Virus record (IMG/VR): IMGVR_UViG_3300045973_000529
Span: 32,001 to 96,000 of that record
Length of the DNA stretch: 64,000 nt
Source of the DNA: a virus
Direction: 5' to 3' (one strand)
Shown here: positions 1 through 64,000 of the stretch, in pieces
How the letters are laid out: each line of letters starts with the position of its first letter
Numbering within the stretch: position 1 is the stretch's first letter
Made by a program: the position numbers and the translations under genes
The notes under the pieces: generated by a model
What the model was told of the DNA's origin: nothing
Databases searched by the model: none
The model's input: only the letters and a program-made list of their open reading frames with translations

Positions 1-3000
1 GGTATCGTACTGGCGAACTGGATAAGAAACTTGTGACACGATGTTTGTCGCATCAGTCGTGATTTCAGCAAGCAGCACGCGAATGAACGACGTTGGAAGC
101 AGCGTTGTCGACACCGTGATGTCGACGGAAGTACGGTCACCAGCATGCTTTGATGCATAGACGTAGTTCACGGCGCTTGGGTTCAGCGCAATGGACTGTG
201 TTGGCGTCGTGCAGTAGTATCCACCAATGAAGAGTGGATAGCTTGAGATGTACGCGATCAGACCCGTGGCGCTTTCGGTCGTCACCCACATCTGCTTGCG
301 TGTTGCGGTGTTGGTGAACCACTGTGTTTCAGTGATCGTTGAACCATCGCGAACATCACGTGACGACAGGAAGTACGCCGCGTCATACACCGTGGTCGAT
401 TGGAAGTGGTAGTACCCGAGTGCGGTGCTGTACCCCCATGAATTGCCAGGGTAGTTGTTCTGCGTGCCATAGCCGCCTGGGCCGGTGGAGATTGCATTCC
501 AGCTGTTGATCGATCCAGTAACAGCCACGTTCGTGCCAGTGTCGAAGTAGCCGTAGTACCAGAACGTTCCACCAGTCACTGGCACCGAGAAGTGGTACAG
601 CATGCGTCCTGCTTCAGTGAGCAGAGTATGACCAGATGCTGATGTCGTGAAGAGATAGTAGAAGTCGTTTCGAGCTGTCCGAGCTGAGGCGAGTTCCGTC
701 TGGTGAATGCTTGTTGCCACCACTGACCAGACGCCGCTGACGCACTTCAACATGTGCATACCGCCGCCAGTCGTCTGTGTGACGTGACCGGAACCAGTAC
801 CCGCGGCAGTAGCAGTGAACGTGGTGCCGACGTTATTCGAAGAAGCACCGACCAACGTGAAGTTCGTGGAGCCAGCAATCGCAATGACGTAGTCACGCCC
901 TGGAACCATTGCCGTTGCGAGAATGTCGGAATTTTGCACAACCGCCCAGTACACCGGGCTTACCGTGCTGCCGTTCCACGCAGTGATCCAAGCATCAGCC
1001 AGATCGGTGAGTGCGCCAACCGTATTTGGGATGACTGGCATGGTGATACCAGTCGACGTGTATGCGCGAGACACCCCGTCAGGATTGACAGAGATGTTGT
1101 ACACCAACGATCCTGGGTGTGTCCAGTAGTATGTTGGCACGCCCGCGGTCACCGTAGTTCCGAACTTGCCAGGGCGGAAGTTTGAGGTGATTGTCGCTGG
1201 TGCTGAAGTTTGTGGGTTCACCAGAGCTGTCGGTGAATCAAGCTTCAGGGTGTCGTTGGTCTGTCCTTGTGCAACCGAGCTGAACACGGTGGTGGAGAAC
1301 TTCGCCTGCACATACACCGAGCCATACCGGGTGCTGGTGGCGTGGAACATAATGTTGTTCCCGATCACGTGACCGAACCACGAGTCAATGGTCTTTGACC
1401 AAGGTGAACCGTCAGGGATGTTCTGCGAGTGCGTGATTTCGAGCTTGTTCGTCAGATTGGTGCCGAACGTCTTGTACTCGAATGGAGCTTGCGCCGCCGC
1501 TGTACCAGTACCAGTGCCTGGTCCTGTTGCGGTGAACGATGTACCAATTGTGTTTGAAGACGCACCGTACAGCGTGAAGTTCGTTGTGCCAAGCGATTCG
1601 ATGGTGTACGTTGTACCAGCGAGCATACCTGGAGCGAGGGTCGTGTTGAATGACAAACGCCGAATGGTGCCAATGCTGGTGCTTGAGAAGCTGCCCTTCG
1701 TGGTGAGGTACATGTCACCCGAGTACTCATCAGTGATGATGGATGAGTTCGACTGACCGAATGCCCAGGTGCTGACAACGCCACCGTCATCAGTGTTCCA
1801 GGTGGCGTCTGGCTGAGCGTGGTAGCGGTAACCATCACCCTTCACTGGGATCTTGTTCTGCGGTGTTCCAACCCCTGTCTCGATCCATGAGCGTGGAACG
1901 TCCCACGACACGTGCAAGCCCCACGACTGTCCAGTTGACGCGTCGAACGGTGTTGCGAAGTCGTAGTACGTTGAGAACACTGTGTAGAACGTTTCGAGGA
2001 ACGGGTTCCAGGTAAACGGATAGATGTTCCCGTGTCCGCTGTAGTTCAGCAGCGTTGTTGGCGTATTGATGCGACGCTGCGTCACCGTGCCGGTGCCGGT
2101 GCCTGGAGCAGTCGCAGTGAAGGACTGACCGACAGTGTTCGACACTGCACCGTACAGTGTGAAGTTCGTGGTGCCAATGGAAGAGATCAGGTACTTTGTG
2201 CCTGGTACCATTGTGGTGACTGGAGCTTCAGTCACATCAAGCAGCTGCAGATCAGTGGACTTCGTGTACAGTACTTGCGACCGAAGAAGAGTCAATGAAC
2301 TATCGTACACTTCAAGCGTGTACAGGTCCTGCGCAGAATTCATGATGCCGCGCAGAATCCGGTCACCAGAAGCCGTCTCAATCAAACTGAGATTGGTGCG
2401 AACCGCGTACAGAGTAGTCACATCATACGCGAACACCCAATCACGCCAGTCCGATGAACCAGCTGTCTTCACCAACACAACGCGTGTCAAGGTGTTCGGG
2501 TATGTGATTGAGGTGATGTAGAGCAGCGCAAAGAACGTGCCCATGTTCGCGATGTAGTTCACCTTCTCAGTTGGGAGCAGGAACACTGCCGAGACAGGGT
2601 CATTGTCGTACACGAGAGTGTCGTTGTCTGAGAAGCGGTACGCACGGTAGTAACGGGCATCGCCAGTTGGTGTTGAGGTGCCATAGAAGAACACTTGCCG
2701 ACCAGAAGCACCGACCCAAGCATAAGTGGTGTCGTTCCAAACACCCTGAGAGAAGCCAAAGGAAGCGTACACCGGAACTGTGTTGTCCTTCAGAGTACCT
2801 GCAAGCGGTGGCAAGTTCAGGTAGTCGGCAGCGTCAACGTACGCTGTGGTTGACACCGTGTCGGTGATACCATAACCCAAGAGAGTTGTTGGAGTACCAG
2901 TGACACCTGACCAGGCGACCCCAGAGGCCGTAGTGGCAGTGCCTGCGCTGACTGCACGGGAAACATTCAGACTCGTGGCGTTCAACCATGATGGCGCACC

Positions 3001-3621
3001 AGTTCCGCCGGAGATCAGGACCTGCCAGTTTTGCGATGTACCTGAACCAGAGGTGGCGGTACCAGCAGCTGTGAAGCCGTGCGCCGTTGTCGATGCGCCG
3101 TACGCAATGCCGCCCTGTGTCGAGGTGGTCAGATTCGTACCGCCCTTGGCAACCGTCAAAGTACCACCAAGATTGGACAACGTCAAATTCGCTTCAGTGA
3201 CATCGATGGTTGGATTACCAGCGACACCTGAACCGTTCGTGATGCTGATCTTTGTTGAGCCAGCCGTCAGAGTTCGCACTGCACTGGTAGATGCGCCGGT
3301 GATGACGTACATGCCGGTCGAGGCGGCTGAGATCGCTGCCAGAGCATCAAGCGATGCATCCTGTGTCTGGAAGTGCGTCGAGTCGAAACCATCCAGGGTG
3401 TCGGCATCAACCTGATCAGCCGTTGCTTTTGTCCAGCCTTGCGAAACTTGCTGCCCGAAAGCAGCTGAGTTCGAATCGGCAGTGAACCCATAGACGTACA
3501 ACCCCTTCGACGGACCAATCAGACCGTCCGTCTTGTAGAACAAAGCGCCGTCGATTGAGGCCGTAGCGTCCGGAAGAATCGGGCCGTACGAGATCAGGGC
3601 GCCAGAGAGAAGTTTTGCCAT
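1..3621 (-). CDS. Tail fibre / receptor-binding virion protein (partial; runs off the left edge, >1207 aa)
   Basis: Absent from the ORF track because there is no stop in the window. ATG at 3621-3619 (MAKLLSGALISYGP...); I read the frame open to base 1. Thr/Gly-rich with fibre motifs (DADTLDG, VAKGGT, TPTTLLGYGITD). Late motif at 3647-3654. Confidence 0.85.
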   Translation of the reverse strand, partial: MAKLLSGALISYGPILPDATASIDGALFYKTDGLIGPSKGLYVYGFTADSNSAAFGQQVSQGWTKATADQVDADTLDGFDSTHFQTQDASLDALAAISAASTGMYVITGASTSAVRTLTAGSTKISITNGSGVAGNPTIDVTEANLTLSNLGGTLTVAKGGTNLTTSTQGGIAYGASTTAHGFTAAGTATSGSGTSQNWQVLISGGTGAPSWLNATSLNVSRAVSAGTATTASGVAWSGVTGTPTTLLGYGITDTVSTTAYVDAADYLNLPPLAGTLKDNTVPVYASFGFSQGVWNDTTYAWVGASGRQVFFYGTSTPTGDARYYRAYRFSDNDTLVYDNDPVSAVFLLPTEKVNYIANMGTFFALLYITSITYPNTLTRVVLVKTAGSSDWRDWVFAYDVTTLYAVRTNLSLIETASGDRILRGIMNSAQDLYTLEVYDSSLTLLRSQVLYTKSTDLQLLDVTEAPVTTMVPGTKYLISSIGTTNFTLYGAVSNTVGQSFTATAPGTGTGTVTQRRINTPTTLLNYSGHGNIYPFTWNPFLETFYTVFSTYYDFATPFDASTGQSWGLHVSWDVPRSWIETGVGTPQNKIPVKGDGYRYHAQPDATWNTDDGGVVSTWAFGQSNSSIITDEYSGDMYLTTKGSFSSTSIGTIRRLSFNTTLAPGMLAGTTYTIESLGTTNFTLYGASSNTIGTSFTATGPGTGTGTAAAQAPFEYKTFGTNLTNKLEITHSQNIPDGSPWSKTIDSWFGHVIGNNIMFHATSTRYGSVYVQAKFSTTVFSSVAQGQTNDTLKLDSPTALVNPQTSAPATITSNFRPGKFGTTVTAGVPTYYWTHPGSLVYNISVNPDGVSRAYTSTGITMPVIPNTVGALTDLADAWITAWNGSTVSPVYWAVVQNSDILATAMVPGRDYVIAIAGSTNFTLVGASSNNVGTTFTATAAGTGSGHVTQTTGGGMHMLKCVSGVWSVVATSIHQTELASARTARNDFYYLFTTSASGHTLLTEAGRMLYHFSVPVTGGTFWYYGYFDTGTNVAVTGSINSWNAISTGPGGYGTQNNYPGNSWGYSTALGYYHFQSTTVYDAAYFLSSRDVRDGSTITETQWFTNTATRKQMWVTTESATGLIAYISSYPLFIGGYYCTTPTQSIALNPSAVNYVYASKHAGDRTSVDITVSTTLLPTSFIRVLLAEITTDATNIVSQVSYPVRQYDT
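778..2220 (-). repeat. Three ~45-aa internal repeats (M(V/L)xGxxYxIxxxGxTNFTLxGAxSNxxGxxFTATxxGTGxG) at ~2080-2220, ~1495-1635 and ~778-918
   Basis: Direct translation of the minus-strand frame. Confidence 0.85.
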
Positions 3622-3646
3622 GGGTGCAGCTCAGTAGAGGTTTGGG

Positions 3647-3654
3647 CTATTTAG
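3647..3654 (-). promoter_or_regulatory. T4-late-like promoter CTAAATAG for the left tail fibre gene
   Basis: Forward ctatttag, 25 nt upstream of the ATG; the motif recurs before other virion genes. Confidence 0.75.
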
Positions 3655-3686
3655 ACCACAGTTCCTGAACCTTCTACTAGGTCGAG

Positions 3687-3724
3687 TTGTAACATCGTTG
3701 CGTTACAATTGACCATCTTGTAAC
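3687..3724 (+). promoter_or_regulatory. Promoter/operator: TTGTAAC-N8-GTTACAA palindrome overlapping -10 TACAAT (3704-3709), plus TGTAAC at 3719
   Basis: Seen directly upstream of the dCMP hydroxymethylase-like gene. Confidence 0.55.
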
Positions 3725-3735
3725 GGAGACTGCAA

Positions 3736-4731
3736 ATGGACCACATCGAATCTGGTGAACTGAACAACGACTTCCGCACCTGCCTGTACCGACTGAACGA
3801 GTTCGGCATGGAAGCACATCCGCGTGGCACAACAACGAAGGAGCTGCTGAACTACAACATCAGCCTCTTCAACCCGCGGAACCGCATCGTGACCTTCCCT
3901 GACCGGAAGACGAACCTGAAGTACCTGCTCGGTGAGTTCATCTGGTACATCAGCGGTTCGAACGACCCGAAGGGCATTCTCCCGTACGCCAAGTTCTGGG
4001 ACAGCATCCGGAACTCTGGTTCGGAAGAAGGCTACGATGCCGGTACCATCAATTCGAACTACGGCAATCGCCTGTTCGGACACAGCGATCTGCCAGCCTT
4101 CTCAAAGTGGGATCACCGCGGCAATGCGACAGGTACCCTCAGTCAGTGGATCGAGACGGTGTTGTTGCTGGAACGTGACAAGGACAGCCGCCAGGCGATC
4201 ATGAACATTCACGTGCCGTCTGACCGGCACGAAGGCAACAAGGACGTGCCTTGCACATTGACGCTGCACTGGTTCATTCGCGAAGACAAGCTGCATCTGA
4301 TCGTGAACATGCGCAGCAACGACGTGGTCCTGGGCTTCACGAACGACGTGTTCCAGTTCACGATGCTCCAGGAGATGATGGCCGTTCAGCTTCGTGAAAC
4401 ATACCCGAACCTCGAGCTTGGCTGCTACTACCACAACGCCGGGTCCATGCACATCTACGATCGACACTTTGCCATGGCCGAGAAGATCATCGCTGATGAG
4501 CGAGCTCTCGAGATGGCGATGGTTCCGATGGATGTGTGCAATGACACGATCCTGACTGGGCTCGTTGGTGTCGAAGCGGCCTGGCAGGCGGCTGGCGCTC
4601 CTTCAGTCTTCGACTTCGACACCATCCCGGCTTGGGACCTGTTGACACCATACTGGCAGAACCTGGTCCTGATGTGCTTTGGCGAAGATGAAGAAGCCAT
4701 GCACAAGGTGTTTGGTATCGAGGAGCACTGA
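3736..4731 (+). CDS. Thymidylate synthase-superfamily dCMP hydroxymethylase-like enzyme (T4 gp42 type specificity)
   Basis: EFIWY, INSNYG, SRQA, catalytic PCT, MRSNDVVLGFTND (Asp where ThyA has Asn, cf. T4 gp42 RSNDVVFGFRND), GSMHIY. Confidence 0.85.
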   Translation: MDHIESGELNNDFRTCLYRLNEFGMEAHPRGTTTKELLNYNISLFNPRNRIVTFPDRKTNLKYLLGEFIWYISGSNDPKGILPYAKFWDSIRNSGSEEGYDAGTINSNYGNRLFGHSDLPAFSKWDHRGNATGTLSQWIETVLLLERDKDSRQAIMNIHVPSDRHEGNKDVPCTLTLHWFIREDKLHLIVNMRSNDVVLGFTNDVFQFTMLQEMMAVQLRETYPNLELGCYYHNAGSMHIYDRHFAMAEKIIADERALEMAMVPMDVCNDTILTGLVGVEAAWQAAGAPSVFDFDTIPAWDLLTPYWQNLVLMCFGEDEEAMHKVFGIEEH

Positions 4732-4732
4732 C

Positions 4733-5116
4733 ATGACACGTCCCGTTTACTCCGTTTCCGTTGAACAGCTTGTGAAGGCCTTGGAAGCGGCTGGCATGGT
4801 CTTTGATCATGAGGAAGTTGACAAGGCCATTGCAGTTGCGGCTCAAAAGCTAGCTGATCAGATCGACGAGGAGATCTTCCAGGAGCTCGTCAAGAAGACG
4901 CCGCCAATCAGTCATGAGTACTATGAGGAAGTCACCGTCGGCGTTGATGCTCTCTGGAAGAAGCTCAAGGTGCTTAACCCATACGACAGTGGCAGCTCTC
5001 TTCACGTTGCTGAGGAGCGCTATGAGCTCGATGGTGTAAAGTACGTTGCGTACTGGGAGATCTGTGGCGATTCAGACGTACCAGAGATCTGCATCATCAA
5101 GGAGTACAAGCGATGA
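4733..5116 (+). CDS. Hypothetical protein
   Basis: ATG directly after the upstream stop; phage-like codon usage. Confidence 0.75.
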   Translation: MTRPVYSVSVEQLVKALEAAGMVFDHEEVDKAIAVAAQKLADQIDEEIFQELVKKTPPISHEYYEEVTVGVDALWKKLKVLNPYDSGSSLHVAEERYELDGVKYVAYWEICGDSDVPEICIIKEYKR

Positions 5117-5283
5117 CCAATCCGCAATACAAGTGCCCGAACTGCGGCGGGCACTGCACTGTCGATCAGATGGGTGCTGACTACTGCATCGTGTCTGAAG
5201 AAGGCGATGAAGCCTGGTGCAACTACATCTGTCCACACTGCGAGACCTGGCAAGATCTCGCCGACTATGAAAAGCTCACATGA
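5113..5283 (+). CDS. Small Zn-ribbon protein (56 aa; CPNC...CPHC)
   Basis: Below the track cutoff; ATGA overlaps at both ends. Confidence 0.75.
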   Translation: MTNPQYKCPNCGGHCTVDQMGADYCIVSEEGDEAWCNYICPHCETWQDLADYEKLT

Positions 5284-7028
5284 GATACGAACAACAGATC
5301 CTCGAGGCGTATGATCGCCTTGGGTTCAAGCCACGCGGACGTCAGGTCGAGGACATCGACAAGATCATGCGGGCTTTCCTCGATGACGGCTTCAAGACTG
5401 TGGTCTTGTCTGCGCCAACTGGCACTGGCAAGTCCATCATCGGTGCCGTCGTCGCTGAAGCGATCCACAAGATCAAGCACCCTGACATGACTGCAGGCGC
5501 CTCGTTCCTGTTGACCCCGACCATCGTTCTGCAGGAGCAGTACCAGAAGTCGTTCGCGTCTCCTGATCCTCTGGACACGAAGTTCCGCCTCATCAAGGGC
5601 GCTGGGAACTTCGAGTGCTCTGCCTTGAGCACACCCTCTGAGATGCAGACGGCTGAGTCGTGCGCAGTCCGGATCTTCCAGAAGGAGAGCATGTTCTCCA
5701 TGATCAACGAGCACTGCGATAGCTGCTTGTTCTCGCTGCAACGCAAGATGCGTGATCGTGCCCGGCACCTGATCTGCAACTACAGCTACTACTTCATTGA
5801 TCGCATGTTCATGGAGCTCCTCGCTCAACGCACCGTGTGCGTGTTCGACGAAGCGCACTTGATCAATGATTTGTTTACCGAGCACAACGCGATCTACTTT
5901 TCTGATTCGCGCCTCAAGAAAATGGTCGAGGAGATCAACGAGACACTTTCTTTGGTCGACCCATCGGTGTTCAAGCTGCTGCAAGAGGTGTGCGGCGATC
6001 TGATGCAGGGCGAGATCAACGATCAGAACTACATGGACTCGTTGGTCAAGTTGGCCGATGCGTACGGTCAGATCTGCGAGGCTGCGAACAACCAGGCCGA
6101 GCGAGCAATTCACGACCACAAGAAGTACCTGAAGCTGTCGAAGCTGTCCAAGAAGTACCATGGCCTTGGCTGCAAGATCGGTGACCTGCTCGAGTATGGC
6201 TACCCACACGCGTTCGAGTTCAAGGAGCGGAACCCGAAGTTCAACCAACACGAGAACGAGATCAGCGTCAAGCCGATCTTCGTGGGCGACATGTTCGACA
6301 AGCTCATCAACGCGGAGTTCAACCTGCTGATGAGTGCCACGTTCTCCAAGCAGTACGCTGAACGGACTCTGACCCTCGAGAACAGCACACACATTCGGTT
6401 GGCACCGTCCTTTCCGAAGGAGAACAAGAAGGTCGTGTTCTTCAAGCCGCAGAAGCTGTCATTCGATACGATGAAGGACCCGAAGGTCGTGAAGCAGCTC
6501 CAGGCGACGTGCTACGAGATTGTTGCGCATCACGTGTCCCTGGGTGAACGAGGGATCATCCTGGCACCTTCGTTTGCGATTGTGGAAGGGATTACACAGG
6601 CCCTCGAAGGAGCCAACGTCGGTGCCCGGATTTTCGAGCACCGACGCGGTGAAAAGCTGGCTGAGGTGATTGGGCGGTTCACGAGGTTCAAGGATGGTCC
6701 AGCAGTGCTACTGACTCCATCTGGGTTCGAAGGTCTCGATCTGGCCGGCGATCTGTCGCGGTACCAGATCATTGTGAAGGCGCCGTTCGGGTCCCTTGGT
6801 GAAGCACGCATGAAGAAGATCCTGGCGAACTGGCCAGACATCTACTCACTGCTCTGCACTATGAAGCTGGTCCAAGGTGCTGGTCGCTCAGTGCGTGGTC
6901 CTGAAGACTGGGCTGTCACATATATGCTCGACAGCAACATCCAACGACTCTGGACCGCGAAGAACATGGAATGGGCCGATGAGTTCCAGACCTCCTTCAC
7001 CTCCTTCCTAGGAACCAGCGACGACTGA
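5280..7028 (+). CDS. DinG/XPD-family SF2 helicase
   Basis: APTGTGKS, CNYSYY, FDEAH, MSAT, GFEGLDL, QGAGRSVR; Cys cluster at the Fe-S domain position. Confidence 0.9.
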   Translation: MRYEQQILEAYDRLGFKPRGRQVEDIDKIMRAFLDDGFKTVVLSAPTGTGKSIIGAVVAEAIHKIKHPDMTAGASFLLTPTIVLQEQYQKSFASPDPLDTKFRLIKGAGNFECSALSTPSEMQTAESCAVRIFQKESMFSMINEHCDSCLFSLQRKMRDRARHLICNYSYYFIDRMFMELLAQRTVCVFDEAHLINDLFTEHNAIYFSDSRLKKMVEEINETLSLVDPSVFKLLQEVCGDLMQGEINDQNYMDSLVKLADAYGQICEAANNQAERAIHDHKKYLKLSKLSKKYHGLGCKIGDLLEYGYPHAFEFKERNPKFNQHENEISVKPIFVGDMFDKLINAEFNLLMSATFSKQYAERTLTLENSTHIRLAPSFPKENKKVVFFKPQKLSFDTMKDPKVVKQLQATCYEIVAHHVSLGERGIILAPSFAIVEGITQALEGANVGARIFEHRRGEKLAEVIGRFTRFKDGPAVLLTPSGFEGLDLAGDLSRYQIIVKAPFGSLGEARMKKILANWPDIYSLLCTMKLVQGAGRSVRGPEDWAVTYMLDSNIQRLWTAKNMEWADEFQTSFTSFLGTSDD

Positions 7029-7035
7029 ACCCAAA

Positions 7036-7060
7036 GCGGTGTTACGGCACCGCCTCTTTC
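7036..7060 (+). terminator. Possible weak intrinsic terminator (GCGGTGT-TACG-GCACCGC followed by ctctttc)
   Basis: 7-bp stem with UACG loop after the helicase stop. Confidence 0.5.
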
Positions 7061-7063
7061 GGA

Positions 7064-7069
7064 TAAAAT
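7064..7069 (+). promoter_or_regulatory. -10 hexamer TAAAAT, 6 nt before ATG 7076 (leaderless candidate)
   Basis: No Shine-Dalgarno between the hexamer and the ATG. Confidence 0.55.
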
Positions 7070-7075
7070 GCACCT

Positions 7076-8221
7076 ATGACGAAGAGACACCTTTCAACCG
7101 TTGCTGCCAACGTGCTACGAGAAATCAAGCGCGAAGCTGGTCGGGATCGCCGATCACGGCGTTGGCTGTCTGACTGTGAACACCACGAAACTGAATTGGA
7201 TGCACGTATGGACGATCCTGACATCTTGAATCCGCTGAACACCCCATCTGAAGGTGTGATCTTCGGGACCTATGGTCCTGACGAGTGGGCCACAGCAACG
7301 TTTCTGCGTTCAGCGATGGAGCAGGGCAAGAACACCCTGATCGTCGAAGGTACGTGGATCACTCCAGCAAGCTGGACCCTGCATGAGTTCGTGCTGAGCA
7401 TCACCGAGCGCTTCAACTTCATGAGCGACAAGCGAGCCCTCGTGTTCTGGCCGTGGGGCGTTGGCGAATGCACCGTGTCCCGTGGCAAGCTGCACTTCGA
7501 GCTGAACGGTTCACCGTCCGAAGTGATGGCCCTCGTGAAGAAGCTCGATGGGCAGCTCAAGCGTGCTGAGAACCTGATCGAGTGGGTGTACGGCGCGCAC
7601 GGTGAAAGCACCAGCGTTCCGCTGAACTACCGCCCTGCCATCAATGCCGCGTACCCTTGGCTCGAGAAGCCGGTGCTCGAGTTCATCGATGACTACCTTG
7701 ACAGCAAGGCCAGCGTCATCATCCTCATCGGCCCGCCTGGCACCGGCAAGACGACGTTCATCAAGAACCTCATTCACCGCTCGGGTGGTGATGCCAAGGT
7801 CACGTACGACGAGAAGATCATGAACAGCGACTCGCTGTTCGCGAACTTCATCGAGAGCGAAGAGCGCTTCCTGATCATGGAAGATGCTGATGCATTCCTC
7901 GGTGCTCGTGAAGACGGGAACACGATGATGCACCGGTTCCTGAACGTGTCTGATGGCCTCATCAGCGCTGAAGGCAAGAAGCTGGTGTTCAGCACGAACC
8001 TGCCGAACATCCATGACATCGACACCGCGCTGCTGCGTCCTGGTCGCTGCTACGCAATCGTTGAGTTCCGCTCGATGTCGCGTACTGAAGCTCAAGCGGT
8101 GCTCGATGAAATTGGCGCCGATCGCGATCTGCCTGATGGTGACTCCTTCACGCTCGCTGAGCTGTTCAACGTACAGCCGAACGGCGAGACCCAAGCAACG
8201 CGACGTGTCGGGTTCTTCTGA
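7076..8221 (+). CDS. AAA+ ATPase
   Basis: GPPGTGKT, IMEDAD, STN, DTALLRPGR. Confidence 0.9.
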   Translation: MTKRHLSTVAANVLREIKREAGRDRRSRRWLSDCEHHETELDARMDDPDILNPLNTPSEGVIFGTYGPDEWATATFLRSAMEQGKNTLIVEGTWITPASWTLHEFVLSITERFNFMSDKRALVFWPWGVGECTVSRGKLHFELNGSPSEVMALVKKLDGQLKRAENLIEWVYGAHGESTSVPLNYRPAINAAYPWLEKPVLEFIDDYLDSKASVIILIGPPGTGKTTFIKNLIHRSGGDAKVTYDEKIMNSDSLFANFIESEERFLIMEDADAFLGAREDGNTMMHRFLNVSDGLISAEGKKLVFSTNLPNIHDIDTALLRPGRCYAIVEFRSMSRTEAQAVLDEIGADRDLPDGDSFTLAELFNVQPNGETQATRRVGFF

Positions 8222-8520
8222 TGGCCGGTAAGATCATCTCATCTCGGCCAGGCAGCGAGGCCGTTGATCTTGAACTGAACTCGCTGTCAATCGCTGAGCT
8301 GCAGTTGATCGGTGCGTATTTGTGGGTCACACGCCTTGGGCGAGGCGTGACCCCGTATCGGGACGCCGCGTTCACTCTGATGACTAAGATCAACAATCTG
8401 ATGGGTGACGACTTTCTTGAGCATGCAGCGATCGATGTCGACATGGTCGTTGACATCATCGATTCGAACGGGGCGGTGACCCGATCCGTTGGACAACACT
8501 TCGTGGAGATTGACCTATGA
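8221..8520 (+). CDS. Hypothetical protein
   Basis: Stop/start overlaps on both sides. Confidence 0.75.
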   Translation: MAGKIISSRPGSEAVDLELNSLSIAELQLIGAYLWVTRLGRGVTPYRDAAFTLMTKINNLMGDDFLEHAAIDVDMVVDIIDSNGAVTRSVGQHFVEIDL

Positions 8521-9095
8521 CAGCGAACAAGTTCATGATCGAGGGCCTTGACCGCCTTGGCAAGGATACCCTCATCAACGGTATCCAGCACAAGCTCGGG
8601 TACCATCAGGTGCTGCACTTCTCGAAGCCACAGGTGCTCGAGTGCTACCACCCGAAGGACGAGAACGACCCAACTGTCGATCGTCGTGAATCACTGCGTC
8701 GCTACCAGGAAGCGAGCTTCCGGAACATGTTCTCCATCTTCCGTGATGCGAAGTACGCGCATCTGATCGCGAACCGCGCGCACCTCGGTGAGTGCGTCTA
8801 TGCGCCACTCTATCGTGGCTACTCGGGTGACTACGTGTTCGACATGGAGCGTGCCTTCATGGTCGGCATGTATGGCCTGCGACTGGTGCTTCTCATCGAG
8901 GACTTCGAGATCGCCGAGCACTTCATCGATGATGGTGACTCGTTTGACATCACCAAGCGCCGTCTCGAGCAGGAGTACTTCATCACGGCCTATCAGAAGT
9001 CGTGCATTCCCGACAAGCGCATCGTGTGCGTCACTGATCCTGGTACTGGTGGCTTCAAGCGCCCCGACTGGATTCTGAGCGAGGTGCTGGCATGA
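8517..9095 (+). CDS. dNMP (thymidylate-kinase-like) kinase
   Basis: P-loop EGLDRLGKDT; NRAHLGECVYAPLYRGY corresponds to the DR..S..VY lid/substrate motif. Confidence 0.8.
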   Translation: MTANKFMIEGLDRLGKDTLINGIQHKLGYHQVLHFSKPQVLECYHPKDENDPTVDRRESLRRYQEASFRNMFSIFRDAKYAHLIANRAHLGECVYAPLYRGYSGDYVFDMERAFMVGMYGLRLVLLIEDFEIAEHFIDDGDSFDITKRRLEQEYFITAYQKSCIPDKRIVCVTDPGTGGFKRPDWILSEVLA

Positions 9096-9358
9096 ACACT
9101 GAGCAGCTTTTTCGTGCAACGCTGCAGAAGCTGGCGGCCGAAGGCGTCCAGGACGCTGTGCTGGCTCTGAAGCTCGCTGAGTCGATCTCGCTGCCGCCTG
9201 CTGTGCGGGTGGCGATGATCAAGAACGAGCTGCATGAGGCGCACACCTCGCTCTTGGAGGCGCTCAAGCAGAATGACATCGACTGGAGCCGCACCACCGA
9301 CAGACACATCAACCGGGCGTTGAGCAACATCGCTCGGAGCATTGGGGAACTGGCATGA
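9092..9358 (+). CDS. Hypothetical protein
   Basis: ATGA overlaps. Confidence 0.75.
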   Translation: MNTEQLFRATLQKLAAEGVQDAVLALKLAESISLPPAVRVAMIKNELHEAHTSLLEALKQNDIDWSRTTDRHINRALSNIARSIGELA

Positions 9359-9483
9359 CCAATCCCGCTTGGGTGGTCGCAGCCATTGGGTGCGGCTTGA
9401 TTGGCTACCATTTTCAATCATGGCAACTGGGGCTCGGCATCTACATGTGCATCGCTGGGCTCGGCAACTGGATCATCTCATGA
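9355..9483 (+). CDS. Small hydrophobic membrane protein (42 aa)
   Basis: Not in the track; coupled by ATGA at both ends; two hydrophobic stretches. Confidence 0.7.
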   Translation: MTNPAWVVAAIGCGLIGYHFQSWQLGLGIYMCIAGLGNWIIS

Positions 9484-9929
9484 CTCTCATCGAACAAATC
9501 CGCACCGAGTACTTGGTACTTCGCAAGGCGCACAACACCGCGGCGGTTGCGTCCCTCAGCACCCTGATCGGTGAAATCGAGAACCTTGCCAAGGGCGGTA
9601 AGGGTGAACTGACCGACGCAGTGGTCGTCACTGTCGTCAAGAAGTTCATCAAGAACATCGACGAGACCCTGCAGGTGGTCGGTAAGGGCGCACCAACTGG
9701 CTTGACCGCCGAGTACAACCCGCTCAATGCGCTGAACGCTGAACGTCGGCTGTATGAGCAGTTCCTGCCGAAGCAGCTGACCGAGACCGAAATCGCGGCG
9801 CTGATCGACACGCTGGTCGTGACGCATGGTGCCAAGAACGTCGGCGACGTGATGAAGCTCCTGAAGCAGAATCACGCTGGCACCTATGACGGTGCCGTCG
9901 CTTCCAAGATCCTCAAGGCCAAGTTCTAA
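9480..9929 (+). CDS. GatB/YqeY-domain protein
   Basis: LTDAVVVTVVKKFIK, ERRLYEQFLPKQLTE, VGDVMK, YDG pattern; start moved to ATG 9480. Confidence 0.85.
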   Translation: MTLIEQIRTEYLVLRKAHNTAAVASLSTLIGEIENLAKGGKGELTDAVVVTVVKKFIKNIDETLQVVGKGAPTGLTAEYNPLNALNAERRLYEQFLPKQLTETEIAALIDTLVVTHGAKNVGDVMKLLKQNHAGTYDGAVASKILKAKF

Positions 9930-9938
9930 GGAGCCATC

Positions 9939-10319
9939 ATGATCCCAGTCGCAGATGCAGTCACTCTCGGCGAGAAGCACAAGCTTCGTCAAGTCATCAT
10001 CTTCGGTTGGGACGGCCGAGAGACGTTCGTGACCACATGGGGTGGCTCTGATTTCGACAGTGCCGGAGCTGCTGGTGCTGCGAATCGAATCAAGGACCAG
10101 TGGGACTGGCCGGAGAACACGATTGTCGAGGGCGAGCGTGTCCAGAAGCTGTACAATCGCATTGCTGAGCTTGAAGCGCAACTGGCGGGTGCCGTCAAGC
10201 AGTGTGCCGATGCTGGTGATGCTGCGTACTCTGCTCGCTGCCCATTTATCGGCGACTACATCGTCGAATCGATGGGCCTTGGCGTTGCCGAAGGTGCAGC
10301 TGCTTGGCGGTCTAAGTGA
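9939..10319 (+). CDS. Hypothetical protein
   Basis: Shine-Dalgarno aaggag. Confidence 0.75.
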   Translation: MIPVADAVTLGEKHKLRQVIIFGWDGRETFVTTWGGSDFDSAGAAGAANRIKDQWDWPENTIVEGERVQKLYNRIAELEAQLAGAVKQCADAGDAAYSARCPFIGDYIVESMGLGVAEGAAAWRSK

Positions 10320-10456
10320 ACCCTCTGCACGAGCTCGAGAAGGCCATGGCTATGGTCTTCGCTGCTGACCCAGGTTGGTGGTGGATGCTGTGTCTAATCC
10401 CGATGGCTGCTCTGGTGGCAGCCATCATCGTTGAGAACTTCTGGAACGACAAATGA
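10316..10456 (+). CDS. Small membrane protein (46 aa, GTG start)
   Basis: Not in the track; GTGA/ATGA overlaps; one TM-like segment. Confidence 0.65.
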   Translation: MNPLHELEKAMAMVFAADPGWWWMLCLIPMAALVAAIIVENFWNDK

Positions 10457-11577
10457 AGATTGCAGTAATCAAGTTGGGTGGTCGCATCACCTGGAACACG
10501 GACGGAGCAGTTGCTCCAGGTGAAGCCGTTTCGATCTGCAAGGCCCTGTCTCGCGGTGGGGCTGAGGTGCATGTCTTCACGAAGATCCTGTCAAAGGATG
10601 TACTGCATCCCAGCCTCATGTGGCACAACATCGCTGAAGCCGATCAGGCGGATCTTGATGCGCTCGACAAGCTGGTGGTGATCAACGGGAACGTGAACTT
10701 CTTCGGCGGTGCCGAGGATCCCGAGCAGATCCTGAACTACTCGATCATCAACAACTTCCAGGGCACAGTCGTGTACGTGATGTGCGACCCCGAGCTGCCA
10801 CTGCTGCAGATCTGGCCGAACGTGTCGAAGAAGCCATGGGGCGTGAACTACCGCGAGAAGGATCTGAACATCGTGCGCAAGGACATCCGTGTTCTGTCGC
10901 AGCCGTTCAATCTGGAAGCGATGAAGAAGCACTGGAAGAAGGGTGCCGTTCCGGTCGCCGAGTTCTTCCACTTCCCGATGGAGCGCTTCCCGCTGCTGAA
11001 TGAGTGGCTGAAGCCGATGGAAGAACCGAAGGTGGACTTGCTGTACGGCGGTACACCTCGCGGTGGTCGTCGGATCCCCAATCTGTTCAAGTGGTACTGG
11101 AACCTGCCGAAGGACATCAGCGTCGAGATCTTCGGGTCCATCGATGCTGACGACTTCTCCAAGCACCCGAAGGTCGGCATGACGGCGTTGATGGACAAGA
11201 ACGTTCGCCCGCCCGAGTTCACTGGCAAGGTCAAGTATGATCAGGTTCTTCCGAAGATGAACACCGGTCTGGCGCATCTCGTCACTGGTGACGGGTCGTA
11301 CGAAGAGCTCGACATCATTCCACAGCGCACGATGGAGAACATCGCGGCTGGAAACGTCGTGTTCGTCGATGCGAACATGGACAAGGCTCGCCGCATCTAC
11401 CCGAAGGGCACGTTCGCGCACGAGTTCCTGTACGTCGCCAGTCAAGAAGAGCTCGTCGAGCGGCTGCGGTACGTGAAGGACGATGAGATGCTGCGACAAG
11501 ACGTGCTGCAGTCGCAGTGTTTTGCCCAGGACTTCGCACCTGATGAGTTCTGTCGTTCGCTGGTGGAGGTGCTGTGA
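10453..11577 (+). CDS. DNA glycosyltransferase, T4 beta-glucosyltransferase (GT-B, GT63) homologue
   Basis: Colinear with T4 BGT as recalled: MKIAVI, VINGNVNFFGG, CDPELP (catalytic Asp), WPNVSKKPW, EFFHFPME, YGGTPRGGRR, PEFTGK, GDGSY, QRTME. Confidence 0.88.
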   Translation: MKIAVIKLGGRITWNTDGAVAPGEAVSICKALSRGGAEVHVFTKILSKDVLHPSLMWHNIAEADQADLDALDKLVVINGNVNFFGGAEDPEQILNYSIINNFQGTVVYVMCDPELPLLQIWPNVSKKPWGVNYREKDLNIVRKDIRVLSQPFNLEAMKKHWKKGAVPVAEFFHFPMERFPLLNEWLKPMEEPKVDLLYGGTPRGGRRIPNLFKWYWNLPKDISVEIFGSIDADDFSKHPKVGMTALMDKNVRPPEFTGKVKYDQVLPKMNTGLAHLVTGDGSYEELDIIPQRTMENIAAGNVVFVDANMDKARRIYPKGTFAHEFLYVASQEELVERLRYVKDDEMLRQDVLQSQCFAQDFAPDEFCRSLVEVL

Positions 11578-11834
11578 AGATGACCTACGCTGACGACAAG
11601 GTCGAGTGCCAGCACGTTCGCACAATGCGTGTGAACGCCAAAGCAGATGATCGCCAATACCACGTCGTGTCGCATCTCGAAGTTGAGCGAGACGGCTACG
11701 CCCCGTACCTCAAGGGCATCTGTCACGGTGACTACGTGGAGCTGACGCTCTGCCTTGACTGCGGCAAGGTGATTTCCCGCGAGTTCCCCATCGGTGACGA
11801 AGAATTGCGCGAGGCTTTTGGCATCGAGGAATAA
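11574..11834 (+). CDS. Hypothetical protein (CLDC motif)
   Basis: GTGA overlap; ends before a terminator. Confidence 0.7.
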   Translation: MKMTYADDKVECQHVRTMRVNAKADDRQYHVVSHLEVERDGYAPYLKGICHGDYVELTLCLDCGKVISREFPIGDEELREAFGIEE

Positions 11835-11850
11835 AGCCGTGCGGCTTTTT
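11833..11850 (+). terminator. Intrinsic terminator AAAGCC-GTGC-GGCTTT-TT
   Basis: Stem-loop plus U tract at the operon end. Confidence 0.7.
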
Positions 11851-11873
11851 CCGCTATTGCGTCCCAAGCTTCG

Positions 11874-11902
11874 TTGCCTATCGTTTCTGCGCTAGGTACA
11901 AT
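11874..11902 (+). promoter_or_regulatory. Sigma70-like promoter TTGCCT-N17-TACAAT (TGTAAC at 11909-11914)
   Basis: Canonical spacing upstream of the kinase gene. Confidence 0.7.
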
Positions 11903-11924
11903 GGCACCTGTAACAAGGACACCC

Positions 11925-12614
11925 ATGTTCAAACGACCAACTCTCGTCTCCATCACAGCACCCACTTGCGCTGGCAAGAACTACCTCGCTGAGGTGCTGT
12001 TCGCAAATGGCTTCAATCGGCTGGTGAGCACCACTGACCGTGCACCTCGGGCCGGTGAAATCGAAGGGGTGCACTACTTCTTCATCACCACTGAGCAAAG
12101 CAAGCTGAAGGAACAGTACGATCTGTTCGCTGAATTGATCACGTACAACGGCGTTCGGTATGGCGTCACGAAGGAAGAGATGGAGCGCAAGACTGCGGTC
12201 GGACTGCCACCACCCGTCGTGATTCTCGAACCGCAGGGTGTGTTCGAGTACCGCAAGTACTGCCAGGCGAACGGCATCGACATGTTCCGCATCTTCATTG
12301 ACACGGCCGAAAGCGTGCGCCTTGCTCGCCTCGCGAAGCGTGGCGCTGCTGACGTCATTGCGGCGCTGAAGAACGTGACTTTTGATCACGCGCCAGCTGA
12401 GGGCGAAGCTGATGCCGTTGCTCTCGAAGCCGTGGCGAACGTCATGAAGGTGAACAACAAGCGCGTCATGGCGATCATTGAGCAGGAGCGGACCTGGGAC
12501 ACAGCTCACCTCTGGCACTCAATCGTCGATGGTGAAGACACGGATGTGGCACTTGCGCAGATCAAGGCCGACATCGAATACCGGAACAGCCACCCATTCG
12601 ACTTCAACGCATGA
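11925..12614 (+). CDS. Guanylate kinase-like nucleotide kinase
   Basis: APTCAGKN, VSTTDRAPRAGEIEGVHYFF, YNGVRYG; start at ATG 11925 with SD aagga. Confidence 0.85.
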   Translation: MFKRPTLVSITAPTCAGKNYLAEVLFANGFNRLVSTTDRAPRAGEIEGVHYFFITTEQSKLKEQYDLFAELITYNGVRYGVTKEEMERKTAVGLPPPVVILEPQGVFEYRKYCQANGIDMFRIFIDTAESVRLARLAKRGAADVIAALKNVTFDHAPAEGEADAVALEAVANVMKVNNKRVMAIIEQERTWDTAHLWHSIVDGEDTDVALAQIKADIEYRNSHPFDFNA

Positions 12615-13096
12615 GAGTCATCACCGCTCCTGATCCAGTGCCGATGCGCGATGCGCTTGGGACCGAGGTCTTCCTTGCTGGCTCGATCGAGCAGGGCAAG
12701 GCGCGCGACTGGCAGCCAGAGGTCTGTGCCGCGCTCGTGCCGTTCAATGCGCTCGTGTTCAATCCTCGGCGCTTGGTCTGGGACCCGACCTGGGATCAAG
12801 ACGTCTCGAACACAGAACTCGTGACCCAAGTGAACTGGGAGCTCGATCTGATTGACCGAGCTGAGATCGTGTTCTTCTACTTCCAAGCTGGAACCTTGTC
12901 GCCAATCTCGTTCCTCGAGTTCGGCATGCAGGTGCGCAATCGCCGCAAAGACATCGTTGTGGTTTGTGAAGCCGGGTTCTGGCGGCAGGCGAACATCCAA
13001 ATCACTGCTGCCCGAAACAACGTGCCAGTCGCTCTGACCCTTGAAGAAGGCATCGAGAAGCTGGTCAAGCTTGTGAAACAACGGAGTCTTCCATGA
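12611..13096 (+). CDS. Nucleoside 2-deoxyribosyltransferase-like / nucleotide N-glycosidase
   Basis: VFLAGSI, FNPRR, QVNWELDLIDRA, SPISFLEFG. Confidence 0.8.
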   Translation: MRVITAPDPVPMRDALGTEVFLAGSIEQGKARDWQPEVCAALVPFNALVFNPRRLVWDPTWDQDVSNTELVTQVNWELDLIDRAEIVFFYFQAGTLSPISFLEFGMQVRNRRKDIVVVCEAGFWRQANIQITAARNNVPVALTLEEGIEKLVKLVKQRSLP

Positions 13097-13332
13097 CATA
13101 CTTTTGGGTTCCACCTGGCAAGTCGCCAGTCCCGTGCATCATCGTCGGTCTCGCAACCTCAGTGCCTGAGCCGATGATGACCATTCGCGTCGCTGATCCG
13201 TTCGATTCGGGGCAGCTCCAGAAGGAAGTGCGGTACTCGGACGTGTACAAGCTCGTGCCGCTGTCTGAAGTTCAGCAAGTGCTCGGCAAGACCGCCTGCT
13301 GCGGTGGCGGATGCGGTTCTTGCGGGTGCTAA
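13093..13332 (+). CDS. Hypothetical protein with a Cys-rich tail (CCGGGCGSCGC)
   Basis: ATGA overlap. Confidence 0.7.
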   Translation: MTYFWVPPGKSPVPCIIVGLATSVPEPMMTIRVADPFDSGQLQKEVRYSDVYKLVPLSEVQQVLGKTACCGGGCGSCGC

Positions 13333-13341
13333 CCAGGAAAG

Positions 13342-13400
13342 TGTAACAGTTCCAGAAAACTGTTACGGGCTGTGTACGAACACGGCGGCGGTGTTAAGAT
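13342..13400 (+). promoter_or_regulatory. Promoter GTGTAC-N17-TAAGAT with an upstream GTAACAG...CTGTTAC inverted repeat
   Basis: -10 ends 7 nt before ATG 13408. Confidence 0.65.
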
Positions 13401-13407
13401 GCCTAGC

Positions 13408-14919
13408 ATGAACACCGCCTTCCTCCCCTCCCCGCAGCAAGCAACCTTCTTCTCGTGGATCACGGATGACACCGGATCCTGCGTGCTGGAAGCAGTTGCT
13501 GGTTCTGGTAAGACCACGACGTTGATTCAAGCGCTGAACCTGATGGTCGGCCAGGTTTTCTTCGGCGCGTACAACAAGAAGATCGCCGAGGAAATCGCCG
13601 CTCGCGCTCCCCAGCGCCAAGGCCTCTTCGTGAGCACGATGCATGCTGCCGGCTTCAAGGCCTGGCGCCGCGCTGCTCCTCGCGTCCAAGTGAACGGCGA
13701 CAAGTGCCGCGACATCTTCCGCTTCGCCTCTGACCAGTACCCCGAATACACGCCGTTCGAAGGCCCGGTGCTCCAGCTCGTCTCGCTGGCCAAGCAAGCT
13801 GCCGTCGGCATCTCCAAGCCGGCCGGTCAGCGTTCCACCTGGACGGACCTGATCGATCACTTCGACATCGAGTGCTTCGACGAAGCCACCAGCACGGACA
13901 ACACCGATCTGATCATCAAGCTCGCTCGCAAGACCCTCGAGCGTTCCATCGAGCGTGACAACGACGTCGTTGATTTCGACGACATGATCTACGCGCCGCT
14001 GGTCCACAACGTCAAGATGTTCCAACACGACTGGGTGCTGATCGACGAAGCCCAAGACACGAACGAATCGCGTCGTCTGCTGGCTCTGCGCATGTTGAAG
14101 AAGGGTGGTCGCCTCGTCGCTGTTGGTGATCGTCACCAAGCGATCTACGGCTTCACCGGTGCTGACAGCGACGCGCTCGATCTGATCGCTCGCGCTGTGA
14201 ACGCCAAGCAACTGCCGCTGACCACCACGTTCCGCTGCCCGAAGGCCGTCGTCTCGTACGCTCAACAGTGGGTCAGCCACATCCAATGCGCCGAAACCGC
14301 TCCGGAAGGCGTCGTCTCGACCGCTCTGCCGGCTGATCTCGCGACCATCGCGCAGCCTGGTGACGCGATCCTCTGCCGCTTCAACGCGCCGCTGATCAAG
14401 TACGTGTACAAGTTCATCGCCGCTGGCATCCCGGCCAAGGTCGAAGGCCGCGAAATCGGCAACGGCCTGAAGACGCTGGCACGTCGCTGGAAGGTGCGCA
14501 AGCTGACGTCGATGCTCGACAAGCTGGAAACGTACCTCGAGCGTGAAGTCGCCAAGTACGTCGCCAAGGAGCAAGCTTCCAAGGCGTCTGCTGTCGAAGA
14601 CAAGGTGAATTGCCTCCGCGTCATCATCGAGCGCGTGCTCAAGATCGATCCGGATTGCACCAACCCGGTCGTTCGCGTCTGCCAAGAAATCGACGCGATC
14701 TTCACGGAAGACGGCTCTGCCAAGGTCGTGCTGTTCAGCTCCATCCACAAGAGCAAGGGTCGTGAATGGCACAAGGTTGTGTGGCTCCAGACCGGTCCTT
14801 CTGGTTGGGCTCGCATGGCTTGGGAACAAGAGCAAGAAGTGAACCTCTGCTACGTCGCCGCTACTCGTGCCAAGCACGAGCTGGTTCTGGTCGACATCAA
14901 GAACGACGACAAGGAATGA
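13408..14919 (+). CDS. UvrD/Rep-like SF1 helicase
   Basis: AVAGSGKT, DEAQD, VGDRHQAIYGF, SIHKSKGREW, YVAATRAK. Confidence 0.92.
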   Translation: MNTAFLPSPQQATFFSWITDDTGSCVLEAVAGSGKTTTLIQALNLMVGQVFFGAYNKKIAEEIAARAPQRQGLFVSTMHAAGFKAWRRAAPRVQVNGDKCRDIFRFASDQYPEYTPFEGPVLQLVSLAKQAAVGISKPAGQRSTWTDLIDHFDIECFDEATSTDNTDLIIKLARKTLERSIERDNDVVDFDDMIYAPLVHNVKMFQHDWVLIDEAQDTNESRRLLALRMLKKGGRLVAVGDRHQAIYGFTGADSDALDLIARAVNAKQLPLTTTFRCPKAVVSYAQQWVSHIQCAETAPEGVVSTALPADLATIAQPGDAILCRFNAPLIKYVYKFIAAGIPAKVEGREIGNGLKTLARRWKVRKLTSMLDKLETYLEREVAKYVAKEQASKASAVEDKVNCLRVIIERVLKIDPDCTNPVVRVCQEIDAIFTEDGSAKVVLFSSIHKSKGREWHKVVWLQTGPSGWARMAWEQEQEVNLCYVAATRAKHELVLVDIKNDDKE

Positions 14920-15422
14920 TGATCATGGACATGAACGCCGAACAAACGAAGCAACAGTTCGCCTTCTTCGCCGCCTGGCGCAAGATCACCGAGTCACAGC
15001 CCAAGCTGTTCGAGCTCGTGGTCATCAAGTCGTTCGCTGGCACGATGGACTGGGACTGGCTCGAGCCGGCGAGTGACCGCATGTACTTCGCCGAGAACTT
15101 CGGCCCGACCGAGTACTGGATGACCGCTGCCGACTTCCAGCGCCTGGCTCCTACGGGTGTCGCAGAGCACCTCCGGCCGGTCGATGAAGAGTCCAACACC
15201 CGCCGTCTGGAACGTCTCCAGAAGGTCACCGGTGTCGCCGAGACTGTGCTCGAGTACGCTCCCAACGAGTACACGTTCATCGATCTCGACGCGGTGTTGG
15301 AACGGCAGATGACCGCGCCCACGCTGACCGATGAGCCCCTCAACGAGCTCAAGTTCCCGGTGATCGACACTGATCTGCCCGAGGTTCCAGTCCAGTTCGG
15401 CTTCGATCATCCGAACGCCTGA
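14916..15422 (+). CDS. Hypothetical protein
   Basis: ATGA overlap and SD aagga; start moved from the track's 14766. Confidence 0.75.
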   Translation: MMIMDMNAEQTKQQFAFFAAWRKITESQPKLFELVVIKSFAGTMDWDWLEPASDRMYFAENFGPTEYWMTAADFQRLAPTGVAEHLRPVDEESNTRRLERLQKVTGVAETVLEYAPNEYTFIDLDAVLERQMTAPTLTDEPLNELKFPVIDTDLPEVPVQFGFDHPNA

Positions 15423-15471
15423 ACACTATCTGTCGGCTAATGCCTGTTCTCGCTCGCCGTTGAGGTCTGCC

Positions 15472-15555
15472 ATGTTCACTCATCTTCTCCAAACCCGCAC
15501 CCAGCGCTGTCCGCACGGGGTGTCCCATCTGAACCGCTGCCTGAGGTGCGACTGA
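15472..15555 (+). CDS. 27-aa Cys/His microprotein (RCPHGVSHLNRCLRCD)
   Basis: SD gagg; its TGA overlaps ATG 15555 (TGATG). Confidence 0.5.
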   Translation: MFTHLLQTRTQRCPHGVSHLNRCLRCD

Positions 15556-17096
15556 TGCCTGAAATCTCACGCTGGGAGAGAACTCCCAACACGACCATGA
15601 AGGTCTTCTCCAAGCTGTTCGTCGGCGTTCGTGACGGCGGTGCTGCGCATGTTCCGCTTGGGTTCGCAACTCCGTACGAGGAGAACGCCGCGGGTCGCAA
15701 GCGCCAGGAGACCGTGGTGAACTGGCTCGGCGGCACCAGTCGTATCGTAGTCGATCCCAAGACTGGGTTGTACGAGCAAGACGACAAGGGTCGATACGTC
15801 TACGAGGAGTTCGTTCCGGACACGCGCATCATCGACAACGAACCCTGTCCCGGTTTCAAGATCACGGACGATGTGAAACGGGTGTACTGGGGCGGTGGCA
15901 ATGTCGTCTGGCGCGTTGAAGACCCGCGTGGTTACGAGCTCGAGATCCAGTCCCAGAACTTGATGGCGCTGATCCAGTCGTGCGGCATCCTCGAGGGCGG
16001 TGAAATCCCAGGTCGCTGCGTCTGGGGCCGCTCAAGTGGCGACAACATTCTGCTGCACGAGACCAGCGACGAGTACAAAGCTGCCTTCAAGGCCGCCGAG
16101 ACCCTCAAGGCGCCGAAGAAACTCGGCAAGAAGGATCGTCGTGTCGGTGGCCTGTACACCCGAGTCGACGGCTCCCTCGGCATCTATCTCGGCATCGTGC
16201 ACGTCACGGTGATGAACTACCCGGCACAAGATGGTGCACTCGCGCTTGCCCGAAACTGGGATGCTTCAGAGACGGACTGGTTCAAGGCACCTGGTATGCT
16301 TCAGCCGGTCGCGGTGTCCACCTCCAACTACCCGGTGATGTCCAGCGTCGAGTACGAAGCAGTGCTGGACATCACCTCGGTGCTGGATGACAAGGACCGC
16401 CCGACGCCTGGTGTCACGATGAAGCTCTACAAGCAGGCACCGCTGGTCGCTGATGAAGGCGAGACGTACGATCTGGCCATCACCAACGAGTACCTGCGGG
16501 ACCTGCAGTGGACGTTCGCCAGCTCGAACACCTTCTGCGCCCGGATCCTGGCAGTGACGACGTCTCCGATCAAGAATCCGCTGGTGGTCGCCGTGCCCTG
16601 GGCGGCGACGAAGTACGACGCCAAACTGACACAGTTGGAGAGGTACGTCGCCCAGAACTGCACTCGCGAGATCACCTACAAGGACGAAGGCACGTTCCGT
16701 GCTCGTTGGCCAGCGACTCAGATCCTGGGCTATCAACACACTGATGTGCTCATCGTTCCAGAGCTTGGCCCGATGTCCGACATCGAGCACATTGGCGAGG
16801 ATCGTCAGTACATCACCCGTGGCGTGGCAGCGGCGCCTGATTCATTGACGGTGGCGCTGCCATGCATGCTCGGTGCCGGGTACTTCATCCATCGTGGCGC
16901 TGAAGATAGCCGGCACGCCATGCAAGTGCGCTCGTACATGTACTCGCGGTACTCCTACCCAGCCAGCCGCGAAGTCAAGGCGTACGTGCTGCCGAAGTTC
17001 TCAACCGCGGACGAGTTCATCGACTGGTTCAAGGCGCAGTACAATGATGGAAACCTCTCCACGATCTCGGTCGTGGAGGACTCCCGCTCAACCTGA
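15555..17096 (+). CDS. Large hypothetical phage protein
   Basis: Long ORF; N-terminal PLGFATPY...WRVEDPRG.ELEI block of a kind seen in large-phage hypotheticals. Confidence 0.8.
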   Translation: MPEISRWERTPNTTMKVFSKLFVGVRDGGAAHVPLGFATPYEENAAGRKRQETVVNWLGGTSRIVVDPKTGLYEQDDKGRYVYEEFVPDTRIIDNEPCPGFKITDDVKRVYWGGGNVVWRVEDPRGYELEIQSQNLMALIQSCGILEGGEIPGRCVWGRSSGDNILLHETSDEYKAAFKAAETLKAPKKLGKKDRRVGGLYTRVDGSLGIYLGIVHVTVMNYPAQDGALALARNWDASETDWFKAPGMLQPVAVSTSNYPVMSSVEYEAVLDITSVLDDKDRPTPGVTMKLYKQAPLVADEGETYDLAITNEYLRDLQWTFASSNTFCARILAVTTSPIKNPLVVAVPWAATKYDAKLTQLERYVAQNCTREITYKDEGTFRARWPATQILGYQHTDVLIVPELGPMSDIEHIGEDRQYITRGVAAAPDSLTVALPCMLGAGYFIHRGAEDSRHAMQVRSYMYSRYSYPASREVKAYVLPKFSTADEFIDWFKAQYNDGNLSTISVVEDSRST

Positions 17097-17103
17097 GTAT
17101 GCC

Positions 17104-17178
17104 ATGAAACTCGACTCCATCTGGTTCGTGATCCTCATCGTGTCGATCATTGCCCTCTTCTTCATTCCGCACCTGTGA
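17104..17178 (+). CDS. 24-aa single-TM microprotein
   Basis: MKLDSIWFVILIVSIIALFFIPHL fills the intergenic gap. Confidence 0.6.
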   Translation: MKLDSIWFVILIVSIIALFFIPHL

Positions 17179-17185
17179 GACCCCC

Positions 17186-17653
17186 ATGCGCTTCTACTCC
17201 TTCGTGAACGCTCTGTACCTCAACCCCATTCAGTACGGCATCCAGACGGCGCACTGCGTCTCCGAGATGGCCGTCGACGTTGCTCGCACTTCGCTGAATG
17301 CGGTCTTCTACGACTGGGCCGAGAACCACAAGACGATCATCATCTGCAATGGCGGCAATGTCGCCATGCTCGAGGACCTGTACACACAGCTCATCGATCC
17401 GACAGATGCATTTGGTCTGCCCCTCGTGAAGTTCTACGAGGACGAGCAGTCGCTGAACGGGGCGCTGACCTCGGTGGCGCTCATCGTGCCGGCGAAGTTC
17501 TACGACGCGAAGTTCGTGCCGGATCCGACGTCACCGCATGAACTGTCCGGGGTGTACCAGTACATCGACCCCGATGGCCGCACGACACGGTACTCGATCG
17601 ACACTCCTGAGTTCCAGTTCATTCAGCTGCTCAAGTCCTTCAGGCTGGCATGA
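17186..17653 (+). CDS. Peptidyl-tRNA hydrolase 2 (PTH2)-like protein
   Basis: GIQTAH, W....KTIIICNGG, FYEDEQSLNGALTSVA pattern. Confidence 0.7.
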   Translation: MRFYSFVNALYLNPIQYGIQTAHCVSEMAVDVARTSLNAVFYDWAENHKTIIICNGGNVAMLEDLYTQLIDPTDAFGLPLVKFYEDEQSLNGALTSVALIVPAKFYDAKFVPDPTSPHELSGVYQYIDPDGRTTRYSIDTPEFQFIQLLKSFRLA

Positions 17654-17886
17654 CTCCGCAACTGCCACCAAACCCGATGACCATCACGCCACCCGTGAAG
17701 ATGATGCTCACGGCGGACGGTGTGCTCGCGATGTTCCAAGGCCGCAGACTGGATGCCTCGCTCTTCGCCGATGTGAGGGCCGAACTCCAGAACCTGCGGG
17801 ACTGGGACAACTACTTCCGTACTACCGATTCGCTGCGTGAGGGTGCCAAGCGTGCGCTCCATCGCATTCTTGATCAGGAGCCTTGA
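17650..17886 (+). CDS. Hypothetical protein
   Basis: ATGA overlap. Confidence 0.7.
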   Translation: MTPQLPPNPMTITPPVKMMLTADGVLAMFQGRRLDASLFADVRAELQNLRDWDNYFRTTDSLREGAKRALHRILDQEP

Positions 17887-18326
17887 TGTACAAGAACCCA
17901 ACCCCAGTCGCAGTGGCCCTCATCCGTGTCGGTGACGCCGACATCAAGCTCATCGCTGGACGCCGAAGCATCGAGCCGTTCATCGGCGGACTCGCGTTTC
18001 CTGGCGGGTACGTGAACGAGGGCGAAAGCGCCGAGGTGGCCGTTGCTCGCGAAGTCTACGAGGAGATCGGCATGGTCACCGAGCCAGGGCACTGGCGGCC
18101 AATGCTGACTCGTGTCACGCCTGACAACAAGCTCCTGATCTTCATGCGACACATCTTCACGCTGACGACTGCCCAGTACGTCGAGAACGTGCGAAGCCTC
18201 TTCATCGTCGCCAACAACTTCACGCCGAACACTGAAGTCTCGGAGCTGGTGCTGGTTGACACCGGCGACACCCTGTGCTTCCCCTTGCACCAGGAACTTC
18301 TCGATCGTAAGCCTCTATGGGAGTGA
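17883..18326 (+). CDS. NUDIX hydrolase
   Basis: Nudix box PGGYVNEGESAEVAVAREVYEEIG. Confidence 0.92.
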   Translation: MMYKNPTPVAVALIRVGDADIKLIAGRRSIEPFIGGLAFPGGYVNEGESAEVAVAREVYEEIGMVTEPGHWRPMLTRVTPDNKLLIFMRHIFTLTTAQYVENVRSLFIVANNFTPNTEVSELVLVDTGDTLCFPLHQELLDRKPLWE

Positions 18327-18544
18327 CCTACGACATCACCCAGGCACCACCTGGTGCCACGCACGTACTGCCAGCTGACCCGCTCGGATTTGACCAGCAG
18401 CCGACGTGGATGAAGTGGGGTTACGCCTTCACAGGGCCTGAGTCTGGTCGGGCGTTCTACCGGTGGTACAGCTGGGACCGTGGTGAGTGGCGTCCTGACA
18501 ACAGCTTCCACCCGCGTGAGAACACGGTCATCCACAAGCTCTGA
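18317..18544 (+). CDS. Hypothetical protein
   Basis: Overlaps the NUDIX stop. Confidence 0.7.
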   Translation: MGVTYDITQAPPGATHVLPADPLGFDQQPTWMKWGYAFTGPESGRAFYRWYSWDRGEWRPDNSFHPRENTVIHKL

Positions 18545-18571
18545 ACCGACCTAATCCCGGAACCGGGAGGA

Positions 18572-18595
18572 GTAACGGCTAGGTTCGGTTACAAT
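18572..18595 (+). promoter_or_regulatory. GTAAC-N11-GTTACAAT promoter/operator (-10 TACAAT at 18590-18595)
   Basis: Same GTTACAAT junction as at 3702. Confidence 0.55.
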
Positions 18596-18621
18596 CTATG
18601 CATACCCACCAAGGAGCCAGC

Positions 18622-19251
18622 ATGGACAATCACCTCGCCGTTCAATGTATCGATCGCCAGATCGCTGCCATCTCCCGCCTGCACGCCGTGATCAACACGA
18701 ACGAGTACCACTCAATCCTCAGCGCCGTGACTGCGGTTGCGAAGGATGGGTACAAGCGCCGTGTCATGATCGCAGGGGTCGGCAAGAACAGCAACATCGC
18801 CTCCAAGATCAGCGAGACGATGGCCAGTCTCGGCATCCCCTCGTTCTACCTGAACGTCAGCCACTGCGGTCACGGTGACTTCGGTTTCATCGGCCACGAG
18901 GACCTCATCATCCACATCAGCCGCTCGGGCACGACACGCGAAATGGTCGAGGCGATGAGCCACATCAAGAAGATCCGTCCACAGGTCGTGCAGGTCCTGA
19001 TCCACTGCAAGCCGAACAAGCCAGTGAACAACGATGCCGACATCGAGCTCTTCATCGGCGCAGTTGCTGAAGGCGACGAGTTCGAGCTCGCGCCGACCAC
19101 CTCCACAACCGCGTTGCTCTGTACCCTCGACACGATCTCGGTACAGGTCTCGCACGCCATCGGCTTCAAGCGCCTCGACTTCCTGAAGTTCCACCCGGAT
19201 GGCGCACTCGGTGCGATGCTCAAGGCTGAACAAACCAAGGACACTCAATGA
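18622..19251 (+). CDS. D-arabinose 5-phosphate isomerase-like SIS-domain protein (KdsD/GutQ family, no CBS domains)
   Basis: GVGKN, HGDFG, SRSGTT, LAPTTSTT, DFLKFHPDGALG; start at ATG 18622 with SD aaggag. Confidence 0.9.
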   Translation: MDNHLAVQCIDRQIAAISRLHAVINTNEYHSILSAVTAVAKDGYKRRVMIAGVGKNSNIASKISETMASLGIPSFYLNVSHCGHGDFGFIGHEDLIIHISRSGTTREMVEAMSHIKKIRPQVVQVLIHCKPNKPVNNDADIELFIGAVAEGDEFELAPTTSTTALLCTLDTISVQVSHAIGFKRLDFLKFHPDGALGAMLKAEQTKDTQ

Positions 19252-19421
19252 ATTGCATCAAGTGTGGGAAGTCGATCTTCGAGATCGGTGCATTCCTTAC
19301 CCGCGTGAATGACAAGGGCGGGAACGGCATCTGGGAATGCAGCCCCTCGTGCGCTGCTGAGCTCACCCAAGAGCAAGCCCTGCTTGCTGCCGTCGAAGGT
19401 CCTGAACAGGAACCGAAATGA
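19248..19421 (+). CDS. Small Zn-binding protein (57 aa; CIKC...CSPSC)
   Basis: Not in the track; ATGA overlaps at both ends. Confidence 0.7.
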   Translation: MNCIKCGKSIFEIGAFLTRVNDKGGNGIWECSPSCAAELTQEQALLAAVEGPEQEPK

Positions 19422-19603
19422 TCTACGCAACACCAGTGACCGAGCACGGCGAGCGGTCAGTGCATCTCATCTGCACGAACGAGGAAATCGGCATCATCTC
19501 AAATGAGCTCGGTGAGCACGCATTCTATGCGCATGACACAGTGCCGCTTACACTCGACCTGCTCGAAGCTGTTGCCAACTTTCTGAGGACACTCAACGTA
19601 TGA
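19418..19603 (+). CDS. Hypothetical protein
   Basis: Coupled at both ends. Confidence 0.7.
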   Translation: MIYATPVTEHGERSVHLICTNEEIGIISNELGEHAFYAHDTVPLTLDLLEAVANFLRTLNV

Positions 19604-21264
19604 ACCTCGTCATTGTCGCTGGGGGCCTTGGCTCCCGCCTAGCCCCGCTCACAAACTTCATCCCTAAGTTCCTCGTGAACATTGGGAAGGAGACCGGGTT
19701 CGTGAAGATGTTGGAATACTGGCGTGAGTACCAGCCCGAGTCGATCACTGTGATCGTCCACAGCCGGTACAAGGGCTTGGTGCAAGCGTACTTCGATCTG
19801 TATTTCAAGAACGATCCACTGATGAAGACATGGTCGGATGACGGTGAAGAAATCCGTACTCCGTTCATCATCAAGACGGTCGACGAAGCGAACGGCTCGG
19901 CGCACGCGATCATGACGACTTGCGGTGATCATCTGAACAAGCAGCCAGTCCTGTTCACTTGGTGTGATGTGATTCCAGGCGAGTCCTTCGACATCGAGGA
20001 ACTGAACCACGGCGGCGCCTTCGCGTTCACGAACTATGACTACCCGAACAGGTACGACCTGGTTCAACCAATGGTGGCGCCGGATGCGCCAAAGCTCGGC
20101 TGGGCTGACCGTGTGCCAGCCATTCGGTCAGATGGTCGTGGTGGTCTGTTCGGCGTGTACTACGTCAGCACCTTCGAGAAGAAGCCCTTCACCGATGGTC
20201 AGGACTTCGTCGAGCTGCTTGGGCGGTACTCGCACCGTGGCTTCGTGTACGAGGTCAAGATGCCGAGCATTGTCGACTTCGGCGACATGCCAAAGCTCGA
20301 GCGTGTTCGCTCAACAGCCGATGCAGCTCGGTCCTTCAACTCGGTCAAGATGCACGGTGACCTCGTGCTCAAGAGCGCGCTGACAGCACAGGGCGAAGGT
20401 CTCATCAAGCGTGAAGTCGCTTGGTACAGCGAGCTCGATGCGATGCAATCGACTGTCCGTCGGCCGAAGCACTGGGCGAGCTCTGATGGCACGTCGTTTG
20501 TGATGTCGAAGGTCAAGGGCGTACCAGTCTGGGAACAGTGGTCGAAACTCGACGATGACGGTCGTGCAATGGTGCTGTCACGCATCTTCGAGCAGCTCGA
20601 TACGCTGCACTGCCACAAACGCGAGGTCGGTACAGTCCAAGTCCAGACCGACATTCGTGTCGAGGCGTACGACAAGCTCATTGCCAGGTACGACGAGATC
20701 AAGCCGATGATCGATGCCTTCGGCCCAGTGCAGTGGGTGAACTGCCACAAGCTCGAGTGCCTCGATCCGAAGGTCACGATCAAGCGCTTGTACGGGGAGT
20801 TGGCAAAGCAGTACAGCACGTCACTGCACAGTTTGATCCACGGTGACCTGCAGATGTCGAACACGATGATCGATCCTGACACCCTTGAGGTGACGCTGAT
20901 CGATCCACGTGGGTACTTCGGCAAGAGCACCACCTATGGTTGCGCTGATTACGACATCGCGAAGCTGTTGTACTCGCTCAGCGGCTACGATCTGTTCAAC
21001 TACTCGAAGGACTTCCATCTGATCCACAATGGGCTGGGCAGCGTTGGCGACGGGAGTCAACAGTGGTTCATCCAGTTCGACATCCCAACACCCAACACGG
21101 GCGGATGTCAGCCGATCTTCGAGCAGCGCTTCACGCGTGTTCACCAGCTCTGGTTGGCCGTGATCTGGATCGGGCTGGCGCAGTACATCAAGAACGACCC
21201 AGTGAAGTCGGTTGCGGCGCACTACCACGGTTTGGCCATGGCCGAAAGGATCCTTGCATCATGA
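19600..21264 (+). CDS. Nucleotidyltransferase fused to an APH/choline-kinase-like domain (NDP-sugar synthesis)
   Basis: AGGLGSRLAPLT..IPK, WCDVIP; C-terminal IHGDLQMSN, IDPRGYFG, YDIAK. Confidence 0.9.
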   Translation: MNLVIVAGGLGSRLAPLTNFIPKFLVNIGKETGFVKMLEYWREYQPESITVIVHSRYKGLVQAYFDLYFKNDPLMKTWSDDGEEIRTPFIIKTVDEANGSAHAIMTTCGDHLNKQPVLFTWCDVIPGESFDIEELNHGGAFAFTNYDYPNRYDLVQPMVAPDAPKLGWADRVPAIRSDGRGGLFGVYYVSTFEKKPFTDGQDFVELLGRYSHRGFVYEVKMPSIVDFGDMPKLERVRSTADAARSFNSVKMHGDLVLKSALTAQGEGLIKREVAWYSELDAMQSTVRRPKHWASSDGTSFVMSKVKGVPVWEQWSKLDDDGRAMVLSRIFEQLDTLHCHKREVGTVQVQTDIRVEAYDKLIARYDEIKPMIDAFGPVQWVNCHKLECLDPKVTIKRLYGELAKQYSTSLHSLIHGDLQMSNTMIDPDTLEVTLIDPRGYFGKSTTYGCADYDIAKLLYSLSGYDLFNYSKDFHLIHNGLGSVGDGSQQWFIQFDIPTPNTGGCQPIFEQRFTRVHQLWLAVIWIGLAQYIKNDPVKSVAAHYHGLAMAERILAS

Positions 21265-21509
21265 AACCACGTTTCCAGTTCATCGCCGACAGCGCTGCAC
21301 CAATGGTGGTGTCTGGCACCGCCACTTGGACGTACACCGTTCAGGTGCGCGGAGAGGATGTCGAGCAGCAGCTTTCAGTGCACCTTGAGAGCTTCACAGA
21401 TGCGCACCAGTTGGACGCGCTGTTGGAGCACACATTCAAGCTCGGCATTCGCGAAGGCGACTGGCGCGTCATCCGCGCCGTCGAGAACGCTATGCAGGAG
21501 TATCAGTAG
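21261..21509 (+). CDS. Hypothetical protein
   Basis: ATGA overlap; start moved to 21261. Confidence 0.7.
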   Translation: MKPRFQFIADSAAPMVVSGTATWTYTVQVRGEDVEQQLSVHLESFTDAHQLDALLEHTFKLGIREGDWRVIRAVENAMQEYQ

Positions 21510-22293
21510 CCTTCTTGATGGTGATGTCACCGAGCTCCAGAAAGTACCGGTTGATCTCCATGTCGTCATCATCAATTAGTGGATCGAGGATCACGACTTG
21601 ATTGCCACGCTGTGCAAGGTTTCGTGATCCAGGGTCGAATCGCATGTTCCCGGATAGCACCTTCTTGTTCACGTCGCCCAGTGCTGTACAGAATCCAAGG
21701 AGCTCTGGATTAAGGTGCCTGGCGTACTGAATGTATGGGGCGTCATGCCCCTTCACATCGGTCATGATCCAGATCAGCGTCTTCGCGTCTTTGCGAGGAT
21801 CACCAGTGAACTCCTGTCCCGTTTCCATCAGCGTGTTCACGGTCACATAGTTCGCCAGATCGTCTTCCTCTTCGATGACCTTAGCGATCTTTGGATCGGT
21901 GAAGAGTTTGAAGGTTCCCGTCTTGCATGGTGACAGCAACTCCATCTTCACGTAGTACACCTTGCTTGAGTCAATCGGGTCGCCATCTTCACGGTCAAAA
22001 ATCCCGAGGTCCTTGAAGAATCTAGGCAGCCGACGAATCTTCGACTTCAACTTCGGAAGATACGGGTTGTCCTGGTTCTCGAGGCAGTACTTGATGAAAG
22101 ACTCATACGCTGAGTCGTACATCCAGAACTTGAAAACCGTCGTGCCATTCGTTAGAGCAACGCCATTTGTACCGCGCCCAAGTGGCCTGAGTTTTGTACG
22201 CCCCGCGTTGAACTCAGCCTGTAGCCATTCAACGGCGCTGACTGGCGTTTTGTCCTGCAGGTGCTTGATTCCGGTCAGTTCATCAACTCTCAT
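21490..22293 (-). CDS. Protein-kinase-like fold protein, paralogue 2
   Basis: LGRGTNG, VFK, NPYLP, KMELL, DPGSRN, ILDP. Confidence 0.75.
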   Translation of the reverse strand: MRVDELTGIKHLQDKTPVSAVEWLQAEFNAGRTKLRPLGRGTNGVALTNGTTVFKFWMYDSAYESFIKYCLENQDNPYLPKLKSKIRRLPRFFKDLGIFDREDGDPIDSSKVYYVKMELLSPCKTGTFKLFTDPKIAKVIEEEDDLANYVTVNTLMETGQEFTGDPRKDAKTLIWIMTDVKGHDAPYIQYARHLNPELLGFCTALGDVNKKVLSGNMRFDPGSRNLAQRGNQVVILDPLIDDDDMEINRYFLELGDITIKKATDTPA

Positions 22294-22940
22294 GCTGGGT
22301 CACCCATTTGTCCAGTGTCGATACGCACCGTTGGGGAAGGTGCAACAGGATCAGAGAAGACAAGCTGCTTTCCGCGCAACATCACATTCCCCTTGTGCAG
22401 ATCTAGATTGTTCACACCGTACGAGAGGATGTGCTTCCACATCTCGACGAAGTACTTGTCGCCCTTGCCAAGTTTGAAGGCCTGCTTCACGGCCGAGGTG
22501 ATGACGTACATGTCAGCTGTGTCGATGCCATCGGCCAGCTGATCAATGATCTCTTCCTCGTCATCATCGCTCGCGTCCAACCCGAGGGCCTTCACGAAGG
22601 CAGCGGTGTAGACCTTCTCCGTCTTGATTGGCGTCATCTTCTGCATGAACACGATGTGGTACGTCTTGATCTTGGCGCCTGGATCAGGATTCTGGTACTC
22701 AACTTGCTCAATGATCTCTGGCACGTACGGATTGTTCTGATGCTGCAAGCACCACTGCACGTACTTGGCGAACAGCTTGTCCTTGCCGGAGTAGACCTTG
22801 GTTACCACATTATGAAACTGTGGATGCTGGAAGACCTGGGAGAACGCGCCTCCACCAAGCTTCTTGATCTTCTCTTTCGTGACGAGCCGCTTCAGGTAGT
22901 CTTCGAGCGACTCTTCACGCAGCAGTTGAGCAACTTTCAT
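22290..22940 (-). CDS. Protein-kinase-like fold protein, paralogue 1
   Basis: LGGGAFSQV, VTK, NPYVP, FMQKM, DLHKGNVM, FSDP. Confidence 0.8.
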   Translation of the reverse strand: MKVAQLLREESLEDYLKRLVTKEKIKKLGGGAFSQVFQHPQFHNVVTKVYSGKDKLFAKYVQWCLQHQNNPYVPEIIEQVEYQNPDPGAKIKTYHIVFMQKMTPIKTEKVYTAAFVKALGLDASDDDEEEIIDQLADGIDTADMYVITSAVKQAFKLGKGDKYFVEMWKHILSYGVNNLDLHKGNVMLRGKQLVFSDPVAPSPTVRIDTGQMGDPA

Positions 22941-22961
22941 TGACGATTCCTCTGTGATGGG

Positions 22962-22969
22962 CTATTTAC
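22962..22969 (-). promoter_or_regulatory. Late promoter GTAAATAG for the kinase pair
   Basis: 21 nt upstream of ATG 22940. Confidence 0.7.
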
Positions 22970-22971
22970 CC

Positions 22972-23014
22972 GTTACAGATTCGCGTTGTACTTTCTCAGG
23001 GACGGTGATAAGAT
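22972..23014 (+). promoter_or_regulatory. GTTACA box plus TTGTAC-N17-TAAGAT promoter
   Basis: Extended -10; ATG 7 nt downstream. Confidence 0.75.
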
Positions 23015-23021
23015 GCTGAGC

Positions 23022-23276
23022 ATGAACATCGTCTCCCACTCCGATCCCAAGGCTGCCCTCGCCTGGTCCAAGATCCCCATCGGGATCGATGCCTGGAAGG
23101 CGAACTGCCTTGCCTCCAGCCATGTCCGCGAAGGCGACACGCTGCACTTCAACACCGACGCCTACAACGTCGTCTCCGCCTGGATCGACGGCACCTCGGT
23201 CTGCCTCGGGTACTTCTTCATCGACGGCGACGAGCGCAGCAAGATCGTCTCGGGCGCTGGCTGGAACCACCTCTGA
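23022..23276 (+). CDS. Hypothetical early protein (leaderless candidate)
   Basis: Start inferred from the promoter position. Confidence 0.7.
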   Translation: MNIVSHSDPKAALAWSKIPIGIDAWKANCLASSHVREGDTLHFNTDAYNVVSAWIDGTSVCLGYFFIDGDERSKIVSGAGWNHL

Positions 23277-23283
23277 GGGCTGC

Positions 23284-23745
23284 ATGAAGCCAATCGTCAA
23301 AGACCTGGCCCAGTGTACTCGTAACTGGGCCGAGAAGACCCGTGACCGGGTCTGTGCCCCATCCAATCTGATGGGCATGTGCGCCATCGCCAGTGCCCAT
23401 CTTCATCGGGTGCTGGCCGACGCGGGCGTCAAGACCGTGATCGCCGCGAACAACGGGCACGTGTTCCTGCTTCTGAACGGCTGCGTGCTCGACATCACCG
23501 CCACGCAGTTCTCGCGGGAAGTTGGTGACGATGGCTACCCGGCCGTGTTCTACCGCCGACACAGCCTGATCCTCTCCGGCTGTACCGAATACCGCACTCG
23601 GTTGTGGGACAGCCATTGGCACGCGTTGCACAAGTTCACCACCGTCGAGGAGCTGAACCTGTGGCAGCGGAACTGGTCTTCCAATCAGCAAGCTGTCCAT
23701 AACTGGGATCCAATCTTCATCAAGAACCCATGGATGTACTTTTGA
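23284..23745 (+). CDS. Transglutaminase/papain-like Cys-His-Asp protein
   Basis: GMCAIAS...HVFL...LDITATQF. Confidence 0.6.
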   Translation: MKPIVKDLAQCTRNWAEKTRDRVCAPSNLMGMCAIASAHLHRVLADAGVKTVIAANNGHVFLLLNGCVLDITATQFSREVGDDGYPAVFYRRHSLILSGCTEYRTRLWDSHWHALHKFTTVEELNLWQRNWSSNQQAVHNWDPIFIKNPWMYF

Positions 23746-23747
23746 TC

Positions 23748-23790
23748 GTTACAGATCTCTGATGTACAAGCTCTCGGGATGGAGTAGAAT
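23748..23790 (+). promoter_or_regulatory. GTTACA box plus ATGTAC-N17-TAGAAT promoter
   Basis: ATG 6 nt downstream. Confidence 0.7.
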
Positions 23791-23796
23791 GCACTC

Positions 23797-24069
23797 ATGA
23801 GCTACATCGACATCTCCATCAAGGGCCCGGTCGGAACCTTCACCAAGCACGTCAAGCCGCTTGGTGTCTCGACCGAGATCATCCTCAAGGTTCCCGCTTG
23901 GGACATAACCTCGGTGCGCTGCCACGGCGATGACGCTGCGCTGCGCACCATGATCCTCGATCGCTTCGACGACCAACGGGTCGCTGAGATGCACTTGGTC
24001 GCCATCCGCACGGGCGATGTTGCTCGTGTGGCCTGCAAGAACCGCACCCTCATGGAGCAGCGCGCATGA
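23797..24069 (+). CDS. Hypothetical protein
   Basis: Track ORF following the promoter. Confidence 0.75.
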   Translation: MSYIDISIKGPVGTFTKHVKPLGVSTEIILKVPAWDITSVRCHGDDAALRTMILDRFDDQRVAEMHLVAIRTGDVARVACKNRTLMEQRA

Positions 24070-24443
24070 ACGTCACGATCCAAGAAATCGACCACAACGA
24101 GTTCCACATCCTGAACAACGGCGAGCGCGTGTTCGTCGTCGAGCGCGAGCACCTCAAGGGCGGCAAGCGCGGCTTCTGGCTCTGCAAGATGGAGACCATC
24201 ATCGGTCATCTGACCGTGATGCGTGATCAGTACAGCAACGACATCCTCGAGCGCGCCAAGGCGCACATCTCCGGTGCCGTGCCGTTCGGTCCATGGCGGT
24301 TCCGCAAGGACTGCGCCAAGAACGAGTTCCTCTGGCACAACCACGAGTGGCTCGCCGATCTCGCCTTCCAGTTCGGCGGCGAGTGGACGTCTGAGTACTT
24401 CGACTGGGAAGACCGAGCAATCCTGATCCAGAAGGTGGCATGA
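24066..24443 (+). CDS. Hypothetical protein
   Basis: ATGA overlap. Confidence 0.75.
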   Translation: MNVTIQEIDHNEFHILNNGERVFVVEREHLKGGKRGFWLCKMETIIGHLTVMRDQYSNDILERAKAHISGAVPFGPWRFRKDCAKNEFLWHNHEWLADLAFQFGGEWTSEYFDWEDRAILIQKVA

Positions 24444-24751
24444 TGCGACTTCTACTGTGCTATTCCGACGGTGACCAATGCACGTGGTCGGCTGACTTCG
24501 TGCTGCCCATCGAGTACGAGTCTGCCGAGGCCGCGATCGTCGATTTCGAGGCGGCCTGCATGGCGGCCGTCAAGGAGAACGACTGGCGCCGGGCTGGTGA
24601 GTTCGTCTTCTGCGGCCACACCCTGAACGCTGACACGTTCTGGTTCACGGACCGCATGTGCGACCCGCGTGATCGCAAGCCGCATGCGTTCTACCCACCG
24701 GACTTCTACACCATCGACGAGTTCTTCGAACTCCGTAAGGGTCAATCATGA
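24440..24751 (+). CDS. Hypothetical protein
   Basis: ATGA overlap. Confidence 0.75.
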   Translation: MMRLLLCYSDGDQCTWSADFVLPIEYESAEAAIVDFEAACMAAVKENDWRRAGEFVFCGHTLNADTFWFTDRMCDPRDRKPHAFYPPDFYTIDEFFELRKGQS

Positions 24752-24984
24752 AACGCGTTCTGTTCTGGGCGGCGTTCCTGCCGCTCGCGGTCCTGCTCAT
24801 GGTGAGCGGGTTCGTCACGATGCTGTTTGTGTACCTCGGACAGCTCATGGCTGGCCTGTCCTGCGTGTACTCGCAGCTGCTCGACAACTGGGAGAACTGG
24901 TGCTATGACACGCAGGCAACCCAATGGGGCAAGCAGACCCTGAAGGACGCCTTCCTGTTCGGGTGGGAAAGCCACCATGGCTGA
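24748..24984 (+). CDS. Hypothetical membrane protein
   Basis: Hydrophobic N-terminal half. Confidence 0.7.
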   Translation: MKRVLFWAAFLPLAVLLMVSGFVTMLFVYLGQLMAGLSCVYSQLLDNWENWCYDTQATQWGKQTLKDAFLFGWESHHG

Positions 24985-25417
24985 ACTCCTGCAGATCCTG
25001 TTCCTGGCGGCAATCCAGTTCAGCGGTCTGCAAGGTGTTCAACCGCCAGTGGCGGCGCTGCATCACCATGAGATGATGCTCCAGGTCTGTGCTGATCTGG
25101 CACAAACGCCGGACTACCAGGACTGCGTGAACCAACATGGGCTGGTCGCGGCGTACATCATTGAGCAGCATCGAGTCGTCTACGACATGGACAACTTGAA
25201 TCTGAACGATGACACGGACAACTCATACGTGGTGCATGAGTTCACGCACTCGCTCCAAGCTCAGACCCATGGTGACGGCATCTTCACGACCTGCGAGGGG
25301 GTCTTTGCAGCCGAGAAGGAAGCGTACTTCGTGCAGCAGAAGTACCTGAAATCGCGATCCCAATTTCGACGCGTCGGCGATCGGCTGCGCTACATCACTT
25401 GCGAAAGTCTCAAATGA
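24977..25417 (+). CDS. Putative exported HEXXH metallopeptidase-like protein
   Basis: Signal-like N-terminus; VVHEFTHSLQ followed by E.EAY. Confidence 0.65.
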   Translation: MAELLQILFLAAIQFSGLQGVQPPVAALHHHEMMLQVCADLAQTPDYQDCVNQHGLVAAYIIEQHRVVYDMDNLNLNDDTDNSYVVHEFTHSLQAQTHGDGIFTTCEGVFAAEKEAYFVQQKYLKSRSQFRRVGDRLRYITCESLK

Positions 25418-25668
25418 ACACGTACTGGTCTGATTGGCAGGCTCAAGCCCCTCGCGACTGCCCTATCTGTGAGCTCGACACTGCAACCCCACGGTACACG
25501 CTGAACGTCGTGAACTACGAAACCAAGCGTGTCAGCGTCATGACATTGGGCCAGGAAGTGCTCGGTCAGCTTATGACGTTCTGCGACCGACTCGAGATGC
25601 TGTCATCACAGCGTGCCAAGGCTCGCGTCTTCAGGCTGAACAAGATGTGGTACCGAACCCAACGCTGA
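25414..25668 (+). CDS. Hypothetical protein (CPIC motif)
   Basis: ATGA overlap. Confidence 0.65.
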   Translation: MNTYWSDWQAQAPRDCPICELDTATPRYTLNVVNYETKRVSVMTLGQEVLGQLMTFCDRLEMLSSQRAKARVFRLNKMWYRTQR

Positions 25669-25731
25669 CGGTCCTCGCCAGCTGGGCGAGTTACGATTGG
25701 CGTACCCTAGTTTCACAATGAGGTAGCCATC

Positions 25732-26829
25732 ATGCGCATCGGTGTTCCAAAGGAAATCAAGAACCACGAGTACCGTGTCGGTCTCACCGACGCAGCCGTT
25801 CGCGAATACGTCAAGCACCGACACGAGGTTCGCGTTCAGCGAGGCGCTGGTCGTGGTGCCAACATCTCGGACGAGGACTACGTCAACGCGGGCGCCATTT
25901 TGGTCGACACGGCTGAAGAGGTCTTCGGCATGTCGCAGATGATCGTCAAGGTCAAGGAACCTCAACCCTCCGAGATCGCGCTGTTGAACAACAGCCACAT
26001 CCTGTACACGTACCTCCATCTGGCACCTGATCGCGCCCAGACCGAAGGGCTCCTGAACTCCGGTGCCGTGTGCTTCGCGTACGAGACCTTCACCCAGCCT
26101 GGTGGTGGACTGCCGCTGTTGGCACCGATGTCCGAGGTCGCTGGTCGCATGGCGACTCAGGTCGCAGCCATGTACCTCATGAAGCCACTTGGCGGCAAAG
26201 GTGTGCTGATGGGTGGTGTCCCCGGTGTTGCCCCCGCGCACGTGGTCATTCTTGGCGCTGGCGTCGTTGGTACGAATGCGCTACAGATGGCCGTCGGTCT
26301 CGGCGCCCGTGTCACGGTGCTGGATGTGAATGTCCCGCGGCTCCGTCAGCTGGACCAGATCTACGGCAATCGCATCACTGCGCTGTACTCGACTGAGCAG
26401 TCCCGTCGTACCTGCATGATGGCGGACGCTGTCATCGGCGGCATTCTGCTGCCTGGTGCAGCAGCCCCGAAGCTCGTGACGGCCGACATGGTCGAGTTCA
26501 TGCAACCTGGCTCTGTGCTCGTGGACGTCGCCATCGATCAAGGCGGTTGCTTCGAGACCAGCCACGCAACGACGCACCAGGACCCGGTGTACATGGTGAA
26601 CGATGTCGTGCACTACTGCGTCGCGAACATGCCTGGTGCGTACGCTCGAACAAGCACCTATGCGCTGAACAACGCTACGCTTCAATACGGCCTCGAGATC
26701 GCGAGCTCTGGCTGGCGCGAGGCCATCAAGAACGAGCACATCAAGGCTGGGCTGAATGTCCAACAAGGCATCCTCACCTGCCGCGGCGTCGCCGATGCTT
26801 TCCCTGATCTTTGTTTTGTGGAGATTTGA
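25732..26829 (+). CDS. ald: Alanine dehydrogenase
   Basis: MRIGVPKEIKNHEYRV, KVKEP, YLHLA, GAGVVG, VDVAIDQGGCFETS, YCVANMPGA. Confidence 0.96.
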   Translation: MRIGVPKEIKNHEYRVGLTDAAVREYVKHRHEVRVQRGAGRGANISDEDYVNAGAILVDTAEEVFGMSQMIVKVKEPQPSEIALLNNSHILYTYLHLAPDRAQTEGLLNSGAVCFAYETFTQPGGGLPLLAPMSEVAGRMATQVAAMYLMKPLGGKGVLMGGVPGVAPAHVVILGAGVVGTNALQMAVGLGARVTVLDVNVPRLRQLDQIYGNRITALYSTEQSRRTCMMADAVIGGILLPGAAAPKLVTADMVEFMQPGSVLVDVAIDQGGCFETSHATTHQDPVYMVNDVVHYCVANMPGAYARTSTYALNNATLQYGLEIASSGWREAIKNEHIKAGLNVQQGILTCRGVADAFPDLCFVEI

Positions 26830-27111
26830 ATGACAAGCCCAACTGTTGCTTACATCGTCGAGATGACCGAGTACGAACGTGGTTGGGGCAGCCGGCCCGA
26901 TGGTTATCTCGCGTTCCCAACCGAAGCCGATGCCAAGGCGTACGTCACCAAGGAAACGGCGGAGCGGTCAATCCACAACGTGCCAGACGAGTACATCGCA
27001 TTCTCGATGGTCGGGTACAGGGAGTGCTCGCCGCGCATCATCGAGTCGATGGCGAATAGCGGCTGCCGCGGGTTCACGTACATCGATCGTCTCGATGAGC
27101 TGAAGACCTGA
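26830..27111 (+). CDS. Hypothetical protein
   Basis: Abuts the ald stop. Confidence 0.75.
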   Translation: MTSPTVAYIVEMTEYERGWGSRPDGYLAFPTEADAKAYVTKETAERSIHNVPDEYIAFSMVGYRECSPRIIESMANSGCRGFTYIDRLDELKT

Positions 27112-27125
27112 TCGGTCGGAAACGC

Positions 27126-27131
27126 TATAAT
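27126..27131 (+). promoter_or_regulatory. -10 TATAAT, 7 nt before the topoisomerase ATG
   Basis: Consensus hexamer; no SD. Confidence 0.6.
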
Positions 27132-27138
27132 AGCACCC

Positions 27139-29028
27139 ATGACAAAAGCAATCATTCAAACCTACCAGGTGCTCGACGAAATCGAGCACGTGCGCAAGCG
27201 CACTGGCATGTACGCAGGCTCGACTGAGCTCACCGTCGCGTTGGAGTGGGTGTACGACCCAATGTCCAAGAAGATGGTGAAACGGCAGGTGTCGTACATC
27301 CCGGCACTCGTGAAGATCTTTTCGGAGATCCTGGACAACGCGATCGACGAACACCGCCGCGCGCCCAAGGTTCTGGACACCATCAGGATCGAGTTCGATC
27401 AAGACGGCACGATCAGCGTCATGGACAACGGCCGCGGCATCCCCGTCGAAATCCACCCGCAGACGAAGAAGTACGTCGCTGAGACTGTGTTCTCCAATCT
27501 TCGCGCTGGCTCGAACTTCAACGATGCTGAGGACCAGCAACTCATCGGCACGAACGGCGTCGGCTCGACACTGACGAACATCCTCTCGACGCGGTTCCAC
27601 GTCGAATCGTGCGACGGCAAGAAGCTCCTGAAGCAGGACTTCCTGAATGGCATGCGCGAGCGGACCGAACCGAAGATCACGCCGCACACGAAGAACTACA
27701 CCAAGATCTCGTTTGCTCCGGACTACGCGTTCTTCAAGCTCCAAGGGCTCGATGCCGATCACGTGCTGAAGATGACGAAGAAGATCGCGGACGCGAGTGC
27801 CTGCAACCCAGGTGTGAAGTTCTTTGTGAACGGCGAGCGCATCAACGTCAAGGACTTTGGCGACTACATCGCGCTCTATGCTGATGAGTACGTGTACGAC
27901 GACACCGAGGACTGGAAGGTCGGGGTCTCGTTCTCTGACGGCTTCGAGCAGGTCAGCTTCGTGAACTCGGTCGAGACGTACCAGGGCGGCACGCACGTGT
28001 TCTACGTGATGGACCAAATCACCGACGCGGTGCGTGAGTACATCAAGAAGAAGCACAAGATCGAGGTCAAGCCAGCCGACATCCGTGGTCACATGCGGGT
28101 CTACATCAGCGCGAACATCAATCGCCCGAAGTTCTCGAGCCAGACCAAGGAGAACATGATCAGTCAACCAGGCACGTACAAGACAGCTTGGGCTGTGCCT
28201 GACATCATGATCAAGAAGCTCATCAAGTCGCCCATCATCCAGCAGGTGCTGGACTGGGTCGAGATGAAGGCCAAGGCGGCCGAGCTGGCAGAGTTGCGCA
28301 AGCTGAACAAGGAAGCGTCGAAGACGAATCCAAAGCGGGTTGACAAGTTCGACGACGCGGTCGAGAAGCGCAATCGCCATCTGTGTGAGTGCTACTTCAC
28401 GGAAGGTGACTCAGCTCGGAACTCGATCCAGTCAGCTCGTGGCAAGAACCAGCTCATCGGTTCCTTCAGTCTGCGCGGCAAGCCGATGAACGTGTACGAT
28501 GCCGAGATCAAGGACGTGATCGGGAACCGCGAGTTCGCGAACATCCTCGCGATCACCGGCCTGCAGCTCGGTGAGAAGGTCACGAGCGTCACTCAGCTCC
28601 GCTTCGGCAAGCTCGTGGTGCTCAGCGATCAGGACTTGGACGGGTTCCACGTCACCTCGTTGGTCCTGAGCTTCTGGGCAAAGTACTGGCCTGAGCTGTA
28701 TGAGCTTGGCGTCGTGTACCGCATGAACACGCCGTTGTACATCGCCACAACGACCAAGGGCGAGGTGTTCGAGTTCTTCACCGAAGAGGAATACCACACC
28801 TGGTCCCTCAAGGCACCGAAGCATAAGGCCGAGTACTACAAGGGACTGGGCGGCTTCGACACCGAGGTCTTCGAGCGGTTCCTGACGAATCGGGACCGGT
28901 ACCTCGTGCGCATCACAACACTCGAGGCTGCTGATCTGGCGAAGTTCGAACTGGCATTCAGCAACACAGAACAAGACGCTCGGAAGGACTGGCTCCAGGA
29001 TGTGCGATACTTCCACGGTCAAGACTGA
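27139..29028 (+). CDS. Type IIA DNA topoisomerase, ATPase/TOPRIM subunit (fused T4 gp39+gp60-like)
   Basis: EILDNAIDE, DNGRGIP, GTNGVGS, EGDSA, LRGK, DQDLDG, YYKGLG. Confidence 0.95.
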   Translation: MTKAIIQTYQVLDEIEHVRKRTGMYAGSTELTVALEWVYDPMSKKMVKRQVSYIPALVKIFSEILDNAIDEHRRAPKVLDTIRIEFDQDGTISVMDNGRGIPVEIHPQTKKYVAETVFSNLRAGSNFNDAEDQQLIGTNGVGSTLTNILSTRFHVESCDGKKLLKQDFLNGMRERTEPKITPHTKNYTKISFAPDYAFFKLQGLDADHVLKMTKKIADASACNPGVKFFVNGERINVKDFGDYIALYADEYVYDDTEDWKVGVSFSDGFEQVSFVNSVETYQGGTHVFYVMDQITDAVREYIKKKHKIEVKPADIRGHMRVYISANINRPKFSSQTKENMISQPGTYKTAWAVPDIMIKKLIKSPIIQQVLDWVEMKAKAAELAELRKLNKEASKTNPKRVDKFDDAVEKRNRHLCECYFTEGDSARNSIQSARGKNQLIGSFSLRGKPMNVYDAEIKDVIGNREFANILAITGLQLGEKVTSVTQLRFGKLVVLSDQDLDGFHVTSLVLSFWAKYWPELYELGVVYRMNTPLYIATTTKGEVFEFFTEEEYHTWSLKAPKHKAEYYKGLGGFDTEVFERFLTNRDRYLVRITTLEAADLAKFELAFSNTEQDARKDWLQDVRYFHGQD

Positions 29029-29041
29029 GGTACAATGAACT

Positions 29042-30379
29042 ATGCAAGACAATACTCTCACCGCCTCGCAGTTCATTGACGACAAGCTGCGCCTGTACTC
29101 AGCGCACTCGAACGTCCGCGGCATTCCGTTCATCGGCGACGGCTTCAAGCAGTCGCACCGCAAGGCGCTCGACGGCATGATGCGTCGCGGCGAGAATGCA
29201 GGGTTCGACACCGTCGAGCGCATTGCAGCCGCAGCGGCTTCAGTCACCGATTACCACCACGGCGTCGGCTCCCTGGAAGGCACCATCGTTGGCATGGCTC
29301 AGTCGTTCGCTGGTTCGAACAATCTGCCAATCTTCGAAGCGTTCGGCCAGTTCGGCAATCGGCTGAACCGCAAGCCATCGGCATCGCGGTACATCAAGAC
29401 TAAGCTCGCTCCGATCTTCCGTCAGCTGTTCCGCAAGGAAGACGATCTGATCTTCGAGCGGAACGACTCGAACGGTCTGAAGGTCGAGCCGAAGTACTTC
29501 ACCCCGATTCTGCCGATGGTGTTGGTGAACGGTGCCGAGGGCATGGGCACGGGTCACTCGTGCTACATTCTGTCGTACAACCCTGAGGACCTGCGCGCCG
29601 CGATTCTGAAGGTGCTCGATGGCAAGAACCTGAAGCCGAACAGCTTGACCCCATGGTGGCGCGGCTTCAACGGCACCGTGACCCGTGACAAGATCAGCGG
29701 TCAGGTCATCATCGAGGGCAAGTACGAGATCAAGCCGGGTCGGACCCCAACGATCGTCGTCACTGAGCTGCCGATCGGTGCCCAGAGCGACGGGTACAAG
29801 GAGCACCTCCAGAAGCTCGAGGACCGGGAGGTCGTGCTCGATCACGACAATCTGTCCGACAAGAAGGGTTTCGAGTTCATCGTACGGGTCCCTAGAACCA
29901 CCCTCGGTAAGACGGACGAGGAGCTTAAGAAACTATTCAAGCTCGTTTCCCGGGAGTCCGAGAACCTCACCGTGTGGAACGGAGATGGTATCCTGACACG
30001 TTATGAGAATGTCGAGTCACTTCTCGTCGATTTCGTGAAGTGGCGGCTCGATCGTTACGAAGACCGTCGTCAGGCCCTGATCAAGAAGGTGCAAGCCGAC
30101 ATCGCCTGGGCGAACCTCAAGGTGCGCTTCATCAAGTTCTACCTGACGAACTACAAGTTCTTCCGTGACACCGGGAACAAGGAGCTTGCAGCTCGCCTCG
30201 TCGCTGAAGGGTTCGAGCGGCACGACGAACTGCTCAGCATGCCGATGCGGAACCTGACGCACGACAAGATCGCCGAGCTCGAGAAGGACGTCGAGGATCT
30301 GAAGGTTCAGCTCAAGAGCCTGCAGTCAGATGACGCGGTGAGCATGTACCGTCGCGAACTGAAGGAGCTGAAGCTGTGA
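29042..30379 (+). CDS. Type IIA DNA topoisomerase, breakage-reunion subunit (T4 gp52-like)
   Basis: DGFKQSHRK, YHHG, SASRY (catalytic Tyr), LPMVLVNGAEGMGTG. Confidence 0.95.
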   Translation: MQDNTLTASQFIDDKLRLYSAHSNVRGIPFIGDGFKQSHRKALDGMMRRGENAGFDTVERIAAAAASVTDYHHGVGSLEGTIVGMAQSFAGSNNLPIFEAFGQFGNRLNRKPSASRYIKTKLAPIFRQLFRKEDDLIFERNDSNGLKVEPKYFTPILPMVLVNGAEGMGTGHSCYILSYNPEDLRAAILKVLDGKNLKPNSLTPWWRGFNGTVTRDKISGQVIIEGKYEIKPGRTPTIVVTELPIGAQSDGYKEHLQKLEDREVVLDHDNLSDKKGFEFIVRVPRTTLGKTDEELKKLFKLVSRESENLTVWNGDGILTRYENVESLLVDFVKWRLDRYEDRRQALIKKVQADIAWANLKVRFIKFYLTNYKFFRDTGNKELAARLVAEGFERHDELLSMPMRNLTHDKIAELEKDVEDLKVQLKSLQSDDAVSMYRRELKELKL

Positions 30380-30630
30380 TCATCGCCTCGCGAACTGAAC
30401 CAGTTGCACCAACGGAGCTGGCTGACATCATTGCGCTAGCTGAGATCACGATCAAGATCATCGTGGATCGATCAGTAGATCCACCCGAGGTCCGTGTCAT
30501 GCGGCAGCAGCCGGGTCGGCAGATGGATCTGCTTATGATCAATCCAAGCGATGAAGAAGTACTGTCGCTTGTTGATCTGGCGCAGATCCTCGATCGACTT
30601 GGCTTCCCAGTCGATTACGAGGAGATGTAA
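30376..30630 (+). CDS. Hypothetical protein
   Basis: GTGA overlap. Confidence 0.6.
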   Translation: MIIASRTEPVAPTELADIIALAEITIKIIVDRSVDPPEVRVMRQQPGRQMDLLMINPSDEEVLSLVDLAQILDRLGFPVDYEEM

Positions 30631-30896
30631 TGCACTCTGGCCGCTCGCATCCGTACTACTTGACGTTCGTGGTGTACCACCCAACTGCGGGTGGTGCCCC
30701 CAACGTTCAAGACTTCATGTTCACGGAAGTGGAGCGAGCAACCGAGTGGCTTGCAGAACAGTTCTTCGAAGGTATGCAATGCATCGCCTTGGCTGATGGT
30801 CGAGTAAACCCTGGGCTACCGGTGCAGAAGGACTTCGTTGATCAGGTGGTCAAGAATGCGCGGTCACGCGCGGAGTTCGATCGTGGCAATCTATGA
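30630..30896 (+). CDS. Hypothetical protein
   Basis: TAATG overlap. Confidence 0.7.
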
Positions 30897-31440
30897 TCCG
30901 TACGCGATCCTTGGGGTCGCGAAGAACTGCAGCGTAGAAGACGCGAAGAACGCGTACCGCAGGCTCGCCAGCAAGCACCACCCAGACAAGGGCGGCTCGA
31001 AGGAGAAGTTCCAGGAGATCAAGGAAGCTTTCGAGCTCATTGAGCGCGGTGGAGCATCGACCTTCGTACCTGGTCCTACCTCGCATCCGAACCCGCCAAC
31101 ACCATCATCCTTCACAGCCGGCATCAAGCCGAAAGCTTCACCATACGCTGGCAAGCCGGCACCTGGCTATGAGGCTGTGCGGAAGCCAATCGTGTACCCG
31201 CACACTGCTCGAAAGAATCCGGGCCGGTACAGCGAATTTGAAGTACATCTGACTGTCACTCGCGAACAAGCTGAGCGCGGTTGCACAGTGCCGTTCTGGC
31301 ACGACGGCACGATGCGTGACTACGTGGTTCAACCGTTTTCAAGCTCGCATACCCAAAAGCTTGCCTATCCTCTCGACGCTATGGTCGGCCGCTCGGTCGG
31401 CACCGTCACCATCGAAATCCATCTCACAGTAGAATCATGA
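30883..31440 (+). CDS. J-domain (DnaJ-like) protein
   Basis: DPYAILGV...[14 protein letters not shown]...FQEIKEAF; GTG start. Confidence 0.88.
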
Positions 31441-32273
31441 CCAAAGACTACTACGCAACCCTTGGTGTCGATAAGGCCGCAAGCGACGAAGACATCAAGA
31501 AGGCATACCGCAAGCTGGCGAGTCAACATCACCCGGACAAAGGTGGCACTAAGGAGAAGTTCCAGGAGATCCAAGAGGCGTACTCGGCGCTCGAGACGTC
31601 TGAGAAGCGAGCTGTATACAACAACCCGCAGCCGCAGCGCCAGCATTTCAATGGTCGCTCTGCAGAAGAGATGCACGATGAAATCCTGCGTGCCATGCGT
31701 GCAGCGCATGAGCATCAGCAGCGGAATGCTGTCCCATTCATTCGCCTGAACATCTCCATTGAGCGGGCGTTCAGTGGAACAACGGTTCCGCTCAGCGTGT
31801 TTGGTCATAGCATCGCATACAAGCTCCGTGCTGGTCTGCCGCAAGGTGTCGCGTACAGTGATGCTGTACCAGTTGATGACAAGCAACGTCAGATCCAGGT
31901 CCAGTTGAACATTGACGGCGGCCGGTTCCGGTTCCTGCACGTCGGCAGTGAAGATGGGCTGAACTTCAGTGGTGATCTGGAGACGGAGATCGATGTTGAT
32001 GCGCTCGACATTCTGGCTGGCGGCTTCGTGATTGCTCAAGACTTCCTCGGCAAGAAGCTCCAGGTGCGTGTACCGTCTGGATTCGATCCCAAGCTCCGTC
32101 TGAAGATTGCAGGTCACGGGTACACGAACTGGCACGGCGACAAGCCCGGTCCTCGAGGCGATCTGTACCTGCGCGTTACACCACGTTTCAAACCGTTCGC
32201 CGAGCTCGACAAGGACAAGATCGAAGCGTTGTATAATCTCACGAGAACACCACCCATCGAAAGAGTAGCATGA
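31437..32273 (+). CDS. DnaJ/CbpA-like chaperone (J domain plus C-terminal domain)
   Basis: [25 protein letters not shown]. Confidence 0.92.
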
Positions 32274-32557
32274 GTAAGTCCGAAGGCGTCAAGGACGTCG
32301 TCAAGTGGCTCGAGGAGCAGTGCAAGATCGCCAAGGCAAGCGTCGAGGTTGCCAAGCGCGAGAACTTCGCCATGGGCATGTACGAGGACTGCGGTGACTA
32401 CTACCGTGAGAAGCTCGTCGAGGCTGAGGCCAAGCTGGCGACGCTGGTGTCGGTCAAGATCAGCACCGAGAAGTACATGAAGAAGCTGCGGCATGAGGAA
32501 GAAGAGGCCGCGACTCTCAGAGCCGATCCTTTGAATGACGGATGGAACTACCAGTGA
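32270..32557 (+). CDS. Hypothetical protein
   Basis: ATGA overlap. Confidence 0.75.
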
Positions 32558-33123
32558 TGGACCTCAGCAAGCGATACACGGGCCTGTACAAGGTCATCAG
32601 CGGCGGTCAGACCGGTGCCGATCAGGGCGGGCTGCTTGCGGCTCATCAGCTTGGCGTCCTGACCGGTGGCACGGCTCCGGCCGGTTGGATGACGTCCCGC
32701 GGCCCGCAACCGCTGCTCGAGTGCTTTGGCCTGAAGGCCGAAGGCACGCTCCAGACCCGCACGAAGAAGAACATCAAGGACTCGGGCGCCACCGTCGTGC
32801 TGTCTGGCGACTTGGCTTCGTCCGGGACCGTGCTGACGATCCGGCTTTGCAAGGAACTGAACAAGCCATGTCTGGTGCTCGACATCAACAGTGTCTGTAC
32901 TGCCTTCGGCGACACCGGATTGTTCCCGATGGAGACGTTCGATCAGTTGAGTAGGCCTCTATACGAGTTCCTTCTGCAACACCAGGTGCGCACTCTGAAC
33001 GTCGCTGGAAACCGCGAGCGCTTCGATGATTTGCGCACGACCAAGGCGGTGGCCGGCATCGTCGCCACGGCCCTCTCCTTCCTGGACCTCGACAATCTGC
33101 TCATTCGGGACTCGGACTTGTAA
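32557..33123 (+). CDS. SLOG-family protein (circularly permuted YpsA / 'putative molybdenum carrier')
   Basis: KVISGGQTGADQGGL, RTKKNI..S.AT, GT.LT, LNVAGNRE. Confidence 0.85.
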   Translation: MDLSKRYTGLYKVISGGQTGADQGGLLAAHQLGVLTGGTAPAGWMTSRGPQPLLECFGLKAEGTLQTRTKKNIKDSGATVVLSGDLASSGTVLTIRLCKELNKPCLVLDINSVCTAFGDTGLFPMETFDQLSRPLYEFLLQHQVRTLNVAGNRERFDDLRTTKAVAGIVATALSFLDLDNLLIRDSDL

Positions 33124-33161
33124 CAATAGGCGGTATCCACTCCGCCGTTACAAGGACCGAC

Positions 33162-34118
33162 ATGACCTCTCTCGACTACTCGCTGTACTCCCCGACGTGG
33201 GAGGATGATTACCTGAATCTGCTCGACACGATCCTCATGTTCGGTGAGGATCGGGCCGATCGAACCGGCACTGGAACCCGCGCGATCTTCGGCGACACGC
33301 TTCGCATCAATCTCGCCGATGGCTTCCCGGCCGTGACCACCAAGAAGCTCGCCTGGAAGGCAATGGCTGCTGAACTGCTCTGGTTCATCGAAGGCAGCGG
33401 TGATGAGCGTCGGCTCTGTGAAATCCAGCACGGTACTCGCGACGATTCGAAGTCCACGGTCTGGACTGCCAATGCGAATGCTCCGTACTGGCTGCCAAAG
33501 GCCAAGTTCCCAGGTGACCTCGGCCGTGTGTACGGTGTGCAGTGGCGTCACTGGAAGAACATCACCTTCCAGGAATCGGGCGACTGGCTCAGCCATCCAG
33601 CCGGTGGTGAGACGCACTTCAATGCCAAGGTCCTCGTTGAGGAAGTTGACCAGATGAAACGCGTCATCGAGACGCTGAAGACGAATCACACTGATCGTCG
33701 GATCATGCTGTCGGCCTGGAACCCAGGTGAGCTGCACCAAATGGCCTTGCCACCATGCCATCTGTTCGCACAGTTCTACCTGAGCAACGATCGCAAGCTC
33801 TCGTGCCAGATGTACATGCGCTCGATCGACACATTCCTCGGGCTGCCGTTCAACATCGCCAGCTACGCACTGCTGACACATCTGATTGCTCACGTGATCG
33901 GTGCTGACGTTGGTGAGTTGATCATGGTGTTGGGCGATACGCACATCTATAAGGACCACATCGAGCAGGTGAACGAGCAACTGAGCCGTGAAGTCAAGAA
34001 GGCGCCGAAGCTTGTGTTCAATCGGCAGGTCACAAGCATTGATGACTTCACCCTGGCTGACTTCGAGCTGGCCGACTACGATCATCACCCTGCAATCAAC
34101 GCGAAGATGAGCACCTGA
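33162..34118 (+). CDS. thyA: Thymidylate synthase
   Basis: DRTGTGT, ELLWF, LGRVYG.QWR, LPPCH, RSIDTFLGLPFNIASY, DTHIY. Confidence 0.96.
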   Translation: MTSLDYSLYSPTWEDDYLNLLDTILMFGEDRADRTGTGTRAIFGDTLRINLADGFPAVTTKKLAWKAMAAELLWFIEGSGDERRLCEIQHGTRDDSKSTVWTANANAPYWLPKAKFPGDLGRVYGVQWRHWKNITFQESGDWLSHPAGGETHFNAKVLVEEVDQMKRVIETLKTNHTDRRIMLSAWNPGELHQMALPPCHLFAQFYLSNDRKLSCQMYMRSIDTFLGLPFNIASYALLTHLIAHVIGADVGELIMVLGDTHIYKDHIEQVNEQLSREVKKAPKLVFNRQVTSIDDFTLADFELADYDHHPAINAKMST

Positions 34119-34120
34119 AC

Positions 34121-34477
34121 ATGGGTCACTACCGCGCCGAAATGTGGTGCAACACGTGCAGCAATCATCCCTGCACGTGTACGCCAAAGCCCGAGCCAGT
34201 GCAGTGGCTTGTCGATGACGATGATGTCGTCATGACAACAGCTGCCTTCGATCTGAAATACGCGTCGATCAAGACAAAGTACGGTCCGATTCCCGGATCG
34301 CCGATGCTGAAGCGCATGGGAATGAAGCTGTACCCGTCGAAAGCGGCTGCTGAAGCCGCAATCCCAGCGCTGCTCACTGAAGAGATCGAGCACCGTGCCA
34401 AGAACATCAGAGCTCTCCAGGTGGAACTGAAGAAGCGTCAGATGAAACTGAGACGACTGATGAAGGAGCAAGCATGA
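34121..34477 (+). CDS. Hypothetical protein (Cys-rich N-terminus, coiled-coil C-terminus)
   Basis: Track ORF in the operon. Confidence 0.75.
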   Translation: MGHYRAEMWCNTCSNHPCTCTPKPEPVQWLVDDDDVVMTTAAFDLKYASIKTKYGPIPGSPMLKRMGMKLYPSKAAAEAAIPALLTEEIEHRAKNIRALQVELKKRQMKLRRLMKEQA

Positions 34478-34953
34478 CCAAGTTCTACCGCTACTACCGC
34501 CCGATGAAGTACTCCGAGGACCGGGCGACGTTGGACACCCTACCACGAGGCGGTGTCTGTCTGCGGTTCGAAACCCTCGAGGACCGGCCGAACACCATGT
34601 GGTTCACACATGCCCGTTGCCACGAGACGGAGCTTTTCTCGAAGACCACCGCTCGCCAGATCGTCGATCAGCGGGCGACCCTGCTGTATGAACGTCGCTA
34701 TGATCTGCCACTGCTGCCTGCTGCGACCGATCCAGGTGCACTGTTGATGTACGTCATCCAGATGATCCACTGCTGGCAGCCGCTACCAGAGCCGATGTTC
34801 ACGGAGTACCTTGCGAAAGAGTACGAAGAGCTAGCGTCGACGATCCACGGTGTCATCACCCAGAACACGCTCGCGACTATGAAGCAGGAAGCACACACTC
34901 TGCATCTGGCTGCTCTGCAGTACGGAGAGCTCTATGCGAGTCTTGCACGGTAA
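34474..34953 (+). CDS. Hypothetical protein
   Basis: ATGA overlap. Confidence 0.75.
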   Translation: MTKFYRYYRPMKYSEDRATLDTLPRGGVCLRFETLEDRPNTMWFTHARCHETELFSKTTARQIVDQRATLLYERRYDLPLLPAATDPGALLMYVIQMIHCWQPLPEPMFTEYLAKEYEELASTIHGVITQNTLATMKQEAHTLHLAALQYGELYASLAR

Positions 34954-35425
34954 CATGCTCGAGGAGGTCACCAAAGGGGTGATTCTCCAGCAAGTGAATG
35001 CCCAGGGCGTGATGGGCTCTGGGTTCGCCAAGGCCATTCGGGACAAGTGGCCGGCCGTCTGGGACGAGTATCATCAGTGGTGTCTCCCAAACCCAACTGC
35101 TGCCGAGTCAGCTGCGATGCTCGGCAAAACTCTGCTCGTCGAAGTCGAAGATGGTCTGTTCGTAGCGAACATCGTCGGTCAGAACCGGTTCTATAGGCAG
35201 GGTGAACCACGTGGCACCCGGTTCACCTCGTACGATGCCGTTGATAAGGCTCTCACCGACTTGGCTGAGGTGCTCCAGGGGCTGCCGGTGTCGTTGCATT
35301 TTCCACTTCTGGGCTCGGACCGCGGTGGTGGTCATTGGCCCGTCGTGAAAGAGATCATCAAGCACCGGCTGTCAGGGTTCGAGTTGACCCTGTGGCTGCT
35401 GGCAGGTACAACAGAACCCGCCTAA
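34934..35425 (+). CDS. Macrodomain (Appr-1''-p processing family) protein
   Basis: GN(M/L), QQVNAQGVMGSGFAKAI, PLLGSDRGGGHW. Confidence 0.85.
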   Translation: MRVLHGNMLEEVTKGVILQQVNAQGVMGSGFAKAIRDKWPAVWDEYHQWCLPNPTAAESAAMLGKTLLVEVEDGLFVANIVGQNRFYRQGEPRGTRFTSYDAVDKALTDLAEVLQGLPVSLHFPLLGSDRGGGHWPVVKEIIKHRLSGFELTLWLLAGTTEPA

Positions 35426-35429
35426 ATAG
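35422..35429 (+). promoter_or_regulatory. Late promoter CTAAATAG
   Basis: Marks the switch into the virion gene cluster. Confidence 0.7.
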
Positions 35430-35459
35430 CAACGTACTATCACAGTCCACAAGGACACC

Positions 35460-35633
35460 ATGGGCGAGCACATCTACCGCGATCCAAAGAAGAAGAAGAT
35501 CAAAGAGCATGACACCGGGGCACGTCGCACCCGCGTGACCTTCAAGAACTACCTGCGGGCGCTTGAAGAAGAGCTTCTTGAAGAAGAGCTGGACGCAACT
35601 GAAGAACAACCGGAAGACAACCAGGACGATTGA
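35460..35633 (+). CDS. 57-aa late protein, basic N-terminus and acidic C-terminus
   Basis: Not in the track; SD aagga; own late motif. Confidence 0.7.
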   Translation: MGEHIYRDPKKKKIKEHDTGARRTRVTFKNYLRALEEELLEEELDATEEQPEDNQDD

Positions 35634-35655
35634 GCCGGCCAGGTGCACGTCTGGG

Positions 35656-35663
35656 CTAAATAG
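35656..35663 (+). promoter_or_regulatory. Late promoter CTAAATAG
   Basis: Recurrent motif. Confidence 0.7.
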
Positions 35664-35684
35664 CCTAGTCACTACACCAACGCC

Positions 35685-36173
35685 ATGTTCATTGTCCCGC
35701 TTCGAGGCGATAAGATCCTCTGCGCTTCCGGCGCAACGTACACCGTTCTAGGGTACACGAACCACAAGGACCAACCGTCCTTGTACGTTCAGGGGCCTGA
35801 TGTCAAGACTGACACCATTGGCTTCAGCGAGGTTCAGAAGGTGAATAGCGCAGTAGTGAAGCTTGGCCCAGGAAAGATCTTCCTTAGCGCCACCAAAACC
35901 AATCACAAGTTCACCCTCCCACAAAGGGATGACCGCGTCAAGTATCGCAATGCGACGGTGAAGGTCACCGGGCTGAAGCTGAATGAACGCGGGCATCTCG
36001 GTGCAGGTATGCTTGTCGTCGGCACGAATGTGGAAACCGATGAGAAGGTCACTGCGCGGCTGGCAAATCTCGTAAGTATCCAACGCGCCAGTGGTGATGA
36101 ACTCTTTGACTTGAAGGCTTTCAAGAGCCAGTTCCATGACTACCTTGGCTCGGAAACCGGAGCAACAGCGTGA
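35685..36173 (+). CDS. Hypothetical late protein
   Basis: Follows a late motif. Confidence 0.75.
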   Translation: MFIVPLRGDKILCASGATYTVLGYTNHKDQPSLYVQGPDVKTDTIGFSEVQKVNSAVVKLGPGKIFLSATKTNHKFTLPQRDDRVKYRNATVKVTGLKLNERGHLGAGMLVVGTNVETDEKVTARLANLVSIQRASGDELFDLKAFKSQFHDYLGSETGATA

Positions 36174-36376
36174 AGAAACTTATCGCCGACATCGACAACA
36201 ATGCTGGCAAGACAGCTTGGCAGTCTTACACCGTCCGGCACGGGATTGAGACCTTCGAAGTTCTGGTTCCGCTCAAGAATGCAATGCTTTTCGAGGTGAA
36301 GATGCTGGACCCGCTGCCAACACGGTATGCGGTGCTGGATGTTCTCCGCGAATGCGGTGGCGAACTGAAGAAGTAA
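36170..36376 (+). CDS. Hypothetical protein
   Basis: GTGA overlap. Confidence 0.65.
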   Translation: MKKLIADIDNNAGKTAWQSYTVRHGIETFEVLVPLKNAMLFEVKMLDPLPTRYAVLDVLRECGGELKK

Positions 36377-36385
36377 GGACGCCAC

Positions 36386-37231
36386 ATGCCTATCTCCCTG
36401 TCGCTCAAGCAGCTCTTCACTAACAACGCAGTCACACTGCTTGCGCTGCCACTGGCAGCGACCGACACCTCGATGACGGTCATGACAGGGTATGGAACCC
36501 TGTTCCCAAATCCAGGGGTGAATGAGTTCTTCCTCGTCACGCTTGAGAATCAAGCTGCCACTGCTCGTGAAATCATCAAGGTCACCGGACGAACCGGTGA
36601 CGTCTTCACCTTTGCGCTTGCTGATCGCGGGCAGGAAGGTACCACAGCCCAAGCGTGGGGCGCCTCCTCTGGCAACGACACTCTCGTCGATCATCGAGTT
36701 ACCGCCGAGACGATGGACAGGGCGCTTGCTCTTCCACAGGCTGGGCTGAATGGCATTACGGTTCAAGATCACGGAGTACCAGTTGCTCCTGATGCTACGA
36801 CTTTGAACTTTGAAGGTGACGTCTCTGTCACCGGTTCAGGCTCAACGAAGACCATTACCATTGGAGCGGTTTCAGCCAATGCTATCCATGGTGAATCAAG
36901 TTCCCCAATCGTCATTGACCCGGGCTGGACAATCCCTGGGAATGTGGCGACGTACTCTGAGACGCAGCGCGGATTCAAGTTCTTCGTCACCGTCACTATG
37001 CCTGTCAATCACCTCTCGTCTTCATTCGAAGTTCTTGGCAACATCAGCGGGAACCTGAGCGCAAACACCGAGACTGTGTCCTTCAACCGTGTTTCACGCG
37101 TTGGTCACAAGTTTATCGGCGAGGTGAACATGGCCCTAGACACAGCGCTGAAGCAAGTCAGCCTCACGTGGACGAACAACGAAGCAAACCCCGTTGTTAT
37201 CCAATGTGTGCGAATCCAGCACACCGTTTAA
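36386..37231 (+). CDS. Virion structural / tail-associated protein
   Basis: Beta-rich; EIIKVTGRTGDVFT...RGQEGTTA pattern of tail proteins. Confidence 0.7.
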   Translation: MPISLSLKQLFTNNAVTLLALPLAATDTSMTVMTGYGTLFPNPGVNEFFLVTLENQAATAREIIKVTGRTGDVFTFALADRGQEGTTAQAWGASSGNDTLVDHRVTAETMDRALALPQAGLNGITVQDHGVPVAPDATTLNFEGDVSVTGSGSTKTITIGAVSANAIHGESSSPIVIDPGWTIPGNVATYSETQRGFKFFVTVTMPVNHLSSSFEVLGNISGNLSANTETVSFNRVSRVGHKFIGEVNMALDTALKQVSLTWTNNEANPVVIQCVRIQHTV

Positions 37232-37239
37232 GGCCTTGG

Positions 37240-37247
37240 CTAAATAG
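37240..37247 (+). promoter_or_regulatory. Late promoter CTAAATAG
   Basis: Recurrent motif. Confidence 0.7.
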
Positions 37248-37292
37248 CAGGCATTGATCAACGCGCCTGGCGGCGCTTTCACAGGAGTTTTT

Positions 37293-38705
37293 ATGGCACT
37301 CGACTTCTTCCGCGTAGAACGCGGTATTGAACTGGATGACCTCGTCCAGTACCTCCAAGGCTCTGGCATCCCAGGTGCATCTGGCGACACCGCTGCTGCA
37401 TTCGTTGGTTCGGTCTATACCGACAACGCTGATGGCTCGCTGTACACCAAGTTCGCTGCCGGTACAGGTACCGACAAGTGGCAGAAGATGGCATCGGAAA
37501 CGTACGTCGACAATGCTCTCGGCGCAACCGTTTCTTGGCGTGAACCAGTTGTTGTTCGCAACAACGTCGCGACGACTCTGCCAACCGGCACGGCTACCCA
37601 GCCGATCACGGTTGATGGTGTTTCGGTCACGAATGGCCAACGTGTTCTGTTCGCTGCCATCGTTGGTGGCGCTGGCAAGAACGTCTATGTCTACGACCAA
37701 GCCACTGGCCTCTTCAGCGAAGATCCACTGAACTCGGAATCGGGCGGTGACGCGGTCTACGTTCTGGATGGCACCTCAGCCGGCAAGACGTACATCTACA
37801 ACGGTTCAGACTGGGTCCAATCTGACCAATCGTCCCTTGACGAAGAAGGCTACATCCGTGCCTTCATCGGCAAGGCAACGGCTGGTGCAGTCATGCCAAC
37901 GTACTCGAGCACGAACTTCGTTGCTCAGTCGTCCTCGCTGCAAACCGCTGTCTCGGCTCTCGATGCTGAGTTTGGCCCGAACGTTTCCCTCGGGAACTTC
38001 ATCGATCCAGCCTTCAAGGTCAACGGCAACATCCAAGCCCTCGACACTGAAATCGGTCCGAACGTCACGAATGGTGGCTTCATCACCGCTGGCAACAGCG
38101 TCAACCAGAACGTCCAAGCGATCGACACCCATCTCGGTGTGAACTTCGCTGCTGGCAATTACATCTCCCTGAACCAGACGGTTTCGGGTGCTGTGACTGC
38201 CCTCGACGTGGCCATTGGCCCGAACGTCGTCAATGGCAACTGGATCCTCGCATCGAACAAGGTTCAAGCGAACATCCAAGCTCTTGACAGCCAGATCGGC
38301 GCTGCAGTCACCACTGGTGGCTACATTGTCAACACGAACACGGTCAACCAGAACGTCCAAGCTCTTGACGCTGCGGTCACGCAAGTCACGCAACAGACTT
38401 CTGTCACGAACGTCACCTCGGTCCAGACCATCGACACCGTCGTTGCTGACGCTGCCAAGTGGTTTGTTCGCGTTGAACTCGTGTCTGACACGACCCGCGT
38501 GTACGCTACCGAAGTGTACGCTCTGAGCGACGGTGAACTGAACACCGACTTCACGCGTTACGCAACCCTCAAGCTCGGCACTGCCATCCCAGGCCTCGTG
38601 GTCTCGGTTGACAATGACGGCGCAACCAACGGTCAGCTGCGCCTTCGCGTTGCTGCTACCGGCGCCGTGAACGTCATCGCCCGCCGCGCATCGGTTCTCG
38701 TGTAA
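37293..38705 (+). CDS. Tail fibre-associated protein with ~27-aa repeats
   Basis: SD aggag; repeats of ALDxxIGPNVxxGxxI...NxNVQ. Confidence 0.8.
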   Translation: MALDFFRVERGIELDDLVQYLQGSGIPGASGDTAAAFVGSVYTDNADGSLYTKFAAGTGTDKWQKMASETYVDNALGATVSWREPVVVRNNVATTLPTGTATQPITVDGVSVTNGQRVLFAAIVGGAGKNVYVYDQATGLFSEDPLNSESGGDAVYVLDGTSAGKTYIYNGSDWVQSDQSSLDEEGYIRAFIGKATAGAVMPTYSSTNFVAQSSSLQTAVSALDAEFGPNVSLGNFIDPAFKVNGNIQALDTEIGPNVTNGGFITAGNSVNQNVQAIDTHLGVNFAAGNYISLNQTVSGAVTALDVAIGPNVVNGNWILASNKVQANIQALDSQIGAAVTTGGYIVNTNTVNQNVQALDAAVTQVTQQTSVTNVTSVQTIDTVVADAAKWFVRVELVSDTTRVYATEVYALSDGELNTDFTRYATLKLGTAIPGLVVSVDNDGATNGQLRLRVAATGAVNVIARRASVLV

Positions 38706-38728
38706 TCAACCTCAAGAGTTGAATCCTC

Positions 38729-38758
38729 AAGGGCTCCTTCGGGAGCCCTTTCTGTTTT
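38729..38758 (+). terminator. Intrinsic terminator AAGGGCTCC-TTCG-GGAGCCCTT plus U-rich tail
   Basis: 9-bp stem with a C(UUCG)G loop. Confidence 0.9.
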
Positions 38759-38763
38759 CCGGC

Positions 38764-38771
38764 TTAAATAG
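38764..38771 (+). promoter_or_regulatory. Late promoter TTAAATAG
   Basis: Directly after the terminator. Confidence 0.7.
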
Positions 38772-38796
38772 GTCATCACCCCTATGAGTACAGTCC

Positions 38797-41700
38797 GTGG
38801 CAAACATCGCACTTGCATTCCAGCCAGAAAACGGCATCAATCTTGACGACTTGGCCGGTATCTTTGCAGGTACCGCCGACCCGACAGTTCTTGGTGAAGC
38901 CGCACCAATCGGTTCTCTGTACCTTCGCACGAATGGTATGCTGTTCCAGAAGATTGGGTCAGCTGATACTGCTTGGATGGTCTTCTCGCAAGGCCTCGGC
39001 GAAGCAGTCAAGATTTCGGCGACTGACACGAATGCAGGATACCTGAACGCCAAGTTGCTGGTCACCTCTTCGCTCTCGAAGTCGGTCCAGAACGCGGGTG
39101 CAAATGAGACCCTGACGCTTGATCTGGCGAATGTCGGCACGGCAGGCACTTACACCCAGGTCACAACGAACGCCAAGGGACAAGTTACCGCAGGTACCAA
39201 TCCAACGACGCTCGCTGGCTATGGCATCACGAACGGTCAACCACTCGATGCAACGCTGACAGCACTTGCCGCGTACGCCACTGTTGGCTTCGTAGCAATG
39301 ACTGCGACGGACGTCTTTGCCGGTCGCACAATGACCGGCACCGCGAACCAGATCACCGTTACGAACGGTGCTGGCACTGCTGGCAACCCAACGTTCTCGT
39401 TCCCAACGACCATTCTGTTCCCAGGCACCACTGGTGTTCGTCCGCCATCTGGCACGACTGCTCAGCGAGTTGCCACAGCCCCGTACCTGCGGTACAACAC
39501 CGACACGACTCGGATGGAGTACTTCAATGGCACCGTATGGGTTGAACTCGTTGCTTCGACTGGTGGTACTGTCACCTCGGTCGCCACCTCAGCACCGGCA
39601 CAAGGTCTCACAATCTCTGGCGGTCCTGTCACTACCTCTGGTACGCTGACCTTTGCTCTTGCAAACGATCTGGCTGCCGTTGAAGGACTGGTGACGACTG
39701 GCTTCGCTACTCGAACCGCAACCGACACGTGGGCAACTTGGGCGATGGCCGGCACAACGGATCGCATCACGGTCACGAACGGCGATGGTTCCATTGGCGC
39801 CCCTACCTTCGACATCGCGGCAACGTACGTCGGTCAGACCTCCATCACGACGCTTGGCAACATCAGCACTGGTACTTGGCTCGGCACGACAGTTGACACC
39901 GCACACGGCGGTACAGGTCGTACCTCCATCGGCACGGCAAACACGTTGCTCGGTGTGAACACCACGGCAACTGGGCTTGAGTACAAGAACCTCGTCGCTG
40001 GCGCCGGTATCACCATTGCACCAGCTTCGCAGCAGATCACGATCACCAACACTGGTGTCACCTCAATCACAGGTACTGCGAATCAGGTCATCGCATCTGC
40101 TGCTACTGGTGCTGTGACTCTGTCGCTGCCACAGAGCATTGGAACTGGTTCATCGCCGACATTTGCTCAGGTGACTCTCGCTGCTGATCCAACGACTCCA
40201 ATGTCGGCGGCAACGAAGCAGTATGTCGACGCTCGCTCGAACGGTCTGATTTGGCGTGCCCCAATCTTCGCGAACGGACTGCTGGACGATTCGATCACTG
40301 CTCCTCCATCGACCCCGAACTCGCACGACTCGTACATCGTACCAACTGGCGCGACAGGTGTTTGGACCGGTTTGGCTGGGCATCTCGTTGAGTACACTGG
40401 TGTCTCGTGGGTTGATCTTGGTCTCATTCCAAGTGGCACCCGCATCGGCATTTCACTTGAATCAGGGTCAACACCAACTGGCACCTTTGCTGGCAAGGCG
40501 AATCAGATCGTCACGGTCACTGGCACCTTCCCATACTCCTACGCGTACACCGCGCCATCGGATGGCGATGCAGTGCTGGTGTCCAATCCAGATGCCTATG
40601 ATGCGTACCACCAGTACACGTACGTTGCTGCAACGTCTTCGTGGATTGAGTTCTCCGGTCCTGTCACGATTGACGCTGGCACTGGGCTGGCGTTCGCTGG
40701 CAACACGCTGAACATTGCTGATGTTGGCACCGCGGGCACGTACAACAACGTCACAACGAACGCACAGGGTCAGGTCATCAGCGGTTCCTCCGTGGCGTAT
40801 CTGACTGGAAACCAAAACATCACGCTCAGCGGCGACGTCACTGGCGTCGGTTCAACCTCTATCACGACGGCACTGTCTGCGACTGGCGTCACCGCTGGTA
40901 CATACAAGTCGGTGACCGTTGACGCCAAGGGTCGTGTCAGTGCGGGTACCAATCCGACGACGCTTGCTGGGTACGGCATCAGCGATGCTCAGGGGCTGGA
41001 TGCTTTCCTGACAGCGCTCGCCAACGCAAGTACTGATGGCATCATGATCCGCTCTGGTGACACGGTCCTGACACGCGCCGTCATCGCTGGATCGACGAAG
41101 GTCTCAGTGGCGAACGGCGACGGCATTGCTGGCAATCCATCAGTCGATGTCATCGAAGCAAATCTGACGCTGACCAACATCGGTGGAACCTTGAGCGTTG
41201 CAAAGGGCGGCACCAATCTCACGTCACTTGGAGCTGCGAACCAAATCCTAGGTGTGAATGCTGGTGGTACAGCACTTGAGTACAAGGCAGTCACCGCTGG
41301 CTCAGGCATCACCATCACCCCTGGCGCGAACAGCATCACCATTGCAGCAGTGAACTCAGGCACCGTGACTTCGGTGGCAGCGACTGGTTCGACCGGTCTG
41401 ACAGTCGGTGGATCACCAATCACATCGAGCGGCACACTGACCTTCACACTCGGCACTGAACTCCAAGGTCTGTCGGCCCTGTCAGCCGTTGGTCTCGTGA
41501 CACGCACTGCTGCTGGTACGTACGCTTCTCGTTCCGTGGTCTCGGGCGTTGGCACCATCTCCATCACCAATCCAACAGGTGCTGCTGGAAACGTTGCTCT
41601 CGATCTGACGACAGTTGGCACCGCTGGCACCTATCGCTCAGTCACCACTGACACCTTCGGCCGTGTCACTTCGGGTACCAATCCAACGACGCTCGCTGGG

Positions 41701-44688
41701 TACGGTATCACTGACGCTGCTCCGATCACGACTCCGTTCGTTACCATCGGCGCTGTCGCAGGTATGGCAAACGAGCGGGCCCTGACTGGTTCGGCGAACA
41801 TCACGATCACCGACAACGGTGCGAACTCGACTGTTGCTATTGGTCTTGCTGACAATCCAATTTTGGTTGGTACCGCGAACCTGCGCCTGCCAGTTGGCAC
41901 CACTGCTCAGCGTCCAGGTACAGCGGCAACTGGTGATACCCGCTTCAACACTGATCTTTCGGTTGTTGAGTACTACGATGGCACTTCGTGGATCCGCGTT
42001 GGCAACCAACCGTTCGTCGATTCGAAGATGACACAAGGCTTCATCGACAACACGCAATCAGTTCTCTCCTTCACGGCAGGTACTCGAACCGTCACCATCA
42101 CGCCGACTGGTGCGAACTTCGTGTACTACTTCGCTGGCTCCAAGATCGTCAAGACTGTGGCAGACAGCGTAGTGTTCCCGAACACCAATGGTCTGTGGTT
42201 CATCTACTACGACGCCAACTCGGTTCTCACCGCCTCGGCTTCATTCTATGACCTGAAGACGATGGTGCCGGTGGCGGTCATTTGTTGGGATGCGGCGAAC
42301 AGCAAGTTCGTCACCATCGCTGATGAGCGGCACAATGCTACGATGGACTGGTCGACTCACCTGTACTTGCACGTCACAAATGGCACCAAGTACGCGAATG
42401 GTCTTGGCATCCAGAACTTCACGACTGCGGGCACTGGTGCCGCAAACACGGACGCCCAGATCGGCTTCGCAAACGGTACACTGTACGACGAAGACCTGAA
42501 GATCTCGATCACGCACTCAGCAACTCCGACTGCTGAGTTCGAACAGGTGTTGTCATCGGCTGCAAAGCTCCCGGTGTTGTACCGCGTCGGCACAGGCGCG
42601 TCGAACTGGACTGCTGACACGGCCACAGTGTACCCAGTCAAGCAAGGCACTGCGCGCATCAAGTACAACTTGAACACCGCAGGCACCTGGTCGGCTACCG
42701 ACGCTGGTGAAGGCGAATACGTTGCAATGTGGGTGTTCGGTTCGAATGGCTACTTCGAACCAATGATCGCCTTCATGGGCCAACGGTCAGATGCATCACT
42801 GCAGACGGCCAAGGACAACAACACGATTGACTTGGCTGACTTCGGGAACATCCCATCGCCAGAGACCAAGATCCTGTATCGTTTGATCTTCCAAACATCA
42901 TCTGGCTACGCGAACGCTCCAAAGGCGCGACTGGTTGATGTGGTGGACATGCGCACGGTGACCGTGCTGGTCACCTCGACCGCTGGCGCAAACTCGCACA
43001 GCCTGTTGTCGGGTCTCTCTGCTGATGACCACCCACAGTACGTGCACAACACGACACCTCGCACCATCAGCGCGGTTCACACCTTCAACCCAATCACAGC
43101 CACGGCACCATTTGCGTTGGGTGCGAATGCAACTGGACAGTTGGTCACAGGTCTGAATGCTGACACGGTTGACGGCTTCCATGCAGCATCGTTCCAACCA
43201 GCTGACACTGACTTGACGGCCCTTGCGAACATTGCAAGCACTGGTCTATACGCCGTCACAGGCTCTGGCACTTCGACAACTCGCACGATCTTGGCACCTG
43301 CTGCCGGCATCACGGTGACGAATGGTTCAGGTGTCGCTGGTAATCCAACCCTGGTGCTGGCCAACGACTTGGCTGGTGTCGAAGGTCTTGCTGGTACCGG
43401 TCTCGCAGTCCGTACAGCAACCGACACCTGGACCACTCGCACTCTGGTTGCTGGCTCTGGCATCAGCATCACGAACGCTGATGGTACTGCTGGTAACATC
43501 ACCATTGCCCTTACTGGTGGTGGCACGGGTACTGTCACTTCAGTTGGTCTTGCGCTGCCAAACATCTTCACGGTCTCGAATTCGCCAGTCACAACGACTG
43601 GTACCTTGACAGGAACACTGGCAACTCAGACTGCTGGCACGTTCTTCGTTGGTCCGACCACTGGCTCTGCTGCTCCGACCTTCCGCACTGTCTCCATCGA
43701 CGAAATGTCGGATGTGGTCATCACGACGCCGTCGACCAATCAGGTCATCGCGTACAATGGCACCAGCTGGGTGAACACTGGTGCTGTGGGTTCCAATGCT
43801 GCTGGTCTCGTTGGTGTTGGACAGGCTGGTGCAGCTGCTTGGACGCTAGTCTCTGGCTCCACGTACACTGCTGACTTCGCGCACAATCTCGGCACCACGA
43901 ATGTCGTCATCACGGTCTTCGACAGCAGCACACTTGCAGTCGTTGTTCCGGATCTCGTCACTTGTACGAACACGAACACGGTCCGCATCCGTGTCATTGG
44001 CAACACCCGTACCCTGAAGGTCGTGGTTGTTGCAAACGGACAGTCGATTGTCGCTGGTGGTTCAACTCCTTCGTCGGTCATCACTGCCAAGGACGGTGTC
44101 ACGGTCTCTGCTGCAGCCACGAAGTTGAACTTCACTGGCCAAGCCGTGAACGTCACTGATGCTGGCTCAGGTACCACAAACATCTCGATTGGTGCTCGCT
44201 TCGCGTACGTCGCGAACTCGCTCGACAACCCAAGCAATGCTGACTTCGCGGTCAATGCACTGGCGCCAACGACCACTGACCCAACGTTCAACTCACTGAC
44301 CGTTCGCTCGTTCTCGAATACGGTGGAACAGGGTGTCGGCTTCACCTGCTCGATTCCGCCGAACGCGACACAGGTGACCTTCAAGTTCCGCGGTCGTGCT
44401 GCAACGGCTCCTGGTGCTGCTTCTGTGGTTCAACCACGACTGTACGCTCGTCAGATTCCGAACAACAGCGCCGTTGGTGCTTGGTCGGCTGCGAACGAAC
44501 TGGCGAACATCAGCATCCCAACGAATGCGTTCTTCCAGTACGCAACACAGACGATTGCGTTGTCAACGCTCGGTCTCACTGCTGACCGGTTGTACCAGTT
44601 CGAGTTGACTCGTCGCATCGCTGGTGTCACGGGTACCAATCTTGCTTCAGCCTTCTACCTGGCTGAGATCATTGCTGAGTTCGCCTAA
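38797..44688 (+). CDS. Long tail fibre protein (1963 aa)
   Basis: Repeated GTAGTYxxVTxxxxGxVxxG and NPTTLAGYGI fibre repeats; GTTAQR...R(Y/F)NTD...EY..G motifs. Confidence 0.9.
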   Translation: MANIALAFQPENGINLDDLAGIFAGTADPTVLGEAAPIGSLYLRTNGMLFQKIGSADTAWMVFSQGLGEAVKISATDTNAGYLNAKLLVTSSLSKSVQNAGANETLTLDLANVGTAGTYTQVTTNAKGQVTAGTNPTTLAGYGITNGQPLDATLTALAAYATVGFVAMTATDVFAGRTMTGTANQITVTNGAGTAGNPTFSFPTTILFPGTTGVRPPSGTTAQRVATAPYLRYNTDTTRMEYFNGTVWVELVASTGGTVTSVATSAPAQGLTISGGPVTTSGTLTFALANDLAAVEGLVTTGFATRTATDTWATWAMAGTTDRITVTNGDGSIGAPTFDIAATYVGQTSITTLGNISTGTWLGTTVDTAHGGTGRTSIGTANTLLGVNTTATGLEYKNLVAGAGITIAPASQQITITNTGVTSITGTANQVIASAATGAVTLSLPQSIGTGSSPTFAQVTLAADPTTPMSAATKQYVDARSNGLIWRAPIFANGLLDDSITAPPSTPNSHDSYIVPTGATGVWTGLAGHLVEYTGVSWVDLGLIPSGTRIGISLESGSTPTGTFAGKANQIVTVTGTFPYSYAYTAPSDGDAVLVSNPDAYDAYHQYTYVAATSSWIEFSGPVTIDAGTGLAFAGNTLNIADVGTAGTYNNVTTNAQGQVISGSSVAYLTGNQNITLSGDVTGVGSTSITTALSATGVTAGTYKSVTVDAKGRVSAGTNPTTLAGYGISDAQGLDAFLTALANASTDGIMIRSGDTVLTRAVIAGSTKVSVANGDGIAGNPSVDVIEANLTLTNIGGTLSVAKGGTNLTSLGAANQILGVNAGGTALEYKAVTAGSGITITPGANSITIAAVNSGTVTSVAATGSTGLTVGGSPITSSGTLTFTLGTELQGLSALSAVGLVTRTAAGTYASRSVVSGVGTISITNPTGAAGNVALDLTTVGTAGTYRSVTTDTFGRVTSGTNPTTLAGYGITDAAPITTPFVTIGAVAGMANERALTGSANITITDNGANSTVAIGLADNPILVGTANLRLPVGTTAQRPGTAATGDTRFNTDLSVVEYYDGTSWIRVGNQPFVDSKMTQGFIDNTQSVLSFTAGTRTVTITPTGANFVYYFAGSKIVKTVADSVVFPNTNGLWFIYYDANSVLTASASFYDLKTMVPVAVICWDAANSKFVTIADERHNATMDWSTHLYLHVTNGTKYANGLGIQNFTTAGTGAANTDAQIGFANGTLYDEDLKISITHSATPTAEFEQVLSSAAKLPVLYRVGTGASNWTADTATVYPVKQGTARIKYNLNTAGTWSATDAGEGEYVAMWVFGSNGYFEPMIAFMGQRSDASLQTAKDNNTIDLADFGNIPSPETKILYRLIFQTSSGYANAPKARLVDVVDMRTVTVLVTSTAGANSHSLLSGLSADDHPQYVHNTTPRTISAVHTFNPITATAPFALGANATGQLVTGLNADTVDGFHAASFQPADTDLTALANIASTGLYAVTGSGTSTTRTILAPAAGITVTNGSGVAGNPTLVLANDLAGVEGLAGTGLAVRTATDTWTTRTLVAGSGISITNADGTAGNITIALTGGGTGTVTSVGLALPNIFTVSNSPVTTTGTLTGTLATQTAGTFFVGPTTGSAAPTFRTVSIDEMSDVVITTPSTNQVIAYNGTSWVNTGAVGSNAAGLVGVGQAGAAAWTLVSGSTYTADFAHNLGTTNVVITVFDSSTLAVVVPDLVTCTNTNTVRIRVIGNTRTLKVVVVANGQSIVAGGSTPSSVITAKDGVTVSAAATKLNFTGQAVNVTDAGSGTTNISIGARFAYVANSLDNPSNADFAVNALAPTTTDPTFNSLTVRSFSNTVEQGVGFTCSIPPNATQVTFKFRGRAATAPGAASVVQPRLYARQIPNNSAVGAWSAANELANISIPTNAFFQYATQTIALSTLGLTADRLYQFELTRRIAGVTGTNLASAFYLAEIIAEFA

Positions 44689-45407
44689 TGCCGATCCAAC
44701 TGAACGCCTCTGACATTCATCTTCGCTCCAGCCAAGCGATGGGGCTGCGTACCAGTGATGCACTCAGCATCTCGGTGTGGATCAATGCCACTTGGACTGG
44801 TGGTGCTCGTATCTCATTGATCGGCATCTACGGTCCAGCTACCGACGTGCCGCTCGGAGCTCCAATCACTGCCGTGCAGATTGGCAGCACAGCCGGTGGT
44901 GGCGAACTGTCCTGCTGGACTTGGGGTGGTGGAACGCTTACCACTACTGTAGCGGGCTCGATGACGGCGTTCAATGGTCAGTGGGTGCACCTAGTGTACA
45001 CCCACAACGGTGGTACTCACACGCTCTATCGAAATGGTGTTCAGGTTTCCACATCAACGACAGCGCAGATCACTGGCTTCTTGAACCAGGTATACGTGAA
45101 CGGTTTTCCGGGTGGCGGTACCAGCGAAGTTGCCTCGTTCCAAGCTGACGCGTATACTCTCTATCGTAGAGCATTGACCGCCGATGAAGTGCTTACGATC
45201 TACAACGCGCAGGGTGACCGTCACGGGATCGTTACCTCGCTGATCTGCCACTACGACTTTGACGAACTTGGTCAAGGTGCTACCTGCACCAGTGTCAATG
45301 ATACTTCAGGGACAGGGCTCAATCTGACAGTTACTGGAGTGGGGACAGCGATCACCCATACATACACTGCCGCCCTCGCAAACTCCAACCTTAGGCCAGT
45401 CCAATGA
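44688..45407 (+). CDS. LamG / concanavalin A-like jelly-roll virion protein
   Basis: SISVWI, WVHLVYTH, LYRNG, YRRALTADEV..IY. Confidence 0.85.
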   Translation: MPIQLNASDIHLRSSQAMGLRTSDALSISVWINATWTGGARISLIGIYGPATDVPLGAPITAVQIGSTAGGGELSCWTWGGGTLTTTVAGSMTAFNGQWVHLVYTHNGGTHTLYRNGVQVSTSTTAQITGFLNQVYVNGFPGGGTSEVASFQADAYTLYRRALTADEVLTIYNAQGDRHGIVTSLICHYDFDELGQGATCTSVNDTSGTGLNLTVTGVGTAITHTYTAALANSNLRPVQ

Positions 45408-46264
45408 GCAATGAAGTCCTCGGTTCTTCAACCTTCCTTGTCACCCCAACGGTGAACGGCGCTGATGTGCTGCTGAACGCTGGCGGTGTCCCTGCTATTC
45501 TGTCCGACACTACTGCGAACCGGCCCGCTGCCGGCAGTACCGGTCGACTGTTCCTTGACACTACGCTGAATGCGTTCTATCGGGACAACGGAGCTAGCTG
45601 GGACGCAATCGTCGCAGCAGCCTCGGTAAGCGGCACCACCAACCAAATCAACGTCGCGGGTGGCGTAGTATCGATTGCTGACAATGCTGTGCTACCGGGC
45701 ACCGGAGCCTTCCGTCCACCAGTTGGAACAACAGCTCAACGACCTGGTGCACCGACTGCTGGTGACACTCGGTGGAACACTACAACGGCTGAATCTGAAG
45801 AGTTCAACGGCACGTTCTGGAAGCCAAAGGGCGTCGTGCTCCAAATGGTCTCAGGTTCCATCGCGGCTTCTACTGGCACGTCACAGACACCGCTCGACAA
45901 CACCGTACCAACGAGCACTGAAGGCACGCAGATCTGGACGCAATCATTCACACCGTTGTCGACGACATCGAAGATTATGATCATGTTCAACCTTGTGCAC
46001 TCGAACTCGAGCAACGCGAACACGAACATCTTGGCCGTGTTTGCTGGCACTACGAACATCGGAGCATCCATTGGTCGTGTCAGCGCCAACAACGGCGCTG
46101 GTTCCATGGGGCTCTGTATCACATACACACCAGGTTCGACTGCTGCCATCACCTTCTCGGGACGGCTTGGAAGCACTGGCGGTACCTGGTATGTGAACCA
46201 AACATCAGCCGCAACCCTCGGTGGCTCATTGGCTACCGAGTACACCATCACCGAGTACGCATAA
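45404..46264 (+). CDS. Tail fibre-like protein
   Basis: GTTAQRPGAPTAGDTRWNT motif; C-terminal beta domain. Confidence 0.8.
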   Translation: MSNEVLGSSTFLVTPTVNGADVLLNAGGVPAILSDTTANRPAAGSTGRLFLDTTLNAFYRDNGASWDAIVAAASVSGTTNQINVAGGVVSIADNAVLPGTGAFRPPVGTTAQRPGAPTAGDTRWNTTTAESEEFNGTFWKPKGVVLQMVSGSIAASTGTSQTPLDNTVPTSTEGTQIWTQSFTPLSTTSKIMIMFNLVHSNSSNANTNILAVFAGTTNIGASIGRVSANNGAGSMGLCITYTPGSTAAITFSGRLGSTGGTWYVNQTSAATLGGSLATEYTITEYA

Positions 46265-46779
46265 TGGCCATCATCCGTCCTACCTACATTGACGTCATCT
46301 CAACAATGACACCAAGGATCGACGTCACCGCGATGGGTGACGGATCCGACTATGACTCACTTGTGGCGCATGGTGGTACCTTGCCGTCGAAGGACACTCT
46401 TGATGCGCTACTCATCGCCGCCACAAAAGAGAAGGCGTGGCTGGCCATCAAGGAGAAGCGCGACTTCTTGAAAGGAAATGGCACCAAGGTCGGGAACTAT
46501 TGGTTTCACGCCGATGATGCTTCTCGCATTCAACAACTTGGCCTTGTGATGTTTGGCGCCAATCTTCCAGCCGGCATCATGTGGAAGACTATGTCGGGTG
46601 CTTTTGTCCCGATGACACAACAACTGGCCATGCAGATCTTCATTGCACAGGCGACGCATGACACAATGCTCTTCACGATTGCTGAACAGAAACGACAAGC
46701 AATGATGGTCAGTGCTGACCCGGCGCAGTACGATCAGGATTCTGGTTGGCCGGAAACTTATCAAGGAGCAGCAACATGA
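46264..46779 (+). CDS. Tail fibre assembly-like protein (DUF4376-like)
   Basis: IKEKRD...WFHADDASR...WKT.SG.FV.MT...GWP. Confidence 0.75.
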   Translation: MAIIRPTYIDVISTMTPRIDVTAMGDGSDYDSLVAHGGTLPSKDTLDALLIAATKEKAWLAIKEKRDFLKGNGTKVGNYWFHADDASRIQQLGLVMFGANLPAGIMWKTMSGAFVPMTQQLAMQIFIAQATHDTMLFTIAEQKRQAMMVSADPAQYDQDSGWPETYQGAAT

Positions 46780-47393
46780 ACGTTTTTCAACGCATTGAGC
46801 GTGGGATCGCACTGGGGATCGGCAAGATCCACTGGAAGGGTACCAATGAACTCGATCAAGAGCAGGTCAGTCACATCAAGGGTCTCCTTGAGAAGGACTA
46901 CTACATCCTTCTGTCACATCGAAACAACCATCTGAGCACGTTCTTCATTGGACTGCTCTCGTTCTGCCTCACAGGTAAGTGGGCATACTGGTGCCACGCG
47001 TTGATGAACGTTGAAGATGAGGTCAAGACGGATGATGACTACCGCTTCATCGAGGCAGTTGGTACCGGTGTCCGGTATGCTGGGGTCAGTGAAGTCCTGG
47101 ATGTGCACGGCATCGTGCTCTTGAAGCCGAAGAACATGTCACTCGAAGAGTGGACGGCGGCCCTGGACAGGGCAAAGACGGAACTCGGCAAGCCTTATGA
47201 CACGTTGTTCGACCTGAGCAATGATCAGTCGTTGTCATGCGTCGAGCTTGTTCGTGTTGCACTTCAAGGCAGCCCGAACTACGCGGCGGACTTTGCGAAC
47301 TTCGAAGCCATGATCAAGGCAAAGAAGAACCTGACGCCTTCAATGTTCTACGACTGCCCGGACTTCGAGGTGGTGTACGAAGTTCGTCGGTAA
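46776..47393 (+). CDS. Permuted NlpC/P60 (YiiX/YebB-like) papain-fold enzyme
   Basis: His before Cys: HA...FIEAVGTGVR...GKPYD..F......SCVELV. Confidence 0.8.
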   Translation: MNVFQRIERGIALGIGKIHWKGTNELDQEQVSHIKGLLEKDYYILLSHRNNHLSTFFIGLLSFCLTGKWAYWCHALMNVEDEVKTDDDYRFIEAVGTGVRYAGVSEVLDVHGIVLLKPKNMSLEEWTAALDRAKTELGKPYDTLFDLSNDQSLSCVELVRVALQGSPNYAADFANFEAMIKAKKNLTPSMFYDCPDFEVVYEVRR

Positions 47394-47397
47394 ATAG
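47390..47397 (+). promoter_or_regulatory. Late promoter GTAAATAG overlapping the upstream TAA; ATG 3 nt later
   Basis: Recurrent motif. Confidence 0.6.
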
Positions 47398-47400
47398 AGC

Positions 47401-47784
47401 ATGTCCATCAACGCCTGCTCCATCAACGGTTTCACCATTGACGCCAGGCGTTGCCGTGACAAGTTCCACGACCTGATTCCGATTCTGCACCCACCAACCA
47501 CCACACCGACATCGAACGGTGGTTGGACGCAGAAGCGGCCGCCTGAGCATTATCGTGGCATCAACCCGCCACGCTGGGATGACAAGCAGGTTCCGACCCC
47601 GACCGAGCTGGATCGCGTTACCGTCACTGTCGAGATCTTCGGCATGAAGGGCTCTGATGAACAGCAGATCGTACCGCGTCTGGATCTGGTCACCGTCACC
47701 GACATCCACATTGAGAACGGTGATGTTGACGTCCACATCGACAACTTCCAAGTGACCATTCATGCTGACACTGACAAGCACTAA
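47401..47784 (+). CDS. Hypothetical late protein
   Basis: Track ORF. Confidence 0.7.
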   Translation: MSINACSINGFTIDARRCRDKFHDLIPILHPPTTTPTSNGGWTQKRPPEHYRGINPPRWDDKQVPTPTELDRVTVTVEIFGMKGSDEQQIVPRLDLVTVTDIHIENGDVDVHIDNFQVTIHADTDKH

Positions 47785-48370
47785 TCGGGTAACCTTCAAC
47801 GTGAACGTGTTCGGCACTGCCGCAACACCAACGGTGAGGTGCATCCTGGGTGAAGGTCCTGGGCTGTCGTTCCCAGCGACGAAACTTCAGGACGGACAGT
47901 ATGAAGTTCTCATGGACCTGCCGAAGGACCTGAAAGTGGGTGCGCACCCGTTCAAAGTCGAAGTACTATTGAACGGTCGGCTGTTCACTCCAGTGACTCA
48001 CAGCGTCGAGGTAACAGGCGGAGCCACTAATCCTGTTCCACCTGTTGTTGCACCTGCCGTGCCTGTAGCCACACCAGAGTCCGTGGCTCCTGCACCGACC
48101 GTTTCACTGATGGCCAGTGTCACCGAAACTGGCGCAAAAAGCCGTGCAGCTATTTCAGCACTCGAAGCACTGGCAAAGAAGCCAGTCGAGCAGCGGGTCG
48201 CGCCAAAGCATGAGCCTGTTCGGGCGAAACTCACAATGGCTGACATTGCTATGACAGCGGAAGCCATTGAGCCGACTCGCAAGCCAAAGAAGGCAGCCAA
48301 AGTTCCTGAAGCCATCTGCACTCCAACCGTCCCGGTCACAATGACCAAGGGCGCCATCATCTACAAGTGA
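47762..48370 (+). CDS. Hypothetical late protein (Ig-like N-terminus, Pro/Ala/Lys-rich tail)
   Basis: Track ORF; composition. Confidence 0.7.
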   Translation: MLTLTSTNRVTFNVNVFGTAATPTVRCILGEGPGLSFPATKLQDGQYEVLMDLPKDLKVGAHPFKVEVLLNGRLFTPVTHSVEVTGGATNPVPPVVAPAVPVATPESVAPAPTVSLMASVTETGAKSRAAISALEALAKKPVEQRVAPKHEPVRAKLTMADIAMTAEAIEPTRKPKKAAKVPEAICTPTVPVTMTKGAIIYK

Positions 48371-48380
48371 CATACACATC

Positions 48381-48560
48381 ATGAAGATCCTCAGCGACAA
48401 CGCCGTCTCGAAGACTGAACTCAACGACCTCCTAGCAAACCAGACCGTTCTCCTGAACGAGTGGGCGGTCCAGAAGAACCAAATCACGGACCTGAAGGCA
48501 ATGCTCTTCGCCTCATTCGTCGTGAACATCGTGGTGGCGCTCGTCTGCAAGTTCGTCTAA
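48381..48560 (+). CDS. 59-aa coiled-coil protein with a C-terminal TM segment
   Basis: Not in the track; open frame from MKILSD to CKFV. Confidence 0.65.
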   Translation: MKILSDNAVSKTELNDLLANQTVLLNEWAVQKNQITDLKAMLFASFVVNIVVALVCKFV

Positions 48561-48604
48561 CGCGCGGAGCGTAGCAGGCATTAGCCGACGAATAGCCCGC
48601 CGCC

Positions 48605-48648
48605 GTTACAGACCCGTTCAACACGGGTTCAAGGTTCTGTGGTATAGT
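48605..48648 (+). promoter_or_regulatory. GTTACA box plus extended -10 TG-G-TATAGT
   Basis: Box lies 32 nt upstream of the -10. Confidence 0.65.
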
Positions 48649-48679
48649 GCTCCTATGCACTTCCACAAGGACCTTTCCA

Positions 48680-48898
48680 ATGCTCACTGCTAGCCAAATC
48701 GCTGTCCTCAACGGCGTGATCTCTCGTCTCCAGGAATTGGTCAACATCAAACGGGACTCCGTCAGAGACCTGCTGCAGGTCTACACCGTCGGTGGTCACG
48801 ACGCCGAAGCCGCTCGGGTCCTCGCCGAGACCGAATCCATCGAAATCGCCCACATCGTCACCACCATCACGGAACTGCGCAACCTGCGCGGGAACTGA
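48680..48898 (+). CDS. Hypothetical protein
   Basis: SD aagga. Confidence 0.7.
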   Translation: MLTASQIAVLNGVISRLQELVNIKRDSVRDLLQVYTVGGHDAEAARVLAETESIEIAHIVTTITELRNLRGN

Positions 48899-48899
48899 C

Positions 48900-49109
48900 A
48901 TGACCATCGAAACCAACGTACAAGCCACGCTCGAGTACCTGGATGCGGCCATCGATGCAGCGCATCGCGGCATCGCCTTGGTGCACCAGACGCTCGGAGC
49001 AGCCCGCAACAGCGATCAACGCAAGGGGTCCGAACTCGCGCTGGCCGTGGCAGAACGCCGCCTCGACGAGCTGAAGACGGTCCGCAAGCTGCTGACCAAG
49101 GTTGCCTGA
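48900..49109 (+). CDS. Hypothetical protein
   Basis: ATG right after the upstream stop. Confidence 0.7.
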   Translation: MTIETNVQATLEYLDAAIDAAHRGIALVHQTLGAARNSDQRKGSELALAVAERRLDELKTVRKLLTKVA

Positions 49110-49111
49110 TC

Positions 49112-49435
49112 ATGTCTGAAGTCCTCGATCGTCAAGCCGCGATCCTCACGGCCGCCCGCCACGCTGGTGATCACATCGCCCGCGTCGTGCAGCTGCTCAT
49201 CGACGGTGTTGCCTTCCCGACGGACGGCAAGACCTACGAGGTCTTCAGTCACGAGGGTGACGAGCTCGGTTCCATCACTACCGCCGATCTTGGCTTCGCC
49301 ATCAACCTCATGCGTCGCATGGGCCGCGAACCTGGTAAGTGCAAGCACTACACCTACGACCCAGCCACGAAGACCTTCCCACCGACCTACCAACCAGCTT
49401 TCACTTTCGCGTGGGTTGGTTGGATCGGCCACTGA
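49112..49435 (+). CDS. Hypothetical protein
   Basis: Track ORF. Confidence 0.7.
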   Translation: MSEVLDRQAAILTAARHAGDHIARVVQLLIDGVAFPTDGKTYEVFSHEGDELGSITTADLGFAINLMRRMGREPGKCKHYTYDPATKTFPPTYQPAFTFAWVGWIGH

Positions 49436-49451
49436 ATCGCTAAGGACATCC

Positions 49452-50603
49452 ATGTTCCCGAACATCAAGCATCTCTCCGATCTGGTCCCGCACATCCAGG
49501 ACAACCCGCAGATCCGGGTGAAGGTCGAGCCGAATGGCTTCACCGTCGTGTGCTACATGCTGCAGGACGAGGACACCTTCTCGGGTGCCAACGCCGAGTT
49601 CGCAGCCGAGTGCCGCGGTATCACGTTCGACACGAACGGCAAGATCGCGGCTCGGACGCTGCACAAGTTCTTCAACGTCGGCCAGGAAGACAGCACCCGT
49701 CCCGAGGTGATCCGCTGGCAGGACGTCGTTCGCATCATGGACAAGCGTGACGGATCGATGATCACGCCGGTGCTGGTGAACGGCGGCGTGAAGTGCAAGA
49801 CCAAGAAGTCGTTCGACACCAAGGAAGCGGCCCTGGCCGACGAGATCCTGCACCAAATCGAAACCATCGATGGTGCCAAGGACCAGTTCAAGCTCGAATG
49901 GACGCGCAATCTGCTTCGCTTCGGCTACACGCCGACCTTCGAGATCACGTCACCGAAGTTGCCGATCGTGCTGCTGTACGACAAGGACGAACTGACCCTG
50001 CTGCATGTTCGCGAGAACGTGACCGGCCGGTACCTCGACGAAGACGAGGTGAAGGCGCTCGAGCCGCCGTTCCCGATCGTCGAGAACGTGATGCGGCAGT
50101 TCATGCGCCCAGGCGTGCCGGCCAATCTCGTGTCCTGGGACCTGCTCAAGACCGCGGCCGAGACGGCCGAAGGTGTCGAGGGCTGGGTGATCCAGTTCCG
50201 CAATGGCGATATGGTCAAGCTCAAGACGGCCTGGTACTGCGCGCTGCATCACTCGGTGACCTTCACCCGGTGGCGTGACATCGCTCGCTCGGTGGTTGCG
50301 GATCAGTCCGATGACCTGAAGGCGGCGTTCGCGATGACGGGCCGCTCGATCGAGCCGATCCTGTTCGTGGAACGCGCCATCAAGAACAAGATCGCGCTTG
50401 ACCGTGGAACGGCTGAAGTGCATGCACTTATCGGCACGCTGGGCAAGACGGCCAAGGACATGGCGCTCATGCACAAGGGCCATCCGCTGTTCGGCCAGAT
50501 CATGCGGCTGTTCCGTGGTCAGGAAGTGAACTGGATGGAGTTCTACGAGAAGAACCATCTCGACACCGACTGGTCGCTGGAAGTCGTGGGAGAAGAAGCA
50601 TGA
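49452..50603 (+). CDS. RNA ligase, T4 Rnl1-like
   Basis: ECRG, HKFFN, KRDGS (motif I), FEI, EGWVI, VKLK..WY; SD aagga. Confidence 0.9.
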   Translation: MFPNIKHLSDLVPHIQDNPQIRVKVEPNGFTVVCYMLQDEDTFSGANAEFAAECRGITFDTNGKIAARTLHKFFNVGQEDSTRPEVIRWQDVVRIMDKRDGSMITPVLVNGGVKCKTKKSFDTKEAALADEILHQIETIDGAKDQFKLEWTRNLLRFGYTPTFEITSPKLPIVLLYDKDELTLLHVRENVTGRYLDEDEVKALEPPFPIVENVMRQFMRPGVPANLVSWDLLKTAAETAEGVEGWVIQFRNGDMVKLKTAWYCALHHSVTFTRWRDIARSVVADQSDDLKAAFAMTGRSIEPILFVERAIKNKIALDRGTAEVHALIGTLGKTAKDMALMHKGHPLFGQIMRLFRGQEVNWMEFYEKNHLDTDWSLEVVGEEA

Positions 50604-50929
50604 GCTATCGCGAACGCAGTCACTGGCTTCTCCTCACGCAGGAGGAGCTGAATGCCAAGCCGACTCGTGAGCTGCTCGCCATCCTGCAGTGGGCGCGGTA
50701 CGTGCCGAAGTGCTCTTGCGGTCAGATGCTCGGTGACTGCGACGGTGGCCTGACTGAGGACGAGCGCCAGCGCGTTCAACAGCGCTTCGCGCTGAAGATC
50801 CGTACCAAGACCGCGCTGAACACGCAGTACGACGGCGTCGTTCGCGGTCATGTCCCGGGTCGCGCCGAAGGCAAGAAGATCCGCCGTGATCGTCAAGCCC
50901 GCAAAGAACGCAAGCAATTGGAGTATTGA
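50600..50929 (+). CDS. Hypothetical basic protein
   Basis: ATGA overlap. Confidence 0.7.
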   Translation: MSYRERSHWLLLTQEELNAKPTRELLAILQWARYVPKCSCGQMLGDCDGGLTEDERQRVQQRFALKIRTKTALNTQYDGVVRGHVPGRAEGKKIRRDRQARKERKQLEY

Positions 50930-50930
50930 C

Positions 50931-51143
50931 ATGGCCTGCAACTGTCCCGATGCCGAGTGGCACTACACCTCTCGCTGCGCTGGTGCTCAACGACTGCCAG
51001 CGGCGCAGCCTGCGACGTACCAACCGGCTCGGCCGGCCGAGCCGCGACAAAACATGCTGGCCTGCAAGTGCCCAGATGCCGAATGGCACCACTACGGCTG
51101 CGCCTTGTCTGTGCAGCGCCACCCGTTCACCTTCAACGCGTGA
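50931..51143 (+). CDS. 70-aa protein with a duplicated ACxCPDAEWHxxxxCA motif
   Basis: SD ggag; internal duplication visible in both DNA and protein. Confidence 0.7.
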   Translation: MACNCPDAEWHYTSRCAGAQRLPAAQPATYQPARPAEPRQNMLACKCPDAEWHHYGCALSVQRHPFTFNA

Positions 51144-51148
51144 AGATC

Positions 51149-51445
51149 ATGTCCGAATACACCATCACCCACGACACTGGCATGGAAATCTGGCGCGGCC
51201 AGGCGCCGTGTCCCGAGCAACTCCCGTACGCAGGTGATGTGCTCGAGGTCGTCAAACCGTTCTGGACGCTGGGCGAGTACCAGTACCTCGAAGGCGACAC
51301 GCTGACGCTCGAGCAGCGGACCCGCAAGGCACCCTTTGGCCGGTCCAGCTCGCTCGGGAATTGGATCGTCAAGGACAAGTACCAGACCTCGATCTGGACA
51401 AACATCGAGTGGATGCTGGCTGACGGCATCGTGAAGGTCAAGTGA
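51149..51445 (+). CDS. Hypothetical protein
   Basis: Start moved to ATG 51149. Confidence 0.7.
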   Translation: MSEYTITHDTGMEIWRGQAPCPEQLPYAGDVLEVVKPFWTLGEYQYLEGDTLTLEQRTRKAPFGRSSSLGNWIVKDKYQTSIWTNIEWMLADGIVKVK

Positions 51446-51603
51446 TGATCACCGATTTCAGGGGCGTGGTCGATGACCTCTTCGAGTACCTGTACCGGCA
51501 GCGCGACGATTCGCTCCGTGCTGGCGACATGGCTGGGTACTCTGAAGCCGTCGACGCGCTGAATCTGCTTCGCGACATGGTCGCCAAGAACACAACATCA
51601 TGA
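51445..51603 (+). CDS. 52-aa hypothetical protein
   Basis: Not in the track; TGATG and ATGA overlaps. Confidence 0.7.
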   Translation: MITDFRGVVDDLFEYLYRQRDDSLRAGDMAGYSEAVDALNLLRDMVAKNTTS

Positions 51604-52013
51604 CCACCTTCAAGCACTACGAGCTGGGGTCGCTGAAAGTAGGTGCGCAGCTCGCGCTCTCGAATCGGCTCTACGTCTCTGGTTGGACGTTGTCGAATCT
51701 CTACCGCGACTTCGTCGACGGTTACAGGGCCGAGGGCTCGCAGATCGTGATCGCAAGCCATGGCTCAAATCCAGCAACCCCAGTCGCCCTGGCGCTGTAC
51801 TACGGGCGGGACCATCAGGTCATGGCTTTCACGCGTCAGTCATTCCGCCGTCAGGGGCTGGCGGTCGAGTGCGTCAAGCGACTGAAGAACCTCCCAGAGA
51901 ACGTCGTCGCTGGTGAAGGCATTGATGGCACGCTCGAGTTCTGGCAGAAGGCCGGCATCCCAGCCCACGCCCGCGACTACAACTTTTGGCCAAGAGGTCA
52001 TCGCTTCGAATAG
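51600..52013 (+). CDS. GNAT-like acetyltransferase
   Basis: FTRQSFRRQGLA acetyl-CoA motif A; later EFWQKAG. Confidence 0.6.
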   Translation: MTTFKHYELGSLKVGAQLALSNRLYVSGWTLSNLYRDFVDGYRAEGSQIVIASHGSNPATPVALALYYGRDHQVMAFTRQSFRRQGLAVECVKRLKNLPENVVAGEGIDGTLEFWQKAGIPAHARDYNFWPRGHRFE

Positions 52014-52014
52014 C

Positions 52015-52099
52015 GGTCGGCGACACCAGGAATGCACCAGGGACCCTAGGGTCCCTGAGTTGTTTGGTACTACACCGACACCTTCGAGTGTCGCCGGCC
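52015..52099. other. Structured intergenic element: 12-bp outer stem enclosing a perfect 20-bp palindrome (52038-52057)
   Basis: GGTCGGCGACAC pairs with GTGTCGCCGGCC (one G-U); CAGGGACCCTAGGGTCCCTG is its own reverse complement. Confidence 0.7.
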
Positions 52100-52118
52100 T
52101 GGAACTGTTACATCTGCT

Positions 52119-52143
52119 GAAGAAAGCGGGGCCGTAGCCCCAC
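52119..52143 (-). terminator. phoH terminator GTGGGGC-TACG-GCCCCGC-TTTCTTC
   Basis: C(UACG)G hairpin plus U-rich tail just after the phoH stop. Confidence 0.75.
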
Positions 52144-52149
52144 TGAAAC

Positions 52150-52902
52150 TTACGCGCGACGGCGGACTTGGCCGCCAGCGGAGACGCGCTCTTCAGGCGC
52201 GTCGAGGTGCGTGAGGAGCTCACGCACGAGTTCAGAACGTTGGATGTCGCGATGGGTGAACTGGATCACCTGAATCATGCGTGACTTCCCAGCCAAGCGG
52301 CGCGTCAGCCACTCAAGGCCATTCTCGGCGATACCGCGAAGATCGCACTGAGAACCGTCGCCGTTCACGACGAATGTGCTGTAGTTGCCGGCACGTGTGA
52401 CGAAGAGCTTGATCTGCTCGATCGTCGTATTCTGTGCTTCGTCCAGAATCACGTACGAGTTGTTGAACGTTCGACCACGCATGTACGCGAGCGGCGCGAA
52501 CTCGATCTTGCCGCTGTCCATGAGCTTCTTGGCCATGGTAACGCCGACGAGCTCTTCAAGCGCGTCGAGCAGTGGGCGGAGATACGGACTGATCTTCTCT
52601 TCGAAGGTGCCTGGAAGGAACCCAAGGCTTTCACCTGCTTCGCAGACCGGGCGTGTCAGCACGATCTTGGAAACTTCATTGGACAGAAGCTTCTCAACGC
52701 CAACAGCCATGGCGAGGAAGGACTTACCGGAACCTGCAGGACCATCGCCAATCGTCAGCGGCATTTGGCGCAGCGACTCAAGGTAAAGTTCTTGTGCAAG
52801 TGATTTCGGTTGTGGAGTGAAGCGGAGTTTGATAACCTTTGGACCCTCTTGGGAAATCGGTTGTGGATACTTGTTTTCGCGGTTGAGAAGCTTACGACCC
52901 AT
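52150..52902 (-). CDS. phoH: PhoH-family ATPase
   Basis: GPAGSGKS, LTRP, LGFLPG, PLAYMRGRT, ILDEAQN, GD..Q.D. Confidence 0.95.
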   Translation of the reverse strand: MGRKLLNRENKYPQPISQEGPKVIKLRFTPQPKSLAQELYLESLRQMPLTIGDGPAGSGKSFLAMAVGVEKLLSNEVSKIVLTRPVCEAGESLGFLPGTFEEKISPYLRPLLDALEELVGVTMAKKLMDSGKIEFAPLAYMRGRTFNNSYVILDEAQNTTIEQIKLFVTRAGNYSTFVVNGDGSQCDLRGIAENGLEWLTRRLAGKSRMIQVIQFTHRDIQRSELVRELLTHLDAPEERVSAGGQVRRRA

Positions 52903-52938
52903 GTGATCCTCCTACAGGACTGGGTGATGGCGAACTCG

Positions 52939-53103
52939 TCAGAGCAGGAGGTTGGCCTCCTGATGGCGGGCGATAACAGACAAACGGGCCGGAGTAAAAG
53001 GCTGTGCGACGATTGTTCGCACCTGTTGTAGGGGTTGGCCCTCATCTGCCTCGAGAACGATGCAGGCTTGTTGCTGCACCGGGGAGTTCCTTGTGTTGGA
53101 CAT
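52939..53103 (-). CDS. Possible 54-aa ORF in the phoH leader
   Basis: TAATG overlap with the upstream gene; coding status uncertain. Confidence 0.35.
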   Translation of the reverse strand: MSNTRNSPVQQQACIVLEADEGQPLQQVRTIVAQPFTPARLSVIARHQEANLLL

Positions 53104-53486
53104 TAGTCCTGCTTGTAGGTAACGAACTTCATCCAATCGACGACGTTCTGTTCCTTGTTGTGCAGCATGCACTCACCAGCGGCGAGGCAGTCCAACAGGT
53201 ACTGCGCGAGCTTCACATGCTCAGCGTCCTTCATTTTCAACAGCGCTTCCTTGACTGCGGCTGACGTGCTGTCATCACCGTAGTTCACAGGATCTTCCAT
53301 CTGGAGATCGGCGCTCTTCAAGCCGTTCTTGAAGAAGCCACTGACCTTCGCGAGGACAAACAGCTGATAGGGGTTCGTGACCTTGCCGGCACTGACAATT
53401 TCCTGCAGCGTGAGATCGACGAGACGTGGAGTGTGCGTTGGAGCACCGTACACGGTATCGCTTTCGATCAGTTGATGGAGTTTCAT
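53103..53486 (-). CDS. Hypothetical late protein (MKLHQLIE N-terminus; possible head/internal protein)
   Basis: Late motif at 53514-53521. Confidence 0.75.
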   Translation of the reverse strand: MKLHQLIESDTVYGAPTHTPRLVDLTLQEIVSAGKVTNPYQLFVLAKVSGFFKNGLKSADLQMEDPVNYGDDSTSAAVKEALLKMKDAEHVKLAQYLLDCLAAGECMLHNKEQNVVDWMKFVTYKQD

Positions 53487-53513
53487 AGTGCTGCCGGTTA
53501 GGTTGACGATGTG

Positions 53514-53533
53514 CTATTTAGCCCCGTAAATAG
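53514..53533. promoter_or_regulatory. Back-to-back late promoters (minus CTAAATAG 53514-53521; plus GTAAATAG 53526-53533)
   Basis: Between divergent genes. Confidence 0.75.
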
Positions 53534-53553
53534 GTTGTGCCAAGGAGAGAACC

Positions 53554-53775
53554 ATGTCCGAGACCTTTGTTGATCAGCCTACGAACCCTATTCCTCCGCC
53601 AGACACCTGGCATGAGCTATCGTATAACCAATTGCTCGATGCTAAGACCCAACTTATGAACAAGCTCTACCTGGCCCGCGGGAAGCCTCTGTACCTCAAA
53701 CCGCTGAATACGGCGCTTGAGCGCATCGAGGCCTTCATTGCAGCGAAGCTGCAAGATCCGCGCGGTTTGGGTTAA
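53554..53775 (+). CDS. Hypothetical late protein
   Basis: SD aaggag. Confidence 0.75.
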   Translation: MSETFVDQPTNPIPPPDTWHELSYNQLLDAKTQLMNKLYLARGKPLYLKPLNTALERIEAFIAAKLQDPRGLG

Positions 53776-54026
53776 TGCGCCTTGTAAGTTTCGAGCATGC
53801 GCTCGAGCTGCGCGTGCAGGTTCACTAGATCGGCCGTCAGGCCCTTCGGAAGCTTTCGCTCCAGGACCTGCCCGATGAGGTAGTACGCCTCATCGATGAC
53901 ATCAGCCCAGTCTTGTTCGTCCATTTCATCAGGTGGAACGACATCCAGCAGATACATGTCGTGAACCTCGACTTTCTCGAGGAGCTCCTCGACTGTCGGT
54001 TCATTGGGCTCATTCTTGCTAGGCAT
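53772..54026 (-). CDS. Hypothetical acidic late protein
   Basis: Late motif at 54095-54102 (minus). Confidence 0.7.
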   Translation of the reverse strand: MPSKNEPNEPTVEELLEKVEVHDMYLLDVVPPDEMDEQDWADVIDEAYYLIGQVLERKLPKGLTADLVNLHAQLERMLETYKAH

Positions 54027-54048
54027 CCTGTTCCCCTTACACGTGGCA

Positions 54049-54102
54049 CTAAATACGACAGCACCGTCAACCTAGACAGCCGACCGTGACGGAGCTATTT
54101 AC
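54049..54102. promoter_or_regulatory. Face-to-face late promoters (plus CTAAATAC 54049-54056; minus GTAAATAG 54095-54102)
   Basis: Between divergent genes; the transcripts would overlap at their 5' ends. Confidence 0.6.
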
Positions 54103-54125
54103 CATCAGTCGGCGGAGGTATCACC

Positions 54126-56237
54126 ATGGCTTATTCTCTCTTCTGGCGCTCGCCAGCGCTGCCGTTCACCCAGAAGCAGACCGCAATCAGCGTTCCAGCT
54201 GGCGCGGTAGTTTCAAACGCAGCGTCACTTCGCTTCACCGGCAAGGGTGCGACGAACTACGGCAAGGTTCAACAAGAGAACCTGCTCCGTCTGCTCGAGA
54301 ACTTCGCAGGCCCAACAGCTCCAGACTTTCCAACTGTTGGCCAGTGCTGGTACGACACCACGGAAAACAACCTCAAGGTCTGCATTGCGACCTTGGGTGC
54401 TGGCTATCCAGCGGTCGTTTGGCAACAGCTGAACGCCACGCAAATCACCGGCGTTGGTGATGCACCGCCACCAAATCCAGTGCTTGGTGATACTTGGTTC
54501 TCACGGACTGGCAGCGCCTCTGGCATCATGTACATGTACACTGGCATTGGCCGGTATCCACAGCAAGCGTGGGATGCAACGATCGACTACTGGCCAACAA
54601 CCTCCACCACTGCCGCTGTCAAGCTGAACACCACGACCTTTGCAGGTGCCGTTGGTTCAGGTTATGGTGAAGCCTACGTCAGTGCTCCAGCTTCAGACAC
54701 GAATGGCACTATCAGTGTGCTCGGTGTTACCACTGCACTGCCGCGTGGTATCATCGGAAGCCGTTGGCCTGTGACTGATGCCCTTATTGTCTGGGACCAG
54801 GGTGGCACCATCAGTGCACCGCTTTCAACGTATGTCATCGTACAGCAAACGGTAGATGGTAGCCGCTGGTTCTACGACAATCAGACAACGCTTGTGGAGT
54901 TCACTCCGACTGCCAGTCAGTATGCCATTGGCGTGATCACCGTTGGCGTCCAAGATGACCAGCTCTCGCCTGGTATCACCTCCGCCACGTTGTGGAGCAC
55001 CGCGATGCCTCTCAAGAACATGATGCAGGCTCCAGCTGCACTTGCTGAAGGCGCCATTGGCGGTTGGGAACAGATTTGGCCAACAGTTGAGACCCATGGT
55101 GGTCGTGCTGAGTATGAGTACGTGTACAACCAGCTGGCGCAGCTCATTGGCGATCCAATCATCTTCGGTGGCTCAGGCGCCGAAGGTCGTTCCATTCCGT
55201 GGCTCACCGATTTCCGCGCTCTCGATGCAAGCATGCAGCTCGCGTACACCAACATCACACCGCTCGACACGAACGTATCCGCTGGATCATACACGGTGGC
55301 GAATGGGTTGAACGCATTGAAGGTCGACGTGAACTCCCAGGACTGGGACAAGCTGCTTGCCGCATGCCGTTATGCGGTGAACCGGCTTGAGCTGCCAAGT
55401 GGCATCACTGATGACATTGCCTTTCATCCATTCGTGCAAGACGGCCTGCCTGGGGACCCGAACATCACGGCACTGTCCGGTATTCGTGCAATTCCACGTG
55501 ATCGCCGCCAGCGCAATCGCATCGGCGGTCTGACTGTGTTCTCGTCCTATCAGGAAACACTGAACGTGCTGCGCGCTGCGATTCAAAACCGCTACCTGCT
55601 CAAGGGCATTCTCGAGGCTTCCGGTGTTGGCAACGCGCTGTACACGAATGCGGCCATCACTGCTCAAACAGCGTTCACCGCCACAGCAGCGTCATTCACA
55701 GGAACAGTCACGCACGGTCTCGACTTCGTGTTCACTGATTCGACACCTGACGTCGAACAGTTCTTCCGTTCTGGTGGTGCTCTGCAGTTCATCATCTCAC
55801 ACGTGCCATCTGCATCGCCAACTGCAGCCGACACAGCATTGAAGTCGATCTGCGATACGATGGGCCGCGTCCGGGTGTTGAACAGCTCGACTCTGGTGAT
55901 GTCTCCATCCCCATCCCCAACCGCAACCTTGGCGCAAGCCCCTGGTGCAAGCGGGTTCGCAAACATGACGTCCACTGGTGTGACATTGGCAACAATGACT
56001 AGCGGCACTGCAACGGTTACAGTTCGTGGGTTGGTGGTACAGGTGAACTTCGTGAACACCCGAGCTCGGGTGTTGTTCGACATCACTCCAGGTGGTGCAA
56101 CGACCGGCACGTTCTCGGTGGCTTGGAGCTACATCTCTGACAACGAGATGTACAACAATCCTGGTGCGGTGCACGTCTATCCGGTGCCAATCGCGTATGT
56201 CGCTGCACACAAGCAAGGCTCGGCGTTGTTCATCTAA
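54126..56237 (+). CDS. Virion structural protein (baseplate/fibre-associated)
   Basis: SLRFTGKG..NYG..QQENLLRLLENFA...P..GQCWYD N-terminal block typical of large-myovirus virion proteins. Confidence 0.8.
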   Translation: MAYSLFWRSPALPFTQKQTAISVPAGAVVSNAASLRFTGKGATNYGKVQQENLLRLLENFAGPTAPDFPTVGQCWYDTTENNLKVCIATLGAGYPAVVWQQLNATQITGVGDAPPPNPVLGDTWFSRTGSASGIMYMYTGIGRYPQQAWDATIDYWPTTSTTAAVKLNTTTFAGAVGSGYGEAYVSAPASDTNGTISVLGVTTALPRGIIGSRWPVTDALIVWDQGGTISAPLSTYVIVQQTVDGSRWFYDNQTTLVEFTPTASQYAIGVITVGVQDDQLSPGITSATLWSTAMPLKNMMQAPAALAEGAIGGWEQIWPTVETHGGRAEYEYVYNQLAQLIGDPIIFGGSGAEGRSIPWLTDFRALDASMQLAYTNITPLDTNVSAGSYTVANGLNALKVDVNSQDWDKLLAACRYAVNRLELPSGITDDIAFHPFVQDGLPGDPNITALSGIRAIPRDRRQRNRIGGLTVFSSYQETLNVLRAAIQNRYLLKGILEASGVGNALYTNAAITAQTAFTATAASFTGTVTHGLDFVFTDSTPDVEQFFRSGGALQFIISHVPSASPTAADTALKSICDTMGRVRVLNSSTLVMSPSPSPTATLAQAPGASGFANMTSTGVTLATMTSGTATVTVRGLVVQVNFVNTRARVLFDITPGGATTGTFSVAWSYISDNEMYNNPGAVHVYPVPIAYVAAHKQGSALFI

Positions 56238-56255
56238 CGGTCCCAACTTTCACAG

Positions 56256-56284
56256 TTTACACCTCTGGCACGATACGCTACAAT
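56256..56284 (+). promoter_or_regulatory. Sigma70-like promoter TTTACA-N17-TACAAT
   Basis: Near consensus. Confidence 0.75.
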
Positions 56285-56315
56285 GAACTCTGTCCCACCA
56301 CCAACAGGAAAATTC

Positions 56316-56591
56316 ATGTCGCGTACCCCCATCATTGTGCCAGGTCAAGTGTACCTGCATCCCGTGTTCAACGAGTACTTCGTTGTGACGAAGGCAACCC
56401 GCGGTGACATCCAATTTCGGGGACCCGGTTTCAGGGGGATGCACGAGGTCGAGTTGTTTCTCCAGCGCTTCCAACCGGTCGACAGCAATGATCTGAACGG
56501 CGCGGAAATCCAAGCGCTTGCCGAGTTCACAACCGCGCCGCTCAGCACCGGCTGGGTTGCCCGCGATGACGACGAGTTCGATGAGGAGTGA
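56316..56591 (+). CDS. Hypothetical protein
   Basis: SD agga. Confidence 0.75.
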   Translation: MSRTPIIVPGQVYLHPVFNEYFVVTKATRGDIQFRGPGFRGMHEVELFLQRFQPVDSNDLNGAEIQALAEFTTAPLSTGWVARDDDEFDEE

Positions 56592-56594
56592 CCT

Positions 56595-57074
56595 ATGGCG
56601 AAGATTCTTACTTCACGCGATGATGAACCCAGTGTCATCGGCACCATTCAAGAGCTCATTGGCATTGGGTGCGATGTCATGGGGCTTGACACCGAAGAAC
56701 CATCTGATGATCTTGAAGACACAGTTGGTGAGCTGATCGACGTGGTCGTCGGCATGGCGAACAAGATCGACGATCAAGCGACAATGATCGGGGTCCTGAA
56801 CATGGACGCGCTCGGGATGAGCATGGCGAACATGGCGCTTCGCAGTGACCTGATGCAGGCGGTTCGCGTCATCAGCGCGCTTGGTGCGCGCGTTCAAGAC
56901 GGTGGACATGCGTTCCAGCATGCGTACACGGCGTTTACCGCGAACTCAGTCGCGAGTTACGACCACACGAATGGCGCAATCGAGATCACGTACCGCGAAG
57001 ACGATCTTCGCAAGGCACTTGCCTCGGCCATCGAGGACTACATCACCGAAGTGGCGCGTTCAGCACTTGCCTGA
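56595..57074 (+). CDS. Hypothetical protein
   Basis: SD gaggag. Confidence 0.75.
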   Translation: MAKILTSRDDEPSVIGTIQELIGIGCDVMGLDTEEPSDDLEDTVGELIDVVVGMANKIDDQATMIGVLNMDALGMSMANMALRSDLMQAVRVISALGARVQDGGHAFQHAYTAFTANSVASYDHTNGAIEITYREDDLRKALASAIEDYITEVARSALA

Positions 57075-57494
57075 ACCATGCGGCCGTGTTAGCACGGCAT
57101 CTCCATAAAGGGACCTCAGGTACGCTGAGTGTCCCTTTTCTGCTTCCTTGGCTTCAGCCATCGTTAGCCCACCCTCAATGACCCTGAAGGATAACTGCAC
57201 CGCGGTGACGTCGTAGAGTTCATCGGTGAAGAGCTCGCTGATGCCGACGTTGATCGTGGCTCGCGCATTTCGGAAGTTGCTCTTGTGCCCAGAGAGACGG
57301 GTCTTCGGACTTTTGGTACGGCCTGCGTACCAAAAGGTTTCGGTCTGCGCACCTCGCGTTAGATCGAACTGCAACTCGTAGACGCTTTGCTTCCCGGGTT
57401 CGTGGCTCCCGTCGTCAAGGCTATCCGTGAAAGGAATGGATTTGAGATGCTGCGCGTATTGAGCAGCAAGCCCGTTCAAAGAGTTGGTGGTCAT
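57060..57494 (-). CDS. GIY-YIG-like endonuclease
   Basis: SVYEL...WYAGRT....RLSGH...AKEAE. Confidence 0.65.
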   Translation of the reverse strand: MTTNSLNGLAAQYAQHLKSIPFTDSLDDGSHEPGKQSVYELQFDLTRGAQTETFWYAGRTKSPKTRLSGHKSNFRNARATINVGISELFTDELYDVTAVQLSFRVIEGGLTMAEAKEAEKGHSAYLRSLYGDAVLTRPHGSGKC

Positions 57495-57524
57495 TGCTGC
57501 TCTTGGTGATGAACAGCTTCTGGC

Positions 57525-57593
57525 ATTCTAAGTTACAGATTTCTTGGACCGTTACACTTCCGTGGTTCTCGAACCCGAAACTCATGTTAAGAT
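57525..57593. promoter_or_regulatory. Divergent promoter region: minus -10 TAGAAT (57525-57530), tandem GTTACA boxes (57532, 57551), plus -10 TAAGAT (57588-57593)
   Basis: Near-copy of 62867-62928. Confidence 0.7.
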
Positions 57594-57600
57594 GCCTGTC

Positions 57601-57966
57601 ATGAACACCCCTACCTTCTTCTTCGCAGCCACGGACATCGTGGTCACGGGTTCCAACCCCGAAAACGCGGACGTCACGAATCCTCGCGGCGAGTACTTCG
57701 GTTCCGCAGGTTACGTGGTCGCTGAGGACGCCGTCGGCAATCGCGTTCGCCTGCACATCAAGACCGAGCAACGCGATGCCGACGCTCTTGCCGCAGCCGG
57801 TCGCGTTGCCGATGCGCTGAACGCTCGCCTGGCTTCTGGCAAGCTGCCCGTCGCGTTCGATCGTTGGGAGGAAACCTTCCCCGCCTACGGCTCCGCTGCG
57901 TACGACCCGCAAGAAGAGATTGAATGGGAACGTCGCGTCGAAGAAGACGCCGCCTGGTGTCAGTGA
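57601..57966 (+). CDS. Hypothetical early protein (leaderless candidate)
   Basis: ATG 7 nt after the -10. Confidence 0.75.
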   Translation: MNTPTFFFAATDIVVTGSNPENADVTNPRGEYFGSAGYVVAEDAVGNRVRLHIKTEQRDADALAAAGRVADALNARLASGKLPVAFDRWEETFPAYGSAAYDPQEEIEWERRVEEDAAWCQ

Positions 57967-58175
57967 TGGCAACCCCAGCGCAACCCATGCTCTGGACACA
58001 GAGCACGAAGACCTCGCTCGCCGCGCTGACCATCGGCACGGTCTGCTGGGTGTACTCGCAGGACACCACGCGCTGCCAGACCGCCGTGCGAGCCGAAGAC
58101 GGCTGGCGCTGCCACGGTCAAGACCACTTCTACGTTTCTGGCGTCTCCAAGTTCATCGTTCTCCCCACGAAGTAA
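57966..58175 (+). CDS. Hypothetical protein
   Basis: TGATG overlap. Confidence 0.65.
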   Translation: MATPAQPMLWTQSTKTSLAALTIGTVCWVYSQDTTRCQTAVRAEDGWRCHGQDHFYVSGVSKFIVLPTK

Positions 58176-58180
58176 CCACC

Positions 58181-58396
58181 ATGAAACTGCATCGCGAAAA
58201 GGCGCTGCGCGAAATCCTCGCCAGCGAAGACACCATCGAAACTGCCGTGAACGGGCAGACCGCTCAAGAGCAGCGCCAGGCGGGATACGCCGCGCGCCGC
58301 GAAGCCGAGCTGGACGCCCTGGGCCGCTGGATGAACTCCAAGCAGCGCCGTAATCTCCGCAAGACACTGGAACGCGCGAACGCGCAAGAGGACTGA
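58181..58396 (+). CDS. Hypothetical protein
   Basis: Start moved to ATG 58181. Confidence 0.7.
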   Translation: MKLHREKALREILASEDTIETAVNGQTAQEQRQAGYAARREAELDALGRWMNSKQRRNLRKTLERANAQED

Positions 58397-58399
58397 CTC

Positions 58400-58669
58400 A
58401 TGAAACTGCTCAAGGAACTCGCCATGTACAAGAGCCTGTACGTGATGCAGCTGCAGGCCGAAGATGCCCTGAAGACCTGCACACCCGCCGAGAAGCCGGT
58501 GCTGGAAGCGCTGCTGACCGTGAACGATCTCGACATGGCGCGACTGCTCATCGCCGAAGCCACGGGCGATGAAGAGACGGCCAAGACGCTGCGCGAGTGG
58601 CTCGTGAAGAAGACCATGCGCAAGGCCGGCACGTCGAAGTTCTCGGATCCGTTCGGGCTCCTGCCCTGA
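58400..58669 (+). CDS. Hypothetical protein
   Basis: SD gagga. Confidence 0.75.
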   Translation: MKLLKELAMYKSLYVMQLQAEDALKTCTPAEKPVLEALLTVNDLDMARLLIAEATGDEETAKTLREWLVKKTMRKAGTSKFSDPFGLLP

Positions 58670-58673
58670 GAGA

Positions 58674-58711
58674 TGTAACGGTCAGCACACCGTCCCGAAC
58701 CGTGATAGAAT
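58674..58711 (+). promoter_or_regulatory. TGTAAC box plus extended -10 TG-A-TAGAAT
   Basis: Box 26 nt upstream of the -10. Confidence 0.6.
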
Positions 58712-58732
58712 GATCTTCTCAACGGAGAAAAC

Positions 58733-60013
58733 ATGTCACTGTTCAACGTTCCCCGTCTTCAACAATACCGTGCTCTCGGCTACAACGTCCTGCTGTCCGG
58801 CCATGCCGGCGTCGGCAAGACGGCCGTGATCACGAAGGTCTTCGAAGGGCTGAAGTGGAAGTACTTCAGTGCCCCGACGATGGACCCGTGGGTCGATCTC
58901 GTCGGCGTGCCGCATCCAGTCGACGACAAGGTGCGTGGTGGCAAGGTCCTCGAGCTCGTGCGCCCCGAGTTCATCAAGGCTGATGACATCGAGGCGATCT
59001 TCATCGATGAGCTGAACCGCGCACCGGACAAGGTGCTGAACGCGCTGATGGAGCTGATCCAGTTCGGGAGCATCAACGGCCTGAAGCTGAACAACCTCAA
59101 GATGATCTGGGCGGCCATCAACCCTGACGACGACGAGGGCGAATACGCGGTGAACAAGCTCGACCGCGCGCTCAAGGACCGCTTCCAAGTCCAGATCGAA
59201 GTGCCGTTCAAGCTCGACGAGGAATGGTTCAACGCCAAGTACCCCGACGTCGGTCCCGCGTTCTGCAGCTGGTGGAATGACCTGCCGTTGGACCTCAAGA
59301 AGGACATCTCGCCGCGCCGCCTCGATTACGCAGCGGAAGCGTACCTGAACGACTGCCATCTCGGCGATTTCCTGCCGGAACGCGCGAACATCGGCAAGCT
59401 CCGCCAGTCCATCAAGGCCGTGCCATTCGCCGAGCAGCTCGCCGCGATCAAGACCGAAGCCGAGGCCAGGAAGTTCCTGAGCTCCATCAACAACGCGACG
59501 CGACTGCTGCAGCTCGCAACGGCCAAGAACCCGCAGGCCGTCGAGTTCTTCAACAAGTTCCGCTCAGTCATGCCACAGGAACTCGTGGATGCGTTGACAC
59601 CCGCGGTTGCTGCAGCCGCCGCGAATGCGCGAGTCACGACGCTGGCCGAGCTGCTGCCCTCGATCGACAAGGCCGGAAAGCTCGGCGAAGTCGAGCTCAC
59701 GCATCTCTTCAACGAGCCGGCTTTCGTGTACCAAAGCGGCTCGCTCGAGGAGGACATCAAGCGCCAGGTGCGAATCGGTTCCGCGTCGTTCCGCAAGCTC
59801 GTGGGACACCTGAACCTCGTGCTCGGCAAGGCCGCCAAGCCGACGCTCGCCAAGGCCTGCCTGAAAGCCGATGGAACTCGCACGAATCTCGCGACGATCG
59901 CGATGCACATCGCAGCGCACGACACGACGTTCCAGTGGTTCTCGAAGGAAGAGCGCAAGAAGATCAACGCCCACACGTACCTCCATGGCGTTGCCGCAGC
60001 GAAGTGGATGTAA
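58733..60013 (+). CDS. MoxR/dynein-related AAA+ ATPase
   Basis: GHAGVGKT, IDELNRA, WAAINP, LDRALKDRF, SPRR. Confidence 0.88.
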   Translation: MSLFNVPRLQQYRALGYNVLLSGHAGVGKTAVITKVFEGLKWKYFSAPTMDPWVDLVGVPHPVDDKVRGGKVLELVRPEFIKADDIEAIFIDELNRAPDKVLNALMELIQFGSINGLKLNNLKMIWAAINPDDDEGEYAVNKLDRALKDRFQVQIEVPFKLDEEWFNAKYPDVGPAFCSWWNDLPLDLKKDISPRRLDYAAEAYLNDCHLGDFLPERANIGKLRQSIKAVPFAEQLAAIKTEAEARKFLSSINNATRLLQLATAKNPQAVEFFNKFRSVMPQELVDALTPAVAAAAANARVTTLAELLPSIDKAGKLGEVELTHLFNEPAFVYQSGSLEEDIKRQVRIGSASFRKLVGHLNLVLGKAAKPTLAKACLKADGTRTNLATIAMHIAAHDTTFQWFSKEERKKINAHTYLHGVAAAKWM

Positions 60014-60047
60014 CGCTCAGCCCAAGCCTTCGGGCTTGGGATAGAAT
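60009..60047 (+). promoter_or_regulatory. TGTAAC box, CCCAAGCC-TTCG-GGCTTGGG hairpin and -10 TAGAAT
   Basis: ATG 6 nt after the -10. Confidence 0.6.
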
Positions 60048-60053
60048 GTCTCT

Positions 60054-60272
60054 ATGAACGCCGAAACCATCCTCACCGCCGCCTTCCTGTCGCTTCTCAA
60101 CGCCGAGGAACAACAGCTCGTTTGTGATCGCATGCGCCACGGGTACGCGCTCTTCGACGCTGGTGAAGCCGAAGCCTGGCTGCGCCGGATCCTCGACGAG
60201 AAGCTGCATCTGAGCGTCAGCTACTCTGGCTTCTACAGCGGCCAGAACATTCCGGCCCCCTGCCTGCGCTGA
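60054..60272 (+). CDS. Hypothetical protein (leaderless candidate)
   Basis: Track ORF. Confidence 0.7.
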   Translation: MNAETILTAAFLSLLNAEEQQLVCDRMRHGYALFDAGEAEAWLRRILDEKLHLSVSYSGFYSGQNIPAPCLR

Positions 60273-60275
60273 ACC

Positions 60276-61535
60276 ATGAAGCACGACTTCAAGTCCATCG
60301 AGCCGATCTCGGCTGAGCTGAAGCGCGAGATCAGCGCGGAGCTCGAGCAGTTCCATCGCGTCTTCGACGTGTTCTGGGGCCTGTCCGAGATCTTCTTCGC
60401 GCCGGCCGGACACTCGCTGAAGACCGCCTGCGTCGCCTTCCCGCCCGGTGGCAAGTGCCACATGATCATCTCGAAGCCGTTCTGGGACGGCCTGAACGCT
60501 GACGAGAAGCTCTTCGTGATCATCCACGAGTGCTTGCACGTGATGCTGGACCACGGCCTGCGGAACGCGCGGAACATCCCTGGTGCGACGCCCAAGCTGA
60601 TCAACATCGCGCAGGACATCACGATCAACGAGATGATCGTCGACATGTTCAACTTCATGCGTGGCCTGATGCGCGACTGGCGCAAGTACTGCTGGATCGA
60701 GACCTGCTTCGCGGATCCGAGCCAGATCGAGCGGAACCAGGTCTTCGAGTACTACCTCAAGGAGCTGATCAAGAATCCGCCGCCCGAAGACATGGACTCC
60801 ATGGATGACCACGACGAACTCGGCGGCTACAATGACGGTGATCCGGATCCGCTCGCGCAACAGCTCGGCGAGTACCTGACCTGGGACGAACTTCAGGCCA
60901 TGGTGAAGTCCATGGGCAAGGAAGACGGTCGCGGCATCGGACTCTCGCCGTTCAACGTGATCCTCGAGAATCGCACTCCCGCGGTCGTGGACTTCAACAT
61001 GCTCGTGCGGAAGCTCAAGCGGAATGCGAAGGCCAAGGCCTACAAGGAAGAAGACTCGTTCGCTCGCAGCCCGCGCCGCTTCGCCAGCGTCTCATCTTCC
61101 ATCATCCTGCCGGGCCGGCTCGAAGGCAAGCCGCACCATCAGACCCTGATCACTGCGCTGTTCTTCGACGTGTCTGGCTCCTGCATGAGCTACTTCAACA
61201 CCTTCAACGCGGTGCGCCAGGCCTTCGAGAAGGAAGAGAAGCTCTTCGACATAAGGACCTATGCCTTCGACACGCGAGTGCAACCGGTGAAGCCTGGTGA
61301 GAAGCTGGCTGTAGGCGGTGGCACCTCGTTCGACATCATCGAGACCGAGTGCCGCAAGCTCGAGCTCGAGACCGGCAAGTACCCTGATTGTGTCGTCGTC
61401 ATCACGGACGGCGAAGGAAACCGCGTCGCTCCGAAGCACCCTGGCCGCTGGGTTTGGCTGCTCACGAAGGGTGCCAAGCAGACATACATCGATTCCCGCT
61501 CAGCCGCCTGGCCAATCGCCAACGTCACCTTCTAA
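60276..61535 (+). CDS. HEXXH metallopeptidase-like plus VWA domain protein (DUF2201-like MoxR partner)
   Basis: IIHECLHVMLDH, NIAQDITIN, FDVSGSC, GGGTSF, VITDGEG. Confidence 0.88.
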   Translation: MKHDFKSIEPISAELKREISAELEQFHRVFDVFWGLSEIFFAPAGHSLKTACVAFPPGGKCHMIISKPFWDGLNADEKLFVIIHECLHVMLDHGLRNARNIPGATPKLINIAQDITINEMIVDMFNFMRGLMRDWRKYCWIETCFADPSQIERNQVFEYYLKELIKNPPPEDMDSMDDHDELGGYNDGDPDPLAQQLGEYLTWDELQAMVKSMGKEDGRGIGLSPFNVILENRTPAVVDFNMLVRKLKRNAKAKAYKEEDSFARSPRRFASVSSSIILPGRLEGKPHHQTLITALFFDVSGSCMSYFNTFNAVRQAFEKEEKLFDIRTYAFDTRVQPVKPGEKLAVGGGTSFDIIETECRKLELETGKYPDCVVVITDGEGNRVAPKHPGRWVWLLTKGAKQTYIDSRSAAWPIANVTF

Positions 61536-61543
61536 GGACCACC

Positions 61544-61906
61544 ATGAACTTTGCCCTTGAACTCGCTCGCGAAATGGATCGTCGCTTCCAGAGCGGAAAC
61601 GCGATCGCCATCGAGAAGGCCACTGTCCCGACTTTCGAGTGGAAGCTCCTGTACGCGGCCATCGAGACTGACACGGCTTCGCTCGCGGATGCGCTGACCC
61701 GCATCGACGCGATGCAAGCCAAGATCGACGCGCTGATGCTCGAGTTCTGTCCCGAGGACATGACGCCTGAGCAGATCGCTGAATGGGGTGCGCACCAGCG
61801 CCCGGTCAGCGAAGTCGACGCGACGTTCGATCTGTCGTTCGCCGCGAGAGACCTGCCGCCCGCGGATCTGGCCGAGTTGGCCGGGTCTCGTCACATCCCC
61901 ACCTGA
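61544..61906 (+). CDS. Hypothetical protein
   Basis: SD aagga. Confidence 0.7.
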   Translation: MNFALELAREMDRRFQSGNAIAIEKATVPTFEWKLLYAAIETDTASLADALTRIDAMQAKIDALMLEFCPEDMTPEQIAEWGAHQRPVSEVDATFDLSFAARDLPPADLAELAGSRHIPT

Positions 61907-61915
61907 GGAAATCAC

Positions 61916-62230
61916 ATGACCACTGTTGCCGAAGACCTGCTGAACTCCATCCAAGCCGCGTACGACGAGCGTGCCCGGCTGCTCCACGCCGCCGAGATGA
62001 CGACCGTGCGTATCAAGCGCCTCCAAGCCGAGCACGGCGTCGCGAGCAATCCGCCGACCTGGAAGAACACGCTGAAGAACGACGGCCGCGTCAGCGGCGA
62101 TGCCTTCAGCCGCATGGCCAGCGAACTCGGGTACAAGTACACCCTGTGGAACGACCGCATCTATCACGTGGATCACGACGCCGAGAACAACGACACCGGC
62201 CTGACGGTCGAATACCTGGAGCGGACATGA
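61916..62230 (+). CDS. Hypothetical protein
   Basis: SD gagga. Confidence 0.75.
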   Translation: MTTVAEDLLNSIQAAYDERARLLHAAEMTTVRIKRLQAEHGVASNPPTWKNTLKNDGRVSGDAFSRMASELGYKYTLWNDRIYHVDHDAENNDTGLTVEYLERT

Positions 62231-62487
62231 ACAAAGCAGAACTGAAGGCCCTCATCACGCGCGAGCTGACGGCCGCCGCTCAAGCCCAGATTCGTGAAGC
62301 GCTCGAAATGCGGATCAAGGCAGCTCGCATGCTGACTGAAGCGAATGCGCTGCTGGAGGCCGCCACCAAGCGAATCGACTGCGACACTAATGGGCAACAC
62401 GAGTTCCAGACGGTGCCCGGCACCGGCATGATGGGCGACCGCTTCGAAGAGAAGTGCATTCACTGCGGATGGGTACACACATGCTGA
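62227..62487 (+). CDS. Hypothetical protein (helical N-terminus, C-terminal H...CIHC)
   Basis: ATGA overlap. Confidence 0.7.
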   Translation: MNKAELKALITRELTAAAQAQIREALEMRIKAARMLTEANALLEAATKRIDCDTNGQHEFQTVPGTGMMGDRFEEKCIHCGWVHTC

Positions 62488-62861
62488 TCTCTGAACACAT
62501 CGCGTTCCTGCAACGCCAGCTCGAAGAACTCGGCGACGTCGAGTTCCTGAAGCTCGACTGCGAATGGGGTGCAGCCGAGTTCGATCACAAGCCGAGCGAG
62601 TACCGGCGCGTGACCTTGCCTGAAGGCACCGAGCTGATCAGCGTCGAACACTACCAGCTCTCGCACCAGAACATCCAGCAGCACAATGAAAGCTTCACCG
62701 CGCTCGAGGACCTGATCGAAGAAGCGAAGCACAACCCAGCCAGCGTGAACGCGCTCTTCGGCGATCCGGACGAGGTCATGAAGTTCTACATGATCGGCTA
62801 CCACCGCGATCTGGCCATCGTCAAGGCCTGGCACGAGTCGCCGAGAGTTCTGGTGCTCTGA
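62481..62861 (+). CDS. Hypothetical protein
   Basis: Overlaps the upstream stop. Confidence 0.7.
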   Translation: MLISEHIAFLQRQLEELGDVEFLKLDCEWGAAEFDHKPSEYRRVTLPEGTELISVEHYQLSHQNIQQHNESFTALEDLIEEAKHNPASVNALFGDPDEVMKFYMIGYHRDLAIVKAWHESPRVLVL

Positions 62862-62866
62862 GGACA

Positions 62867-62928
62867 GTTACAGATCTCTGGAACCGTTACACTCTCCGGC
62901 AGTTTTCTGGCCGAAACCGGGTTATAGT
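62867..62928 (+). promoter_or_regulatory. Tandem GTTACA boxes (62867, 62886) plus -10 TATAGT
   Basis: Boxes 19 nt apart; the proximal box is 31 nt from the -10. Confidence 0.7.
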
Positions 62929-62961
62929 TCACCTATCGCATCGACAACCCCGGAGAAACGA

Positions 62962-63963
62962 ATGTCCAATACCTGCCAAGTCGCGTTCAACCAAGTCCTC
63001 GGTCGCTGGGAAGCGAACTTCAACGGCCGCACGCTGGCCTCGTCGAAGGACCCGGTCGGCGGCCCCGAGTATCTGAAGCGCGTCATCGAAGGCGGCTTCA
63101 GCAACAAGGCCAAGAACCTGAACGTCACGAAGTGCAACGTTATCGGCGGCCCGGTTCTGAACGCCGTCACCGCGACTCTCGAAGCTGCCGAGCCCGAAGC
63201 GCCGGTCGTGACGCTGGAAAGCGAATTCAGCATCAACGAGCGCTTCGACATCATGGTGGACTACGCCGACATGGTCGCCAAGCGCGAACTCGCTTCGGCC
63301 CTGGTCACTGGCGACGGCGGTCTCGGCAAGACCTTCACAGTCATGAAGACCCTCCGCGCCAGCGGCCTGCAGGATGTCAGCAAGATGGACATCGGCGCCA
63401 AGTTCGATGGCCAACGCGGTTACGTCGTCGTTAAGGGCTACAGCACTGCCAAGGGTCTCTTCCGCACGCTGTACGAAAACCGCAACCAAATCATCGTGTT
63501 CGACGACTGCGACAGCGTCCTGAAGGACCCGACCGCCGTGAACATCCTGAAGGCCGCGCTCGACAGCTACGACGTTCGCATGGTCACCTGGAACGCCGAA
63601 GGCTGGGGCAGCGACGAGGATCTCCCCAAGAGCTTCGAGTTCACTGGTGGTGTGATCTTCATCAGCAACATGCCGAAGCACAAGGTGCCGTCGCCGATTC
63701 GCAGTCGCGCTATGAGTGCTGACGTGAGCATGACCCGCCTCGAAGTCATCGAACGCATGCGCATGATCGTGGCGTCGCCCGAGTTCATGCCCGAGTTCGA
63801 TGACGAGCACAAGCTCGAAGCGCTCGAGTTCGTCGCCGACAACGCGAACCACCCGCTCGTTCCGACGCTGAATCTCCGCTCGCTCGTGAACGTCGTCAAG
63901 GCCCGCGCCGCGAAGCCCGACACGTGGCGCCGCCTGGCTCTGTACTCGATGGCCAACGCCTAA
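62962..63963 (+). CDS. P-loop / AAA-like ATPase
   Basis: GDGGLGKT, VFDDCD, IFISN, IRSR; SD ggag. Confidence 0.85.
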   Translation: MSNTCQVAFNQVLGRWEANFNGRTLASSKDPVGGPEYLKRVIEGGFSNKAKNLNVTKCNVIGGPVLNAVTATLEAAEPEAPVVTLESEFSINERFDIMVDYADMVAKRELASALVTGDGGLGKTFTVMKTLRASGLQDVSKMDIGAKFDGQRGYVVVKGYSTAKGLFRTLYENRNQIIVFDDCDSVLKDPTAVNILKAALDSYDVRMVTWNAEGWGSDEDLPKSFEFTGGVIFISNMPKHKVPSPIRSRAMSADVSMTRLEVIERMRMIVASPEFMPEFDDEHKLEALEFVADNANHPLVPTLNLRSLVNVVKARAAKPDTWRRLALYSMANA

Positions 63964-64000
63964 TCGGCCACCGACCAGCGACACGACGTGCGTCGCTGGT

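Follow-up and report, generated by a model that had tools for sequence, protein, structure and literature searches.

Gene content of the locus

The window analysed in this work, a stretch of 64,000 nucleotides, is part of a 190-kb fragment of the genome of an uncultured jumbo phage of pond origin (a record ~52% complete), whose sequence is present only in assembled contigs of a pond metagenome and whose relatives include the Ralstonia phage RsoM2USA. The genes that bear on a possible DNA modification are reported in Table 1. All those named in an earlier note on this DNA are present on the plus strand, at or near the places assigned to them there, and the separate canonical ThyA that it claimed is borne out; in the alignment, this protein has Leu143, Asp169 and Asn177.

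Table 1. Genes of the window discussed in the text, with the matches on which their assignment is based.
Gene product	Position	Strand	Matches
Cytosine-specific thymidylate synthase (TS) homologue, predicted dCMP hydroxymethylase (5hmdCMP synthase)	3736..4731	+	PF00303, 84.9 bits
Thymidylate-kinase-like (TMK-like) P-loop kinase, putative 5hmdCMP kinase	8517..9095	+	phrog_761, E 7.8e-6; PF02223, E 0.042 (weakly TMK-like)
T4 beta-glucosyltransferase (BGT)-family DNA glycosyltransferase	10453..11577	+	PF09198, 99.2 bits (cut-off 27)
Guanylate-kinase-like (GMK-like) nucleotide kinase	11874..12614	+	PF00625, 48.5 bits; phrog_1815, E 1e-27
Nucleoside 2-deoxyribosyltransferase-like protein, possible nucleotide N-glycosidase	12611..13096	+	PF15891, 93.6 bits
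MutT-type NUDIX hydrolase, possible dCTP pyrophosphatase stand-in	17883..18326	+	PF00293, 42.5 bits
Arabinose-5-phosphate isomerase (SIS domain)	18598..19251	+	phrog_5670, E 1.4e-71; PF01380
Predicted bifunctional sugar kinase/UDP-sugar pyrophosphorylase (AfhE/DLP3 gp82/RB69 gp52:53 homologue)	19600..21264	+	PF00483 + PF01636 (nucleotidyltransferase + APH-type kinase); phrog_4098, E 8e-106
Canonical thymidylate synthase ThyA, separate from the pathway, keeping dTMP supply	33162..34118	+	PF00303, 327 bits

The isomerase and the fusion enzyme close a plus-strand block of nucleotide-metabolism and replication genes that also holds the TS paralogue and the BGT homologue, and both match the UDP-arabinose genes of phages RB69 and DLP3. 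The isomerase is 50% identical to RB69 gp55 (E 1.7e-61) and 49% identical to DLP3 gp83. The fusion enzyme aligns with DLP3 gp82 (residues 5-498 of 553) at 33% identity over 562 aligned columns (E 8e-81), is matched in two pieces by RB69 gp53 and gp52, and shares both the GxGxRLxPLT..PK nucleotidyltransferase motif and the HGDxxxxN and IDPRG kinase motifs.

The base predicted for the thymidylate synthase paralogue

The best solved relatives of the TS paralogue in the PDB are the CMP hydroxymethylase MilA and the T4 dCMP hydroxymethylase gp42. According to published rules for the product of such enzymes, N177D denotes cytosine specificity and, with an acidic residue at position 143 and a retained Asp169, a gp42-type enzyme, while D169N is diagnostic of the RB69-type 5-hydroxycytosine (5hoC) synthases (PMC13326640). 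The KDVPCT context and the motif MRSNDVVLGFTND of the paralogue, whose T4 gp42 counterparts are SDFMCT and MRSNDVVFGFRND, place Asp at ThyA positions 143, 169 and 177, which is the pattern of T4 gp42; Cys146, N177D, the acidic residue 143 and Asp169 are all found. Position 169 is Asn in the 5hoC synthases RB69 gp48 and DLP3 gp80 and Asp in the window and in seven clade relatives, and MRSND...ND is kept in the TS paralogues of all clade members (8/8). Since Asp169 is retained, with no D169N, the base made by the paralogue is predicted to be 5-hydroxymethylcytosine (5hmC) and not 5hoC. The earlier note had considered arabinosyl-hmC/hC or another new base; of hmC and hC, the prediction points to the former.

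It appears very improbable that the paralogue makes some other base (5-methyl-dCMP, 5hodCMP or a new C5 derivative) on which the BGT homologue would then act. The protein is just 19-30% identical to characterised enzymes, it has a C-terminal extension of ~80 residues that T4 gp42 does not have, and the residue-based prediction of its product rests on one published diagnostic. However, under the same rules methyl transfer is disfavoured by Asp143, and hydroxylation by Asp169 (PMC13326640); moreover, BGT-family enzymes have so far been tied only to 5hmC acceptors, and the gp42-type TS signature accompanies BGT homologues in 18 of the 18 loci examined.

The transferase, the arabinose genes and their distribution

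The BGT homologue is 30% identical to T4 BGT, with which it aligns end to end, matches phrog_7922 over its full length (residues 1-355, E 3.5e-55) and scores 101.2 bits against PF09198 in a six-frame search. The T4 residues E22, D100, R191, R195, G257-D258, Y261, R269 and E272 are kept, and S189 is replaced by Thr. The columns of E22 and of the catalytic base D100 (E24 and D112 in the window) are invariant in an alignment of 10 sequences. The part of the C-terminal domain with the UDP-binding residues (T4 S189, R191, R195, R269 and E272), which reads YGGTPRGGRR / PQRTMEN in the window and YGGSFRSGQR / TLRVWET in T4, keeps the Arg and Glu residues and shows the Ser to Thr change. About ten substitutions are fixed specifically in the clade BGTs (for instance T4 I256 to Thr, beside the Gly-Asp motif), none of which is interpretable, and nothing in the sequence of the homologue demands a donor switch away from UDP-glucose. 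It is also the sole glycosyltransferase found in the 190-kb record, where the GT1, GT2, TAGT, AGT and GT9 families gave no further member.

The BGT and the fusion enzyme occur together in the window's own record (G000), in the complete genome G002 (342.6 kb) and in G003, G004, G005, G006 and G007, while RsoM2USA, LR756500, AB1I1M-1 and the 96%-complete G021 harbor the BGT without the fusion enzyme. In the tree, the BGTs of the seven metagenomic records with arabinose genes fall into a single clade with 100/100 support, on a stem 1.11 substitutions per site long; no outgroup, RsoM2USA among them, has the combination of BGT and arabinose genes. The co-occurrence is thus seen in 7/7 records, a count that refers to the sufficiently large records of a single BGT clade, and G002, G003, G004 and G005, in which the sequence flanking the BGT extends as far as the arabinose pair, show the same arrangement of the block. 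Since it is syntenic in relatives and present in all seven large clade records, the gene combination is not a chance juxtaposition. The earlier note had proposed that a BGT pathway of the T4 type is combined with an NDP-arabinose module of the RB69 type, with either transfer of the phage-made pentose by the BGT or mixed or sequential sugars on the DNA, and that co-occurrence might be checked in relatives; at the gene level the combination holds and is conserved across a jumbo-phage clade.

The same note had envisaged that a separate RB69-type arabinosyltransferase encoded elsewhere might account for the sugar genes. None was detected by tblastn: RB69 gp3, gp46 and gp47 and DLP3 gp76, gp77 and gp79 have no match at E <= 0.1 in G000 or in the complete relative G002, a comparison that concerns BLAST-level similarity only, the known RB69/DLP3 arabinosyltransferases having no Pfam family. 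The HAD phosphatase (AfhF/RB69 gp51/DLP3 gp81), which the HY126/RB69 route needs for removal of the 5-phosphate, likewise gave no tblastn match in these two genomes; PF13419 and PF13242 are absent from six clade records, but DLP3 gp81 itself barely matches Pfam and a remote analogue could escape. The lack of a detectable HAD phosphatase suggests that the sugar may differ from the HY126/RB69 product, or that a host enzyme is needed.

These two negative results, together with a BGT donor site that looks unaltered, would also fit a phage whose DNA carries ordinary glucosyl-5hmC and whose arabinose genes serve another process, such as virion or host surface glycosylation or the host KDO/LPS precursor pools; KDO synthesis likewise starts with arabinose-5-phosphate isomerase. 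We consider this improbable. The pair lies in the same plus-strand block as the TS paralogue and the BGT, an arrangement shared with the four relatives named above, and it occurs exactly in the BGT subclade with the long stem branch; moreover, in the phages studied the pair serves DNA arabinosylation (PMC13326640).

A candidate pathway, its alternatives and the neighbouring genes

The best explanation of the cluster is, in our opinion, a cytosine hypermodification pathway built on 5hmC. The TS paralogue would convert dCMP to 5hmdCMP, which the two phage kinases and the host NDP kinase would bring to the triphosphate for incorporation by the phage polymerase. In parallel, the isomerase would form arabinose-5-phosphate from ribulose-5-phosphate, and the kinase/nucleotidyltransferase fusion would yield UDP-arabinose, the product of its homologues in HY126, RB69 and DLP3. 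Finally, the BGT-family enzyme, the sole transferase of the cluster and a UDP-sugar enzyme, would put the sugar on the hydroxymethyl group of the DNA. From the observed gene identities, active-site signatures, clade-wide co-occurrence and lack of detectable RB69-type transferases we infer every chemical step of this scheme, above all the donor of the BGT homologue.

On these grounds the phage DNA probably carries arabinose-decorated hydroxymethylcytosine, which is not yet confirmed in any virus, and the broader claim of an arabinose-containing glycosyl-5hmC seems to us likely. As to how the sugar is attached, the reading that we prefer, at somewhat less than even confidence, is that UDP-arabinose made by the phage is the direct donor of the BGT homologue and that arabinosyl-5hmC results. 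It is possible, and we suggest it more tentatively still, that in this freshwater jumbo-phage clade the donor of a BGT-family enzyme has switched from host UDP-glucose to phage UDP-arabinose and that cytosine is replaced with 5-(arabinosyloxymethyl)cytosine. The latter was once claimed for RB69, a claim later corrected to arabinosyl-5-hydroxycytosine; if the idea were true, this would add a base to those known from natural DNA, and the pathway would join one half each of two known systems, with no HAD phosphatase.

A different route to arabinose on the DNA would involve sequential sugars: the BGT would add host-derived beta-glucose to 5hmC, and a second, perhaps unrecognised, transferase would add the phage-made arabinose, giving arabinosyl-glucosyl-5hmC. 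There are parallels in TAGT of T2/T6, which attaches a second glucose, and in the RB69/DLP3 arabinosyltransferases that extend the sugar chain, and the scheme would agree with donor-site residues unchanged with respect to the glucosylating BGTs. A candidate does exist: a GT4-like GT-B enzyme of 357 aa (PF13692, up to 29 bits) is conserved in the near-complete relatives G002 (237597-238667), G003 and G006, in a genome part that the window's record does not cover, and the RB69/DLP3 chain-extending arabinosyltransferases are also GT-B enzymes of ~370 aa resembling GT4 members (PMC13326640). Further transferases, not shared, are found in single relatives (GT1 in G003, GT2 in G005). The GT4-like enzyme could be the user of arabinose. 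Nevertheless, the gene is known from the relatives and not from the window's own record, and its family profile shows no significant similarity to RB69 gp3 and DLP3 gp76-77 (E 0.054). It is also frameshifted in G005, where the isomerase, the fusion enzyme and the BGT are intact, so that, as far as its sequence tells, it is dispensable in this relative. Lastly, it is present in RsoM2USA, which has no arabinose genes, and it therefore does not co-vary with them. A second transferase with such a distribution leaves room for sequential sugars, which we regard as less likely than direct transfer.

The gene cluster can be set against the known systems. With the glucosyl-5hmC pathway of T4 the window shares the gp42 active-site pattern, the BGT catalytic and UDP-binding residues and the adjoining nucleotide kinases. 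In contrast to T4, it has the isomerase and the fusion enzyme for an activated pentose of its own, its kinases are TMK- and GMK-like and not gp1-like, its genome is that of a GC-rich jumbo phage and not of a member of the Straboviridae, and the 190-kb record yielded no alpha-GT, TAGT or gp56/MazG-type dCTPase. With the arabinosyl-5-hydroxycytosine pathway of RB69, DLP3 and HY126 (Afh/Aat genes; PMC13326640) it has in common the isomerase and the fusion enzyme with the same motifs; in both, the gene block also includes a TMK-like kinase and a base-modifying enzyme of the TS family. It differs in the retained Asp169 and hence in the predicted base, in the lack of detectable arabinosyltransferase and HAD phosphatase homologues, and in the presence of a BGT homologue, RB69 and DLP3 having neither BGT nor AGT homologues (PMC13326640).

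The closest GenBank relative of the BGT homologue (39.5% identity) belongs to RsoM2USA (MG752970), which shares the TS paralogue (MRSQD...ND), the TMK-like kinase and a 516-aa protein, in addition to the GT4-like gene that it has in common with the relatives. Its TS-kinase-BGT cluster, unlike that of the window, lacks the isomerase/fusion pair, and RsoM2USA presumably uses host UDP-glucose; we found no literature report on the modification of its DNA. One modified cytosine carries successive sugars in the gentiobiosyl-5hmC of T2/T6, where an alpha-GT adds the first sugar and TAGT the second, and in the galactosyl-glucosyl-5hoC of the Rhizobium phage RL38J1; these systems also set a precedent for phages that encode the supply of an unusual UDP-sugar. 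They differ from the window in their sugars and in the first transferase, and no TAGT (PF20691) is found in any clade genome.

The P-loop kinase, which would act as the 5hmdCMP kinase, is 47% identical to its G002 counterpart and lies ~0.4-3.6 kb upstream of the BGT gene in the arabinose-clade records and likewise in a number of outgroups, among them RsoM2USA. The deoxyribosyltransferase-like gene is found in five of the seven other arabinose-clade loci and in no outgroup flank; the closest solved chain to its product (4mcj) is uncharacterised, and a role as nucleotide N-glycosidase is possible. The nearest solved chains to the NUDIX protein are NTP/CTP pyrophosphohydrolases and MutT; its gene is undetected in the G003 locus, which makes its membership of the pathway uncertain. 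Two other candidates were rejected: the 'hydrolase' at 17150-17653, considered as a sugar phosphatase, has a peptidyl-tRNA-hydrolase-2 (Pth2) fold, and the 516-aa ORF at 15546-17096, considered as a glycosyltransferase, is all-beta. Lastly, the guanylate-kinase-like gene, an addition to the genes listed in the earlier note, is conserved downstream of the BGT in clade members and in some of the outgroup, and its product may take part in the same pathway.

Gene content of the locus and its source

All the genes named in the earlier note, which had proposed a hybrid of a T4-type beta-glucosyltransferase (BGT) pathway and RB69-type NDP-arabinose genes from the sequence alone, were found, on the + strand, and the canonical ThyA is indeed separate from the cytosine-specific thymidylate synthase (TS) paralogue.

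Features of the hypermodification locus and of neighbouring genes (window positions)
Feature	Position	Strand	Remarks
TS paralogue	3736-4731	+	
Helicases	5280-7028 and 13372-14919		interspersed among pathway genes
AAA ATPase	7076-8221	+	between TS paralogue and BGT
Weakly TMK-like kinase	8517-9095	+	
YqeY-like gene	9342-9929	+	between TS paralogue and BGT
BGT homologue	10453-11577	+	PF09198, 99 bits; phrog_7922, E 3.5e-55
Guanylate-kinase-like gene	11874-12614		
PF15891 protein	12611-13096	+	
516-aa protein	15546-17096	+	AlphaFold pLDDT 85
Bit1-fold protein	17150-17653	+	phrog_3668 ("hydrolase"); AlphaFold pLDDT 94
NUDIX, MutT-type	17883-18326	+	
Arabinose-5-P isomerase	18598-19251	+	
Nucleotidyltransferase/APH-kinase fusion	19600-21264	+	
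Alanine dehydrogenase/PNT-family enzyme	25732-26829	+	full-length; PF01262, 270 bits; PF05222, 148 bits
Two consecutive DnaJ-domain proteins and a YpsA SLOG-family protein	30838-32273 and 32542-33123	+	one of the DnaJ-domain proteins has a DnaJ C-terminal domain
Canonical ThyA	33162-34118		
Macrodomain protein	34934-35425	+	PDB 2afc, 2fg1, 5e3b, E down to 1e-15; phrog_335 ("phosphatase")

The 190,499-bp record is about 52% complete (CheckV) and the GC content of the window is 55-61%. The 17.5-kb region has no nucleotide match among GenBank phages (megablast), and the nearest GenBank relative of the key transferase, at 39.5% identity, is the Ralstonia jumbo phage RsoM2USA (343.8 kb). IMG/VR contains more closely related records, 310-342 kb in length; among them is G002, rated complete and bearing direct terminal repeats. 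As for the source, one pond metagenome accounts, as assembled contigs only, for 97% of the words sampled from the window, and two freshwater runs contain 5-6%.

The predicted base and the BGT homologue

The arabinosylated phages RB69 and DLP3 begin from 5-hydroxycytosine (5hoC), and an Asn at ThyA position 169 is diagnostic of the TS homologues making it, while specificity for cytosine comes from Asp177, and hydroxylated, not methylated, products are associated with an acidic residue at position 143 (Lee et al., NAR 2026, PMC13326640). The TS paralogue was aligned with T4 gp42, RB69 gp48, DLP3 gp80, RsoM2USA ORF10 and the window's own ThyA. It reads KDVPCT ... MRSNDVVLGFTND, that is, Asp143, Asp169 and Asp177, the exact pattern of T4 gp42; RB69 and DLP3 read MRSQN in the same alignment. 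Since Asp169 is also kept clade-wide (in 8/8 members, as well as in every outgroup TS gene adjoining a BGT homologue), the predicted product is 5hmdCMP rather than 5hodCMP. A base other than 5-hydroxymethylcytosine (5hmC) is in our opinion very improbable indeed, and ranks below both the direct and the sequential schemes of arabinose attachment considered below. No gp56/MazG homologue was found in the 190-kb record; the MutT-type NUDIX or the PF15891 protein could be candidates for the exclusion of canonical dCTP.

The BGT homologue aligns end to end with T4 BGT (30% identity). It keeps E22 and D100, which we take to be the catalytic pair of the T4 enzyme, and, of the presumed UDP ligands, R191, R195, R269 and E272, with S189 replaced by Thr; the G257-D258 and Y261 motif is also kept. 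The protein belongs to the BGT family and is a UDP-sugar enzyme of the GT-B type.

Origin of the arabinose genes

The isomerase shares 50% identity with RB69 gp55, and the fusion enzyme shares 33% with DLP3 gp82 and matches RB69 gp53/gp52 in two pieces; the motifs GxGxRLxPLT..PK and HGDxxxxN / IDPRG are common to it and its homologues. One of these, AfhE of phage HY126, phosphorylates arabinose-5-P and makes UDP-arabinose once the HAD phosphatase AfhF has stripped the 5-phosphate (PMC13326640). The corresponding phosphatase (RB69 gp51/DLP3 gp81) gave no tblastn match in the 190-kb record or in complete G002, and HAD profiles (HAD_2, Hydrolase_like) found nothing in six clade records. The only "hydrolase" in the vicinity, encoded beside the NUDIX gene, was considered for this role and rejected, its model having the peptidyl-tRNA hydrolase 2/Bit1 fold (Foldseek matches 1q7s and 1wn2, E ~3e-4); the gene is conserved in the relatives, between UvrD and the sugar genes, and its product is probably translation-related and outside the pathway.

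The macrodomain protein is conserved in G002; its gene in the window lies downstream of ThyA, at a distance of about 0.8 kb. Proteins with this domain act on derivatives of ADP-ribose, and to tie this one to the missing sugar phosphatase would be pure speculation.

The co-occurrence of BGT and arabinose genes, which the earlier note had suggested checking across relatives, was borne out in the window's own record (G000) and in its metagenomic relatives G002-G007: wherever the record is large enough, the isomerase and the fusion enzyme accompany each BGT that shares 61% identity or more with that of the window. Where BGT identity is 50% or below, neither occurs; this holds, among others, for RsoM2USA, LR756500, G021 (96% complete) and AB1I1M-1, a T4-like Acinetobacter phage. 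The more widely shared core comprises TS, helicase, TMK-like kinase, BGT and GMK-like kinase, and TS, kinase and BGT are found together also in RsoM2USA and LR756500/G021. Maximum-likelihood analysis joins the eight BGTs of the group in one clade (100/100 support; stem length 1.11 substitutions per site); among the eight is that of L006, a 13.7-kb fragment ending short of the sugar genes. From this distribution and the single BGT clade, therefore, the arabinose genes appear to have been added once, to a 5hmC-BGT pathway that already existed. The position flanked by the DNA polymerase and gp40/helicase genes, which in DLP3 is occupied by the arabinose cassette, holds a BGT/glucosyltransferase pair in AB1I1M-1. 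The AAA ATPase gene is present in all the arabinose-clade loci and in no outgroup flank.

Candidate users of the arabinose supply

A separate RB69-type arabinosyltransferase, for which a search of the rest of the genome had been proposed in advance, did not emerge: none of the five RB69/DLP3 arabinosyltransferases had a tblastn match in the 190-kb record or in complete G002, at BLAST-level sensitivity only, because these enzymes have no Pfam family. Profile searches (GT1, GT1_4, GT2, TAGT, AGT, GT9) returned BGT as the sole glycosyltransferase of the 190-kb record, and its alignment with the RB69/DLP3 arabinosyltransferases was not significant in profile comparison.

The 516-aa protein was evaluated as a hidden transferase and discarded, since its model is almost all-beta, without a glycosyltransferase fold. 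It has no Pfam or PDB sequence match and no Foldseek match at E <= 0.001, the best VIA hit (Z 5.9) being a small MazF/SH3-like barrel at residues 194-333. The family is widespread in large phage contigs (103 matches, none with a Pfam domain); homologues adjoin the TS paralogue in RsoM2USA (ORF11) and lie downstream of UvrD in G007.

Near-complete relatives harbor a GT4-like GT-B gene (G002:C1:237597-238667, - strand), with orthologues in G003 (49% identity), G006 (38%) and RsoM2USA (ORF80, 41%) and a frameshifted copy in G005. The window phage may carry it too, because synteny mapping places that region of G002 outside what the 190-kb record covers. The gene is conserved across the jumbo-phage lineage with or without arabinose genes, which, given its presence in RsoM2USA, it does not track; its similarity to the RB69/DLP3 arabinosyltransferases is not significant (hhalign). 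Extra, non-shared transferases in G003 (C1:93576-94697; GT1_4, 38.6 bits, six-frame search) and G005 (C1:39391-39885; GT2, 86 bits) are hints of further lineage-specific sugars.

Whatever enzyme uses a conserved UDP-arabinose supply would be expected to be conserved as well and to be clade-specific. BGT fits this expectation, and the GT4-like gene fits it less well, being found without arabinose genes in RsoM2USA and broken in G005; for this reason we tentatively prefer a mechanism in which the BGT homologue would transfer arabinose directly onto 5hmC. However, only about 10 clade-specific fixed changes were seen in the BGT alignment, and the donor site has no interpretable remodelling. The addition of glucose first and of arabinose afterwards is a plausible, though less favoured, alternative, and a non-DNA role of the sugar genes, ranked below both the direct and the sequential schemes, quite improbable.

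To our knowledge, the arabinosylated phage DNAs known so far involve 5-hydroxycytosine and dedicated arabinosyltransferases, and the BGT phages known so far use host UDP-glucose as the donor. BGT/AGT homologues are reported to be absent from RB69 and DLP3 (PMC13326640), whereas the window phage has a BGT homologue. A 2026 survey of T-even-type transferases handled BGT and arabinosylation clusters as separate, the RsoM2USA paper named both BGT and TS among the genes but said nothing about modification, and we found no publication on the combination of 5hmC synthase, BGT and UDP-arabinose genes. A conserved lineage uniting the three predicts a base so far unconfirmed in nature, which should escape defences tuned to glucosyl-5hmC or arabinosyl-5hoC (GmrSD-type and Brig1-type enzymes). 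If true, this would represent a natural donor or pathway re-wiring within the BGT family; BGT is a 5hmC labelling tool in wide use.

Among the other genes of the window, the alanine dehydrogenase/PNT-family gene is a phage-encoded auxiliary metabolic gene, and two DnaJ-domain proteins and a circularly permuted protein of the YpsA SLOG family (PF12694, 92 bits) are encoded just upstream of ThyA.

Follow-up and report, generated by a model that had tools for sequence, protein, structure and literature searches.

The 374-amino-acid protein described here, encoded by an uncultured jumbo phage, is a real, full-length homologue of T4 beta-glucosyltransferase (BGT), and the clade to which this phage belongs joins a T4-type 5-hydroxymethylcytosine (hmC) synthase and GT63 enzyme to an RB69-type supply of UDP-arabinose. 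The combination of an hmC-type synthase, a GT63 enzyme, and a UDP-arabinose pathway predicts either arabinosyl-hmC, a new hypermodified base, or a mixed decoration with glucose and arabinose. We classify the protein as a GT63 hmC-DNA glycosyltransferase, with acceptor and donor predicted from sequence and gene context. The window analyzed is the whole 64,000-nucleotide stretch covering positions 32,001 to 96,000 of record IMGVR_UViG_3300045973_000529, which is carried on a 190.5-kb viral contig. The gene was found as described in the initial annotation, at 10453-11577 on the plus strand, with coding-type composition (GC3 0.78, GC2 0.34).

Homology to T4 BGT is far past chance. A phmmer comparison with PDB 1bgt gave E=1.7e-38 (query residues 1-355 against T4 residues 1-327), Pfam PF09198 scored 99.2 bits against a cutoff of 27, and PHROG 7922 matched at 3.5e-55. 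The AlphaFold2 model is confident (pLDDT 92.7, pTM 0.89), and when it was compared with the PDB by Foldseek, ranks 1 to 6 were all T4 BGT (E of 3.6e-24 to 6.6e-20, TM of at most 0.85), with the next GT-B enzyme appearing only at 5e-9. Overall identity to the T4 enzyme (PDB 1bgt, 1qkj, 1j39, and 1nzd) is ~30%, the GT-B fold is the same (TM 0.77 to 0.85), and the catalytic Asp and Glu are retained together with the UDP-binding Arg, Glu, and Tyr. In the alignment, T4 Glu22 and Asp100, which we take to act in catalysis, correspond to E24 (PGE) and D112 (CDP), the latter being the predicted catalytic base. Among the residues that presumably bind UDP, Arg191 and Arg195 correspond to R203 and R207 (PRGGRR), Tyr261 to Y283 (GSY), and Arg269 and Glu272 to R292 and E295 (QRTME); these motifs all align as had been claimed from the sequence. 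The position of T4 Ser189, also presumed to contact UDP, is occupied by T201. Across a 24-sequence family alignment, E22, D100, R195, D258, R269, and E272 (T4 numbering) are invariant. The present enzyme differs from T4 BGT in several insertions, for example around residues 236-252, and its clade carries 33 private columns.

The description of the host genome as a GC-rich, non-T-even phage also holds. The window has a G+C content of 55-62%, and the enzyme finds its closest cultured relative in the Ralstonia jumbo phage RsoM2USA. The family is as small as had been supposed, with 246 clusters (50% identity) matching at E<=1e-3 among 1.84 billion representatives. A GT63 homologue in a jumbo phage is nothing new in itself: the RsoM2USA paper (PMC8504454) already gives ORF2 of that phage the BLAST-based label 'beta glucosyl transferase'. 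This protein (AVH84931.1) is the closest homologue from a cultured phage, at 39.5% (tblastn) or 42% (MAFFT) identity. Both phages have a hydroxymethylase-type thymidylate synthase (TS) and a thymidylate-kinase (Tmk)-like kinase nearby, and an unknown protein, gp11, matches the window at 15546-17096. RsoM2USA differs in lacking the arabinose-5-phosphate isomerase and AfhE, as established by a search with a positive control.

One residue had been used to propose an altered sugar pocket, namely the C-terminal Trp of T4 BGT that appeared to be replaced by Phe. The substitution itself is genuine, as T4 Trp341 aligns with F367 (DEF), a residue of the model's final helix (H363-373). In the 24-sequence alignment this position is Phe in all seven clade members and in two homologues from phages free of arabinose genes, Tyr in 12 others, and Leu in two (one divergent pair), while Trp occurs solely in the T-even enzymes. 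Since the non-T-even homologues, arabinose-negative ones included, all carry Phe or Tyr apart from the Leu pair, we reject the view that the change points to a modified sugar pocket. Judged from the alignment, the position is a conservative aromatic site of the C-terminal helix and uninformative on the donor. The suggestion of a candidate new-donor enzyme therefore loses this support and gains another in the linked UDP-arabinose genes, and glucose would suit the conserved residues just as well. Gene context favors a non-glucose donor better than the Trp-to-Phe change does.

The arabinose genes lie downstream of the BGT gene, and T4 has none like them. The first encodes an arabinose-5-phosphate isomerase (18598-19251, plus strand) with an SIS domain of the KpsF/KdsD/GutQ type, which matches phrog_5670 at 1.4e-71 and is 50% identical to the enzyme of Serratia phage LC53. 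The second (19600-21264, plus strand) encodes an AfhE-type protein in which a nucleotidyltransferase is fused to an APH-like sugar kinase, a predicted UDP-arabinose synthase with NTP_transferase and APH domains and a match to phrog_4098 at 8e-106. Isomerase and AfhE (kinase/uridylyltransferase) are the core enzymes of UDP-arabinose synthesis in the pathway as published (PMC13326640). The locus resembles the Afh systems of RB69, DLP3, LC53, and HY126 (PMC13326640) in its isomerase, in its full-length bifunctional AfhE-type enzyme, and in having a Tmk-like kinase and a TS paralogue in the neighborhood; it departs from them in that the linked transferase is a GT63 enzyme.

Among related contigs, which derive from IMG/VR metagenomes, isomerase and AfhE are present in five of five testable ones whose BGT is at least 61% identical; they are present in none of three complete outsiders with BGT (G003, G004, and RsoM2USA). 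All clade genomes examined have BGT and the two genes in one co-directional block, with BGT upstream at a distance of 7-14 kb. The three complete outsiders, free of arabinose genes, carry BGT orthologues too, accompanied there by the TS paralogue and the kinase, from which it follows that the ancestral donor must have been a host sugar. Between the outsiders and the arabinose-positive clade, BGT is 41-51% identical, no lower than the figures for core genes (window against G003: XPD helicase 48%, UvrD 44%), and there is accordingly no sign of accelerated change in BGT. A cultured phage combining BGT with AfhE was also sought; the candidate, Acinetobacter phage AB1I1M-1, has BGT and TAGT without AfhE.

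With these data in hand, UDP-glucose is the donor to which we assign about an even chance. The fuller reading, held with the same moderate confidence, is that the protein would be an inverting DNA glycosyltransferase of GT63 and GT-B fold acting on phage hmC with host UDP-glucose, and that arabinose would be added by a second enzyme. The GT63 enzyme would place the base-proximal sugar on 5-hmC of the phage's own DNA after replication. The hmC would be flipped out, Asp112 (T4 Asp100) would deprotonate its hydroxyl, and the deprotonated hydroxyl would attack C1 of a UDP-sugar gripped by T201, R203, R207, R292, and E295. The donor would be UDP-glucose from the host, the sugar nucleotide that T4 uses and that is presumed to serve the homologues of arabinose-negative relatives. 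Phage-made UDP-arabinose would be consumed by the GT4-like transferase seen in relatives or by an unrecognized one, and the outcome would be a mixed glucose/arabinose decoration of hmC. The occurrence of BGT with the same partners in arabinose-free genomes and the lack of accelerated change both support a host UDP-glucose donor.

The part played by a second enzyme is supported by a GT4-like transferase found in the near-complete relatives (G006 and G001), as the characterized phage DNA arabinosyltransferases are all structurally GT4-like (PMC13326640). As an arabinose-specific transferase, this candidate is weakened: arabinose-negative phages have homologues 43-46% identical to it, and pairwise identities do not group by arabinose status. 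No homologue of GT4-like AraT1 of LC53, the one transferase of the Afh pathway used as query, was detected in G000, G001, or G006 (tblastn at 1e-3; jackhmmer at E<=1). GT2, TAGT, AGT, and GT9 were not found in the clade, each search having a positive control, nor was PF00534 of the GT1 family found on the present contig, the only one searched, again with a positive control. An extra glycosyltransferase in one relative, G007 (L038), is private to that genome. Subtracting the genes of G003 and G004 from those shared by G006 and G001 left 48 clade-specific open reading frames, the large ones being OmpA, NMT1-like, SPFH, lectin-like, or unannotated, with no recognizable transferase among them. As Pfam misses even the known LC53 arabinosyltransferase, a transferase may still be hidden among the approximately ten unannotated clade-specific frames. 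The 516-amino-acid open reading frame at 15546-17096 was considered for this role and gained no support: it has no Pfam match, PHROGs of unknown function, and a poor Atlas model, and it is not arabinose linked, being present in RsoM2USA and G004 and undetected in G001.

Several of these observations count against UDP-glucose as the donor. The arabinose module tracks the BGT clade exactly, no transferase other than the GT63 enzyme occurs in the co-directional block bounded by the TS paralogue and the arabinose genes, and the GT4-like enzyme is not arabinose specific. The failure to find AraT1, TAGT, AGT, GT2, or GT9 points the same way. Phage-made UDP-arabinose is a possible donor, which we consider less probable than UDP-glucose. 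It is possible, though less likely than not, that the GT63 enzyme is itself the arabinosyltransferase, a scaffold retuned to UDP-arabinose whose product would be arabinosyl-5-hydroxymethylcytosine. The perfect co-occurrence, the short and co-directional linkage, and the lack of another clade-specific transferase recognizable by Pfam all favor this proposal.

A retuned scaffold might also be reflected in the clade-private substitutions, which flank donor-binding motifs. In T4 numbering, F190 is replaced by P, T, or A, S197-K198 by P-N, N260 by S, and T273 by N or C, and W271 is replaced by M or A in six of seven clade members; these changes adjoin the phosphate loop, Tyr261, and Glu272. Clade-specific columns near key residues number 7 of 28 against 3.5 expected, a marginal enrichment (P=0.046) that rests on one clade and is for those reasons inseparable from drift. 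It counts to that extent against UDP-glucose. Against arabinosyl transfer by the GT63 enzyme stand the unaltered catalytic and UDP-binding residues, the sharing of Phe at 341 and Ala at 271 with the arabinose-negative G004 (L018), and the room for a hidden transferase that Pfam would overlook. We also know of no GT63 member that uses a pentofuranose donor.

It is improbable that the arabinose genes are unconnected with DNA and serve, for example, virion or host-envelope decoration, which would leave the BGT homologue as a plain T4-like glucosyltransferase. Two features lend this idea some weight. Unlike the published pathway, the present contig contains no homologue of the AfhF-type HAD phosphatase by tblastn; the 'hydrolase' at 17150-17653, adjacent to the arabinose genes and considered as the pathway phosphatase, has a PTH2 fold and occurs in arabinose-negative genomes too. 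A clade-specific HAD protein is encoded elsewhere in G006 and G001, and its similarity to LC53 AfhF is undetectable. In addition, the GT4-like gene of the relatives lies ~80-90 kb from the DNA-modification block. On the other side, the isomerase and AfhE pair serves DNA arabinosylation in every characterized case, including the arabinosylating Serratia phage LC53 (PMC13326640), and here it sits within a block of nucleotide metabolism and replication genes. The fusion protein, moreover, has full-length matches to 369 phage records (E down to 1e-76) and matches the DNA-arabinosylation proteins of RB69, LC53, and Acinetobacter phages over 98-99% of its own length.

The acceptor is indicated by the TS paralogue upstream of BGT (3736-4731, plus strand), which carries a dCMP hydroxymethylase signature and is the predicted source of 5-hm-dCMP; T4 BGT is likewise linked to a TS paralogue of this type. 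In E. coli ThyA numbering, the catalytic Cys is kept, Leu143 is replaced by Asp, Asp169 is kept, and Asn177 is replaced by Asp. According to a diagnostic rule, empirical and drawn from one paper, D169N marks a 5-hydroxy-dCMP synthase (PMC13326640). The window's paralogue has Asp169 within the motif MRSND, as do six of six clade relatives in having Asp169, whereas the Afh systems carry D169N and the LC53 homologue, our 5-hydroxy control, reads MRSQN with Asn169. Asp169, Asp177, and Asp143 occur together in the TS paralogues of 22 of 22 BGT-linked loci, in addition to the window's own. Because Asp169 is kept, the acceptor should be 5-hmC in DNA and not the 5-hydroxycytosine of RB69-type phages, and an RB69-like 5-hydroxy-dCMP synthase is rejected on this signature. 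A canonical TS of the Asn177 type at 33207-34112 (plus strand) implies normal thymine synthesis, which makes the paralogue at 3736 an extra enzyme. Another acceptor (5-hydroxycytosine, 5-hmU, or a target other than DNA) is very improbable: the single-paper origin of the rule speaks for it, but Asp177 selects cytosine and Asp169 denotes the hydroxymethylase type throughout the linked loci, a separate canonical ThyA is present, and the residues used in T4 BGT catalysis are all kept.

Upstream of glycosylation, the proposed order of steps would begin with conversion of dCMP to 5-hm-dCMP by the TS paralogue. The Tmk-like nucleotide kinase (8517-9095, plus strand), which is a conserved neighbor of BGT among relatives and shares 43% identity with RsoM2USA gp6, is a candidate hm-dCMP kinase and could, with host enzymes, carry 5-hm-dCMP to the triphosphate, from which the polymerase would put hmC into DNA. 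A search for dCTPase (MazG, dUTPase_2) on the viral contig, which is 52% complete, found none, and full replacement of cytosine is consequently unproven.

If the GT63 enzyme itself made arabinosyl-hmC, the product would be a DNA base so far undescribed, and the enzyme would be the first of GT63 whose natural donor is a sugar other than glucose. To our knowledge, the characterized GT63 enzymes all glucosylate 5-hmC, and published phage DNA arabinosylation always starts from 5-hydroxycytosine. RB69, DLP3, and LC53 contain arabinosyl-5-hydroxycytosine, a different base from the arabinosyl-5-hydroxymethylcytosine considered here. Either a new base or a mixed decoration would widen the chemistry that phages set against restriction, CRISPR, and glycosylase defenses. 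Acceptance of a new donor could also provide a useful variant of an enzyme already employed to label 5-hmC in epigenomics. Should the enzyme use UDP-glucose only, it would be an ordinary divergent BGT, and interest would shift to a separate arabinosyltransferase.

The immediate surroundings of the gene offer further observations. A small hydrophobic open reading frame of ~36 amino acids (10347-10457, plus strand) ends in a TGA that, on reading the sequence, overlaps the BGT start codon as an ATGA junction, which suggests translational coupling of the two. Directly 3' of BGT lies a Cys-rich frame of 84 amino acids (11580-11834, plus strand), preceded by GGAGG at 11566-11570 and most likely starting at ATG 11580; it matched no family in Pfam or PHROG and is kept in two relatives (L007 and L012). 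A weak candidate terminator hairpin, AAAGCC-GTGC-GGCTTT followed by a T-run (11833-11850, plus strand), possibly marks the end of the BGT transcription unit; it is absent from the calls of a consensus terminator scan. The same nucleotide-metabolism block continues on the plus strand with a guanylate-kinase-like protein (11874-12614). A nucleoside 2-deoxyribosyltransferase-like protein (12611-13096, plus strand; PF15891) follows. A NUDIX hydrolase (17883-18326, plus strand) adjoins the arabinose genes and is syntenic in two relatives (L008 and L010).

The window brings together an hmC-type synthase, a GT63 transferase and UDP-arabinose genes, a combination undescribed in the literature searched, which predicts a hypermodification differing from both the T4 type and the RB69 type. 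The transferase, a 374-amino-acid protein encoded at 10453-11577 (+) with strongly coding-like composition (GC3 0.78, GC2 0.34), is established here as a member of GT63. It matches T4 beta-glucosyltransferase (BGT) nearly end to end (phmmer, PDB 1bgt, E=1.7e-38, query 1-355 versus T4 1-327), as well as Pfam PF09198 (99 bits, cut-off 27) and PHROG 7922 (3.5e-55), with a weaker match of Glyco_trans_1_2 to its C-terminal part. An AlphaFold2 model, made from an input alignment of 21 sequences of relatives, is confident (pLDDT 92.7, pTM 0.89), and all six of its top PDB matches are T4 BGT entries (E 3.6e-24 to 6.6e-20, TM 0.70-0.85), the next GT-B enzyme being 15 orders of magnitude weaker. The full-length homology proposed in the initial annotation is thus borne out, and the residues named there align as it stated, with E24, D112, R203/R207, Y283, R292 and E295 corresponding to T4 Glu22, Asp100, Arg191/Arg195, Tyr261, Arg269 and Glu272. 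In a 24-sequence alignment of the family, Glu22, Asp100, Arg195, Asp258, Arg269 and Glu272 (T4 numbering) are invariant.

GT63 is, as had been supposed, small but real, with 246 clusters at 50% identity matching at E<=1e-3, and 86 at <=1e-30, among 1.84 billion representatives. T-even b-gt proteins are 27-32% identical to the window BGT, and among cultured phages the closest match is ORF2 of Ralstonia phage RsoM2USA (344 kb), with 39.5% identity by tblastn and 42% in a MAFFT alignment. ORF2 was listed by BLAST as "beta glucosyl transferase," the DNA of that phage not having been examined (PMC8504454); so, taken alone, the presence of a BGT homologue in a GC-rich jumbo phage is no novelty. The source contig, of which the window covers bases 32001-96000, spans 190.5 kb and is estimated to be 52% complete (IMG/VR), the window has a G+C content of 55-62%, and no near-identical phage record was found.

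Replacement of the C-terminal Trp by Phe had been taken as the sign of an altered sugar pocket. The substitution itself stands, as T4 Trp341 aligns with F367, within the last helix of the model (H363-373), but the argument built on it does not. Phe occupies this column in 7/7 members of the clade formed by the window BGT and relatives at least 61% identical to it, and also in two homologues of phages without arabinose genes (L018, L027); the remainder have Tyr (12) or Leu (2), with Trp solely in three T-even enzymes. The column is a conserved aromatic position that says nothing on the donor. Two divergent homologues, L023 and L024, form a subgroup that retains Asp100, Glu22, Arg195, Arg269 and Glu272 but has Phe in place of Arg191, Asn in place of Tyr261 and GAN instead of the GGS/T motif. 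Altered donor binding may be more likely in this subgroup than in the window protein.

The acceptor can be approached through a divergent thymidylate synthase (TS) paralogue at 3736-4731, about 6 kb upstream of BGT and distinct from the canonical ThyA at 33207-34112. Among PDB entries it is closest to the CMP hydroxymethylase MilA (1.7e-25) and to T4 dCMP hydroxymethylase. The substitution D169N (E. coli ThyA numbering) marks phage TS homologues making 5-hydroxy-dCMP, the arabinose acceptor in RB69, DLP3 and others, and hydroxymethylases keep Asp169 (PMC13326640). Aligned with real sequences, the window paralogue carries the motifs MRSND...FTND and KDVPC, with Asp169, the cytosine-selecting Asp177 and Asp in place of Leu143, the very pattern of T4 gp42, whereas the TS of the 5-hydroxycytosine-making Serratia phage LC53 reads MRSQN in place of MRSND. 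The hydroxymethylase signature recurs in 22/22 TS paralogues adjoining BGT homologues at related loci, and on this signature the acceptor of the window BGT is very probably 5-hmC in DNA. A Tmk-like kinase (8517-9095) adjoins BGT and is kept there in relatives.

The published UDP-arabinose pathway is represented by two genes, 7-9 kb downstream of BGT. The first, at 18598-19251, encodes a KpsF/KdsD/GutQ-like arabinose-5-phosphate isomerase (phrog_5670, 1.4e-71; 50% identity to the LC53 enzyme), and the second, at 19600-21264, a fusion of nucleotidyltransferase and APH-like kinase (phrog_4098, 8e-106). Its counterpart in arabinosylating Straboviridae is the bifunctional AfhE-type protein, to which 98-99% of the fusion aligns, at E values as low as 1e-76. 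In those phages such enzymes lead, together with the HAD phosphatase AfhF, from ribulose-5-phosphate to UDP-arabinofuranose (PMC13326640); no AfhF homologue was found on the 52%-complete contig. A neighboring "hydrolase," so named by PHROG (17186-17653, +), was ruled out as a pathway member, as its model (pLDDT 92.6) has the PTH2 peptidyl-tRNA-hydrolase fold (Foldseek matches 2zv3, 1rlk, 1xty, 1q7s) and the gene is kept in arabinose-positive and arabinose-negative jumbo relatives alike. For a phage, encoding a Pth2-like enzyme is unusual. Between it and the isomerase lies a NUDIX hydrolase (17883-18326, +), syntenic in L008 and L010, which could be a dCTP-clearing enzyme or a sugar-nucleotide hydrolase; searches of the contig gave neither MazG nor a T4-type dCTPase.

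BGT relatives were identified at 29 IMG/VR loci, the six closest at 61-67% identity. Both the isomerase and AfhE genes lie downstream of BGT in synteny in three of these six (L008, L009, L010) and just past the 10-kb flank in two (L011, L012), the sixth, L007, being too short to show presence or absence. Both are missing from the complete genomes G003 (368 kb, BGT 48-51%) and G004 (345 kb, 42-45%) and from RsoM2USA, with LC53 as the positive control for the isomerase search. Presence in the testable close relatives and absence in the distant genomes mean that the arabinose genes mark exactly the clade of the window BGT.

Two readings of the donor follow. That BGT uses UDP-glucose of the host, with arabinose added by another enzyme, we put at about an even chance. 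Candidates for such an enzyme were sought in the source contig and in three near-complete genomes of the clade, G001 (94%), G006 (100%) and G007 (87%). None of GT2, TAGT, AGT or GT9 was found in these four, each search having a positive control, nor was a second GT63; GT1-family PF00534 is absent from the source contig, where it was sought, and the LC53 arabinosyltransferase has no match in the source contig, G001 or G006 by tblastn (E<=1e-3) or iterated profile search (E<=1). A GT4-like gene (Glyco_trans_1_4, ~360-380 aa) lies roughly 80-90 kb from BGT in G001, G006 and G007. It is not arabinose specific, as RsoM2USA, G004 and G003 carry homologues of it that are 43-46% identical and its identity matrix is unsorted by arabinose status, the G001 copy being nearer the outsiders than the G006 and G007 copies. 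An extra glycosyltransferase of G007 is private to that genome. Subtraction of G003 and G004 from the G006 genes common to G001 left 48 ORFs, the isomerase and AfhE among them; the larger ones are OmpA, NMT1-like, SPFH or lectin-like, or lack annotation, and none is a recognizable transferase. Pfam also misses the known arabinosyltransferase of LC53, so the clade might hold a hidden transferase. A clade-specific HAD protein (PF18143, 1.1e-15; L126:745-1362, equivalent to G006 236745-237365, and G001 ~131541) adjoins the GT4-like gene in G006 and G001, a region not on the window's contig. It could be the missing phosphatase, and its position hints at a possible role of this second locus in the sugar pathway.

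That the window BGT itself uses the phage-made UDP-arabinose is possible, if on the doubtful side. The block bounded by the TS paralogue and AfhE holds no other transferase, and 33 columns of the BGT alignment are private to the clade. Those with a T4 equivalent number 28, and 7 of them lie within 3 residues of key sites (motif-anchored: Glu22, Asp100, the Ser189-Arg195 loop, Tyr261 and Arg269-Glu272) versus 3.5 expected (P=0.046), a test in which function and descent are confounded in a single clade. Such changes, which include Phe190 to Pro/Thr/Ala, Ser197-Lys198 to Pro-Asn, Asn260 to Ser and Thr273 to Asn/Cys (T4 numbering), are suggestive at most of a donor switch. Trp271, outside the 33 columns, is Met or Ala in 6/7 members, with Ala also in arabinose-negative L018. 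The divergence of BGT from outsiders (41-51%) is like that of core genes, the window and G003 sharing 48% identity in XPD helicase and 44% in UvrD. The remaining probability falls to other readings.

Several neighboring genes complete the picture of the region. A small hydrophobic ORF (~36 aa, 10347-10457, +), whose TGA and the BGT ATG overlap as ATGA, and a Cys-rich ORF of 84 aa (11580-11834, +; most likely start ATG 11580), with a CxxC, upstream Cys/His and its own GGAGG inside the BGT 3' end, have no family match and look co-transcribed with BGT. A short GC hairpin and T-run 3' of the latter was not called as a terminator by a consensus scan. Within the modification block, a nucleoside 2-deoxyribosyltransferase-like protein (12611-13096, +; PF15891 1.1e-26, phrog_30579), kept in most clade relatives, might act on some nucleotide pool. 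A 516-aa protein (15546-17096, +) matches PHROGs 30990, 6266 and 2475, none of which has a known function, and its fold could not be assigned; its N-terminal ~230 aa are common to G004, G006, L012 and RsoM2USA gp11, which adjoins the TS paralogue of that phage. Directly after AfhE are two tandem minus-strand genes (21490-22940), the second matching phage protein-kinase PHROGs (15752, 1.6e-14); in the subtraction screen a homologue carried by G006 and G001 came out as clade specific. Finally, a full-length alanine dehydrogenase/PNT-type protein (25732-26829, +; PF01262 1.4e-80, PF05222 2.2e-43) is encoded by an auxiliary metabolic gene adjoining type II topoisomerase subunits (27139-30379).
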